This document shows positions 1-64,000 of a DNA stretch of 64,000 bases, in pieces. Position numbers and translations under genes: made by a program. Each line of letters starts with the position of its first letter. Positions within the stretch are counted from its first letter, which is position 1. The DNA is from Anolis carolinensis (taxonomy: Eukaryota): contig NC_085842.1 of the NCBI RefSeq assembly GCF_035594765.1, positions 208,517,747-208,581,746 of the forward strand. The letters run 5' to 3'. The notes below the pieces were generated by a model. That model had not been told where the DNA came from. It did not search any database and saw only the letters and a list, made by a program, of their open reading frames with translations.

Positions 1-786
1 ATGGCTGGCAACTTCAAAGGATCTGTAGTTAAGCAAGTGGAATATATATATATATAATCTTCAGAAGATCTGATCGCAGTAAAGCAAGTGGACTCTCTCT
101 CTCTCAGTATGTGTGTATATTCCGAAGTATTGCTGATTTTTCTGGAATGTTTATTACAATAGGCAATGGGTGATTTCCTTTCCCCTCTTATGAACAAACC
201 TTGGTCTCACCCTTGTTGAGAGCAGCGTGAGTTGGGTTTTCCTCTTGTCTTTTCCCTCACAGAACCATGCATATGGACTTTCAGTCCAGATATGTGATAA
301 CTTTGTCAACTGATCTAAACCAAAGAGAGTTGGAAGGAGTGTGGAGCTAGTCCCAAGATTTTGGGGTGAAGTTGACCTTTTAAGATACTGGTTGCAGTGG
401 GATTTCAAGAGAACCGAAGCAGAAGTCCCATCCATGCTAATCTTGAATTGATTGGGACCATCTTCCAAGTAATTGTCTACAATCCCTTGCGAGTAGGATT
501 ACGCTGTGTCTATGGGCAAGAGGGATGCTAGCATTTCTATTTTTGTTCTTCTTTCCTCTTCCTCGTCCAACACACCACCATCCCCTTGTTTGGCTACATT
601 TATCTGTCCAAGTAATCCTTCATAATGCAGGATTGGGAAAGGAGAAAATCAGGAGATCTAAACAATTTTCCACTTGGCTCTTTCCAGTTAAATTTCAAAT
701 GCTTCCAAACGCATCCATCTGCATCAAATCAGGAATGGTCAGAGAAAAATATTTTAGAAGTGGGTTCCTTTAGTCATAAATAAGAG

Positions 787-889
787 TCTCACAAACTCTG
801 AGGATGCCTGCCATAGATGTGGGTGGAACGTCAGGAGAGAATGTTTCTGGAACATGGCCATACAGCCCGGAAAACTCACAGCAATCCAG
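787..889 (+). mobile_element. PLE terminal-repeat fragment
   Basis: Matches 38751-38850. TSD TAAATAAGAG at 777-786 and 890-899. Hammerhead GAAA mutated to GGAA. Confidence 0.8.
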
Positions 890-1670
890 TAAATAAGAGG
901 TTCTCATCCACATGTAGCGATCATGTGTGTGTATACCGGGGCTATCAATCTTCGGCAGACTAGTTCACAATTCTTCTATTTCATCTATGTAATTATAACC
1001 CATCCATCTCGGATCCTGTTTACGCGGGGTATAAAGCGGGTCGCATTTATTTTCTTTTACACAGACACAAATCAACATTGAGACCATTAGATCTAACTCA
1101 CCCAGCCTTTCAAGAGCAGACATGGTTGCTGCCATATTTACTACTGAGAGATTAAACATTAATAACAAAATATCATAATATAATCACAACCAGTCCTTTT
1201 AAAAAATCCCCAGTTGTCTGAGCACGAAAGATTAAGCATTATTGGGTTGGACTCATGCAAGGAACAAACTCTATAAAAACGCTCAAACGTTTTTGGAAGC
1301 ATCTATTATATTCTTGCAATGTGGCGGCATTTCTTTCTTCCTTCCCGGTTGCTTTTTTCCCTTCGTGCCCCAATAACAACATGGTGGGCAAGTGAATTTT
1401 TTAAAAAAGAGATTAAAAAAACTCCTGCAAGAAACAATGTAGTGGTTAAGAATTGTACATAACTCATCCTAGGAAAATAATAATAATGAACCCTCTCCCC
1501 ACAATATTATCAGACACGTGTCGTCTGTCTTTGTTATGTTTTAACACCATAGGGTGAATTGTTTCACATTCTTCCTGCAATGAAAAGTAAGATACCTTTA
1601 AATCCATCAACAGCAATTCAATAGAGCAAATATATCCGCTGATTACACAGAGAGAGAGAGACATACATAT

Positions 1671-1704
<34 letters not shown>

Positions 1705-2150
1705 TACACACAGAGAGAGACATATATATATTACACACACACATATATCTTTGCAATACATATATAAGCAAAGAGATATTAATCTCTTCGCTCCCTCTTA
1801 AGACTGAAAGAGGCTGAGAGAAAATCAATTTCCCCGGGCGATAAACGTCTGGATTCCTCGATTCCCGTAAGATCCAATAGTTGATTCCCAGAAACAGACG
1901 GTGAGGAAGGGAGGGAGGCAAGGAGGGAGGCAAAGCAAGCGGCTAGCCGACCTTAAGCATGAAAACAAGAAAGACCTTTCAATCCGCTAGGATGGATAAC
2001 ACAACAGAGACAGAGAAACGGGCACAGGTGCTGGGGTCCCAATTTCTGACCTCTAAAATAATCTATCCATGTTAGGTTTCCTTGCCAGGCTGTTTTTAGT
2101 TGACCTTCCTCTCATTCTGCTTATAATATACTAGATATAAGGTCTTGTCT

Positions 2151-2294
2151 NNNNNNNNNNNNNNNNNNNNNNNNNNNNNNNNNNNNNNNNNNNNNNNNNN
2201 NNNNNNNNNNNNNNNNNNNNNNNNNNNNNNNNNNNNNNNNNNNNNNNNNNNNNNNNNNNNNNNNNNNNNNNNNNNNNNNNNNNNNNNNNNNNNN
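2151..2294. other. Assembly gap (N run)
   Basis: N characters. Confidence 1.
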
Positions 2295-2607
2295 AACATC
2301 ACAACCTCTGGGGATGTCATCCCTCAGGCAAGAAACAGACAGGCTTTGAATCTGCAAGGCCATTAAATGCTAGCCAAGCTGGCCATATGCAACATTTACA
2401 CTTGCCTTCAACAGACAAGAGTTCTTTCTCCCAGCCTGGACTTTTCACAGATATTTAAACCCCACTTGCCGAGTTTCCAACAGACCTCACAACCTCTGCG
2501 GATGTAGGCTAAACCTCAGGAGAGAATGCTTCTGGAACATGGTCATACAGCCCGGGAAAACTCACAGCAACCCAGTGATTCCGGCCATGAAAGCCTTCGA
2601 CAACACA
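2295..2607 (+). mobile_element. PLE terminal-repeat fragment about 500 bp upstream of the HOXC13 ATG
   Basis: Homology to the PLE 3' region. Abuts the N gap. Confidence 0.78.
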
Positions 2608-2779
2608 ATGCCATCTTATTTTTTAAAAAGAGCGAAACCATTCCATTCCTAATGTGATATGTAATTCTGAGCATTTTTTTCCCTTCGGCTCCTTTGTGTC
2701 GGCCAAATATGAAGCGCCCCACCTTGCCCTTATTTATTTCCTCGCACGCTTGACAATCAGTGGGGTGGAGGAGGAGGAG

Positions 2780-3098
2780 GAAGGGGGGACCTCCCGTCGC
2801 CTTTAAGGATTTTTGTTTCTGAGCGCCAATGGGAGCGCTCCGTCCTCTTCCCGAAGCAGAGGGGAGCCCTCCCATTGGCCAGCGCGACGTCACGTGCCGG
2901 GGCTCGGCAGCGGCAAGAAGCAGGCGAGAAGCGCCTCCAGACGGGTCACGTGGCCCGGCGGATTTCTTAATGAACCGGCCCCTCTCTCGAGCCGGGCTCT
3001 CTTGTGCGCATGCCCGGGCGTCAACAATATGTTGGGGAAATTAGGTGTCTCCTCTCTTTGGGAAGGCGAGTTTTAAAAAGCTCGGCGCAGACCATGCT
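2780..3098 (+). promoter_or_regulatory. HOXC13 proximal promoter/5' UTR at the start of a CpG island
   Basis: CpG-rich. CCAAT at 2826, ATTGG at 2874, GACGTCACGTG (CRE-like/E-box) at 2886-2896, CACGTG at 2947. Confidence 0.65.
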
Positions 3099-3801
3099 AT
3101 GACGACTTCCCTGATCTTGCATCCACGCTGGGCGGAGACCTTCATGTACGTCTACGAGGAGACCCCGAATGAGAGCAGCGCCAACAAGATCCCAGCCTCC
3201 GCCGCCGCCATGGAAGGGCTCGCGGGGAACTGCCCGGCCAGCCACTGCCGGGACCTGATCGCCCACCCGGCCCTGGGACGACACTCCAGCGGGCTCGGCG
3301 GACACCAGGGCTCGGTCTACGCGGAGATCCCGGCGCCCGACGCCGCCCGGCAGTGCCCGCCGCCGCCTCCTCCGCCTCCTCCTCCCGCCGCCTCCAGCGC
3401 CCCCTTGGGCTACGGCTACCCCTTCGGAGGCAGCTACTACGGGTGCCGCTTGTCCCACGCCCACAACGTGAACTTGCAGCAGAAGCCTTGCTCCTACCAC
3501 CCGGCGGCAGCCGAGAAATACCCCCCGGAGCCCAGCGGCTCCCTCCCCAGCGAAGAACTCTCCTCCCGGGCCAAAGAGTTTGCCTTTTACCCCAGCTTTG
3601 CCAGCTCCTACCAAGCCGTCCCAGGCTATTTGGACGTATCCGTGGTGCCCGGGATCAGCGGACACCCGGAGCCCCGCCACGACGCGCTGCTGCCCATGGA
3701 TGGCTACCAGCACTGGGCGCTCTCCAACGGGTGGGACGGGCAGGTCTATTGCTCCAAGGAGCAGCCCCAGTCCGGACACCTCTGGAAGTCACCCTTCCCA
3801 G
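3099..3801 (+). CDS. HOXC13: Homeobox protein Hox-C13, coding exon 1
   Basis: MTTSLILHPRWAETFMYVYE N-terminus and Hox13 motifs (LSSRAKEFAFY, GYLDVSVVP, YQHWALSNGWDGQVYC, HLWKSPFP). Phase-1 donor CCAG|GTAGGG after 3801. Confidence 0.96.
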
Positions 3802-4485
3802 GTAGGGCTGCCTCTCTCTCTCCTCCTCCTCGGGATGATCCCCCGCCCTTCCCGCTGCCTCTCTCTCTTTCTTTCTCTGCTCCGTATGTTGCATGTTAAC
3901 CCAGCCGCCCAGGTGAATCTGGGGCTCTTGCACAGGCACGCAGGAGGCGAAGAAGCCAGCGGGTTGGAAATCCGGCTCCGTGCCTGCGAGCTCCGAGGTG
4001 CTGCTTTCACACTGCGTGCCAATGAATGTCTGTGCCTGTTTTGATCGCCCCCTCCTTCCCTCACGCAACTGGATTCCTCAATTCTGCTTGCATCCATCAC
4101 AAACATCGGAATATTACAAACCACATGTTTATATATACAATATCAGAGTTACCCTTTATCTGGCTGGATCTACCCTGCCAAATAATGCCATATATAGATA
4201 TGTAGGTAGGTAGGTAATTATTACCCCGAGTTACCCATTCTCTGGCTGGATCTACCCTGCCATTTGACTGCTACAGTAATGTAATTCAGATTCCATTATA
4301 TGGGTGACTGCATCGTGCATTGTACCGGTGACTATACCATGTAGATTAACTGAATATGGCCCTTTCTTTACTGCCATCTAAAATCCAGATTATCTGCTTT
4401 GAGCTGGATTATGTGGCATTGTAGACGCCTATAATCCAGTTCGAAGCAAACAACCTGGATTATTTGCTTTGATCATCTAGATTCT

Positions 4486-4713
4486 AGAACCCCCGTGGTG
4501 CAATTGCTGACCGAAAGGTCGGGGGTTCGAATTCGGGAACCGGGTGAGCTCCCGTCTGTCGGCTGCAGCTCCTCGTGCCGGGACATGAGAGAAGCCTCCC
4601 ACAAGGATGGTAAAACATCAAACATCCGGGCGTCCCCTGGGCAACGTCCTTGCAGAAGGCCAATTCTCTCACATCAGAAGCGATTTGCAGCAAGTCGCTT
4701 TTGACACAAAAAA
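4486..4713 (+). mobile_element. tRNA-derived SINE (Sauria-SINE-like head) in the HOXC13 intron
   Basis: B-box GGTTCGAAT, tail AAGTCGC..TGACAC(A)n. Homologous to 30289-30507. Confidence 0.8.
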
Positions 4714-7700
4714 TCACCCCAGTTACCCTTTCTCTGGCTGGATCGACCCTGCCAAATATGAAAGCTATATCATGCCATTCAAACTCCATCATGCACTATG
4801 CATTATACCGGTGGCTGTACCATGTAGGTCACTAACTATGGCCCTTTCTATACAGCCAGTTAAAATCCAGATTATCTGCTTTCAGATGGATTATATGACA
4901 ATGTAGACTCATACAATCCAGTTCGAAGCAGACAAGCTGGATTATCTGCTTTGATCATCTGGATTCTCTGGCAGTGTAGATCCAGCCTAATTCATGCTGT
5001 TCAAGCTGCATTATTCGACTAGCGTGGATCCTCTTGTTTTCCTCCCCCTTTTGCTCTCTCTCTCTCTCCCTCTTCTAGGAAGGCCAGGCTTTTATTTTTT
5101 TCGGAAAGGGACAGTAAATCATATTGCAATTACAGAAGTAGCTGTCAAGTGACATGAATCTTACAAATGAATCTTGTAAGGGTAGCGAAAGGGGGGAACG
5201 AGAGCGATGCTTTTGCCTCTGGTTAGAAATCTGGCCTGAGTGACAGGCGGCGATGGGGGGACTGAAAGCTGGGGGCGCTTTATTGGGAGGGAGAGATGGA
5301 AAACCCAGGACGACTCCTTTGCTCTTGGGGTCCCCACCTTGCCATCAATATACAGGCCCTTCTCTCACGGCGGGGTGAATAGGAGCGGAGAGTCTGAGAC
5401 TGAAAAAACAAGGAGGGCTGGGTTGGGAGGGAGAGAAGGGAAGGGAAGGGGTGGGTGAGGATAAAGGCAGCGGAAAGCAGGCATTTATCGTGGGGATGCC
5501 CCTTCAAGAGAAGACTCGGCTTGCCAACAATGCCTGCTCGGAGCGAGCGTTGCATGATGGGGGTTTTCCTCCCTTCCTGTAAGGAAGGAGAAATCAGAGT
5601 TGAGTGCGGAAGGAAAGAAAGAGAAGGCCCCATTTAGTCTTGCTGTTCTTTCAGCCTCTTGTATTGGCAGAGGTTTCGTTGGGGGGTACCGGTGAAGACC
5701 TCCTTGTTTATTTGAGTCCAGAATACCCAAGGAAGCCTGGGTTAGATGGAAGGCGGAGAGGCAAGGGGTTTGCAAGCCTGAGTGGTGTGAGAATGAATGC
5801 AGGTTTCCCCATCTGTGTTCCTTTTTTTGGAAGAGGTTGGAAGGGATCTTCCATCCACTGCTGTGGTTCCTAAAAGCAGAGTGGAGAGAGCTCAAAGGAA
5901 GAGCCTCATCTCATTTTCTCCTTCATTCTCGTTCCGTTTTCCTGATACATTGTTGGAGGGGGGCGGGACTCCAAAGCACTGTATGTGTGTGTGTGTGTTT
6001 GTGTGTGCCTGCCACACTTTGTTTTCACTGCCTCAAAAGACGCCATTGAAATAATAGAAAGATATTCTAGGAACTCTGGGAAAAGTAAGAATCCACCAGC
6101 TACACAACTAGGAAAAAAGGAAAACACAAACACCTTAGCTGCCTATAAATAACAAAGAACCCTATCGCTCACTGAAGGCAAGGAGCTTTATTTGTCATGA
6201 GCGAGCGGTTAATCTACTACAGAAGAAACAACAGGGGCTTGTAGCAGCTTAAATAGACCCTAGTAGCCAGCTTTGTTTGGCTTGAACTTCGGAGGAGAGC
6301 AACCCACTATTTCAGTTGTGAGCAACTGAAATGGTGGGTCTTTAAGGTCTTGCATGATTAACTGCTGCAACCACAATTCGGGGGGGGGGGGCATTTTTCC
6401 CCATTGAGAGTGTCTCTTCTCTTCTCCATCATGGAGAAATACTCTCCATGAGGTTTCGGCTGTCCTTCGTGAGGACCCACCCCCCACCCCCCAAAAATAC
6501 CTCCCTACCCCATCCCTTTGCCCCCTTCATTTCAGTCTTTCCAAGAAAATATTCTGAGAGGTTTCTGCTGTCCTTCGGCAGGAAATCCCCTCCCCAAATT
6601 ACCTCCCCAACCTACTCCTTTGCCCCTTTAATTTCAGTCTTTCCGTGGCCATAGTTCGGCCAGTGCAAACCAGCTCTGAGGTATTATCCAGCCTATTTAA
6701 TTCAAGAACGCCTTCGAGAGAAAGATAAAGAAAAGAGCCCGGTTGGAAGGGGGGGGGAGAGATTGAGGTCGATGCACGAGTGATTACAGTTAATCCTGAC
6801 GAATTGGCAACGGGGCAGCCTTTGCAGAAGATGCTATTAAGGAGGAGACTGTATGCATGAAGGAATAATGAGGATCATTGATTCCCCACTGCCTTCTAGA
6901 CTAGGCGAGGTGTTTCCCATTTCCCAACAGCGTGGGAATCGCTGGAGAAAGCACAAAGCATTCGACACAACCAGGGCCTGGTGGTTTGGGATTCTTCTTA
7001 GTGTAGCTCTCCTGAGCAGCAAAGGATGTGGACAGGAGGGGAAGGGAGAGAAGGTGCAGGTCCCTCAAGCTCACAGATGGCCCTTGAGCTGCATAGGTGC
7101 CAGAACTAAACATCAGGAGAGAAAGGGATTGGGAGAAAGAGATACACACACCACAAACACAGAAACAAACACAGGGGACTCGATGCCTCAAATGCTGAGG
7201 TCTCCTGGAACAAACCCAGACCGCGTCCACACAGCTGAGGAAAATCCCACATTATCTGCTTTGAATTGAGATATATAGCTGTGTAGACTCAGATAACCAG
7301 TTCAAAGCACATCTTGAGGGATTTTCTGCCTTCTATTCTGGGTTATATGGCTGTGTGGAAGCCCCCCCCCCCCCCCCCCCAGTTCACGAGGAAGGCGAAG
7401 AGAGTCTCTCTAAAAGCGACCGCTTCAACATTCACTGGATGCTTAGAAGGGGAGTGATGGGCTGGGTCTCCATTAAAAAAAAAAGTGGGGGGGATCACTA
7501 ATTTTGGAACCAACTTCCAAATTTCTAATTTCGGCTGCCCTCTTTGCTAAATGCCTTTTCCTTGACTTGCTGGGCTTTCTTTGTCTCAGATCAGTCTCGC
7601 TCGGAATAGCAGCACCCCTTGATACCTCCCATGCTGATATATTAATACTGGCTGGAGAAGACCACTCCACCCTGCACAGTCCCAACCGCGTCTTGCTTGT

Positions 7701-7881
7701 CCCCCCCCCCCCCCTTTATTTCTCTCCTTAGTCTCTCATTCTATCTTCCTCTCTTTTTCTCCCCCATCCACATTTCCATTTCTTTCCTTCGCATCCTCCC
7801 CATAGGCTTATTTTCCCCTTCTCTATAATGTCTGGAAGAGACATAGCCCATCTAGTTACAAGATGCTGTTTAATATAATAG

Positions 7882-9054
7882 ACATCTTTCTTTCTTTCTT
7901 TCCTTCCTTTCCTCCCTTCTTCCTTTCTTCCTCAATCTCTCTTCCTTTTTCCCCTCTCTGTCTCCTTCTCTTCTTCCTTCCTCAATTTTTTTCATTTACA
8001 CTTTCTCTCTGCTTCTTCTCCGTTAATTTTCTTTCCTCTTCCTTTCTTCCTCAATCTTGATTTTTCTTTTTCTTTCCTCTTCTCTCTCTCTTCTTCCTTT
8101 CTTCCTCAATCTCTTTTTTCCTCTTTCTTTCCCCTTCTGCTTCTCCGGCCTTTCTCTCTCATTCCTGCCTCTTTTCTTCTTCCTCCTCAATATCTCTTCT
8201 AAATTTTTCTCTTTCCATTCTCTTTTCGGCCCTTTCTTTCTTCTGCCTGTCTTCTCTCCTTCTTCCTTTCTTCCTCAATTTTGATTTTGCTTTTCCCTCC
8301 TTTCTTCCTTCCTTTCTTTCTTTCTCTTTCTTCTTTGTTTATTCCTCAATCTCTCTTTTTTCCCTTTTTCTCCCCCTGCTTCTCCTGCCTTTCTCTCTCT
8401 CCTGCCTCTCTTTTCTTCTACTTCCCCAATATCTCTTCCTTTTTCTCTTTCTGTTCTCTTTTTGGACTCCTCTTCTTCCTTCCTTTCTTCCTCAATCTCT
8501 TTTTTCCTCTCTCTCTCCCTCTCCGTCCTTCCCCAATCTCTGTTTCTTTTTCTCTTTCTCTTCTCTTTTCTGTCCTTTCTCTCTTCTCTTCTCTGTCTTT
8601 TCTTCCTCATTTCCCTTCCCCTTTCTCTTTCTGTTCTTGTTTCTATACTTTCTTCTATTTGTCTTCCTTCCTTCCTCAATCTCTCTTCCTCTGACTCTTT
8701 CTGTTCCCCTTTCTGCCCTTTCTCTCATCTCTTCTTCTTCTCTTCTTCCTCAATCTCTTTTTCCTCTTTCTCTCCCTCTCTTCTCTCTCTCTCTCCTGTA
8801 TCTCTTCTTCCCACCTTCCTCAATCTCTCTTCCTTGTTCTCTTTCTGTTCTCTGTTCTGTCCTTTCTCTCTCCACTTCTTCTTCATTTCTTCCTCAATCT
8901 CTCACCCTTTGACTCTTTCTCTTTTCTGTCCTTTCTCTCTTCTCTTATTTTTCTTCCGCCCTGAATCCTTGATTTCTCTTCCTCTGTGCTCCTCCGTCCT
9001 TTCTCTCTCCCTCTCTCTCTTCCTTCTGCTCTTTCCTCTTCTCCTCATCGTTTC
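7882..9054 (+). repeat. Polypyrimidine cryptic minisatellite in the HOXC13 intron
   Basis: C/T-rich, with recurring TTCTTCCTCAATCTCT. No AG dinucleotide seen in the interval. Confidence 0.9.
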
Positions 9055-9056
9055 AG

Positions 9057-9313
9057 ATGTGGTCCCTCTTCAACCCGAAGTGAGCAGCTACCGTAGGGGT
9101 CGAAAGAAAAGAGTCCCCTACACGAAAATCCAGCTGAAAGAACTAGAGAAAGAGTACGCCGCCAGCAAGTTCATTACCAAAGAGAAGCGACGACGGATCT
9201 CGGCCACCACTAACCTTTCCGAGCGCCAGGTCACCATTTGGTTTCAGAACCGGAGGGTGAAGGAGAAGAAGGTGGTTAGTAAATCTAAGGCACCTCACCT
9301 GCACGCCACCTGA
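9057..9313 (+). CDS. HOXC13: Homeobox protein Hox-C13, coding exon 2 (homeodomain)
   Basis: Acceptor TTTCAG|AT. Joins in frame to give [34 protein letters not shown]...[11 protein letters not shown]...HLHAT*. Spliced CDS is 960 nt (319 aa). Confidence 0.97.
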
Positions 9314-9903
9314 CCCAGCCAGGCCTTCAGAGGGGGCCAGGAAGGGCAAAAACAAAGCCAGAACAAACAAGCCCAAGTCTAGAGAAGCCGCCGACACTCT
9401 CAGCACCACTACCGCCAACTAAAGGGGGGACAGGACAGAATCAAAGACACCTATTTATCGGGTCCATTTGTATAAAAATAATAATCCAGCCAGGCATCGG
9501 GACTCTTTAATTTGATTATTTAAAGAAAAAACACCTCCAAAGAGGCGGCCAGGGATTGCAACCGCCCTCTTTGGGTTGTCTTCTGTCTTCTGTCTTCTTC
9601 TGTCCATGTTGCCATCCTCTTTAACTGTGAATGCCGTCGCCTTTCTTACACAGCAGTTTGGATATGATTTTTCAAGATGCACATTGGACAAGTAGAGGGG
9701 AGGGAAAGGTGGGGTACAAATCAGTCTGGTTCCTACCAGGGGTGTCTGAATGTTATATTGTACATCGTCTTCCCTCCCCCCTCTTTCTCTTTCTTTGGCT
9801 GTTTTTTTAATGAATATATGTATATATAAATATAAATATATATATATATGGGGAACTTTTTCAAAGCGGTTCCGGTAAAGATACCATAATTATTTGTTTA
9901 ATA

Positions 9904-10346
9904 TGTTGTCGGAGGCCTTCATGGCCAGAATCACTGGGTTGCTGTGAGTTTTCCGGGCTGCACGGCCATGTTCCGGAAGCATTCTCTCCTGACGTTTCGC
10001 CCACATTTATGGCAGGCATCCTGAGGTTTTGAAACTCTTGGAAACTAAGCAAGTTGGGTATCTGTGGAAGGTGCAGGGTGGGAGAAAGAACTCTTGTCTG
10101 TTGGAGGGAAGTGTGAATGTTGCAATTAATCGCCTTGAAAAGCCTTACAGCTTCAAGACCTGGCTGCTTCCTGCCTGGGGGAATCCTTTGTTGGGAGGTG
10201 TTAGCTGGCCATGACTGTTTCCTGTCTGGAATTCCTCTTTTCTGGGTGTTGTTCATTATTTACTCTCCTGGATTTTAGAGGGTTTTTTTAATACTGCTGG
10301 CCAAATTTTGTTCATTTTCATGGTTTCCTCCTTTCTGTTGAAATTG
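9904..10346 (-). mobile_element. PLE 3' fragment downstream of the HOXC13 stop
   Basis: Homology to 38751-39150. Confidence 0.85.
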
Positions 10347-10489
10347 CTCTTCTTATCGTTTGTTGTTATTTCTAAGATTATTAGATAGAGTCCAAATAAC
10401 TGGTGACTCCCAGGTTTTTGAACAGAATCCGAATCTTTGAGAGATGATTCACTATATATAAAACTATATATCTGTGGATATATAGGTCT

Positions 10490-10703
10490 ATATATATGTG
10501 GAAGGTCCAGGGTGGGAGAAAGAACTCTTGAGAGGCCAGTGAGAATGTTGCAATTAATAATTCCACAGATATATAGACCTCACTTGCTTAGTTTTCAACA
10601 GACCTCACAACCTCTGAGGATGCCTGCCATAGATATGGGAGAAACTTAGGAGAGAATGCTTCTGGAACATTGCCATTCCGCCCGGAAAACTCACAGCAAC
10701 CCA
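10490..10703. mobile_element. PLE fragments (short minus piece, then plus-strand terminal repeat at 10560-10703)
   Basis: Homology to the PLE terminal repeat in both orientations. Confidence 0.78.
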
Positions 10704-11624
10704 AGTATTTGTTTCTTTAAGAGGGACCCAAAGCAAAGTTTGGGAGAGGGGGAGAAAAAAAAAGAGAGAGAAGTAAATAAGGCTGCTACCTTGAATATGT
10801 TGCTGTTAATATCACTTCCTCTCTGATTTTAGTATGGGATTGCTCCAATACTTTTTGTCCCACCTGAATTTAAAGGTGACCGGTCAATGTAATGCGGAGG
10901 ACGCAGTCCAGCTACTCCCAAGACTACTTGGTTTGTAAAGCAAGACATTCAAACGGGTTTTTTCAAAATTCGTCATTGACCTGAATGCGATTAAATATCC
11001 CTTCCTTTTTGGCCGAATCGTAGCCTTGTTCTTTTTTAATTTGCTGGAAAAGGTTCTCAGCCGGGTTTGATTTTTTCCTTATTTTTTATTAGAATTGTTG
11101 TCGCTGTTGTTGTTGTTATGGTGCGTTTGTTTTCCCCGCTACCAAACTGGAATGTTTTTTTCTCTGTGGACATTGCGGGGGGAAATGCGAAACTCTGTTG
11201 TTGATTTTTTTGTTTCTTGGGCGATGCTCCCCTCCTTTCTATATAAATTCAAGTCAGGAAGAGCCGTAGGTGTTCTTTCACGATGTTAAAGCGTCTTTTT
11301 TTTAAAAAAAAAAGAGAGAGAACAAAATTGTCTTGTATATGTATATAATGTGGTGTCCGAATGATATGTACTGAATGCAGAATACATTTCTTAAAAATAA
11401 GTCTTTCCCTTTCTTTTCTTCCCCCCATCCCAACCAACGCACGTTTTATTTTTCCTGATTTGGGAAACCATGACCTGATGGCTTTCCTTCTGAATGGTAA
11501 AAGTAAAATAATAATAATAATAATAAATGATTATTATTATAATAATTATATTATTATTAATAATTATAATATTTTATTATTTTACCTGCCTCCATCCTAA
11601 TGACTTTACTTCTGAATGCTAATA

Positions 11625-11626
<2 letters not shown>

Positions 11627-11677
<51 letters not shown>
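11627..11677. repeat. (AAT)n microsatellite; others at about 52072-52127 and (ATT)n at about 55113-55163
   Basis: Read directly from the sequence. Confidence 0.9.
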
Positions 11678-12619
11678 GATGACGATGATTTTACCCACTT
11701 CAATCCAGGTGGGGAACTATAACATTTAAAAAGAAAATATACCATCTCTGACTCAGGATTTCCCCCTTTTAAAGAAAGGTGGACTTCTATGCGGACCTAA
11801 TCCTCAACCCAATCTGAATAGAGCTAGAGTGTTGGGGAATCTGAGCTGTTAGCCTCAAAATAACCCTCAGTTGGGGTGTCGAGAGCAACCTGAGAACCTG
11901 AAAATTGCTAGTTGGGGTGATTCCACCATAAATATAGCAGAGTACCAGAAGTAAACTTCATAACCAGCAGAAACCTAGGTGTGCTGAGCTGGGATAAGCT
12001 TCTGTTCCTTAGGATGGTTTAGGATTGCAGAGTCAGAACTTTAGGTTCAATCATATTTCTTTCCTATCTGCAACGCCATTCTGATAAGGAAAATAGGAAG
12101 GGGAATGCTGGTGAGCTATTCCACAAAGCGTTTGAGTAGATCTCTCACAGCCTCAGTCAGTCCTCCAAACTTCAGGCAATCTCTTAACCTGATTCCTTAC
12201 TCTTGCCAGAAACTCCAACAAAGAGAAAGGAAAGGCCCTGTTCTATTAGACTCTACAGGATTCCTCCATAGGTTTTCACGCAGGCAGGGATTTTTTCCCC
12301 TTTCTTTAAGTGTTTTAGAGATATAGAGATGGGCGAAGGCTCTCCTCCTGCACAGCCCTGGCATTGGAGAATACTGGCATAGGGCTAACGCTTGAGTGCT
12401 TCTCCAAATAAACAATATAAGAGGGGGAAAGGGGGTACAGAAGGAGGAAATGGGTGAATTTCAAGCGGAGGTTGCTATCCCAAGGGAGATTGGCCATTTC
12501 ACTTCTCATCTCTCCAGGGAAGATTCCTCTTTGAAGGATCTTTCAATGTTTCCCAAATATAAACTCTCTTTTTATCTATATCCCATTTTCCTTAACAGGT
12601 TCGGGAGGCTTGAGGACTA

Positions 12620-13220
12620 GCAGTCTCGCCTACGACTTATGCCGACCTAATAAACTGCATAGAGCTTTCTTAGGCAAAAAAGCAAATGGCGTTTTTTTCA
12701 GTCCCTTCCTCTAAAACAGGGGTCCTCAAACTTTTTAAGCAGAGGGCCGGTCCACGGTTCCTGACTATAGTTTGAAAAAAAAGTACAAATTCCTATGCAC
12801 AGGGCACATGTCTTATTTGTAGAGCAAAAAACAAACGAACAACGAAAGAACAATACAATATTTAAAAATAAAAACAATTTTAACCAACATAAACCTACCA
12901 GGATTTCAATGGGAAATGTGGGTCTACTTCTTGCTGATGAGATAGTCAAGTTAATTAGGATTGTTGTTGTTGTTGTGTGCCTTCAAGTCATTTCAGACTT
13001 AGGACGAGCCTAAGTCTAAAACTGAGGGCGGGGACTAGAGAAATAACCTTGGAGAGTCGCATCCGGCCCACGGGCCTTAGTTTGGGGACCCCTGCCCCTA
13101 AAATATAGCCAACAGCACCCTGTATTCCTTGGCGGTCTCCTATGGGAGCTCTCCTATACAAGTACTAACCAACTTGTTTTCTAAGATCATGTGGGATCTG
13201 GTGCTTTTAGTGTATTTAGG
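12620..13220 (-). mobile_element. 5S rRNA-derived SINE (SINE3-like), interrupted by the hAT MITE
   Basis: 13107-13215 matches the reverse complement of 5S rRNA (AGCC.ACAGCACCC.GTATTCC..GGCGGTCTCC...CAAGTACTAACC...AGATCA). Left boundary approximate. Confidence 0.65.
12717..13094. mobile_element. hAT-type MITE, same family as 38227-41552, opposite orientation, uninterrupted
   Basis: TIRs CAGGGGTCCTCAAAC/GTTTGGGGACCCCTG. Degenerate TSD (CCTCTAAAA/CCCCTAAAA). Internal sequence matches the other copy. Confidence 0.8.
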
Positions 13221-15167
13221 ACTTCAAGGACAACCTTCCATGCTCTTAGTTGTGAATTGTTGGGGAATCTGTGCTGTTTGGCTCAAAATAACCCTCAGTT
13301 GGGGCAATTCCACCAAAAATATACCAGAGTACCAGAAGTAAACTTCATAACCAGCCGAAACTTTGTGTGATGAGTTGGGATAAGCTTCTATTTCTTAGGA
13401 TGGTTTGGGATTGCAGAGTCAGAACTTTAGGTTGAAAAATATTTATTGAAATAAAAGACATAAATTCTTGATAGAAAAAGGTACTGGAGCTAATTAACTT
13501 ACTGTGGGCCCTTCCACACAGCCATATAACCCAGAATATCAAGGCAGAATAACCCACAATATTTGTTCTGAACTGGAATATCTGAATCAACACTGCCATA
13601 TATCCCAGTTCAAAGCAGATATGGTGTGGTTTTATTCAGCTGTGTGGAAGGGGCCCAGGTTTCATCTTTTAATGAGGTAAAAGACCACGCAGCTTCATTT
13701 TGGCTAGAGAGAGGCAAAAATGTGCATATAACCCCCTAAGGAGGTCTGTGGACCTTCTTTCTGAGTCAGCACCCCAGAAGTCCACCTTAAATGTTCTGCT
13801 CCTGATCCTCGCCCCTTGAATTCCCTGTTCCTGTCTATGAAATAATACTTCTAGGCCTAAAGTCTCTTTTATTTTGTTTATCTAGAAGATGTAAAGACCT
13901 GGCCGTCAGAAGCAGTGAACGCTGCTAGACTTCCTCCTGGGTAGACACACAGATTAGGCGAGAGGTGGATCCAAGAGTTTTCTTTGCTTGGGCCAGCGCT
14001 AGTATGCATATTTTCTCCCACTGAACCCATCTTAAATTTGTCAGCGGTCAAAGCTTTTTGGACCATCGCTGAGCAATCCGTCCTTGGTACATTATGAAGT
14101 CACAGAGGCCCAGCACAACCGGTCCGGAGAGCCCACGGCCCTGGGCGAGTGGGCAAAATGCAGGCGGAGAGGCTGAGGCCGGGCACTCTCTGATCCCTAT
14201 CTTGAAGCTGGTGTGGCACTTTTCTTCTGCCCCATCGCCTACATCTTCCTGAGCTGTCCTCAATCCGGTAGGCATTTTCTAATTCATTTAAAGTATTTTA
14301 AAAATATGAATCTTGTGTACAACAGTGGTGCAAAGTATCCCAAATACAACAACTAACTTATCAAACGCCAGGATCTCAAGCCTAAACCTGTTACATGTCT
14401 GCATCTATGGATGGATCTATGCTGCTCTATATTGCAGTTTCAGAATGCAGATATAACATGATTTTTTGTTCCTGGGTTATAAATGCCGTTTCCTAATTGG
14501 TTCTGTCATAAAAACATGGAAACAGTTGATTACATTGCATTTTTGCGGGACATCCTGCAACACATTTTGCCATAGTTTTTCAAAGAATATCCCATCGAGC
14601 CTCAACCAGTTCAACATAGTAAAAAACAAGATTCTGAAGTATAAGAACTACTTTCAAAGTAAGTACCGCACAATTAAATAGGAATAACACTTTCAAAACA
14701 GGAACATAAGTTTTGTTCAAATTTTGTTACCTAGTGTTATATGGCAGTGTGGATTCGCATAATCCAGTTCAATTCAGTTAATCTGCATTTTGAAACTTAA
14801 TTATATGGCAGTGTAGATCCAGTCTTATTTTATTTTATTCACATACATGGTTGCCGGTCCAAAATTTTTGCACTTTCCAAGAAAGGTAGGGAGAATTTTT
14901 TTAAAATAGCTTTAATGTGTTTTCATAAATTAGGGCGTCAGAAGCATTCATCTTTGGATACGCTTATTGTATCTACATATATAGACTTGTTGCATTCTAG
15001 TTCAAAAACTCTTTAGTTTTTAGAGTGTGTTCATATAACTGTGAGTTTTAGGCGCATTTGCCTTTCAGTAGATGAGACCAGTCCTATCCATCCAATCCTT
15101 GATGCCCTTCAGTGAGTCTAAATTGTAAGTAATGGCTGCAGTTCAAGAAATAAAAGTTATGTCATTA

Positions 15168-15392
15168 TGTTGTCCATGGTTTTCATGGCCGGAATCACTG
15201 GGTTGCTGTGAGTTTTCCGGGCTGTATGGCCATGTTCCAGAAGCATTCTCTCCTGACATTTCACCCGCATCTATGGCAGGCATCCTCAGAGGTTGTGAGC
15301 TGTGGATGCCTGCCATAGATGTGGGCGAAACTTCAGGAGAGAATGCTTCTGAAACATAACCATACAGCCCGGAAAACTCACAGTAACCCAGT
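15168..15392. mobile_element. Inverted (fold-back) PLE terminal-repeat pair
   Basis: Minus copy to about 15299, directly followed by a plus copy. Confidence 0.82.
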
Positions 15393-16647
15393 TATATTGG
15401 GGGGAGAGGGGAGATATTGCTTCTCAAAAGGTGACAGAGGCCCCTTCCATACAGCTGAATAAAATCCCACATTATCTGCTTTGAACTGGAATATATGGCA
15501 GTGTGGACACAGATAACCCAGTTCAAAGCAGATATTGTGGGATTTACTGCCTTGATATTCTGGGTTATGTGACTGTGTGGAAGGGACCAGAGAGAAAAGA
15601 AGGGTTGAATTATTCTGTCCTCTTCCTCACTTCGTTTCACCAAACCCGATGCCTTTAAGGAAGCCTGGAATTAATGTATCTATCTATCCCATCCGCTTGG
15701 TCGACCTATATTTATGCGATAGAGCCAGGCAAAGCACCCCGCCCGCCTTCCAAGGGTAAGGTTAAGGCTTATGGAAGAAATGCAGTGGACACTCCCCATT
15801 GCCCTCCACATTAAATATAGAAACTACATCAATATTTACTTGGGTTAAGTGTTTGTTTTTAAACCAAGGGAGAAGGTGACATGAAAATAAAATCTATATC
15901 GGGTCACCTCGTTTGGGGTTTCGGGTGTGACAATGATAATAATATTTTTTGAAAAAACATATCCCTGAAAATATATATGGGCAGGCGCCTGGTTTGAGTC
16001 TGACGTCTAAAGATATCTCTGTGCCCGAGTCAGGTTCGATTAAAATTAAGAAGGCGTGACTCCTTACAGCAGATGGAATTCGGCCCCGTCTGGCCCAGTT
16101 TAGTCGCTCATGACCCTTGAATCTCAGCAAAGATCTTTCATAGAAGAGATTCACCATGGGGTGTTTGGGTGTACTTTGCACCTTATTGCAATCCGCTGCC
16201 TCCTATTGCCCAGACTCCAAACTCGTGGTTAAAACGCAAAGAGGGAGAGGTTGAATTTAATGGGGAAGAATCCCAGGGCGTGTAAATTTCCCATGCTTCA
16301 CTTGAGTGGATCGTGCCCATCAATCTGAAAAAAAGAGGGTTCTCCCATTGGAGTGTTCGGTCCTAGAGCAGCACAACTGGATCTGCTATGGAGTCCATGC
16401 TAAAGGAATCATGTTTTGTGAGCACTCTACTCCCAATCTAAATTCAGTGGTGTCAGTAAGAGCCATTTTGGTTTCGGTGGGAAGGTTGCTTTTGTTTCTA
16501 ATGCATTCAGGTTTCGGCCTAAAGGCGCTCTGACGGCGCACTTGTGTTCAAGTCAGTGCAAATGTGCTCCGGATAGGAGGTGCAGCAGCCCAGCTCACAA
16601 CCCCGTTACCCCAAATCTAATGACTAATTACCCCGATCCCCTCATAG

Positions 16648-16730
16648 CAATGCTTCTGGAACATGGCCATACAGCCGGGAAAACTCACAGCAACCCAGTA
16701 ATTCCGGCAATGAAAGCCTTCGACAACACA
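16648..16730 (+). mobile_element. Short PLE terminal fragment
   Basis: AATGCTTCTGGAACATGGCC...GCCTTCGACAACACA. Confidence 0.75.
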
Positions 16731-16810
16731 GAGTCATAGTAATAATGTCTTAAATTTTTCCTTTTGGTTTTCTCAATGCTTTCTGGATCTAAAGGCTCAT
16801 CCATGTAAAC

Positions 16811-16944
16811 CAGTGGTTCTTAACCTGGATCCCCAGATGTTTTTGGCCTACAACTCCCAGAAATCCCAGCTAGTTTACCAGCTGTTAGGATTTCTGGGAG
16901 TTGAAGGCCAAAAACAACTGGGGACCCCAGGTTGAGAACCACAG
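16811..16944. mobile_element. Small palindromic hAT MITE (URR1-like)
   Basis: TIR CAGTGGTTCT.AACCTG. Perfect 8-bp TSD ATGTAAAC. Confidence 0.85.
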
Positions 16945-17997
16945 ATGTAAACCCAGTGAAAAAGACTGCCTATAAGAATTGATTCTTTATTTCAAGGCTG
17001 TGGAGTTGGTGGTTGTCCTCCTCCTCCTTTTTTCTGTTTTGATAGCTCTTCTCTCATATTTGGGGAAGAGAGATTGCTGCTGCCAGTGCCTAGCTAGCGA
17101 ACAAGATCCATTACCTAAACGAGAAGAAAACAATAAATTTCAGGGAAGTGTTGGTGGTGGGGGGGGGGGAGCAATGTGAGAAGATAGACGTGGCTCCCTT
17201 GGGCTGCAGTCTTCCATAGGGCTGTGTTATTAGTTTCCCTGGCCTAAATCCAACTGTTATTTCAAACTGGGGTAAACTCACTAGGAACTCGAAAAACTAA
17301 CACTCATGTAAATTCTATTTATTCAATGGCTCGGGTGGCGGTCAAGAATGAGATTTAGGTTTCTGGTGCTTCAAAAGAGGAGGTCAGGCTCAACATTTTA
17401 CCGGCTTTTTCCCCCTGCCTTTCTCCCACCAGAAAGAGGCCTTGAACCAGAAAGAGGCCTTTTATAGGGCCTCTTTCTGGGACAAAAATTGATTGGGAAT
17501 GCACGTCTGTTTTCCCGGGGAAATAAACAGCACTGGAATCAATGCCTCTTGATATCCAATAGGCTCCAATAAATAGGATTACAGGATGAGATGTGGGGTT
17601 TTTTTTTTTCTAAATTCCTGGTTTGTTTTGTTTAGTTTCTGCAAACCAAAGGAAATTAAGGTGCCTGTAACCAGTTTACATAAGATGAAGAGTAATAGCT
17701 AATTGGGTGGTGGGATCCTGCTGTTTACCTTGAGGGTAGAGATGGAAATCATGAGACCCTCCAGTGTTTGCTGGTTTGCAATTCCAGTAGCCCCAGTCAA
17801 CATGGTCAGAGGAAAACTAGAAATCGTAGCCCAGCAACACTTGGAAGTCTACACCACTTGCCTTCCGTCCTGGTAGTGTCCTTTAATTTGAAAGAAAGGT
17901 GTAGTGATTTCTGCCTAATCTAATTTCAGCGATGAGCATAGCAGAAATATTAGGACATCACTACTACTGTACTCATCTCAGTTCCAGCGTTTGGGAT

Positions 17998-18152
17998 GCT
18001 GTTGCAGAAGGCTTTCATGGCCGGAATCACTGGGTTGCTATGAGTTTTCCAGGCTGTATGGCCATGATCCTGAAGCGTTCTCTTCTGACTTTTCACCCAC
18101 ATCTATGGCAGGCATCCTCAGAGGTTGTGAAGTCTGTTGGAAACTAGGCAAG
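17998..18152 (-). mobile_element. PLE terminal-repeat fragment
   Basis: Homology to the terminal repeat. Confidence 0.78.
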
Positions 18153-19153
18153 GCATGCTGTTTCCTGTAGATCTTCCTAGAGAAATTGCTTTGGTTTGAG
18201 AGGGAAAGGCCACAAAGATGAACAGAGCTTACTTAGTTTGCTTTTTGGACGACAGCTTCCAGAATCCTCCAGACAGTACTTTGAATAAACGTTACTCCCC
18301 CAAAGTATTGATGTTTCTCCCTCCGCAATGCCTCTTCGACCCAAAAGTTCTCAAAAAGAGCCTTATCGAGCTGTAGCTCCTGCAAACAGACAGAGTGGCG
18401 GTTATTTTATCTTTTCCATTCAGTCCCAAGAGACAAGCCAACAGTGAAGCAACATCATTGACAGCAACTCAGAGAAGATTCCTGGCATCGTCCATCTCCT
18501 TTAATGGGGATCTGGCACTTCATGCACAACTATGTCATTTCTCTTTCATGTACCACTGTATCACCCTCAACTCACAATTTACTAAACAACATGCATTCCC
18601 CCTTCCATTCAAGCACTTTATTTAAGTTTGCTGATTCCTTATTTGGTGTTCTACATATAAATGGAACAGCCATTCCTAACTTTTCTTTGGAAGCACGTGT
18701 ACAATCCTTTGTTTATATTACTGTGTGCCTTCAAATCCCTTACGATTTATGGCGATCTTAAGGACAACTTATCACCTTTTTTGTGGTTGAGAATGTGTGA
18801 TTCACCAAGTACCATTGGCCAAATGGGATTTGAGCCATGGTTTCCAGAATCATTGTCCAATCAAAGTGGGCTCCGTAATAATTTGTAACCTTGTTTATTT
18901 GGCAATTGGCAAGGCAGACACATACACAACCGAGTTTAACTGTCCCAACAAAACGTGTACAGCAAGAGTGGCCTTCTAGATATGCCTGGACTGCAAGTAT
19001 TCTCCGTTTTAGCTTGCATAACCAGTGGGATTGAAGTTTCAACGGGAAGGTCCTGATGAACAGAATCACAGCCTTACATGGTTTCCTAAGAAGCTTTTCA
19101 CCAAGTGGATATCTAGTCTATAGAAAACCTACACCACAGTGTATCTGTTAAAC

Positions 19154-19282
19154 CAGTGGTTCTCAACCTGAGGTTCCCATATGTTTTTCAACTCCCAGAA
19201 ATCCTAATAGCTGGTAAACTGGCTGGGATTTCTGGGAGTTGTAGGCCAAAAACATCTGGGGACACCAGGTTGAGAACCACTG
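19154..19282. mobile_element. Small palindromic hAT MITE (URR1-like)
   Basis: Same TIRs. TSD TGTTAAAC/TATTAAAC. Confidence 0.82.
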
Positions 19283-20869
19283 TATTAAACCTTTGTTATT
19301 CCTCTTTATTTCCATGTTGTTCTCAGTATGTAACTCCGGGACACACTTCAGGCTCGGAAGATACTAGTGAAAAACTTATGAAGCCATGAAGCCAGAAACA
19401 GGCATCTCTGAACGATAAATGAGCGATTTCAGGAACTGCTAACAGGTTGTCTGTTGATTTTAACAGGAGATAAACCTATTAGGAATAAATCCATCTACAC
19501 AAGAAGGAAGAAAGAGCAAAAATCAAACTTTGATACTTAAGTAAGCAACTAATTTCAGAGGTGCCCTGAAACTTCTCTCTTAAAGAAGTTTTTAGGAAGG
19601 ATTATGGTCTGAGGAAATGCAATAACCCGGTCCACATCCTATGGTCCACTCTGAAGTCCATTTACACCGCTCCGTTTTTCATGGGTTGTATAAACTTTGC
19701 CTCCTCTTGTTCTTCCTATTTGAATCTTTAACAAGCACCTGTGGTCGTAAAAAGAAAAAAAAACTTTTAAAATAACTAACAACAGTTTCGTGTGTCTGCC
19801 GACTGCAGGATCTGTTGAGAGACAGGGCTTATGTGGAAGGAAGAGCAAGGGAAGAAAGGGGGAGAGGACTTTAAAAGGGGCACACCAACCGAAACTGGTC
19901 GACAAATTTGGGACAAACTAACCAACAACACAGCTGTAAATGCCTCTCATCAACGCACTTGCACCCACAGCTCTCAAGTTCGTGGGGGAGTCTGCAGGGG
20001 ACTTCCGAACAAACAAAGTTTCTTTGAGTCTCCTTTGTGGAGACAAAAAAGCAGGATATAAATACATCACAACAACAACAATACAGAAGCAGCAGCAACA
20101 ACAACATGACTTTACTTTTTTCTTCTACACTCAGGGGTACCACTGAACTTGTCACGTCACAGATAGTTTGCTTATAAAGTTATGTTCCTTGGTACTTCTC
20201 CCCATGCACCCGGGGAAAAACTTTAGGCGAATCTACAATGTAGATTAAATTATTTATTTATGTATTTACTATATTTATATACCACCTTTCTCACCCCTGG
20301 GAGGGGACTCAAAGCGGTTTACAATATATTAATGGCAGATATTCAGCGCAAACATACATATAATAGGGGGGAAATCATAATAGCTAAACACTAACATGTA
20401 GCTATAAATTAAAACAATTAAAATCATTAAACATATGCATAAGCAGAATTTAAACACTAAGACAAAGCATTAAAACATCCTAATATAAATATTAAAACCA
20501 CATGATCCAATGCTGTTTGCCTCCAATTTAACTGCCATGGCTCAATACTGTGGAATCAGGAGAGATGTAGTTTGATCAGGCACCAGTCCTCTTTGGCAAA
20601 GAAGGCTAAAGACCTTGTAAAACTCCAGTCCTCATAATTCCCTAGCACTGAGCCATGGTAGCCGAAGTTGTGTCAAACGGCATTAATTTTACAGAAACCC
20701 CAGTCTAAGAAAGCAATTTTGGAGGTCCAACAATAGCCAAGTGCATACTGATATTCCAAACTATGTCTTTTACCTCAGAAGAGGAATCCCATTCCATCCT
20801 GACTGTGAGCCATTCTGCCTTATGCTGAGCGAGGACTTGAACCACCACCTCCAATCCTGGGTTATTGTT

Positions 20870-21206
20870 CCAGACATGAAACAATCAAGACCAGTTAACA
20901 CCTCCCAACAAAGGATCCCCCCCTCAGGAAGCAGCCAGGCTTTGAAGCTGCAAAGTTTTTCAATGCTAATCAAGGTGATTAATTGCAACATTCACACTTG
21001 CCTCCAACAAAGAGAGTTTTTTCTCCCACCCTGGACCTTCCACAGATACATAAACTCACTTGCCTAGTTTTCCAATATACTTCACAACCTCTGAGGATGA
21101 CTGTCATAGGTGTGGGTGAAACGTCAAGAGAGAATGGAACATGGCCATACAGCCCGGAAAACTCACAGCAGCCCATTGATTGGGCCATGAAAGCCTTCCA
21201 TAACAC
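20870..21206 (+). mobile_element. PLE 3' fragment
   Basis: Homology to the PLE 3' end. Hammerhead core intact at 21091-21125, but stems weakened. Confidence 0.8.
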
Positions 21207-21894
21207 AATCCTGATTTAGTTGGCATGGGTGAGAAGACTGTGACGTCACTGCCGGGCTAGCCTTGACCGTGACTATGCGGCCTATTTGACCTTGACATCA
21301 CTAGCTTCCTGCGTAATGATCAACAAGTCTAAAACCTTGATCTTCCAGCAGCCACTCAAGAGCTGGTCTCCTCTCTTAAGTGTTCCTTGCTTCTGTTTGC
21401 AGATAAACAAGGTGTCATTTCAAGTCTAGACAGGCGGCCTAATGGCCAACAATAAAGGCTTGAAAAGGAAACTTCCCAGGTTTAGCCCTTTCTTTCCTTT
21501 GTAAGCACTGCCTTGACTACAGTCTTTTATAGCAGAAAAAGGAGCCCCCTCCTCCCTTCAGCCATTTCCCCCATTTCCTATGTAGTTAGTTATACATCCC
21601 TTGCACTTGAAGTTTGCTTTTTTCAAGTTCATTATTTATCTGCAAGAGGAAATTGGTCTCACAGTACAAAATAGTCGGCTTGATGGTGCAGTCCCATGCT
21701 TGTCTTTCCAGAAGTTATTCCTGTTGTGTTCAATGGGACAGACTCTGAGGTAAGTGTATAAGACTACAGCCTTAATTGCTAACTTTTCGCATTCTTCCTC
21801 TCTTTAAGGATATCATCTTTAGGATTAATGTATTTCTGACTTAGAGTGGGAGAGAGTTGTAATTTACACATAAATAAATCTAAATATAGGAAAA

Positions 21895-22005
21895 GGAAGC
21901 AATGCAGAGTCAGCCATGGGCGAGTACTTGGATGTGAAACCGCCCCAAAATATCAGGTGTTACAGACTCTGTTTCAGAAAATTAACTAACAAACTACCTC
22001 TAAAT
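21895..22005 (+). mobile_element. Degenerate 5S-derived SINE fragment
   Basis: GGAAGC..GCAGAGTCAGCCATGG..AGTACTTGGATG.GAAACCGCC...AATATCAGGTG resembles the 3' half of 5S rRNA. Confidence 0.5.
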
Positions 22006-24879
22006 CCATACACTGCCATATAATCGAGATTATCAAATCATATAATCCACATTATCTGCTTTGAACTGGGTTAGACGAGTCTACATTGCCAAATAGTCTA
22101 GTTCAAATCAGAAAATCTGGATTTTATACGCATCTTAGAGCCAGTTTGAGGCCCCTTCCACACAGCTGAATAAAATCCCACATTTTCTACTTTGAACTGG
22201 AATATATGGCAGTGTGGACTCAGATAACCCCGTTCAAAGCAGATATTGTCGGATTTTCTGCCTTGATATCCTGGGTTATATTATTGTGTGGAAGGGCCGT
22301 TAGTGTTCTTTGCCTAAGAAAACCCCATGAAATTCATGGAATTGCCTTAAATCCACAAGCCACTGGAAGGCATACACACTCACAACCCACGAACACAATT
22401 CTGAAACACCGTAATGGATAGACTTTTTAGCCGCAGAGATTTTGATGCAAGTATGTCCCGGAAGCAAGATGTTTTCAGTAGACGGTTGCAGGAAGGGTTC
22501 AATTGTGAAAATGATATCTCCTGCCAGGTGTGTGAGTGTGTGGTATTGGGAGGTGACCTTTTTGGGTTTGTCCTTTGATACGTCTGTGATTAATACACGA
22601 AGAGAGACTTTACTTCTTGCCTGTTGCATTTCGTTTGACTCCATGAGAAGTTTCAGGAAAGTTCTAGAGATTGACCACCCAAGTATTGGAACTGAAAAAC
22701 AAGCCTTATTGAAATCAATAAGGTGCATTTTGGTGGGCTTAGGAGATAACTGTTCACCCCACCATTCTCAGACAATAAACGGGCACTGAACAAAATGAAA
22801 ATACTACATAACTGAGGGCCCTTCCACACAGCCATATAACCCAGAATATCAAGGCAGAAAATCCCATAATACCTGCTTTGAATTGGGTTATCTGAGTCCA
22901 CACTGCCATATATACCAGTTCAAAGCTGAAAATGTAGGGTTTATTTAGCTGTGTGGAAGGGGCTTGAGAAGCAGAAGAGGCAATGAATAGGTAGAAGCCA
23001 AACCTTGCTGTCTTTTCCCTCTTTAGCCCTACACCTTCCCTGCACTCAAGATACAGGAGTAGGTTTACATAAATCCAGCAGGAGAATGATAGCCTCTGCT
23101 GGCAATGTTGGGGAAAATGTAGCTGCATCCATAAGCGTTTAACTCTTAAGGGCACTTGAGCAGGATCAGCAACAAAAACATTTAAACTTGTAATCTGATT
23201 TTTTTTTTAAAAAAAATCAAAGTCCAGGTAAAGCTAAAGAGTGGAGGTGTTTCTATATCTTCAGAAGTTCCATTCTGTTCTCTTTCTTCTCCCCACTTCT
23301 GCAATGCTCTCATAAGAATAACTCCACACAGCCACATATCCCAGAATATCAAGGCAGAAAGTCCCACAATATCTGCTTTGAACTGGAATATATGGCAGTT
23401 TGGACTCAGATAACCCAGTTCAAAGCAGATATTGTGGGATTTTCTGCCTTGATATCCTGGGATATAGGGCCGTGTGGAAGGACCCTCAGTCTCTTTTATC
23501 CAGCCATCAAATCCATCCATTTGAACAGGACCACTTCTATAGGCGTTCGTGATCAATGGCCAATGCTGTGGGTTTGAGGACCATTTTAAATCAATATGTA
23601 ACTTGATGAAGCCTTCGACAACACGATATATCATAAGGAATATGACCAAGAATGGGGCAAACATAGCGGGGGGGGGGGGGGGGATTGTATGGAATGTCTA
23701 TAGGTGGTCTAAAACTTGAAAACACTTTAGTAAGGAGGAATTTGGGTTTTTAAAAAAGGTTTTGTTTAACTAAATAACATTCTTACCCAAAAAAATAATA
23801 ATTGGAGACCATATCAATTGGGTGTTAAAACGGGGGGGGGGGGGGGGTGTTGTTGGGAAGTCACGGACTGTACTCTACTTTTTATGTAGCGGAAAGGAAT
23901 TTTCCATCAGAAGTTTAAGTTCAATTGTATTCTCTTGCCACAAACTGGAGACGTTTTCCTAATATTTTTATGTATTTTTTATTTTAATGCAATGTTGAAA
24001 TAAGTTGGCACGGTTTGGAGTTTGGGTGGGTGGGCGGTGTTGCTTCCAGAAAGACCCGCTTAAGGGAGGGCAGAATATTTTTGGAAGCAGAAAGAGAGAG
24101 AGAGAGAAAGAGAGAGAGGAGTCAAAGAAAGAAAGAAAGGCGAGGGGATCCTTTTGAGAGGGTGAGGGCACAAGCTTTGTGGAGAGAAGAAGAGTTGCAT
24201 ACTTTGCGGAGGGTCTTCGGAAAGGTGAAAGTAGCTGGGGACAAAGCTTTGCTGGGAAGAGCCGAGGGAGAAGAGAGGGGTCTCCCACCCCTCCCCAAGC
24301 TCTTTCTGTGTCTCTCTCCCCTTCGCAATAGCTGGTGTCTTTCAAGACAGTCATTTGCATAAGATGTCGGGCCCATTTAATACACTAGACAGTGACCTTG
24401 AACTGGCTCAAGCGCCATCTCTCAACTCGGATTCCACTTTCGGGGGGGGGGGGGGGGGCTTCCACACAGCTGAATAAAATCCCACATTTTCTGCTTTGAC
24501 CTGGGATATATGGACTCAGATTCAAAGCAGACATTATGGAATTTTCTGCCTTGATATTCTGGGTTATATGGCTGTGTGGAAGGGCCCTGGGCCCCTTCCC
24601 CCAAAGAAACACTTCTCAACAGAGAAATCATTGGATCCTGTAGGCTAGAGAACCCCACATTTCTTTAAATCCCAGATGGGTGCGTGGTGGAGGGTTTTGA
24701 AAGCACCCCTTCCTTCTTTGCTCTGCCTTTGCTATAGGGATAGATATATCTCAGGCCTATTAGTGGCCTTGATTTCCTGTATCGGAAAAAGGTGGGGGAA
24801 TAAACTCTAAATTAACAAATTAATTTTCCTCTTCCTCACAAGGCTGCCCCATAACTGGCTAACAGTATTATTTTTTAAA

Positions 24880-25268
24880 AAAAACAACCTCAGGACAGTA
24901 AATAAAGAACAACACCCAGAAAACAGGGGAATTCCAGACAGGAAACAATCAGGGCTAACTAACACCTCCCAACAAAGGATTTCCCAGGCGGGAATCAGCC
25001 AGGCTTTGAAGCTGCAAGGCTTTTCAATGAGAATCAGGGTGATTAATTGCAACACTCACACTTGACTCCAACAGACAAGAGTTCTTTCTCCCACTCTGGA
25101 CCTTCCACAGATATATAAACCTTACTTGCTTAGTTTCCAACATACCTCACAACCTCTGAGGATGCCTGCCATATATGTGGGCGCAACATCAGGAGAGAAT
25201 GCTCCTGGAACATGGTCATACAACCCGGGAAACTCACAGCAACCCAGTCAAAAGCCTTCGACAACACA
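24880..25268 (+). mobile_element. PLE 3' fragment
   Basis: Homology to the PLE 3' end. Confidence 0.8.
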
Positions 25269-27649
25269 ATGCCCCATAACTGTTCTTGATTTTTCTTTGT
25301 AGGACTTTTGAGGCGGCAAACAGAGAAGCCCGGTCTCTTTGCCCAATATCCCAGAAGTCTTGACTTACAAACCCATGGAGATGCTAAATGAGAACCGAAT
25401 TCACCCTCAGACGCACATTCCTTTTTCTCCCTTTTATAAAAATGCCTTTCTCCCTTTCCCACTCCCTCCTTTAAATTACTAATATCAATTATTCATGAGC
25501 GAGGCTTAGCCTAGTCTTTCCGAATGTTTGATTTTAAGGACAGCAGTGAAATAATTACATTCTCTCTCAAGGATAGTTGTGTGGAGGTTCCCCCCCCCCA
25601 TCTTAAAGACGCAATAACAACCAGAGGGGTGTTTTTTTTAGAGAACGGGCACCATTTTTGACAATAGATCCATAAAATCTTTGAAAGACATAGAGAAAGA
25701 TTTATATTTTTATTCTCCTTTGTTTTGTTTTTTAATCTGCGACATTATTATTATTATTATAGAGGAAAGCGATAATAATAAGGGACAATAGAACAGAGGC
25801 AGCAGCAGTCAGGAGCATGTTATTGAGCTGATCAAAAATATTGTGTTGTTCCATATAAGGGAATCTTTCCCTCTCATGAAACCGATGCTGTCTTAAGGAG
25901 CTCAAATCCCACTTAAATCAATGAGGATGAAAAGATCTAAGCGAGGAAGTATGAGACTGCACAGCCGCCTGATCTATTGGATAGGATTATCCAATTTATA
26001 ATATTGTCTCCCTTTAGTCTCAAGGTGTTTCCAGACTTCTTGGCTACATCTCCTATTTAAGGGCTGGATATATTTGAGAACTGAAGGGGGGTTCATGAGA
26101 TGGGATAATTTTATTTTCTAACTGACGTGATGAAAAGCTTAGGGTGTCTAGCATTATTATTTATCTCTGCTCTCTATCCTGAACTATTGTTATCGGAGCA
26201 CGGAATATAAATGTCTCCGCCAGACATATGGGAAGCTGAAGTTACTCTTCCCCCGGATTGATAAGAGAACAAAGCCATGCAGTCTCGGGAAGCCACAAAG
26301 CCAGAGAGAGAGAAAAGGACAAGAGATCAAAACAAAGAACTAGGTCTTCTTTTAAAAAATAAAAATAAAATAAAATCCCAATAGTATGGGATTATTTTAG
26401 ATCGCACACGAAGGAGGCTGTAAAACGGTTTATTCCACGGCGGGTTAACAGAGAGAGATAAAATATCTCCATTTAAAAGCGTGAATTATAAGGCGGCGCC
26501 TGGAAAGGTTAAGAATATGGGCTAGCCCTGCATAATGTCGGGTTAACGTTGCTTGGCTGCCGGACACAGGACTCGCGTTTAGAAGGTACAGACATGCGGC
26601 TGGGAAAGGAGGGCTTGCTTGCATGTGGGCACTTGGGAAAGGGGATGGGGGAGATGGGGGAGATCAGGGGCTGCCCCTTTAATAGAGAGAGGAAATACAA
26701 ATGTTTATTTGATTAACACGTGATTTCTCACCCCCCCCTTTCTTCCTACCTAGCGGGGGCATGAAAGTATCCAGCGGGCCATTAACGTAAAGGAAGCTCC
26801 CCCCCCCATAACCGAGGCAGAGGAATGTGGAGAATCCTGGGGGGAGGGGGCCTTTTAAACCTTAACGTGAAATATGTGTGGGTAGAACACAACCCTTCTC
26901 TTTTTTCCTTTTCTTGGTTTCTCTGGAGCGGGGTGTCGCGTCTCTCTTAAATCCGTCCTGACCTCTATAGGAGTATTTACGGTAATTTTGCCCTCTCGCC
27001 CGGCGGCCTTGGAAGTTGGTGGCGGAGAAAATTCCTCAGACCTTCTTGGGAGGGAGGAGGGCAGGGAGGAAATCGGGAGGAGGAATATATGTGTGTGCGC
27101 GCACGTTAATAATATAAAATTGTGTATATATATTATATTATATTATAATATATTACATATATATACTTTAACCTTATAGAAATATATCTGTATATATATA
27201 TCCATCCCCACTAGATAACATCTCTTTCCTTTGTTCTCTCAAGCGCCAGGGTTGGATTCTTCCCAAATATGGATTATCTTTAAGGCTCTCCCTCCCACTC
27301 CCTTTTGGGAGGGGTAGGAAGCTCGATTCCCAGAGACAGAGAGGATCTGTTTTCTGGGAAGCAGCTGTCTTTGCGGGAGGACCAAGTTTGCTAGGAATTA
27401 GATATTTCTCTAGATCCTATGTTCATCCCTATATACGGATTCCTATAACTTTGATCCCGCCTCCCTATAGTTATGACAGGTGAGAAGTGGGGAGAATAGA
27501 CACCCTCCCATTCCCTTTGTTCCATCAAGGACCCCACTTCAGGAAGAGAACCACTCATTTAAAAAGCCAGGGAAATGTACGCAAATGACACTTGAATTTT
27601 CCCATATCCCCCCCTTTTTAAAAAAAATGAAGATCGAGTTCACCCGAGT

Positions 27650-27878
27650 TGGAATCACTGGGTTGCTGTGAGTTTTCCGGGTTGTATGGTCATGTTCCAG
27701 AAGCATTTTCTTCTGATGTTTCTCCCACCCTGAACATTCACAAATATATAATCCCAATTTGCCTGGTTTCCAACATATTTCACTACCTCTGAGGCTGCCT
27801 GCCATAGATGCAGGCGAAACGTCAGGAGGGAAAGCTTCTGTAACATGGCCGTACATCCCGGAAAACTCACAGCAACCC
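27650..27878. mobile_element. Inverted PLE terminal-repeat pair about 0.9 kb upstream of HOXC12
   Basis: Minus copy followed by a plus copy. Confidence 0.78.
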
Positions 27879-28659
27879 GATTTATGTTTGCTTCAAAAAA
27901 AATCAACCGGGTGTGGGGCTGGGAGGAAGTAGAAAGGTGGAAGGGCTGGAGCTGCTTGGAAAACTCTTCCACCCCTCTCATCTGTAAATATGAGCCTGTT
28001 GCGGTTAGACTCATTCGTCTCCTTAAAGAGCCTGTAAACTTTATATGACACAATATCTAATAGTAATTTATTAGGAGATATTGTAAATTCCAACCGGTTT
28101 TAAGTTAATAAAGGGAGCCAATTAATGAGGGAAATAGCTTAATTTTGCCAGCTGTTGAAGGCACCCTGGACGCAGCTGGGTATGCTTTATTTTTTGTAAA
28201 AAAAAAAATCAGAATATATAGAAATGTCGGTTTAGAGATAGATGCACCCCTATGTGTTTTACAATACCGTGGCTTTCTCAGGCCAGTGCTTAAAGCCCGT
28301 TTGTTTTATTTTATAATATGTTTTATGATTTTTAAAAGCAGCATATAAAAGAAGAAGAAGGGGAGAAAGAGAACAAACACGAAAGGCATTATTTTATTTA
28401 TTAATTTATTTACTGGACTTATACCCCTCACTCAGGGCGGCTTGCAAACTATGGCAATAATTCAATGCCAGATTCAGACGATAGCAATATCAGTAAAACA
28501 CACTATTATAAAACTGTAAAAACATATATATATCAATTAAAATAGTCTTTCGAATATCAAAAGTCTAGCAACAAGGGAGGTTTGTAAACATTGAACCAAT
28601 TGCTTCTCCCGTTCTGTTTTGTTTGGTCTCAAATTGCTAAAGGTGGGTGGCACCCTTTT

Positions 28660-28799
28660 CCTCCCCCCCTCCCCTTCTTTTCCAACGCGAGTTGGCGCTC
28701 ACGTGACCCCCTTGCGGACCAATGGGGCGGACCTTTAGGTTTAACTATGTTTAATGTCAGATAGCAATAAACTAGAAGCTCTCGGTCAGGCCCGCGGAA
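28660..28799 (+). promoter_or_regulatory. HOXC12 proximal promoter/5' UTR
   Basis: TCACGTGA E-box at about 28700, CCAAT at 28719, GC box GGGCGG at 28725, then an AT-rich block just before the ATG. Start of a CpG island. Confidence 0.6.
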
Positions 28800-29409
28800 A
28801 TGGGCGAGCATAATCTCCTGAATCCGGGGTTTGTGGGGCCGCTGGTGAACATCCACACGGGAGACACCTTCTACTTCCCCAACTTCCGGGCTTCCGGGGG
28901 CCAGCTCCCCGGCTTGCCGTCGCTCTCCTACCCGCGGAGGGACAATGTCTGCTCGCTGCCCTGGGCCGCTTCCGAGCCCTGCAACGGGTACCCGCAGCCC
29001 TACCTCGGCAGCCCCGTCTCCCTCAACCCGTCCTCCTTCGGCCGCGCCTGCGACCTGGCCCGCGTGGAGGAGAGCAAGTGCTACTACCGCGAGGCCTGCT
29101 CCGAGGGCGCGCCGCTCAAGCGCGAGGACCGGGCGGGGGGCGGGAGGGACGGAGGCGCCCTGATGCCCCTCGAGCCCGGCGGCCTCCCCGGCAGCGGCGG
29201 CATGGGCGCCGTCGCCGCCACCTTCTCCAAGTTCGACTACCCGGCCGTGGCCCCCGAGGCGCTGCCCCACGACCCCGCCTCCTGCCAGTCCTTGGAGTCC
29301 GACTCCAGCTCCTCTTTGCTCAACGAAGGCAACAAGGGAGGCGCCGGCAGCAACGAGCCTTCCGCGATGATCTCCCCTTTGCACCAAGGAGGAAGCCTCT
29401 CCGCCCCCG
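28800..29409 (+). CDS. HOXC12: Homeobox protein Hox-C12, coding exon 1
   Basis: [33 protein letters not shown] is the HOXC12 N-terminus; also [16 protein letters not shown]. Donor CCCG|GTAAGC after 29409. Confidence 0.96.
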
Positions 29410-29774
29410 GTAAGCCGGCACCGCAGCGAGATCCATAACTCTATCCCCAAGACATAAAATATCCCCAGTGATGTATCCCCCTTCCTTTCTCTCTCTCTGT
29501 ATCTCTCTCTACGGTGTCTCCCTTCCTCTTCCTCCTCTTCTCTCTCTCTCCCAAAGTCTCCTCGCTCCAGATCAACTCCTCCTGGGCTCCGAAGGCAAGG
29601 AAGGTCTATTTGTGCCGAGGCCGCTAGGGGTAGCACTCAAATGCCTCGCGCTTTTATGAGGTGGTGCTTCTTTGAAAAGAAAAGCCTATAAACATGTAAA
29701 TATCCCATAAAAAAAATAAGAGAGACAGAGAGAGGATGGGCAAGGCAAGCAGACCGCGCTCCATGCTTCTTTCT

Positions 29775-30620
29775 CTCTCCATCCCCAAACCTGATGGGTT
29801 TGGTAACAGAAAGGGAACCCAGAAAGGGGTTTCTTCTCCAGTTATTGAGACATATACATATCTCCTCTATCTCCAAACCTCACGGGTTTGGCAGTAGATA
29901 GGAACCTAGAAAGGGGCTTCTTCTCCAGTTATTGAGACATATACATATCTCCTCTATCTCCAAACTTCACGGGTTTGGCAGTAGATAGGAACCTAGAAAG
30001 GGGCTTCTTCTCCAGTTATTGAGACATATACATATCTCCTCTATCTCCAAACTTCAGGGGTTTGGCAGTAGATAGGAACCTAGAAAGGGGCTTCTTCTCC
30101 AGTTATTGAGACATATACATATCTCCTCTATCTCCAAACTTCACGGGTTTGGCAGTAGATAGGAATCTAGAAAGGGGCTTCTTCTCCAGTTATTGTTGAA
30201 TATATATATTTCTCCTCCACCTCCAAACCTCCTGGGTTTGGCAATAGATAGGACCCAGAAAAGAGTTTCTTCTCCAGTTATTGTTGTATTTTTTTCGTGT
30301 CAGGAGCGACTTGAGAAACTACAAGTCGCCTCTGGTGTGAGGGAATTGGCCGTTTGCAAAGATGTTGCCCAGGGAACGCCAGGATGTTTTACCATCTTGT
30401 GGGAGGCTTCTCTCTTGTCCCCGCATGGGAAGCTGGAGCTGACAGACGGGAGCTCACTCCGCTCCCGGATTCGAACCGGGTTAAACCCATTGCGCCACGA
30501 GAGCTCCTTATTGTTGTAATATATATATATATATATATATATATCCCCTCCATCTCCAAACCTCATGGGTTTGGCAATAGATATGGACCTAGAAAGGGGT
30601 TTCTTCTCGAGTTGTTATTT
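29775..30620. repeat. 87-bp minisatellite, about 7 units, in the HOXC12 intron
   Basis: AGAAAGGGG recurs at 29821, 29908, 29995, 30082, 30169 (period 87), then about 30257. One more unit follows the SINE. Confidence 0.92.
30289..30507 (-). mobile_element. tRNA-derived SINE in the HOXC12 intron, inserted in a minisatellite
   Basis: B-box GGTTCGAATCC on the minus strand, A-tail, 11-bp TSD TTATTGTTGTA at 30278-30288 and 30508-30518. Confidence 0.88.
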
Positions 30621-31685
30621 CAAATAGTTTCAATAAGTTCCTTGTCGGCAGCTCTCCGAGTCTTCGGCTCAGAGAGGACTATCATTGGGAGGACTTTGAA
30701 TAACTCTTTCTCTCTTTCGCTGGAGTTATTTCTGGTGAAAGTCAGGGGAGGAATATCTCAAAACAAGAGGCTTCCCAGTCCATCGAGAAACCTGGCTTTC
30801 CAAGCCCCAGCTCTCTCCTCACCACCCCACAGCCCAATACAAAACCGCTATCAGTCCATATAGAGATCTCCTTTTAATAATGGAGCCTGTTTGAAAGAAA
30901 GGAGCCTTTCTCATAGACTTCCCGCTTCACTGGTGAGCAAGCCTTCCAGGAAGAAGGGCCAGTGGGTTGCCTTCCGCTTTGAGGTGCCTCTGGGTTGGCC
31001 TGTGGCTGCATGCATACTTTCTTTTCCTCTACTAAGCCTCGTTATTGGGGCTCCAACATGGAGACCCCCACCCCTTTCCCACTTTTGAACCACCACACTT
31101 CATAGCATTGCCTTGACGACTGCTTTCTCTGCGAAAATTACATTAAACTTCATTCCAGGGTATGGCTGATCCTGAATTTTCGAGTTGATGGAATTTGAGC
31201 AGCCGATTCTAACTCTGCTCTGTCTTGTCCTTCCATGTCTTAAAATCAAAAGCCAACCTCCTTTCCAGCAACCCAACAGCAAAGCGTTGGTATGCATACC
31301 ATTCAAACTGTGCATGAGAGACAACGCTAGCAGCCATTTGCTTCTGCCTTGTCTTCAATTTGTATTGGCTTTCCGCGCTATTCCTGATCCAGTACCTTTG
31401 GGTCTTCGGATCTAAGACGCAGGTGGTTTAGGCTTCCTCCTTTTCGTTCTTTCTTTCCTTCTCTTCTTCCTTTCTTTCTCCAGGGGCTAAATATTCCCTA
31501 CATTATGTACAGAGAGCTGGAGCTTCACCTTGGCCAAGAACTTGAACTGAAAGTTGGCTGAAAGGGAGGAATTGGTGGATTTTTTTCCTCCCTAGCCATT
31601 GTCCCTGTTCCCCGTTCATTCTCCCTCTCTCGGTCTCGGTCTCTTTCCACGTGTAAACTCTCCTTTTCCACCACACTGTCTCTAG

Positions 31686-31924
31686 GTGCCCCCTGGTATC
31701 CGATGCACACAAGGTCTCGGAAAAAGCGAAAGCCCTATTCTAAGCTGCAGCTCGCCGAGCTGGAAGGGGAGTTCATGGTCAATGAATTCATCACTCGCCA
31801 AAGACGGAGGGAGCTTTCAGATCGGTTAAACCTGAGCGACCAGCAAGTGAAGATCTGGTTCCAGAACCGGCGCATGAAAAAGAAAAGACTCCTCCTGAGA
31901 GAACAAGCCCTTTCTTTCTTTTAA
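31686..31924 (+). CDS. HOXC12: Homeobox protein Hox-C12, coding exon 2 (homeodomain)
   Basis: Acceptor TCTAG|GT. Gives [30 protein letters not shown]...[22 protein letters not shown]. Spliced CDS is 849 nt (282 aa). Confidence 0.97.
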
Positions 31925-32821
31925 GCGCCAGACAAGTCCGTATTGGGGGAGCCACAGAGACTCCGTAGCCTTCCTCCCAGCTGACAGTCCCGGGACTCTT
32001 ACCTGTCTGGTTTCCATTGTTATCTTTTTTTTCTTTTTCAAGAAAGTCGGTATCCTTTTCAAAAGCCCAACAGCGGGCCGTTGTGCGTGTGTATGTGTAT
32101 GTAGGGAGTGAGAATGAGAACGTGAGCCCCTCTATCCCTGGACTTGTTGGGGAGAGCCTCAAATGTGAATATGAACCCCCCCCCCCCCCGCATTCACTCA
32201 CCGCCTTGGGTCTCTATGGTGAACAAGGCTTTGGCCGCCAGTGTGGCAGAGCTTCTGGATGAAAGATTGAGCCCCGTATTTCCCACACCTCTTTGCACTC
32301 AGTTTTCACAGGTAGGGCTTCCATTTGGAGCAACAGGACACCCTGGTCGGATTTCCGACGCAGTCTCCTTGGCTTTAGCGTTGAGTAGGTTGCCCGATCC
32401 ACCAACAAAGCTCTCGCCTTGCAGTCTGTAAATGGGTGTTTTGGGGTTAGCATGTTGGGATTTTTCATTCCCTGGAGGAAACCTAAAAGTAGACGTGATG
32501 CCAATTGGAACCATTCTTAGGGGGAAATGACTGAGGCCGGTTTTTATTGTTTGCCAGAGAGAACTTTCAAAACAGGTCTGACGAAGAGCGGAGTTCCACA
32601 CTCCTAAAGCAGAGAGTATTAAAATCTCTCTGAGTGTCCAGCATGTGAGGTGTGGATGAGCGCACATGTCTTCTACTAGTTGTCCCCACAACATACAGAT
32701 TGAGAAGCTCTTGGTTGTTTTCCATGTTTAAGCTCAAATAGTCTTGGGGAGTGCACTGACTGCTACACTCCGCCCGTAATGTAGATTTCTATTGGAAGGA
32801 ACGCCCTATGGCAGTCATTGG

Positions 32822-32922
32822 GTTTTTTAAATCGTGTCAGAAGCGACTTGATAACATACTGCAAGTCGCTTCTAGTGTGAGAGTATTGGCCGTCTACTCT
32901 TTGCCCAGATGACGCCCGGATG
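32822..32922 (-). mobile_element. 3' fragment of the same SINE family
   Basis: CGTGTCAGAAGCGACTTGA...CAAGTCGCTTCT..TGTGAGAG.ATTGGCCG matches the SINE tail. Confidence 0.65.
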
Positions 32923-34958
32923 TGTAAGCCCCGTGGCAGCCGTTGGGATGACTTTCGAGTAAACGGCTTGAGTCAACACGCCAACAGTAAAAAAAACCAG
33001 ACCCATTCGCCTAGTTCATCGTATTCCCCTCCTAATGAATGTCTTTTAGACTCGTTCTGTGTCACTCTGGGTGCTTAGGCTGGCTGTGGGTGCATGAGCC
33101 CCTCTCTTTTGCCCTCGCCCCACCCATTCCACCCAACTGGAGAACGCTTATTAACAATTACAACCTGTGTGCTTGATGCGGTCTCGTCCACACAGCTGAA
33201 TAAAATCCCACATTTTCTTCTTTGAACTGGGTTATATGGCAGTGTGGACTCAGATAACCCAGTTCATAGCAGATATTGTGGGATTTTCTGCCTTGATATA
33301 CTGGGTTATATGGCTGTGTGGAAGGGCCCATAGTGCTTCTCAATATTGTTGCTTATGGGATGATGGAGATAGTGGTGCTCCCTTTTATACATCAGTTATA
33401 TGGTAGCCCTTATGTGGTAACCCCTCGGAGCGAATTAAAAGCTATTAATCCCCCCTCTTCTCTTAGAGATCTCATCTAACACGATTGGTTGCCGTTTTCG
33501 AAATGAAGGAACAGGGATCCCCCTCCTCCTTATAACCTTCCTCATGTTTAGTCAGTCATTGAGTTAAAGAGGAATTAAAACCAACAGCAAGGAGCGGTAG
33601 TCTTCGGGAACCAAGAGGTGGCCTTGTGTATTTTTCAGACTTGGGTCTCTGTACACAACTACACTGTCTGTTTTCCCTTCCTGGTTTTCCATAGGTGGCC
33701 AGGGTGAACATTTGGGAGGTGTCAACTTATGTCCCCATTCCCATCCTTTCCTTCTTTTTTTGCCCTCTCCCTCTCGCTTACAACCAGACATAAACAGCCG
33801 TTCAGACTCGAAACCTTGCTTTCGGTGATATACGGTAATTTCTCACTCAAAGCTTCCATTCTTCCCTCGGTATCCCCCTCTGCAGTTTTTCCTTCAAAAG
33901 TAGTCGGGAGCAGGAAGGCTTGGGGAAGAGCAGATCTAGTAGGTCTCCCAGATCTGCTTATTTATTTGTCGCGTCAACTGAGGGTATAGTTGTAATGAAT
34001 TAAAAAACACAAACAAAGTTAAAAACTTGGCATTATATTAAATGTCCTTTGATCAGTAGCTGGCCACCTTTGACCAGTAGAGTGCCTCTGGTGTTGCTAT
34101 CAAAAGCTCCTCCATTGTGCATGTAGCAGGGCTCAGGCTGCATTGTAATAGGTGGTCTGTGGTTGTGGACTCCACATCTGCTGTCTTGTTTGTACAAAAG
34201 GAAATGCCAATGAGATTTTTCGGAGGGCTGTCACGTTGAAGCATCCCTTCCTCTTTCCTGAGTCCACTTCTGGGGTGGCAGAAGGGCGGTGTTCAACAGG
34301 ATTCCTCCTCCTTCAAAAACGCAGCCCTTGTTTAAGAGTCATTGCAAGCGCCCCCAACTCTGTTCTCACTCTTTCGCTTTCCTAGGCGCATACTTTAAGA
34401 ATATTTAAGGTGTGTGCGTGTTTGGGGGGGGGGGTTGCTTTGTCGCGGCACGCTTTGCTTCCTTCTTCGTTTTTTATATCAGAAGGGATTAATTTTACGA
34501 TAAAGGCAGGCGCTTTTCTGGCAGGGTTGCAATTTGCAAGGCTCCCCGCGTGCTTCCCGATCCCGGCGTTCATGGTCATGACCAGTGGCAGGAATGCCTC
34601 GCCTTTACGAGCTGCAAAGGATGCGGTCTAGTCCTTCAAATGCCTCCACCACCCCCACCACCCCGCCTTCCCTTGAGTCTCTACCCTCCTCGCCTCCAAC
34701 AGCCTTTCCCTTTTCCATCCATATGCTTAGGATGAGGTGAGAGGGGTTGGTGGGAGATCTTTTTCTTTTAAAAAGCCTCCCTTTCTTGCAAATAAAGAGC
34801 CCTAGAAAGCAGGCTTAAAGAAATAGGAACCCCATAGCGCGCATACTGCAGCTCTCTCTCTAAATCGGTCTCTGGCTCTCTCTTCCTCTAGACTTAAGTG
34901 CTGTTGTGAGTGACACAAAGGGAAGCCGAGGAGCCCCATCTTAAGTGCACAAGCACCT

Positions 34959-35357
34959 TGTTGGGGAATCTGAGCTGTTCGGCTCAAAATAACCCTCCAT
35001 TTTAGGATTCTCTTCTGCCTTTTCTTCCTCCCAGTAAGGACGCATTTTGCATCTCTCCAGGCAAAATGTAGCTGCATTGATATTTTCACCTTTTACCTCT
35101 TTAGAAAACGAGACTTAGCTAGTTAGCTCCAAGACCTTTTCTATCCAGAATGTATTTCTTTTACTTCAATAAATATTTTTGAACTCAAGTTCTGATTCTG
35201 CAATCCTGAACCATCCTAAGGAATAGAAGCTTCTCTCCAGTTTATCACACGTAAGTTTCTGCTGGTTGAGGAGTTTACTCTTACTTCTCTGCTATATTTT
35301 GGTGGAATTGCCCCAACTGAGGGTTATTTTGAGCCTAACAGCTCAGATTCCACAACA
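34959..35357. mobile_element. Non-autonomous TGT...ACA element with about 40-bp TIRs and a 5-bp TSD (Ginger-like or atypical solo LTR)
   Basis: TGTTGGGGAATCTGAGCTGTT..CTCAAAATAACCCTC at both ends, inverted. TSD CACCT on both sides. Related copies at about 11830-12050, 13258-13730 and 61655-61950. Confidence 0.7.
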
Positions 35358-36587
35358 CACCTACTTTTATTTTTCACCGGAAAGCTACTTTTGCAGAAAT
35401 GGCCCCATAAGCTTCTAGTCCCGGCTTCCTTTCGCCTTTGGCTTTGCAAGGGTGTGTGTCTGCGTGTGTGTGCATTTCAACAAGAAGCCTTTTCCCGAAC
35501 AAAGTGACCACCGTGAGCCATTGAAGCATAATGTGATATGTTATATAAATATATATATAGGTATATAAAAGCAAAGCGGAAGCTTTGTGTAGACGTAATA
35601 GAGGGATTGTTGTTGGCAAATGTTCCAAGCACCGGATTTCTCCATGTTGTATTTGACTGGTTTTTATTTTTTACCGCCGGCCTTCGCTTTGCCAACTTGA
35701 GGTTCTGTGACTTTGGGATGGGTTGACCAGGCGTGTAAACTTCTTAATGCGGGTTGAATTAGACCCGCGTCAGCTGGGAGGGAATGAGAAAGAGATCGAG
35801 AGAAGGAGAGAGGGGGGAGAAGGAGGAGGACGCCTGAGGAGAGACTGTCTTGTTCATATTTTTCGTGCCGAGAGCCGTTTCTCTCTCCATTGAAGGACAG
35901 GGATTGCTGCTCTTGGAATCACACGGTACACAACGCACCAGCAAGAATCCCATCCTCGGTGTGTAACTGTCCACACGAGAAGATTCTCGGTTGCCACTCC
36001 AGGGGAGGGGACAAATGTATTGGTTTTTTTAAAAGAGAGAAAATATGAAGAAGTTGAAATATATGCAATATTCTCTTTCAAATTGCATTCAAGTATTATT
36101 CCGTGTGAAATTATTCTGTCCGTCTTGTGTTAGTCCCCCGGTGTGGTCCGTGGCTCGGTCCCTTGCTTGTGAGTCTCTTAGTCTAGTTTTTTCTCCCTGC
36201 TGTTGTGAAATATGCACCCACCGCAATATAGTCCACATGTATTGTTCTTACCTCAAGCTATTCTATGTAGAGCCTATGCAAATATCTGTCATAGCACGTT
36301 TCCCCAGCTTTGTAGAGTCATGTACAAAGTTGTTTCACAATAATAATAATAATGACGATGATATTAATGATAATGATGATGACGATAATAAATTGAATGT
36401 ATTATTATGTGATTTCTGATAATAAATAAAATGGCTCCAGCCTCCAGTTGCTGATTTACTATCAAATGAGGACGAACCGGCAAGGTTAATAAAAGAGTAG
36501 TAAGTTAACCTACCTCTTCCAAAGAACAACAACAACAACAAAAACAACAACAACAACCAGTGAAATCTTCGAAGACATATAATTAAT

Positions 36588-37042
36588 GGGTTGCTGTGAG
36601 TTTTCCAGGCTGTATGGCCATGATCCAGAAGCATTCTCTCCTGCCCTTTCACCCACATCTATGACAGGCATCCTCAGAGGTTGTGAGATATATTGGATAC
36701 TTGGCAAGTGGAGTTTGTATATCTGTGGAAGGTCCAGGATGGGAGAAAGAACTCTTGTCTGTTGGAGTCAAGTGTGAATGTTGCAATTAATCACCTTGAT
36801 TAACATTGAAAAGCCTTGCAGCTTCAAACTCTGGTTTCTTCCTGCCTGGGGGAATCCTTTGTTGGGAGGTGTTAGCTGGCCCTGATTGTTTCCTGTCTGG
36901 AATTCCCTTGTTTACAGAATGTTGTTCTTTATTTACTGTCCTGATTTTAGAGTTTTTTTTTATACTGAGAGCCAGATTTTGTTCCTTTTCATGAACAATA
37001 TATGTTATTCATGAAAACGGCCATGAAAGCCTTCCACGACAC
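36588..37042 (-). mobile_element. PLE 3' fragment
   Basis: Homology to the PLE 3' end; short plus-strand piece at about 37018-37042. Confidence 0.8.
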
Positions 37043-37606
37043 ATATAGATGCTTCAATTTTTTTAAAATAATAGTAATAATAATAGGTAAATAAAATATA
37101 TTATTAAAAAGGAGGCTGCCTCAGAGCCTGATGAAACCAATCACCAGGAAAAATGTCGGGATGATAAGAAAATAAATTAACCATAGATGTTATTGTTTTA
37201 ATGAGAACCCCGTTTGGTGTTGGGTGGGAAGGAAGGAGGAGAAATCCTTGGGTGGACTGGCCTATGGATAGAATAATTGGTTAAATTATAAATATTTTTC
37301 GGACAGAGAAATATTATCCAGAAAACATTTTCGGTGAAGTTAGATTTCTAGCAAATTTGGAGAGGGAGAAAGAGTAAAGATTTATTTTTCACGGTATGTA
37401 TATTTTTAAGGAAGAAATATTATTTAACTCTAAAGATTAAATATATTGATTATGATTTTTTAAAAAAAAATCCTTGGATTTGATTGGAGAATCCCGTATT
37501 TTAATATTATATTGCCCCTACTGAATGTCCACCCATATGGTAAATATAAAAACAGTAGAATTTGTATGTGTTTTTCGGATTATCTAAAGAGTATAGCGGC
37601 AGTTAA

Positions 37607-37756
37607 GGGCCCTTCCACACAGCCCTATATCCCAGAATATCAAGGCAGAAAATCCCAAAATATCTGCTTTGAACTGAGTTATCTGAGTCCACACTGCCAT
37701 ATATTCCAGTTCAAGGCAGATAATGTGGGATTTTATTCTGCTGTGTGGAAGTGGCC
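37607..37756. mobile_element. About 150-bp PIF/Harbinger-like MITE, family A (representative copy)
   Basis: TIR GGCCCTTCCACACAGC, 3-bp TSD TAA. Other copies at about 7225-7362, 13506-13655, 15439-15588, 22150-22298, 22816-22964 (TSD TGA), 23324-23485, 24455-24587, 33180-33329, 45064-45204 (TSD TTA), 49716-49865, 50026-50177, 50563-50712, 51678-51826. Confidence 0.82.
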
Positions 37757-38750
37757 TAAAGCATTACATTCGTCTCTCCCTCCCCTTCCTCCCTCCCCTC
37801 TCTCTCGCTATACATATTTCTCTGACTTTTTCTTTCTTTCTCTCTCTGTCTCATATGCACAATCTCTCCTTCCACAAACCTTTTAAAGGATCGATAATTA
37901 GAAACAAAGGAAGAAGGGGAGTCTAGCTCCACAAAACGAAGATATACTTCTACGTAGGTTCGGTTCTGGTGACAGCTGAGCCCGGCTTTGAGTAATTTTG
38001 CGTCTATAGCTTGGCTCTCTCTTCTGCACTTATCCATGAAGAAGAAAAAAGCCCCGAACCGTACCTCAAAGCTGCAGCAAGAAGGAAAGACCTGCCCCTA
38101 CGAGCTGGGAGATCGGTTTCATTTTATTTTGATCCCCCTTCTCCCCCCTAGCGGCGCCCCCTTCTGAACAGACATCATATTGACGCCGGGAAAACTTAAA
38201 AGGGGTGGCTTTGCTATACTATACATCAGGGGTCCCCAAACTAAGGCCCGGGGGCCGGATGCGGCCCTCCAAGGTCATTTACCTGGCCCCCACCCTCAGT
38301 TTTATAATATATTTTTATATCAGTTGTAATAATATAATATATTGTATATACATATAATATTGATAATAATCTTATGTTATACAATATAATACTAATAGTA
38401 ATACCATATAATAATATTAATTATATGTTATATATTAGATATTATATAATAGTATAGTGGTATAGTTCAATATAGTAATATACAATGCTAATATTGTGTT
38501 ATGCTAATAATATAATATATTGTATGTACATACAGCTGCTCTGAGTCCCCTTCAGGGTGAGAAGGGTGGGATATAAATGTAGTAAATAAATGCAGTAAAT
38601 AAATAATTAATTTTAGACTTAGGCTCGGCCAAAGTCTGACATGACTTGAAGGCACACAGCAACAACAACAACAACAATCCTAATTAACTTGACTATCTCA
38701 TTGGCTAGTAGCAGGCCCACACTTTCCATTGAAATCCTAATAAGTTTATG

Positions 38751-41344
38751 GGGTTGTTGTATGTCTTTCGGGCTGTGTGGCCATGTTCCAGAAGCATTCT
38801 CTCCTGACGTTTCGCCCACATCTATGGCAGGCATCCTCAGAGGTTGTGAGGTATGGAGAAAACTAAGCAAAGAGGTTAATATATATCTGTGGAAAGTCTA
38901 GGGTGAGAGAGGTCAGTGTGAATGTGTGTAGTTAATCACTTAAATTAGCATTGAAAAGCTTATCTGCTGTCTTCTTCCTGCCTCTGGGGCATCCTTTGTT
39001 TAGAGTCGTTAACTGCCCTTGGTTGATTCATGTCTGGAAACCCTCTGTTTTCAGAGTATTGCTTTTTATTTACTGTTCTGATTTTTGAGTTTTGTAATAC
39101 TGGTAGCCAGATTTTGTTCATTTTCATGGTTTCTTCCTTTCTGTTGAAGTTGTCCACATGCTTGTGGATTTCAATGGCTTCTCTGTGTAGTCTGACATGA
39201 TAGTTGTTAGAATGGTCCAGCATTTTTGTGTTCTCAAATAGTATTCTGTGTCCAGGCTGGTTCATCAAATGCTCTGCTATGGCTGATTTCTCTGGTTGAA
39301 TTAGTCTGCAGTGCCTTTCATGTTCTTTGACTCTTGTTTGGGCGCTGCGTTTGGTGGTCCCTATGTAGACTTGTCCACAGCTGCATGGTATCCGGTAGAC
39401 TCCTGCAGAAGAGAGAGGATCCCTCTTGTCCTTCGCTGACCGTAGCATTTGTTGGATTTTCTTCGTGGGTCTGTAGATAGTTTGTAGGTTGTGCTTCTTC
39501 ATCAGCTTCCCTATGCGGTCAGTAGTTCCCTTGATGTATGGTAAGAACACCTTTCCTCTGGGTGGATCTTTGTCTTGACTCTCATGGCTTGTTCTTGGCC
39601 TTGCAGCTCTTCTGATGTCTGTGGTGGAGTATCCATTGGCCTGTAGAGCCCAGTTTAGGTGGTTGAGTTCACCTTGGAGGAGGTGAGGTTCGCAGATTCT
39701 TTGTGCACGGTCTGTCAGGGCTTTGATTGTGCTCCTTTTTTGACTTGGGTGATGGTTGGAGTTTTTATGAAGGTATCTATCTGTGTGTGTAGGTTTTCTG
39801 TAAACTGTGTGGCCCAATTGTTGATTGGGTTTGCGGATGACCAGAACATCTAGAAATGGCAGTTTTCCTTCCTTTTCTTTTTCCATGGTGAATTGGATGT
39901 TTGGGTGGATGCTGTTAAGATGGTCCAGGAACTTGCTGAGTTCTTCCTCTCCATGGCTCCAAATTGTGAAGGTGTCATCTACGTATCTGAACCAAACAGT
40001 TGGCTTTTTTGGTGCTGTTTCAAGGGCCTGTTTTTCAAAGTATTCCATATAGAAATTTGCTACTACTGGGCTGAGAGGGCTCCCCATGGCCACTCCATCC
40101 TTCTGTTCATAGAATCCAGTGTCCCACTGAAAGTAGCTAGTGGTGAGGCAATGGTGAAACAGGGCTGTGATGTCTTCTGGGAAGTTTTGTTTGATTAGTG
40201 TGAGGGTGTCAGCTACTGGGACTTTGGTAAAAAGGGACACCACATCAAAGCTGATCAGGATGTCCTTGGTGCTTAGATTGAGGTTGCTGATCTTTTCTAT
40301 AAAGTGTGTAGAGTCCTTGATATAATGTGCAGTGAGCCCAATGTGGGTTTGTAGCTGTGTAGCCAGAAATTTTGCCAGGTTGTAAGTCGGCGATCCAATG
40401 GCACTTACAATGGGTCTGAGTGGGATGGAGTCCTTGTGGATTTTGGGGAGTCCGTAAAGCCTGGGTGGGAGGGCTTCTGATTTGCACAGCTGTTGGCGTA
40501 TGTCAAAGTTAATGGAGGAGTTCTTGATTAGAGTGTTCGTTTTTCTGGTGATTTTGTTAGTGGGGTCTTGTTTCAGTTTCTTGTAAATTGTGGGATCTAG
40601 AAGTTGTCTGATTTTTTCTTTGTATTGTTTTGTTTCCATGATTACTGTGGCATTCCCCTTGTCAGCTGGAAGAATGATGATTTCAGGATCTGAGTTGAGA
40701 TCTTTGATGGCCTGTCTTTCTTTTCTCGTTATGTTGCTGGGGGGGAGTTTTGCATTTCTCAGGATCCTTGCTGTTTCCATTCTTACTTCCTCTGCTTCTT
40801 CCTCAGGGAGCTGGTAAATTGCTGATTCAACATTGGCAATGATGTTTTCTACTGGGATCCTGGTGGTGGTGACTGCAAAATTTCCTCCTTTTTCTAGAAT
40901 GGATACTTGGTCTTCAGTGAGTTGTCTGTCTGTCAGGTTGATGATGGTCCGTGATTTATCCAGTTCTGGCTTTGGCTGTTGCTTACGGCATTTGTCAAAT
41001 TTTTGTTTTTGTCTCTTGGTGTGGAGAACCATGTCTTTCTCCATTTTCTTGTAGGTAAGGCTGTCTATTTTATCCCAGTCCTGGGTATTCATCTTTTGGC
41101 TGATGTTGATGTGGAGGTGCAGCAGTTCTTTGTCTGTGTTTGCGAGTTCTTTACGGATGGTGTGGATTCTCTCTCTCAAGAGGTTGCGTTCCAGGCGGTT
41201 GTAAATGCGATGAGCCTGTGGTGTTTTGAAGGTCCTTTTGGCTGCAAGAAATTGTGGGATGGTATCTGTGTCTCTGCAGCGTAGAAGGAAGGTCAGGGAG
41301 CACAGCAGATGTGCTTTCCTGGTCCTTAGTTTTTCCAATCTCCG
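38751..41344 (-). mobile_element. Penelope-like retroelement, near full length, slightly 5'-truncated
   Basis: Perfect 13-bp TSD TAATAAGTTTATG at 38738-38750 and 41345-41357. Contains RT + GIY-YIG ORF and the terminal repeat shared with about 18 other loci in the window. Confidence 0.93.
38803..38843 (-). ncRNA. Minimal type I hammerhead ribozyme motif in the PLE terminal repeat
   Basis: Minus strand reads CCU-CUGAGGA-U-GCCUGC-CAUAGAU-GUGGGC-GAAACGUC-AGG. Intact CUGANGA/GAAA core, 6-bp stem II, palindromic ACGU stem III, GUC cleavage triplet, 3-bp stem I. Confidence 0.8.
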
Positions 41345-41377
41345 TAATAAGTTTATGTTGGTTAAAATTGTTTTCAT
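38960..41377 (-). CDS. Penelope-like reverse transcriptase / GIY-YIG endonuclease (805 aa ORF; first 11 codons derive from the flanking MITE/TSD)
   Basis: PLE motifs PADKG, YGLPKIHK, SFDVVSLFT, GVAMGSPLS, RYVDD, LPFLDV; GIY-YIG as GVYRIPCSCGQVYIGTT. No internal stops. Confidence 0.93.
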   Translation of the reverse strand: MKTILTNINLLRRLEKLRTRKAHLLCSLTFLLRCRDTDTIPQFLAAKRTFKTPQAHRIYNRLERNLLRERIHTIRKELANTDKELLHLHINISQKMNTQDWDKIDSLTYKKMEKDMVLHTKRQKQKFDKCRKQQPKPELDKSRTIINLTDRQLTEDQVSILEKGGNFAVTTTRIPVENIIANVESAIYQLPEEEAEEVRMETARILRNAKLPPSNITRKERQAIKDLNSDPEIIILPADKGNATVIMETKQYKEKIRQLLDPTIYKKLKQDPTNKITRKTNTLIKNSSINFDIRQQLCKSEALPPRLYGLPKIHKDSIPLRPIVSAIGSPTYNLAKFLATQLQTHIGLTAHYIKDSTHFIEKISNLNLSTKDILISFDVVSLFTKVPVADTLTLIKQNFPEDITALFHHCLTTSYFQWDTGFYEQKDGVAMGSPLSPVVANFYMEYFEKQALETAPKKPTVWFRYVDDTFTIWSHGEEELSKFLDHLNSIHPNIQFTMEKEKEGKLPFLDVLVIRKPNQQLGHTVYRKPTHTDRYLHKNSNHHPSQKRSTIKALTDRAQRICEPHLLQGELNHLNWALQANGYSTTDIRRAARPRTSHESQDKDPPRGKVFLPYIKGTTDRIGKLMKKHNLQTIYRPTKKIQQMLRSAKDKRDPLSSAGVYRIPCSCGQVYIGTTKRSAQTRVKEHERHCRLIQPEKSAIAEHLMNQPGHRILFENTKMLDHSNNYHVRLHREAIEIHKHVDNFNRKEETMKMNKIWLPVLQNSKIRTVNKKQYSENRGFPDMNQPRAVNDSKQRMPQRQEEDSR

Positions 41378-42019
41378 GTTTAAATATTGTATTTGTATTG
41401 TTCTTTCGTTGTTGTTGTTGTTGCACTACAAATAAGACATGTGCAGTATGCATAGAAATTTGTTTGTATTTTTTATCAAATGATAATTCGGCCCCTCAAC
41501 AGTTTGAAGGATTGTGGACCGGCCCTCTGCTCAAAAAGTTTGGGGACCCCTGCTATACATGTTAGCAGCACTGAGAGCCTGGAGGAGAGCAGGTTTGGGT
41601 TTACAAGGGAGAAACAGCTGATTCCCCAGAGAGGTTCTTCCTAAAACCCCATCTACACTGTCATATAAAACCCAGATTATTTGCTTTGAACTGGATTACA
41701 CGACAGTGTGGACTCATATAATCCAGTTCAAATCAGACAATGTGGATTATCTGATTTGATAATCTGGATTATATGGCAGTGTAGAAGGGGCTTTAGAATA
41801 TTCGAAACCTTTCCAGGATGATCCTCTTTTCAATATGTAAATGCAAGATGTACCAGTGTGATTTTAAATCCATGCAGGGGGTCCTCCAAGTCTTGGTCTC
41901 TTCTTTAATAGCAAAGGAGAGCATTCTACTTAATTCAGCACTGGCAAAACCATCACTCTTTTGAGAAACTTTGTGGAGATGAGGAACCTTGTGTGCATGA
42001 GGACAGATAATTGAACAGC

Positions 42020-42610
42020 AGGAGGTAGAGAAAGACCTTAAGGAGAGGAGCTGAACATGTAAACACAGATATCCTCATTTGCTTATTTGTTAAGGGACAG
42101 GGGTCTGGAGAAAATAAAGTATCTATTGTGGGATATCCAGAGTTTGATCCCCTTCATGTTATCACATGGAAATTCACTCAGCCTTCTACCCAGGAGACAG
42201 AAGTAGAGGGAGACGTTGCAGAATTGGGAGAGAAGCTAAGCATGTCAACAATCACAAATGTCCCCATTTGGTTCTTCGTTGAGGGAGAAGACTCTAGAGA
42301 GAGTTATCTACTGCTGGATATCCAGAGTTTGACCTACTTCAGATTATTACATTTTATGATCTCAAGGGAATTCACTCAGCCTTCAACCCAGATAGAAGTA
42401 GAGGGAGACATTGCAGAACTGGGAGACAAGCTGAACATGTAAACACCACAGATGTCCCCATTTGGTTCTTCACTGAAAGAGAAAGATCTAGAGAGAGTTT
42501 AGTACCTACTGATGGATATCCAAAGTTTGACCCAGTTCAGATTATTATATTTTGTGGTGTCCAGACCACTACTGTTAAAAGAATCCATTCAGTTCTCAAC
42601 CCAGCACATG
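42020..42610. repeat. Degenerate tandem repeat, about 190-210-bp period, about 3 units
   Basis: AGCTGAACATGT..CAGATGTCCCCATTTG at about 42050, 42234 and 42430; AATTCACTCAGCCTTC at about 42171 and 42370. Confidence 0.75.
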
Positions 42611-43023
42611 GAGGTGAGTTTCATTAAGAACTAGAAGACCTAACTTTTCTGGTAAATGAGGTTCTGAGCTTGTTCAAGAGAAATTGCATGGATATACCAT
42701 AGTATCCTGCATAAGAATTGGGCATAAATAGGGTTGGATGGTATCCTATTGTGAGATAGCCAATGTGAAATGCACATATGTGGCTTCAGCTTCATCTATA
42801 CAGGAGCAGAGCCCATTGTTTAAATTCTTTTTTGAATACATATTTTTCTTTCATTTCTTCCCCTTTGTTCCCAAATACTAAGAAAAATATTTTGCTGGGA
42901 CTTCACAAATGTGCCCCAGGTTTTACACATGCAATAATATTCAGCTTCAGACTTTCCCACTTGTAATATAGAAGTGACCCTGGCCCATTCTATAGGATAG
43001 TTGCAATGTATATGAAAATCTGA

Positions 43024-43192
43024 GTTGCTGTGAGTTTTTCAGCTACATGGAACATCCAGTAGCATTCTCTCTGAAGATGCCAGCCACAGATACAGGTGAA
43101 ACATCAAGAGAGAATGCTACTGGAACATGGCCACACAGCCCAAAAAACTCACAGCATCCCTGTAATTCTGGCCATGAAGATCTCTGAACACA
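43024..43192. mobile_element. Divergent PLE subfamily terminal repeat with a short inversion
   Basis: CTGAAGATGCCAGCCACAGA...GAAACATC variant of the same motif. Confidence 0.65.
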
Positions 43193-44479
43193 CTTAAAAG
43201 AATTATGCATCATCGTAATTACCACTATCATAATTACTATTATTACCAATACACTTAATTGTGGTTTGATGGGCGTTTACATGGGGATAGTCCCCACTCA
43301 ATTCAATGAGACTTCCAAGTTAACACAGCTCCTTCACAGCCCCACTGTAGTAAAGCAATACTGTATTAGAGATATCTATGTTTTGAGTACATTGGGACAT
43401 AAAATGACTAAATTGATCCACAGTGTCCCACTCAAAGCATGACTTAATCTGGAACCAACTGATTGTTTGAGGACTGAGATATCCTTTTTCTGGATATTGC
43501 CTCCCCACCTTGTTGTCTTTCACACAACTGTATTGGAGACTTCCCCTGGGCTTAAGAGAATCTGAGACTTCACTCCCAAAATCATGAATTGCTTTGGTGA
43601 AAAAAAAAAGATACACTAATTGGAAGAAAGTACCCACCCAAACATAATTTTCTCCTGGAGGCATGGGACAGTAGTTGGCTGGACATAAAGAAGGCTGCAA
43701 AGGGTTCCACAGAAGTGAAGAGACTGCTGGCCCATGGCCAACAAGGCTGGACTGTATATAGTGGCATAAATTGTGTAGAAAATTGCTGGTCGGTTCACCT
43801 TGAAGAGCGAAACTTGGTTCCAAAGATGCTTAAACACTCATCCAAATAGATAAAACTTATTTATTACCAGTGAGTGGTCGGACAAATTGTTGCAGGCAGT
43901 AAAAGTGCATATTGTTTCTGTGCTTGCTTGCTTGCTGCATGTGTGTGTGTGTGTATACACACACCTACTGCTTGTATTTTATAGCTATGGTTTTAACATG
44001 AATTCATTAAGGAGCTGGAGTTATATCTCCATATACATATATATACACACACACCTCTTGAATTCCAAAGAATAATTCTGCCTTGGAAGGGAGGAAGAAA
44101 AACATACCTTCTAGGTAGTATTTCAGAGGGGTGAATTATTCCACCATAACAGGAAATATGCAAAAGCTTATTTAATTAATCCAAACATAATTCAAATAAT
44201 TTCCAGGTTATCACTTTTAGGGCTGATATTTTCCATATCAGAAGGATAGTGAGTGCATAAGCGTTAGAATAGATGAAATTTGCCCTTTAGATTCGAAGAA
44301 AAGTGTTGTTGTTCAGTGACATAAATGTTGGAAGACTAATTTGCACAGAACAGAATTTGAACAAACCCTCCCACTCTCAAGAGAATCCCAGCCACAAATC
44401 TCAGGTAGTGTATATAGGGCAATCTCATCATCCCAAACAGATAGCATTCATGTGTAATTTTAGAGTTTCTTTCTTCCTT

Positions 44480-44991
44480 GTGTGTGTTTCCACTCCCAAA
44501 CCTCTCAACCTGACATTTCTGGGATAATTTGCTTCTGATCAAAGACGGCAAAGACTATACAAAGTCCAACACACACAAAAGTATTTTTGGATGTTTTGGT
44601 TTTTTAGGCCTGGTTCTGGGGTTATTTGAGGTGCTCATTCAGAAAATTGCATTGGATACACTTCATCAGTTCAAATTTCTTGGATATGGTGTGACCAACA
44701 TTTGTATAAATGTGTACTTTTTGTATGAAATAAGTAGAGTTCCATGTAATACACATTTCCTTTAATTTTAATATGTTTTCTTCATGCTTTAAATATATTA
44801 ATTTAAACACAATAATTATGTAACCTGGTTTTTTATAGGCAGGTGAAGTGAAGAGTGGTATATGCTATATATTCTGTATCTCAAAAACTAGCACTAATAG
44901 GAGAAAACTGATGCCATTTTTGGGATCAGCAGGTCAAGGATACCAAGAAACAGGACTAACATTTAAGGTACCCAAATGTGTGTTGACCAGT
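44480..44991. mobile_element. Possible decayed DNA transposon end (Chapaev-like)
   Basis: Ends in TGTGTTGACCAGT, resembling an inverted CACTGGTCAACA terminus. Recalled similarity only. Confidence 0.3.
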
Positions 44992-46218
44992 AGGCAGGCC
45001 AATAATTCCAATAAAGCGAGCTGGAAACATTTATTGGTGGTAAAGTTGGCAAACCAACACTTAGGGCGCTTCCACACAGCTGAATAAAATCCCACATTAT
45101 CTGCTTTGAACTGGAATATATGGCAGTGTGGACTCAGGTAACCCAGTTCAAAACAGACATTGTAGGATTTTCTGCCTTGATATTCTGGCTGTGTGGAAGG
45201 GCCCTTAGATCAGTTTCATTGATGGAATGGGTTAGCTTTAGCTGAGTTAACCCATGATTTGATTCATGTATTAAAAAAACCCTATGCACCCTAGTGAAAT
45301 AAAAACACTAATTTCATTTTTTTTTAAATTCGCCATATATATTAGAAAATATTATCTATACTACAAACTGACATGCCTGCCCTCCTTCATGGCTCTTCCC
45401 TCTGTCCATCCTACATAGGGCAAATCTTGGTCTCAGAGAGGATTCCCTTCTATCAACCTTCTGTTGCTTCATAAGCTTGTTTTGAAGGAGTTGAGAAGAG
45501 GGTTGACAATTCTGTCTGGCACTTCCCGGGCGCAGGGAGGGGATGTCTTCCTTGGTGACAAATGGGCCCCGTTTGGGAGGTCGGCAGGCTTTGCTCTTGG
45601 CCTTCACGGAGAGGAATCTGCGGCTGAACTATCTGCCTCCTTGCTCGCCTTGGCTTTCATCCTGGCAAGGCCTACAAGCCAAAAAGAAAGAAAAAAAGGA
45701 GGGGGGAGCAAAGGAAGAATGACAAGAATTCCCGTTCTCTTCTTTTGACGTTTTGGAACCCCCTGAAAGGTTGGGTGATGATAGGGCAAATAAATAGATA
45801 AGCACATAATACATTAAGCAATGTAACGTGAAAGGCATTACAAAATGAAACATCCATTTAGCTCCAGGATGTATTACAATACTAAGCCCCTTTTGAGATT
45901 GGCAAAATTAGCCATTCTGGGGGGAAATAGGAAAAGGCACCAGAGGGGACCCAACTTTGGGGGCAAATATCAATAACCCCCACATCTCTAGGATGACAGG
46001 TGAGGATGGTGACAACTATGATACCTGAGGTTATGCTATATAAAGAAATGTGAATGCATGTAAGTATTTGTCCTTTGGAAGCATTCTGAAAGCATGGACC
46101 GCGGAAAATGCATGTTAGCATAACTAGGTACTATTACTAACTTATACAAGTGATGGTACAGTATTAGTAATATTAAAGAACAAACCTCATTTTGAAATAT
46201 TGGATGAAAATGATAGTT

Positions 46219-46768
46219 GTGTTATGGAAAGCTTTCATAACTACAATCACTGGGTTGCTGTGAGTTTTCCGGGTTGTCTGGCCATGTTCAGAAGCATTCT
46301 CTCCTGACGTTTCGCCCACATCTGTGGCATACATCATCAGAGGTTGTGGACAAGCATGTGGACAATTTTAAAACCATGAAAATGAACAAAATCTGGCTAC
46401 CCTACAATCAGGGCAGTAAATAAAGAACACTCTGAAAACAAGGGAATTCCAGATATAAAATAATCAGGGTCGGCTAACACCTCCCAACAAAGGATTCCCT
46501 CAGGCAGGAATCAGCCAGACTTTGAAGCTGAAAGGCTATTTCAATGTTAATCAAGGTGATTAATTCCAGCATTCACACTTTCCTCCAACAGACAAGAGCA
46601 TTTTCTCCCACCCTGGACCTTCCATCCCATTGATATATAAACGTCCCTTCCCTAAGTTCCCAACAGATCTCACGACTTCTGAGGATGCCTGTCATAGATG
46701 CGGGCAAAACTTTCGGAGAAAATGCTTCTGGAACATGGCCACACAGCCTGGAAAAATCAGGGCAACCC
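46219..46768. mobile_element. PLE 3' fragment with inverted terminal repeat
   Basis: Minus terminal repeat at 46219-46350 joined to a plus-strand 3' fragment. Confidence 0.8.
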
Positions 46769-46868
46769 AAAATGAGAGTTGTTGCCTAAATGTTTACATC
46801 TATCCAGCTGCAAAAAATAGAACTGGGCTTCATCTTTAGATGATGATGATGGATGGGAACCAGACTGA

Positions 46869-47016
46869 GGCCCCTCCTACACTGCCACATAAAATCCAGA
46901 TTATCTGCTCTAAAATGTATTATATGGCAGTGTACAGTCATATAATCCAGTTCAAAACAGATAAAGTTGATTATCTGCTATGATAATCTGGATTATATGG
47001 CAGTGTAGAAGGGGTC
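46869..47016. mobile_element. About 148-bp PIF/Harbinger-like MITE, family B (representative copy)
   Basis: TIR GGCCCCT.CTACACTGCCA, TSD TGA. Other copies at about 41648-41791, 50412-50559 (TSD TCA), 59648-59702, 59820-59967; partial copies at about 22005-22130 and 4358-4988. Confidence 0.78.
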
Positions 47017-47099
47017 TGAGTTCAACACTGTGAAGTTTCATTAAGTGTAACAGAAACAAGTTGTTTAAGCACCCCACTGAAACTGGTGTACATCTACAC

Positions 47100-47236
47100 C
47101 AGTGGTTCTCAATCTGTGGGTCCCCAGGTGTTTTGGCCTACAACTTTCTGAAATCTCAGCCAGTTTTCCAGCTGTTAGGATTTCTAGATTTTGAAGGCCA
47201 AAACATATGGGGGACCCCACAGGTTGAGAACTACTG
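47100..47236. mobile_element. Small palindromic hAT MITE nested in an older palindromic element (about 47085-47440, related to about 20228-20695)
   Basis: Same TIRs. TSD ATCTACAC/ATCTACAT. Confidence 0.8.
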
Positions 47237-47799
47237 ATCTACATTGTAGGGTTAATGCAGTTTGATACCACTTTAACTGTCATGCCTCAATGCTATGGAG
47301 TCACTAGAATTCTAGTTAGATAAGGCCTTATCATCCTTTGGCAGAGAAGTCTAAAGTGTCAAACGACCACCCCATAATTCCATAACATTGAACCATAGCA
47401 TTTAAAGGGGTATTAAACTGCATTAATTCTAGATGCACCCTGGGAGGTCTGTGGACTTGCCTGGATTCTCCTTAATGGGATTAAACTCAGTGCCATCTAG
47501 GTCAGCACTACTCATAGCAGTGGTCGCTGGACGGGTGCCGATCCCAGGCAAATTTCCAGAAAAGAAAGGAAACAATTGTAGTTAATGACTCTAAATATGG
47601 TGCCGGTTCCTGGCGCACGGAGGGAAAAATAATTGCCAATCCTCCACACCAGACAGACACGCTGCTCTGGATAATACTATATCCCTCACCCCCGTTTCAT
47701 TTTTAAAAATGACAAGTTAGCAATAGGGACGCAGGAGGAAAGCTTCCTTTGCGGTGACAGAAAGAGCAAACAATGCACTGGGGGAGCCATATAGCCTTT

Positions 47800-48493
47800 G
47801 GTTTGCTGTGAGTTTTCCGGCGGTATGGCCATATTCCTGAAGCATTCTCTCCTGACATTTCGCCCACATCTATGGCAGGCATCCTCAGAGGTTGTGAGGT
47901 ATATTGGAAACTAGACAAGTGGGGTTTATATATCTGTGGAAGGTCCTCAGGAACTCAAGTGTGAATGTTGCAATTAATCACCTTGATTAGAATTGAAAAG
48001 CCTTTCAGCTTCTAAGCCTGGCTGATTCCTATATGGGGTAATCCTTTGTTGGGAGGTGTTAGCTGACCCTGATTGTTTCCTGTCTGGAATTCCCTTGATT
48101 TTAGAGTGTTGTTTTTTTTATTTACTGTCCTGATTTTAGAGTTGTTTTTTTTAAAAAAAATAGTGGTAGCCTGATTTTGTTCATTTTCATGTTTTCCTCT
48201 TTCTGTTGAAATTTTCCACATGCTTGTGGATTTTAATGGCTTATCTGTGTAGCCTGACATGGTGGTTGTGAGAGCATTTCTGTGTTCTCTAATAATATGC
48301 AGTGTCCAGGTTGGATCATCAAGTGCTCTGCTATGGCAGATTTGTCTGGTTTCCAATGTACCTCATAACCTCTGAGGATGCCTGCCATAGATGTGGGCGA
48401 AACGTCAGGAGAGAATGCTTCTGGAACATGGCCATATAGCCCGGAAAACACACAGCAACCCAGTTATTCCGGCCATGAAAGCCTTCCACAACA
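47800..48493. mobile_element. PLE 3' fragment (decayed endonuclease C-terminus) with inverted terminal repeat
   Basis: Minus piece at 47800-48345 translates as KSAIAEHLMIQPGH. Plus terminal repeat at 48346-48493. Confidence 0.85.
48369..48409 (+). ncRNA. Minimal type I hammerhead ribozyme motif (second perfect copy)
   Basis: CCTCTGAGGATGCCTGCCATAGATGTGGGCGAAACGTCAGG, identical to the copy at 38803-38843. Confidence 0.78.
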
Positions 48494-51400
48494 CATATAG
48501 CCTTTCATCCTTTTTTACTTCGGACACAACCGAAAGCACCTTTCAAAGCCACCCCTTGGCAAATGACCTGCTTGCACCCACATCCAATACACACATCATG
48601 AAGAATTAAATCACAGGCAAGTACCATGAGGTTGGTAAAGGACTCAGATACCCGCCTTCTTCCCACAAAACCATATGCTATACACCGATGCAAATGCCAC
48701 TAGGTTCAAAGGAGGTAAGTCAACAGAGGACTAAACAGAGCCTCCAAGAATCTCTACAAAACTGAATTGGTCTTGATCTGAACCCAGTCGCTTTCAAGAC
48801 CTTTTTGGCACCTTTCAAGCGCGTTTTGTGTGGTTGAGCCGAACTCCTCAAAGCACGGGAGAAAGTAAATGGTGTATCGCCCCCCCTCACCCTATCTGAA
48901 GGAGTCCTGTATTTAATCCGCAAGTGTAAATCCGCTTTACGAAACACACAGGCGAAGCCAAAGAGAAACAGAACCGCTGCCGGTTCAACCGCAGCAGGAG
49001 TAAAACCTCCCTCTGTCCCCAACGAGACGAGGCTCTTTTAAGTAACATGTGCCATCGCCATCAATATGCCAGCGCACCTTTTACTGAGTATTTTCTCCCC
49101 CTTTTTTATAAGGGTGGGTTCATAAATACACAATAAAGACAGAGTGGGAATAATTAGCAATGTTTACCAACATATGCCACCCACGCCACCTTTGAATCCG
49201 TCTTTTATACTCTGGGATTGGGAAATGAAATAGAATACGAGTAATTAGTTTTAAAGCAAAGCGTTTCAAATGGAAACTTATAGGTAAAGCCTAATGAACT
49301 GCAGAAGAGGGTAAAAAATATCCCAGCCTGATTTTTATATGACTTGGTAGGTAGCAAGGAGACACCGCAATATTTTACTGTTGAGAGAATAAATTAATTA
49401 ATATGTCTGTAGCAACCAACTGCAGTGGCTCCATGGTTGACTGCATTTAAACGAGATATATGTATCAGGCCTCGCTGGTGTTGTTAACAAGAGTGATAAT
49501 AAAGATGAAAAGGATCGGAAAGATAAAAAAGATCGGTAGGTTTGTATTCCTTGCAGGGAAGTGGAAGACTTTGCTGAGGTTTTCTTACTGGCAGGCTTTG
49601 TGTCTGGGGGATGATGTTACAGCGGATTGGGTATGTGAAATAAAGATTTTTTTTCTTTCTTTAAGGAAAATCATAAATTGAGATTAGATTTAGATCTGGG
49701 TTGGAGCTAGACATAGGCCCCTTCCACACAGCTGAATAAAATCCCACATTTTCTGCTTTGAAGTGGAATATATGGCAGTGTGGACTCAGATAACCCAGTT
49801 CAAAGCAGATATTGTGGGATTTTCTGCCCTAATATTCTGGGATATAGGGCTGTGTGGAAGGGCCCTTAGCAAAGTAGACACATTGAAATAAAAGTGGCAC
49901 ACAAATCATAGCTGACTGAATTCCCATTTATTTCCCTGGGTCTGACTTATAGCTAGACTCAACCTAGGTATACACAAGGGCTAGATCTACATTACAATAT
50001 AATGCAGTTCGAACTGCATTACATAGGATCCTTTCACACAGCCATATAACCCAGAATATCAATGCAGACAATCCCACACTATCTACCTTGAACTGGGTTA
50101 TCTGAGTCCACACTGCCATATATATTCCAGTTCAAAGCAGAAAATGTGGGATTTTATTCAGCTGTGTGGAAGGGGGCATGGTCTGTAGACTCATATAATG
50201 CAGTTCAGAGCAGTTCAAACTGCATGATATGGGTCTACCCTGACCATACAATGCACTTCAAACTGCACTATATAGCAGTGTAGATCTAGCCATAGACACA
50301 CACACCAGTTTGCAAGGAAATGTTACCATGGTTCTGATCCGACCCAAGGTGAGTATGTTGGAGACCCACTGGTTTCAGTTAGTCCTGTTTCTAAATTTTT
50401 TCCTTTACTCAGGCCCCTTCTACACTGCCATAGAATTCAGATGACCAAAGCAGATAATCCACATTATCTGCTTTGAACTGGATTATGTGAGTCTACACTG
50501 CTATATAATCCATTTCAAAGTAGATAATCTGGATTTTATTTGACAGCGTAGAAGGGGCCTCAGGGCCTTTCCACATAGCCATATAACCCAGAATATGAAG
50601 GCAGAAAATCTCAAAATATCAGCATTGAACTGGGTTATCTGAGTCTACACTGCCATATATTCCGGTTCAAAGCAGATAATGTGGGATTTTTTTGAGCTGT
50701 GTGGAAGGGGCCAGAGATGCACAGTGATTTAGTACAACAGTGCTTAATTAACCACAAACGAGTGCTGAAATCCCTTCCCTTGAAAGGAGTGGGTTCCCCA
50801 TCATGAACCCTTCAGTCCCTATTGATTCAGACGATAAAACGATGCTTAATATGGGCTGGATCATGGCCCTCTCTTTGGATGCAAAAGCGTCCCCTTTCCT
50901 TCCCAGAGCTGATGAATTTAATCCCTTCTGCTTTTACGGTATGCCCCAAAGTCTTACTGTTTTTCTAAATACGTTTACATTTCAGAACCTCTGTTTACAT
51001 TTGCCTGAAACAATAACAGCGGGATTCTGAAACAGCCACGCTAAAAAATATTGTTCATTCTCTGCAGTATAGCGGTGCGGAGGCCTTTGTTGTTCTTCCT
51101 ATATGTGAGAGGGTCTCAAAGAATCGCCGCCGACATTAATCTTTTCAAGAAAGGGAAGGCGGGAGAGCATCATTTCAGGAGTGGTATCCAGGCCTTAGCT
51201 TTTACCTAAACGCACGTTTCACAGAGATGATCACATAATTACAGGGCAAGGAGAAATTCATTTCATTGGGTTGAAAAGCTAGTAATCTAGGACGAGGGCA
51301 GCGAAAAGGAAATGATTATTGCCACGATTAGCTGTATTACATGAAGGAGGCGAAGAGGAGCAGACATCCTCCCAAGGAACAAGAAGAATCACAGACTGTT

Positions 51401-52070
51401 TTGCCATAGACTCTACTGAGGACTGGGTTGGACCACATTGTTTGAGAAAGCTGCGATTCAGCAAAACCTAAGGGCCGGCCCGTAGTCTGCTTTGTGACGC
51501 TTAACTAGACTGCAAAAGCCAGAAATCCAGTCCCAGGGCAAGAAAAGGAGGGAGATGTAATATTCAGTCATTCTGCATGTATTGTACCATTGGATTGACA
51601 AGGCAGCTGGTTTTCTTGAAGACAAAGGAATAGGGATGCAAACGTATTGGGATGCAAGGTCCAGATCCACACACTGGGGGCCCTCCCACATAGCCATATA
51701 ACCCAGAATACCAAGGCACAAAATCCCACAATACCTGCTTTGAACTGGGTTATACAAGTCCACACTGTCATATATTCCAGGTTAAAGCAGATAATGTGGG
51801 ATTTTATTCAGCTGTGTGGAAGGGTCCTGGGAAGACTTAATCACAAAAGGGGCCCAAAATAAAGGTTTTGGATACTTTAAAAACCTCCCCAGTTGTTCTC
51901 ACTGCAATGAAAAAGAGCCTGCAGTTTTTCCAGAAATTGTTGAGGGATATTTCAAGATTGCAAGCCTTTCACTACAATGTTGGACTCTTCTATGCACCTT
52001 TATGTACTTACAACAAACCTCACCATTTCTCCACTGGGCAACCGATTTTTAAATAATAATAACAGTAGTA

Positions 52071-52127
<57 letters not shown>

Positions 52128-52279
52128 GATACATGTACTATGCTCTACACTTATTATTTCTCCTTCCACAGTCAGAACCAGATGAAAAAGCCAAGAAATT
52201 GTGATTCATATCTATATCGATATTTGTAGTCTACTTCCATGCCTGAAAGAAGGAAAGGATCTCCAACAAGAGGAACATA

Positions 52280-52390
52280 GGGTTGCTGTGAGTTTTCTGG
52301 GCTGTATGGCCATGTTCCAGAAGCATGGCCATACAGCCCGGAAAACTCACAGCCACCCAGTTATTCCGGCCATGAAATCCTTCCACAACA
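52280..52390. mobile_element. Mini fold-back PLE insertion
   Basis: About 35-bp inverted arms. 13-bp TSD CAAGAGGAACATA at 52267-52279 and 52391-52403. Confidence 0.82.
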
Positions 52391-55109
52391 CAAGAGGAAC
52401 ATACTTTATCAAGTCCCTCTTGGTCACAATAAGGATGACCCCTATTCTCTCTATAAAATTAGATGAGTGGGTGGGCCCATGGTCACCACTTCTAAAGTCT
52501 GTGGCTGATACTCCAGTCCTCTTATTTTAAAGATTGTGGGATGTGAAATTCGAGAAACAGAAGGTCTCGGAAACCTCGCCTAATAATTCACCTTAGTTGG
52601 CCTGGAACTCAATGGCTTATATAGCAAGAGTTCATCCTAAATGACTAATGAGTCAGGAATTTGGAGCAAATCTAATCATGTTCTATTTCTCACCGCTGTT
52701 TTTTAAAAATTCTTTCTTTTCCTGAAATTTAAGCCTAAATGGTAAACGTTGCCGTTTTTTACAGTAATCTGTGAGAGCCTCTTTTGTCTTCTGCCCAAGC
52801 AAACGCACAGCACACTTAAGGTCTAAACTCTCCTTGAACCCATATGCCGATATTTTCCAAAGCAAAACCAACACTTATTCTCTTAGCTTTACTATGGCCT
52901 GCTATTTGTGTCTATTAATACCAGCATTAGCGTTGTTAATATTTATTAATATTATGTATTAGTTAATAATATATATTAATATTATTCTGCTTTTGCAGAA
53001 ATGGCGAGTAAGCCTGTTCTTTTTTCTCAGACTGTGTGAGCAAACTGGGTTGTTGTTTTTTCACGTCCCAGATTTCAGTTTTCCCTGTAAGAAATGAAGC
53101 TTTCAGTAGATGCCAGGATAAGCAGAGATCTTGTTTGCTAAGGAACTCTGGGGTTAGAAGGAGAAAATCAAGTCTTGGTTACCCCCAAGGAGGAAAAAAA
53201 AAAGGAAAAGGGGGAGAGAGAAAGCTATCAATTTGAGTCTGGACAGACCATTGCATTAAAAAGAAGAGCTGACCACGACCACCAGCCCTTTTTTCTTCCC
53301 CCCCCCCCCAAATGCCATCTCCACTACTTCAAGGCCACATTCAACAACAAAAACAACCTCCGACGCTGCAGTCTGCCCCAAACCCATTCCTTTGAATAGC
53401 CCTTTAATTCAGCAAGCTCAAGATTGCAAGAGGACGGGGGTTGGAGGGGGGGCGGAGACCGGCTTTTTTTTGGGGGGGGGGTTAACCTTTGGCGGTTTCC
53501 AATCTCGATCCTGACCCCCTCTTTTTCTCCCTTTCCCTCCCCTCCCTTCACCCTCCGCGAGGAAGTAGAGAAAATCGATTGTACCTCTTTTGGTGCAGGC
53601 TTTTAAAAATCAGCCCAAAATCTTAGCAATTCGGTGAGACCTTGCCTCTAATCCGCTGCTGATCTCTTCCCCTCACCCAACCCCTCCCTCCTCTCTCTTT
53701 TTTGGGTCGGGATGACTTCTGTTTACAACTGTCTGTCTGGGTGGGCGGGGGCCGCCATTGCAAAGTGAAGGTCAAGTTAGCATCCTACCTTATATGGCTA
53801 TACAGCTGTCCTCCATTTTCAGGGGTTTGTCACAAGGCGGCTCAGTGGACATCGCCTGGCTTCCCCCAAGTAAACATAGGGGGTCTCTGTCCTCCCCCAG
53901 CCCACCATTCTTGTTTTTTGGGGAAATGGGGGTCATCTGAATGCAAGGAGAGAGGAAAAGGGGGGCTTAGAAGATCTACTCGTGACGACTGCGGCTTGGA
54001 AAATCTCCCCCCCCTTTCTCTCCCTCGTTCCCTCCCTTCTCTCCCCCCCCCCTTCTTGGATTGCAGACTTCAAACAAGTCTTCTTTCAGCAAGATGCAAA
54101 CACGTCTGCCATGGAGGAAATTAAACGTCATAAAGAAAAGCCCAATTAGGGTTTTAATGTCTCAACATTCCCGTTTCCTCCAGAACACAATGAAGTTCGC
54201 TCGGTAAGGAGGGGAGAAAAGGGGGAGGGAAGAAGCTTGGGAGGAGGGAAAGGAAGACTTAGGTTTCCTTGTTTTGAAAGTATAATCCTTAAAGAAAAGA
54301 TGGTGGAACAGGGGGGGAGGGTGGGTGGAGAGATTGCCATGAAGGAAGAGAGAGCCCCAAAACACTGGAGTGTGGGAGCGTGCGTGCGTGTGTGTGTGAC
54401 TTTATGGAAGTGTGTGCTTATGTCTGTATGTACACAAAGACGGACAGAAAGGACAGGCGCGTGCACGCGCGCGCGCGCGCGCGCAAACACACACACACAC
54501 ACACAGAGGGTCCTAGGCCAAAGCAGCCTTAACCCCCTCCGGACATCTGCCAATGATTGGGGAGTAAGTAAGGAAGGAGTGGGTGGTCTCGGAAAATACC
54601 GAGATTGAACTGATAAAGTCTTATAGCGGCTGGATCGAGGAGAGGGAGAGGTGTGAGGGAGAAGAAAGGGGCCCCTAGGTGACTTCGGGTGCTCTATCTC
54701 CCTTCTCTTATCTTCCCTCCCTCCTTGGGGCCAAGCAATTTCCAGAATGGCAGGACTTTGTGGAGGAAAAAGTCCAAGGCAGCCGCCAACCAGCCCCAGA
54801 TGCCACCCACTGGGAGGAGGAGGACTAGCCTCTGCCTTTGGGACCCAAAGCATACCTTTTGGGTCTCTGCCTTGATTGTAATCGTGCCCCCAAGACCCAG
54901 ACATTGGCGTTTCCCTGACACTTCCGTAGACTCTTTTGTATATTCTTAGTGTGGGACAGGAGGAGAGCCAGTGCGGCGTTCTTTACCCGCAATCCCTTAA
55001 ATCAAGGAGTAGACCGATTCTCCAGTGACAGCCTCAAAAGCTGCTTAATCTATCCAAGGTGCGTGCTTTTGCGTGTGTCTTCCTAGACTGAAGCCAGATG
55101 TGAATTTAA

Positions 55110-55163
<54 letters not shown>

Positions 55164-55302
55164 GAAAACGCTCCTTCCCGCTTTGCACTTTCAGTTGTAA
55201 CTTTTGTTTATTTGGATCTTGCGGGGGATGGAAGCCACTAAAATACGTCCTTGGCGGCTTTCATTTGCCCTGTGAGCAAAGGATAGATTAAAAAAAACAG
55301 GA

Positions 55303-55554
55303 GGGTGCATTCCCACAATTTTAAAAAATATAAATGAAAAACAAAATATTTCTTTGGGCTTTTTTTACAGCAAATATCACTTTTTCAATCCCAAATTAGT
55401 TAATCATTTTACCCTGTTTCCCAGGGTTTTCTCGGGGAGATAGGGCAAAATGACTAATTTGGAACTGAAAGAAGTGATATTTGCTGTAAAAAAAAAACCC
55501 TCAAGGAAATCTTTTGTTTTTCATGTATATTTTTTAAAATGTGGAAATGCACCC
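55303..55554. repeat. About 250-bp fold-back inverted repeat, probably a MITE
   Basis: GGGTGCATT.CCACA...TGTGGAAATGCACCC termini, with complementary arms running nearly to the centre. Confidence 0.8.
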
Positions 55555-55599
55555 CACTCCCCATCTTCCATGATGGGAACGACTTGAGATGGCATACAG

Positions 55600-55898
55600 A
55601 AACACCTCCCAACAAAGGATTCCCGCAAGCAGTAAGCAGCTAGACCTTGAAGCTGAATGGCTATTAAATGCTAATTAAGGTAGTCAATTGCAACATTCAC
55701 TCCTGTCTCAAACAGACAAGAGTTCTTTCTCCCACCCTGAACATTGGGCCATATAGTTTCCAACATACCTCACAACCTCTGAGGATGCCTGCCATATGTG
55801 GGCGAAACATCAGAAAATAATGCTTCTGGAACATGGTCATATAGCCCAGAAAACTCGCAGCAACCCAGTGATTCCGGCCATGAAAGCCTTCGACAACA
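55600..55898 (+). mobile_element. PLE 3' fragment
   Basis: Homology to the PLE 3' end. Confidence 0.78.
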
Positions 55899-56727
55899 CA
55901 AAAAGTCATTTCTTTTGTCACCTCCATGTCCTGTTCTCTATGGCTGTGATAAGGAAGAATGGGACGCATGAGCTCAACTCCATTTGATTTGCTTCATAAG
56001 ACGGATTGGGAGCATTTAAAAGGAGTTTGTTTTAATTAATAAGTAAGCAATGGCACTTCTATGGCTTTCAATCGGTCAATGGGCACACAGCTTTGGGCTG
56101 AGGTTTGCAAACAGCCGAGGATCTTTTCTTTAACTGACTATTGGGAAGACAAAGCAGTATCTGTGATACTATGGGCATTCCTATCTCTTCATCCTAAAAG
56201 ACAAGTTTCTGTGTCACTGGGTTGGATAAGTGGTTCTGCTCCTAGTATTTCAGAGAAGGAAAGAGGAAAACTGGAGTGTGTCTGTAGAAAAGAAAGGGAG
56301 CTGCAAAAGAAAAAGCGAAAATACTCATGTAAAGGGCGGTAGAAAAGAAAGGGGGGAAGAAAAATAATGAGAAAGAAGGAAGGGAGAGAAGGAAGGAAGT
56401 GAAGCAAAACGTCCTTTATCTTGAGGAAAACAAACATGAAACATGAAATGGAATCGAATAGTTAAAAAAAAACACTGTCCACACAGAATCAGTCACTTTA
56501 AAAAAATCCAGTGTATTTCAATCATAAATAATGTTTTTAATTCTTCCATAGACATCAGGGAGAGCTTTTAGACTATCTCTTAGGCTTGTAGAAGGTTGCT
56601 ATTTCCAACAATCTTGGTCTTCTGGAATGACCTATGGCTGAATATGTCTGTTTTATTCCGACATTTTTAAAAATATGCCTAACCCACTTTAGAATGGCAC
56701 TTTGGTCAGCAAAGTAGGTACTTCAAA

Positions 56728-57330
56728 GTGTGTGCGTGTGCGTTCGTGTATATATACATATATACGTGTGTTACATATACCTATTTATATATATATTCCT
56801 TGAAGTATATATGTGTGTGTATATACACTCACACCNNNNNNNNNNNNNNNNNNNNNNNNNNNNNNNNNNNNNNNNNNNNNNNNNNNNNNNNNNNNNNNNN
56901 NNNNNNNNNNNNNNNNNNNNNNNNNNNNNNNNNNNNNNNNNNNNNNNNNNNNNNNNNNNNNNNTGTACACACACATATATACACACCTTGAAGTATAGAT
57001 ATTATGTACAGACACACACATACCTGTTACGGTGTGTCTATGAAGTATATGTATATGTATATATGTACACATATATACACACACACCTTGAAGTATACAT
57101 ATTATAAACAGACACACATAGATATTCGTGTGTACGGTGTGTACACCTTGACGTATATGTGTGTATATGTACACATTATATGTGTGTTACTCTCTCTGTG
57201 TATATATATACACCTTGAAGTATATGTATATGAGTGTATATGTACACATATATATACACATACCTTGAAGCATAAATATTACACACACACACATATAAAA
57301 ACATATATGAACACACACGTAGAGTATGTA
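56728..57330. repeat. (CA/TA)-rich minisatellite with recurring CACACCTTGAAGTATA, spanning an N gap
   Basis: Motif repeats at about 56982, 57082, 57210 and 57260. Confidence 0.75.
56836..56963. other. Assembly gap (N run)
   Basis: N characters. Confidence 1.
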
Positions 57331-58486
57331 TGAAAGCTTTTAATGTGAAGAGTACCACAAGGTCTCCCATAGACTTCAACCACACAGTATGGAACTTGTC
57401 TGCATCATTTCGAGCTTGTATTCCTCCCTCAGTAACTGTCTCTAAACCATCCACCGCTAACTTTTCAAAGTCCTAAGGTGTGGTCAAGATTGCCGTTATT
57501 TGCACCTAGGCCAATCTGATTGTAAATTGCGCTCCATGTTGCTGCTTTCAAAGGGATCCCTGGATAGAGAAAGAGATAGAGAGACCTCACATTTCTGGAG
57601 AGGGCTGCCGCGCGCACGCGCACACGCTCCCATTCAAACAAAGAGGCTGATATTTCATAGCAGGGCCAAAAAAGAAAGAATGAAAGCAAAGAAACCCTCC
57701 CTCGCTCCGAAGGCTCTGAAGTATCCTGCCAACCCATACAACGGGATTCTGTGTTCGCAAAGTGTCACCGCATAACCATCCCAGACAATTCCGTGGTCAA
57801 TTTATTCAGATTAGTGTGGATACTGGAACTGATCCCAATGCAACCCAGCTTCCACTGAGGCGGGTGGGGTACAGAGCAGCGGTAGGAGGTTTAAGATGGG
57901 TGTGTGGTTTTCTCCCCTCCCCCTTCTTTTTCTCTTCCTTTATCCTCCTTGATCTCCACATATAAAATAGGAACAAGGCGGCCTGTTTGATGAAATGAAA
58001 GAAAAGTAGCCATCAAGATATAGAGATGTGCCATTTAAAAATATTTTTAATCTTTCTGCCCACCCTGAGGCACGCTTCCAGGCCCACAACTCAAAGGGCA
58101 ATGTGTCTTCTAAGAGTGTTTGGATCAGGCCCATCCTCAAAAACTTTGTATTTCTTCAGACAAACCAAACCAAGTCCTTTTCCTCCCAGATATTGCCATT
58201 CTTGAAGTCCTTGCTTGTAAACCGGGCTGGCGCCTGAAATGCATTCTTCTTACTGCAAACCGGGTGTTGTGTATTCACTTCCCTGCTTTCCAGGAAAGCA
58301 TGTTCGGACAATAAAGCAATTTTTAAAATAAAAAAGCACTGTCTGGTCACTTTTGTACCGTTTACATGAATAGCATTTAACACTCGTGATATATTTCTGA
58401 GTTTGTTGCATGTCCTGTTGGTAAATACATGCAGCAACGAATTTTTCATTTTGTTCTTAAGTAAGCGACTAGCATAATAATGGATT

Positions 58487-58698
58487 ACTGTGAGTTTTCT
58501 GGGCTGTATGGCCATGTTCCAGAAGCATTCTCTCCTGAAGTTTCGCCCACATCTATGGCAGGCATCCTCACAACCTCTGAGGATGCCTGCCATAAATGTA
58601 GGCAAAACCTTGTGATGCTTCTGGAACATGGCCATACAGCCGGGAAAACTCACAGCAAGTAACCCAGTGGTTCCAGCCATGAAAGCCTTCGACAACAC
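58487..58698. mobile_element. Fold-back PLE terminal-repeat pair
   Basis: About 80-bp inverted arms around the 7-nt loop CAACCTC (58571-58577). Confidence 0.82.
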
Positions 58699-61600
58699 AT
58701 AGAATAATAATTTCTGGAACTGGGGTCTCTCTGCCGCAAAAGTTGATTTCTTGGCTGAATTTCTATGCTTCTTTTGATTTCTTTTTTTTAAAAAAACATC
58801 ATAAGTCATGGGCAAACTCCAGTGAACTTGGCTTTGTGAGTTATTTACACACCGCTTCCCTTCTCTCCTTCCTTGCTCCCCCTCTTCCCTCCCTCAAAAT
58901 ACTGGGGCAATGGTTTCTTTTTATTTAAGCCAGTTTTGCCAATGCATCCAACTGATTTGAGGGTGCCTTTAAAGAAATTTGTGTTGCCACTGGCATCTCA
59001 TCCACACCTCCTTGGAAGGAAAGCCACCCTGGAATGAGACTCACATCTACACAAAATTAGGCTTACCCGAGGGGCGAGCTGTGTCCAACTTAATCCAAAG
59101 TCTCCTTGCCTAAGATGCGAGTCAATGAGAAGCCCTGGACTCTCCTCTTTCTCGTTGCCAACCCAAACCAGGAGCAGAGTTGCTTATTTTCACCCCAAAG
59201 GTGCTCCTCCGGGGAGGCACCGAGTGTACCTCTCTCTGCCTTTTAGGCCGCCTAAGAGCTGGCTTTGAGGGTGGCTGGTAAGCCAGGCCGCTTATCAGCT
59301 TTTATCTTTATTGGGTCCACATGATTTTGAACTTGCAACCCTGGCCTGGGAAAGATCTTTGACAAAAAAGTCCTCCCCTCCGCTTTGTTTCCTTTCGCAG
59401 CTTATGAAGCCGTCTTTAGTAGGCTGGCTTATATCCAATTAAATTTATCTTTGCCATTGGGGGATCATAACATTGTCCAAGAGCTTCCTACTTGTGGCTA
59501 TTGTCTCTTGGCCCCGGATTTCCTCAACGCTCAACCAGTCGCGGGTAATCTATTTGCTGGCGAAGTTGGGCTTTTTTGGAAATACCCTTTGGGCTTCATT
59601 GAAATAGATCAGGGCATTTTATTTTGCCTTAGACAGTCATTATCTAAGGCCCTTTCTACACTACATATAACCTGGATTTTATATGGCAGTGTAGAAAGGG
59701 CCTAGTGTGTGGCAATCCTTTTGCCTAAATTAGTAAGTAACACCACCATCAGCATTAACTTAGTACACGTTGAAATAGATCAGAGCATTTTATTTTGCCT
59801 TAGGAAGTCATTATCTAAGACTCCTTCTTTACTGCCATATAAAATCCAGATTATCTGCTTTGAACTGGATTATATGGCAGTGTAGACTCATACAATCCAA
59901 TTCAATGCACATAATGTAGATTATTTGCTTTAATGATCTGAATTATATGGCTGTGTAGAAAGGGGCCTGAGTGTTGCAATCCTTTTGCCCAAATTAAATA
60001 AATAACACCACATCAGCTCCAGTTTGGGACCCCAAACATGTTGACATCCAAAAGTCACTTCCACTAGAAATTTCGATATCACAGAGTCCTTAGGAGGTAA
60101 ATGTTTGGGGAGGGTTTGGCCCAAGAAATGCATGAAAAACGGGTTGTATTAAACATTTTGAGGGGTTTTGCCTCTCAAATCATCCTGAAATCCGCAGAAG
60201 AAGCTCGTCCATTCTGAAAATATAAGCTTCTCTATCCTGATTTCTCTCTTTTGAAAATAAGAATAAATTCAAAAGCCATTATCGATACTCCCGCTGAGGA
60301 AGATAAGGAAAACCATCCGAAATTTAGATTAATACACATGATGGTATCCCTTTATATTTGTTTTCCAGTAAACGGTCTCTGTAAAATAGTAATATGGGCA
60401 GAACTGACAAAGGCTTCTGTGTTATAGCCTCCACAGAGAATTTTCCCTCAGTTTGGACCAAAAAGCTAAACCAAATTGACTTTGGATGGCAAATATGAAT
60501 TTCTTTCTCAGAGGGATACTTGACCAAAGAGACTCGTTTCTTGACGGCAAAGGTGGGTAAACCGTGTCCAAAACCTCCTTGGACATGATATCATGCTCAG
60601 TCTGGACTTCTTTAATGTGCAATGTACACAAACAAGCCAAAGAAGGGCTGGAGTCTTGCCACTGAGACGGGAACATGCCTTTGGCCAAGTCCGCCACAAC
60701 TATAACAGAGACGGGTTCTTTGGAAGTTCAGTTTAGCCGCAGTGAAAGAAGGTTTCCTAGAAAGCCTTGCTTTTGAATGTTTTCTCTCTCGTTTTACAAC
60801 TAAAAATAAAACAACAAAAACAAAAAACACTGCAGTATGTATTTCACTGCTCACCATTAAAGCAGGCAAATGAGATGGACATTTATTGTATTGTTTGAAC
60901 ATAGGAATGCAATACGATACAATGCCGAAATACTCTCGAAGCTACAAAGAAATGGCAGGATAAATAATATACATACTTCTAATTACATGATGAAACCTTG
61001 CCCAAGAGTTTATATATGAAGATTTCCTCTGCCCTTCCTTCTTCCCTTCCTTTACATTTTAAGAAACAATGGAGAAATCACATTCTCGTGGAGGCAACTT
61101 TGAAAACATTTTGAAACTTTTTAAAAAAATCTCTTTTTCTCTTGTGCACATGTAAGCGTCTATAAACTGTAAAAAAGAAAAGCTATCCCTGATGAAAGAA
61201 ACCCGCAAACACTGCAGTTTATTTGCCCTACACACATTGAGCTGCTTTTTTTTAAAAAAGAAAAAAAGTGGAGACCAAAAGGAATGTGAGACTTCCAGTC
61301 TTCATTCTTCTGTTTTATGGTAGTCAGGGAATTGACTTTGGTGGTTCAAATTCAAGTGCTGGAGCTCCGCAGCTGTCTTTTTCTGGGCTTCTTCGCAGGA
61401 AGCTGACAAATCCTATACTTTCAACCGGGCTTTAAAAAAAACTGCACCACGGCACTGGGGCTTTGCTGAGGCTTACATCTACCTATTAAGAGCAATAAAT
61501 TACTGGCACACCTAAAGGAGAGATCCTGCTCATTATTATACCACCCCAATGGCTTTCAGCAGCCACCCCCTCGAGACCCCCTCTGCTTCGCCACCTAAGC

Positions 61601-62409
61601 AGCCCAGAAAGATGGCGAAATTAATCTAATCTCAAGAACGGGGAAATTAGAAAGAAAATGCATGGACTTTTTATCCTTTTTTACCTCTTTAAAAGAGGAG
61701 ATATAATAAGTTAGTTAGCTCCAAGACCTTTTCCATCAAGAATTTATTTATTTTATTTCAATAAATATTTTTGAACCTAAAGTTTTGACTCTGCAATCCT
61801 AAAACATCCTGAGGAATAGAAGTATATCCCAGCTCACCACACTTACGTTTCTGCTGATTATGAAGTTTACTTCTGGTACTCTGCTATATTTATGGTGGAA
61901 TCACCCCAACTGAGGGTTATTTTGAGCCTAACAGCTCAAATTCCCCAACAAAAAGAAAGAAAAAGAAAGGAAGGAAGGAAGGAAGGAAGGACGGGAAGTG
62001 GCATAGTCTCTCTGCAAGTATTCTCCCTACCCAGACCCATGGCAAATAATATCCGCCTGATCCCACACACCATTGGAGTTGTTCTGTTTGTGGGTGGGCA
62101 TGAAGCCCCAGGATAAAGTCCCTCGTAAACAAATGCTTTATTAGTTTGGAGTTGGTATGAATATTACTTCGTAAAAAAGGGAGAGAAAGGCTCCCTGGCA
62201 CTTTGCGTTTTAAAAGTTTGTGCTTAAACCAACAGCCAACTCGTAAAAAGCTGGCCGAATGCAGGGGTGCCTGCTTGAAAACAACCCATCCTTACAATGA
62301 GCAATTTTAGTGGGGTTGTTGTTTCTTCTTCTCCTTCTCTCCCTCCTTTCCTGGATCCTTGCCTTAGCCCTAAACTAGAAAGGTGTGTTGGAGATAGCAA
62401 TGGGACGCA

Positions 62410-62921
62410 GAACACAGAAATGTTGGACCATTCTAACAACCACTATGTCAGACTACACAGAGAAGCCATTAAAATCCACAAGCATGTGGACAGTTTCATC
62501 AGAAAGGAGGAAACCATGAAAAGGAACAAAATCTGGCTACCAGTATTTTAAAAAAATCTAAAATCAGGATAGTAAATAAAGAACAACACTCTGAAAACAG
62601 GGGAATTCCAGACAGGAAACAATCAGGGCCAGCTAACACCTCCCAACAAAGGATTCCCCCAGGCAGCAACCAGTCAGGCTTTGAAGCTGCAAGGCTTTTC
62701 AATGCTAATCAAGTACATTCACGCTTGCCTTCAACAGACAAAGTTCTGCTTCCACCCTGGACCTTCCACAAATCTAGTTTCCAATATACCTCACAACCTC
62801 TGAGGGTGCCTGCCATAGATGTGGGTGAAACGTTAGGAGAGAATGCTTCTGGAACATGGCCATACAGACCGGAAAACTCGCAGCAACTCAGTGATTCTGG
62901 CCATGAAAGCTTCGAAGACAC
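62410..62921 (+). mobile_element. PLE 3' fragment with endonuclease C-terminus
   Basis: Translates NTEMLDHSNNHYVRLHREAIKIHKH...NKIWLPV, matching the 805-aa ORF. Confidence 0.86.
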
Positions 62922-64000
62922 ATTGGACGCAGAAGAGTTTTCAGGCCATATCTTTGAAAGAAGGACAGTACCTCAAGGCGAAGGGAAACCTCCAGAGTTC
63001 CAACGCCTAAAGGGAGGAGAGAAGGAAGGCACCCCGATCGGGTTTCGCCTTGAAGGGAGGCAAAACAAGTTGTCTGTTTCTGAAGCCCATCCCAGCCGAG
63101 CGAAGGCTGCCTCTCAATGCCAAGGGTAGCCCAATTTCTCCCTCCTCCCAGCCCACTCCTCCTTGGGCGTCCTTTAAAGATGGGGCTCTTTTGTCAGGTA
63201 GAGTCAATCTGCTTCCTTCCTTTGAGGAAAGGGCTCCCCTTCCCGCCTTCCCCTCTGAATTATCTTTCTTACTAATGTAATGATTCCGTTTTGATTCAAC
63301 CACCTTCTCCTCGGTTCTCAACGCCTGGTGACTAAAACCTACCTGTGGTTTCAGAGTGAAGCAAATGGAAAAGAAATCTATTCAGAAGAAATTATACTGA
63401 GGTCATCTCAGGACGGCTCTTTTTGTGCCATTCATTCCTAGAATCGCATCTTTTCCCTTCTCACCTTTCAAACAACAAAAAGGGCTCCAGAGGAAACGTG
63501 TTGGGCTTGTTTTTTTTTTTAAAGGCGTTCAAAAGAGAAAGGGTTCAGCTCCCAAAGTGTATGGTAATAGACCGCTCTGGCTCTGTTTTGTTCCTGGACT
63601 GGGTTATTTGTTCCCGAGAGCTTAATTTACTGCAAGGCGAATTGACAGGATATCACTAATAAAGTCATTTTACCCTCCTGATGCGGTGTGAATTTGGTTA
63701 TGGGGCTTTTAAAACTGTCCAAAATTGGAGCCAGGGATGGAGGTTAAGGCGGGAGGATGCTACATAAGTAAACAAAGCCATGTTGGTAAGGGGCTCAACG
63801 CCAGTCTCTAACGTTATAGAAATAATAATAATAATAGTATTTCACGTCCCCCTCTCGCATCTTCACTTCTTTGAACAGCAACAGACCGAGTCAGCAATAT
63901 TTGGAAAGCGATTTTGCAAAAGAAAATAAAAATCTAGGCAGGAAGGAGAGAGCAAAGAAGCAAACAAAAGAGCTAATAGATAGCAACATCCAAGTGAAAA

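What the first reader, a model, noticed from the sequence alone, without database searches (positions are those of the whole stretch)
787..62921. About 20 hammerhead ribozyme motifs spread through a Hox cluster by Penelope elements, two of them perfect
Seen: the most repeated motif in the window reads CCU-CUGAGGA-U-GCCUGC-CAUAGAU-GUGGGC-GAAACGUC^AGG. That is a full hammerhead core with a 6-bp stem II, a palindromic ACGU stem III and a 3-bp stem I. Perfect copies: 38803-38843 (-, predicted cut 38806/38805, about 120-150 nt past the RT stop) and 48369-48409 (+, cut 48406/48407). Near-intact copies: 21091 (+), 15255 (-), 46306 (-), 47854 (-), 55779 (+). The rest have core mutations. Established: PLEs carry minimal type I hammerheads thought to cleave as dimers through the palindromic stem III. 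Inference: Hox clusters produce long sense and antisense transcripts, and in mammals HOTAIR lies antisense between HOXC12 and HOXC11. These motifs could therefore act as RNA cleavage points on both strands of that interval. The sense copy in the probable HOXC13 3' UTR (10614) is inactivated, and none lies in either intron.
Basis: partly seen in the sequence, partly recalled or inferred. Interest (0 to 1): 0.75.

Follow-up and report, generated by a model that had tools for sequence, protein, structure and literature searches.

The report
Known jumping-gene ribozyme remnants in HoxC
The repeated ribozyme motif in this lizard Hox cluster is the end piece of an already studied jumping gene, left by 18 insertions and decaying like the DNA around it, so it likely does not cut Hox RNAs; the mirror-image pairs likely record the element copying itself from both ends of one DNA break.

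Summary
The motif is real: 20 copies, two perfect, 0 in 50 shuffles. It is the hammerhead of Poseidon_Ac (PAc), the green anole Penelope-like element tested in PMC11167929. That paper found no cleavage without PAc protein and no RNA-seq read ends at the cut site. The copies come from 18 insertions; 9 are two-armed inverted pairs, which explains the two strands. The Hox-cleavage idea is not supported. Core positions decay like their neighbours (11/214 vs 157/2236, p=0.39). The two perfect copies lie on opposite strands. The double hammerhead is predicted 12-20 kcal/mol worse than rival folds. The 48369 copy is predicted to be buried in a duplex with its own partner arm. No copy carries the +119..+155 part of the RNA that PAc needs for insertion. 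Side result: in 8 of 8 resolved two-armed insertions one end stops at +84 and the other at +118, the element's two likely reverse-transcription starts, and in 5 of 9 each arm holds sequence the other lacks. This points to priming from both ends of one break. Transcription was not tested.

The parts
38751..41345 (-). U11: young, near unit-length Poseidon_Ac copy (element +156 through ORF end and pLTR to +84), open RT-endonuclease frame lacking residues 1-52, 13-bp target duplication, no tail
   Evidence: 757/766 identical to A. carolinensis P0001; RVT_1; duplication TAATAAGTTTATG
38803..38843 (-). Perfect hammerhead motif; predicted cut 38806/38805; its ATG at 38834 starts a frame identical to residues 1-28 of the PAc-type protein P0001
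47800..48495 (.). U14: two-armed insertion; minus arm -462..+84 (motif 47851-47891, one change), plus arm -32..+118; 11-bp target duplication
48369..48409 (+). Perfect hammerhead motif in the tailed arm of U14; predicted cut 48406/48407; 40 of 41 bases predicted paired to the other arm in a transcript crossing U14
9902..10702 (.). U3: two-armed insertion in the probable HoxC13 3' UTR; minus arm 9902-10346 tailed, extra minus piece 10484-10558, plus arm 10561-10702 tail-less; both motifs (9988, 10611) damaged
   Evidence: first AATAAA after the stop is at 11522
15166..15389 (.). U4: two-armed insertion; minus arm tailed (motif 15252, core and stems kept with wobble pairs), plus arm tail-less (motif 15297, broken); target duplication weak (7/8)
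27651..27878 (.). U9: two-armed insertion; minus arm +16..+93 (only 9 nt of tail), plus arm tail-less (motif 27786, A9 changed); no target duplication found
36588..37043 (.). U10: two-armed insertion; minus arm -293..+84 (motif 36640, broken), plus arm only +93..+118; arms do not overlap on the element; no clear target duplication
43022..43193 (.). U12: old two-armed insertion; minus arm tail-less, plus arm with diverged tail (motif 43068, stems broken); no target duplication found
46218..46768 (.). U13: two-armed insertion; minus arm -13..+118 (motif 46303, core kept, stem II 5/6), plus arm -330..+84 (motif 46676, broken); target duplication 13/14
52280..52392 (.). U15: two-armed insertion without the hammerhead; minus arm +38..+84, plus arm +50..+118; 12-bp target duplication
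58482..58699 (.). U17: two-armed insertion joined at the CCTCA hairpin; minus arm tail-less, plus arm tailed; both motifs (58534, 58574) broken; target duplication 11/12
787..887 (+). U1: single-arm remnant, ends at +84, motif 795 (A13 changed), 10-bp target duplication
2320..2607 (+). U2: single-arm remnant, tailed, 13-nt deletion in the motif
16649..16730 (+). U5: single-arm remnant +37..+118, no hammerhead
17998..18151 (-). U6: single-arm remnant, tailed, motif 18084 (core kept, stem III broken)
20868..21207 (+). U7: single-arm remnant, tailed, motif 21088 (core kept, stem I 2/3, stem II 5/6)
24855..25268 (+). U8: single-arm remnant, tailed, motif 25153 (A13 changed), 13-bp target duplication
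55601..55900 (+). U16: single-arm remnant, tailed, motif 55776 (core kept, stem III broken)
62409..62922 (+). U18: single-arm remnant -399..+118, motif 62797 (A9 changed), 10-bp target duplication
3099..9313 (+). Context: Hox13-group gene, two exons (named HoxC13 from recall of its N-terminus and from position)
   Evidence: HoxA13_N and Homeodomain; ORFs
28794..31924 (+). Context: second Hox gene, two exons (named HoxC12 from recall)
   Evidence: Homeodomain in exon 2; ORFs
49453..49518 (+). Context: conserved HOTAIR-locus sequence (Rfam HOTAIR_2), 1 kb from the 48369 copy
   Evidence: 46.9 bits, E 5.8e-08, below gathering score 60

Best explanation
The motifs are the hammerhead-bearing ends of the anole Penelope-like retroelement Poseidon_Ac, left by 18 insertions between HoxC13 and HoxC11, and they are likely passive remnants that do not cut Hox-interval RNAs. 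Shown: each copy stops at element position +84 or +118 (one at +93), 10 insertions have clear 9-14 bp target duplications, 9 are back-to-back inverted pairs, and core bases decay at the background rate with CpG bases decaying fastest. Inferred, insertion: the element's nuclease makes a staggered cut in both strands; each 3' end primes reverse transcription on uncut element RNA, one at +84 and one at +118, likely by the two halves of a protein dimer; the two cDNA ends then join at short matches, giving a mirror-image insert with a tail at one end only. Inferred, why they stay silent: copying starts upstream of the RNA segment the protein needs, so every inserted end lacks it; without protein the core folds into rival hairpins, and in two-armed inserts it pairs with the other arm.
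For: Identity: long copy 757/766 identical to A. carolinensis P0001, whose first 28 residues are read from the hammerhead itself. Compared by eye, window -126..+84 differs at 2 places from the 361-nt template printed in PMC11167929, and the cut lies 26 nt after the ATG as the paper says. Published on this RNA: no cleavage without protein, cleavage not needed for insertion, no RNA-seq reads ending at the site; a monomeric minimal hammerhead of S. mansoni was inactive and dimers were weak (PMC4209133). Decay: core non-CpG 11/214 vs other non-CpG 157/2236, Fisher p=0.39; CpG bases 14-36% changed; one perfect old copy among 19 has chance 0.26. Folding: double hammerhead 11.9, 15.7 and 19.7 kcal/mol above two rival monomers; 40 of 41 bases of the 48369 copy and 41 of 41 of the 47851 copy pair with the other arm. 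No window match to P0001 residues 41-52, i.e. about +121..+156; the paper's minimal RNA for insertion runs to +172. 22 of 27 arms span the cut site, so their templates were uncut. HoxC13 expression in anole embryos matches mouse (PMC6791295). Two-end priming: 8 of 8 resolved pairs have one tailed and one tail-less end (P 0.004 at even odds, 0.02 by permutation); in U9, U10, U13, U14 and U15 each arm has sequence the other lacks; PAc cuts and extends both strands, starts at two sites and is a predicted dimer.
Against: No RNA data from this locus were examined. The decay test has 20 copies and cannot exclude a modest effect or selection on one copy; its point estimate is slightly lower in the core (5.1% vs 7.0%). 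Folding energies omit tertiary contacts and proteins. The +172 requirement was measured for insertion, not for ribozyme cleavage. Mouse makes RNAs on both strands of this interval (PMC5157951), and PAc is expressed in anole RNA-seq, so protein could be present. For two-end priming: n is 9; only 5 of the 9 pairs have a clear target duplication; U9 has a partial tail; arms of one insertion share no more derived changes than unrelated arms (3/620 vs 146/25570), so a single template RNA is not shown; +84 as the second start site is my reading of the paper's text and its tail definition, as its figures could not be seen.
Confidence: 0.87

Rival explanations
1. One reading: intact copies cut sense and antisense Hox-interval transcripts on their own, as monomers or dimers, and so shape HoxC regulation.
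For: Two perfect and two near-perfect motifs; 48369 lies 1 kb from conserved HOTAIR-locus sequence; both strands of this interval are transcribed in mouse (PMC5157951); no copy in the introns and the 3' UTR copy is damaged.
Against: No cleavage without protein and no read ends at the site; perfect copies on opposite strands, nearest same-strand core-intact partners 5-9 kb away; core decay at background; unfavourable fold and burial in the partner arm; intron absence P about 0.10; HoxC13 pattern unchanged in anoles.
Confidence: 0.04
2. Protein-assisted, incidental cleavage: where PAc protein is made, it binds a read-through RNA over the 38803 copy and lets it cut. The long copy could even supply the protein, since the flank gives it an in-frame ATG (41377) and an open 805-codon frame.
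For: PAc protein switches this ribozyme on in vitro; 38803 is perfect, single-armed and 99% PAc; open frame with a flank-derived ATG.
Against: The copy stops at +84 and lacks +85..+155; its protein lacks residues 1-52, including part of the predicted dimer helix 27-173; no read ends at the site in the published survey; no evidence of minus-strand transcription here.
Confidence: 0.07
3. For the mirror-image structure only: one cDNA folds back or switches to an antisense template (self-priming), and the nuclease trims one end, as proposed for rotifer Penelope elements.
For: Proposed in PMC3846280 from palindromes at inverted junctions; in U3, U4, U12 and U17 the tailed arm contains the whole tail-less arm; overlaps of 5-15 nt at 6 of 9 junctions fit either model.
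Against: In U9, U10, U13, U14 and U15 neither arm can be a copy of the other; the tail-less ends fall at +84, where direct insertions U1 and U11 also end.
Confidence: 0.3
4. If the inserts affect Hox RNAs at all, they do so as long double-stranded hairpins (editing, nuclear retention or small-RNA production), not as ribozymes, above all U3 in the probable HoxC13 3' UTR.
For: Two-armed inserts are predicted to fold arm-to-arm (for U4, U13, U14); U3 lies before the first AATAAA after the stop.
Against: U3 itself was not folded; the 3' UTR extent is inferred only; no RNA data; HoxC13 expression pattern is conserved.
Confidence: 0.1

Closest known systems
Poseidon_Ac (PAc) Penelope-like element and its hammerhead (Frangieh et al. 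2024, PMC11167929; read main text and methods, parts 1-3 of 4, and text of supplements 1-3)
   Same: Same element: 99% protein identity to the anole protein, about 99% RNA identity over -126..+84 by eye, ATG at the start of stem II, cut 26 nt after the ATG, ends at the tail boundaries.
   Different: 17 of the 18 insertions are an older subfamily (72-78% to the long copy upstream, 83-96% around the motif). The paper does not discuss inverted insertions (its one 'inverted' is a chemical blocker).
Minimal type I hammerheads (min-HHR) of metazoan Penelope-like elements (Cervera and de la Pena 2014, PMC4209133; read parts 1-2 of 4)
   Same: Conserved core, long stem II, extra base between 9 and 10.1, G10.1-C11.1, palindromic 15.2-16.2, scattered single truncated copies, and pairs 100-700 bp apart on opposite strands.
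   Different: Stem I is 3 bp, against the 4-5 bp given there for schistosome motifs; anoles are not named in the parts read.
Inverted pLTR with a one-sided tail (Craig et al. 2021, PMC8557442; Arkhipova et al. 2013, PMC3846280; passages only)
   Same: Inverted 5'-truncated copy, 30-40 bp tail often at one end only, 8-10 bp target duplications, palindromes at junctions.
   Different: Those passages ascribe it to nuclease resolution or self-priming on an antisense template; here the two ends map to the two likely priming sites and 5 of 9 pairs exclude simple fold-back.
Transposon invasion of anole Hox clusters (Feiner 2019, PMC6791295, parts 1-3 of 5; Di-Poi et al. 2009 recalled, not held)
   Same: Repeat-rich, expanded intergenic Hox DNA in A. 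carolinensis.
   Different: No ribozyme role is proposed in the parts read; the altered gene there is HoxD13, while HoxC13 is unchanged.
Host-exapted hammerheads (mammalian Clec2 3' UTR, amniote intronic RECK; recalled)
   Same: Hammerhead cores inside vertebrate gene regions.
   Different: Those are single, conserved, canonical ribozymes; these are multicopy, minimal and decaying at background rate.

Membership tests
Minimal type I hammerhead of Penelope-like elements | Conserved core C3 U4 G5 A6 N7 G8 A9, G12 A13 A14, A15.1-U16.1, H17 | tested here: met
   All present in both perfect copies; 10 of 20 core-spanning arms keep all 12 positions
Minimal type I hammerhead of Penelope-like elements | Long stem II closed by G10.1-C11.1 with one extra base after A9 | tested here: met
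   6 pairs and extra U; stem II forms in the predicted folds
Minimal type I hammerhead of Penelope-like elements | Loopless palindromic stem III (15.2-16.2) | tested here: met
   ACGU in the perfect copies; its CpG intact in 7 of 20-21 old-family arms
Minimal type I hammerhead of Penelope-like elements | Self-cleavage | not testable with these tools
   Published for the PAc RNA: only with PAc protein. Predicted dimer is unfavourable
Minimal type I hammerhead of Penelope-like elements | Match to an Rfam hammerhead model | tested here: not met
   No hammerhead family among 36 matches at E up to 1; the minimal form was defined by a descriptor, not by Rfam
Poseidon_Ac Penelope-like element | Single ORF with RT and C-terminal GIY-YIG endonuclease | tested here: met
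   RVT_1 E 1.4e-13; GVYRIPCSCGQVYIG motif read by eye (motif assignment recalled, Pfam gave no nuclease hit); 99% to P0001
Poseidon_Ac Penelope-like element | ORF starts at stem II, cut 26 nt after the start codon | tested here: met
   38834-38751 translates to P0001 residues 1-28; 26 nt counted on the sequence; paper text
Poseidon_Ac Penelope-like element | 3' ends at the tail boundaries, optional 30-40 bp tail, inverted arms, target duplications | tested here: met
   Ends at +84 or +118, 34-nt tail; 9 inverted pairs; duplications
Poseidon_Ac Penelope-like element | Tandem pLTR-ORF-pLTR unit competent to move | tested here: not met
   The long copy lacks +85..+155 and a 5' pLTR; no tandem in the window. 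It is a truncated member
Retrozyme (non-autonomous tandem hammerhead repeat giving circular RNA) | Head-to-tail tandem units with a hammerhead in each | tested here: not met
   No such array among 15 tandem-repeat rows in 28000-56000; copies are dispersed or back-to-back
Host-exapted regulatory hammerhead | Core conserved above background | tested here: not met
   11/214 vs 157/2236, p=0.39; low power
Host-exapted regulatory hammerhead | Orthologous copy kept across species and located in a real transcript | not testable with these tools
   No genome held for this window; no read-level data examined

The most novel reading that the evidence does not exclude
An antisense RNA from the HoxC12-HoxC11 interval runs through the young copy at 41.4-38.7 kb, is translated from the flank-supplied ATG into an 805-residue near-complete PAc protein, and that protein switches on the perfect hammerhead in the same RNA's 3' end: a self-contained, protein-gated ribozyme cut inside a Hox cluster. 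A milder and more likely novelty (about 0.55, interest about 0.45) is that the two-armed inserts are genomic footprints of a dimer priming at +84 and +118 from the two ends of one break.
Probability: 0.04. Interest if true: 0.7.

Novelty: already known. Interest (0 to 1): 0.22.

Why it matters
As given, little: the ribozyme, its element, its need for protein and the repeat load of anole Hox clusters are in print. If a copy did cut Hox-interval RNA it would be a transposon-borne, post-transcriptional way to alter Hox regulation, beside the usual spacing and enhancer ideas, but the evidence runs against it. The useful by-product is for retroelement specialists: how Penelope-like elements form inverted, one-tailed insertions is described as unresolved (PMC8557442), and the one-end-+84, one-end-+118 rule gives a cheap genome-wide and in vitro test of two-ended priming.

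Tried and rejected
Rfam scan: no hammerhead model matched; the microRNA hits lie on inverted repeats and are all below gathering scores. No genome is held, so no genome-wide counts. Run search for 45500-50000: 24 runs listed, no RNA holder listed on record, all kept as contigs; this is no evidence on expression. No reads were laid on the region, so transcription and insertion polymorphism stay open. Metagenome scans for more copies: 0 matches and 9 matches that align over only 18-21 nt, i.e. chance. Earlier findings: none. Idea that a G-to-T change at 16.2 in four tail-less arms marks a separate template: arms share no excess of derived changes; left unexplained. Idea that arms stop at the ribozyme cut: only 3 of 27 start at +32..+38, and 22 of 27 span the site; rejected. 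Strand bias of single-arm inserts, 7 plus and 2 minus: p=0.18. Intron avoidance: P about 0.10. Literature for a two-ended priming model: two searches and term searches in four papers did not show it; subscription papers, figures and the paper's GenBank supplement were not visible, so absence from print is not established. The 2026 retrozyme preprint had no relevant passage. Di-Poi 2009 is not held. The chicken sentence in PMC7139118 is ambiguous about HOTAIR and was not used; a search for HOTAIR in lizards listed one unrelated paper. The first motif script timed out.

Full report
Observation. A scan with the 41-base motif finds 20 copies on both strands at 0-13 mismatches, against 0 in 50 shuffles. 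Of 26 aligned arms, 20 span the catalytic core, 10 keep all 12 core positions, and 4 also keep all three stems. The window holds two Hox genes (named HoxC13 and HoxC12 from recall) and a sub-threshold Rfam match to HOTAIR conserved region 2 at 49453-49518. Rfam reports no hammerhead.

What it is. The long frame at 38960-41345 (-) is 757/766 identical to an Anolis carolinensis protein, whose first 28 residues are exactly what window 38834-38751 encodes, starting at the ATG inside the hammerhead. This is Poseidon_Ac (PAc), studied in PMC11167929 (I read the main text and methods and the text of three supplements; figures were not visible). The motif is therefore ribozyme and coding sequence at once. 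The long copy runs from element +156 through the ORF and pLTR to +84 and has a 13-bp target duplication. The other 17 insertions belong to an older subfamily.

Anatomy. The copies form 18 insertions. Every arm ends at +84 or +118, apart from one at +93. The paper places two reverse-transcription starts at the borders of the 30-40 bp tail, one at 111-118; I read +84 as the other. Nine insertions are back-to-back inverted pairs (U3, U4, U9, U10, U12, U13, U14, U15, U17). Five of them have a clear shared target duplication, U4 a weak one, and U9, U10 and U12 none. In 8 of 8 resolved pairs one end is tailed and the other is not; U9 has a 9-base partial tail. That has P 0.004 at even odds and 0.02 by permutation. 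In U9, U10, U13, U14 and U15 the tail-less arm reaches further upstream than the tailed arm, so neither is a copy of the other. Six of 9 junctions show 5-15 bases of overlap, one is flush, one has a 24-base filler and one holds a third piece.

Do they cut Hox RNAs? The published test of this RNA found no cleavage without PAc protein, no need of cleavage for insertion, and no RNA-seq reads ending at the site. A schistosome minimal hammerhead was inactive alone and weak as a dimer (PMC4209133). In the window, core bases outside CpG changed in 11 of 214 cells and other non-CpG bases in 157 of 2236 (p=0.39); the young copy, gaps and the first three letters of each arm were left out. CpG bases changed in 14-36% of cells, which accounts for much of the damage to stem III and the stem II closing pair. 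One perfect old copy among 19 has a chance of 0.26 at these rates. The two perfect copies are on opposite strands. The double hammerhead is predicted 11.9-19.7 kcal/mol above two monomers in rival folds, where the core pairs with an upstream CCUCA. In a transcript crossing U14, 40 of the 41 bases of the perfect copy are predicted to pair with the other arm. No window sequence matches P0001 residues 41-52, so every inserted end lacks part of the first 172 bases that the protein needs for insertion. 22 of 27 arms span the cut site, so their templates were uncut. Intron absence is not significant (P about 0.10). HoxC13 expression in anole embryos matches mouse (PMC6791295).

Against this reading. 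No RNA from the locus was examined. The decay test is small and its point estimate is slightly lower in the core. Folding energies ignore tertiary contacts and proteins. Mouse transcribes both strands between Hoxc12 and Hoxc11 (PMC5157951, passages), and PAc is expressed in anoles. The long copy has an in-frame ATG from its flank at 41377 that opens an 805-codon frame, so a helper protein made in cis cannot be excluded, though it would lack residues 1-52 and its RNA stops at +84.

Mechanism. Most likely (0.87) these are passive remnants. For how the pairs arise I favour (about 0.55) two-ended priming: a staggered cut in both strands, one end priming at +84 and the other at +118, then joining of the two cDNA ends at short matches. 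PAc cuts and extends both strands, shows no strand difference in start site and is a predicted dimer. The rival is self-priming or switching to an antisense template (PMC3846280), which fits U3, U4, U12 and U17 but not, in its simple form, the other five. Arms of one insertion share no excess of derived changes (3/620 vs 146/25570), so a single template molecule is not shown.

Known or new. The ribozyme and element are known. Inverted copies with a tail often at one end only are described (PMC8557442; PMC3846280), and opposite-strand pairs of minimal hammerheads 100-700 bp apart were noted in 2014. I did not find the link between the two priming sites and the two ends in two searches and four term searches, which does not show that it is unpublished; figures and one supplement of PMC11167929 that I could not see may bear on it.

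Verdict. Observation confirmed with small corrections; element identity supported; Hox-cleavage inference not supported. Already known. Interest 0.22, most of it from the testable end rule.

Noticed in passing
window 38963-41344 (-): Outside Anolis (99% and 88-89%), the best named relatives of the protein are insects: ladybird 59%, weevil 56%; the only other named vertebrate among the 120 listed is a goby at 38%. A hint of insect-to-lizard transfer; no tree built.
   Followed up: no
window 41377-38960 (-): The host repeat into which the long copy inserted supplies an in-frame ATG, giving an open 805-codon frame.
   Followed up: partly
window 38751-41345 (-): The long copy is one unit length minus 71 bases (+85..+155), stopping inside the RNA segment the protein needs; one case only, but it fits copying once round a tandem or circular template.
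   Followed up: no
window 9902-10702: A two-armed insert sits in the probable HoxC13 3' UTR and could form a long RNA hairpin there; first AATAAA is at 11522.
   Followed up: partly
motifs at 10611, 15297, 46676, 58534: All four are tail-less arms and all lose G16.2 (three clear G-to-T changes, one T or deletion); no tailed arm shows G-to-T. The stem III CpG has 7-8 transversions against 6 transitions. Unexplained.
   Followed up: partly
window 49453-49518 (+): Rfam HOTAIR_2 matches on the Hox-sense strand although HOTAIR is antisense (recalled); the orientation of the Rfam model was not checked.
   Followed up: no
window 23608-23625 (+): An isolated match to the last 18 bases of the tail (3 mismatches) inside another repeat; possibly a further remnant.
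   Followed up: no
window 29772-30283 and 42171-42553: Tandem arrays of 87 bp x 5.9 (in the HoxC12 intron) and 198 bp x 1.9.
   Followed up: no
window 13505, 15424, 22135, 22815, 23315, 33165, 37606, 45049, 49701, 50025, 50562, 51677: A second abundant repeat family of about 150-170 bp on both strands, unrelated to the motif.
   Followed up: no
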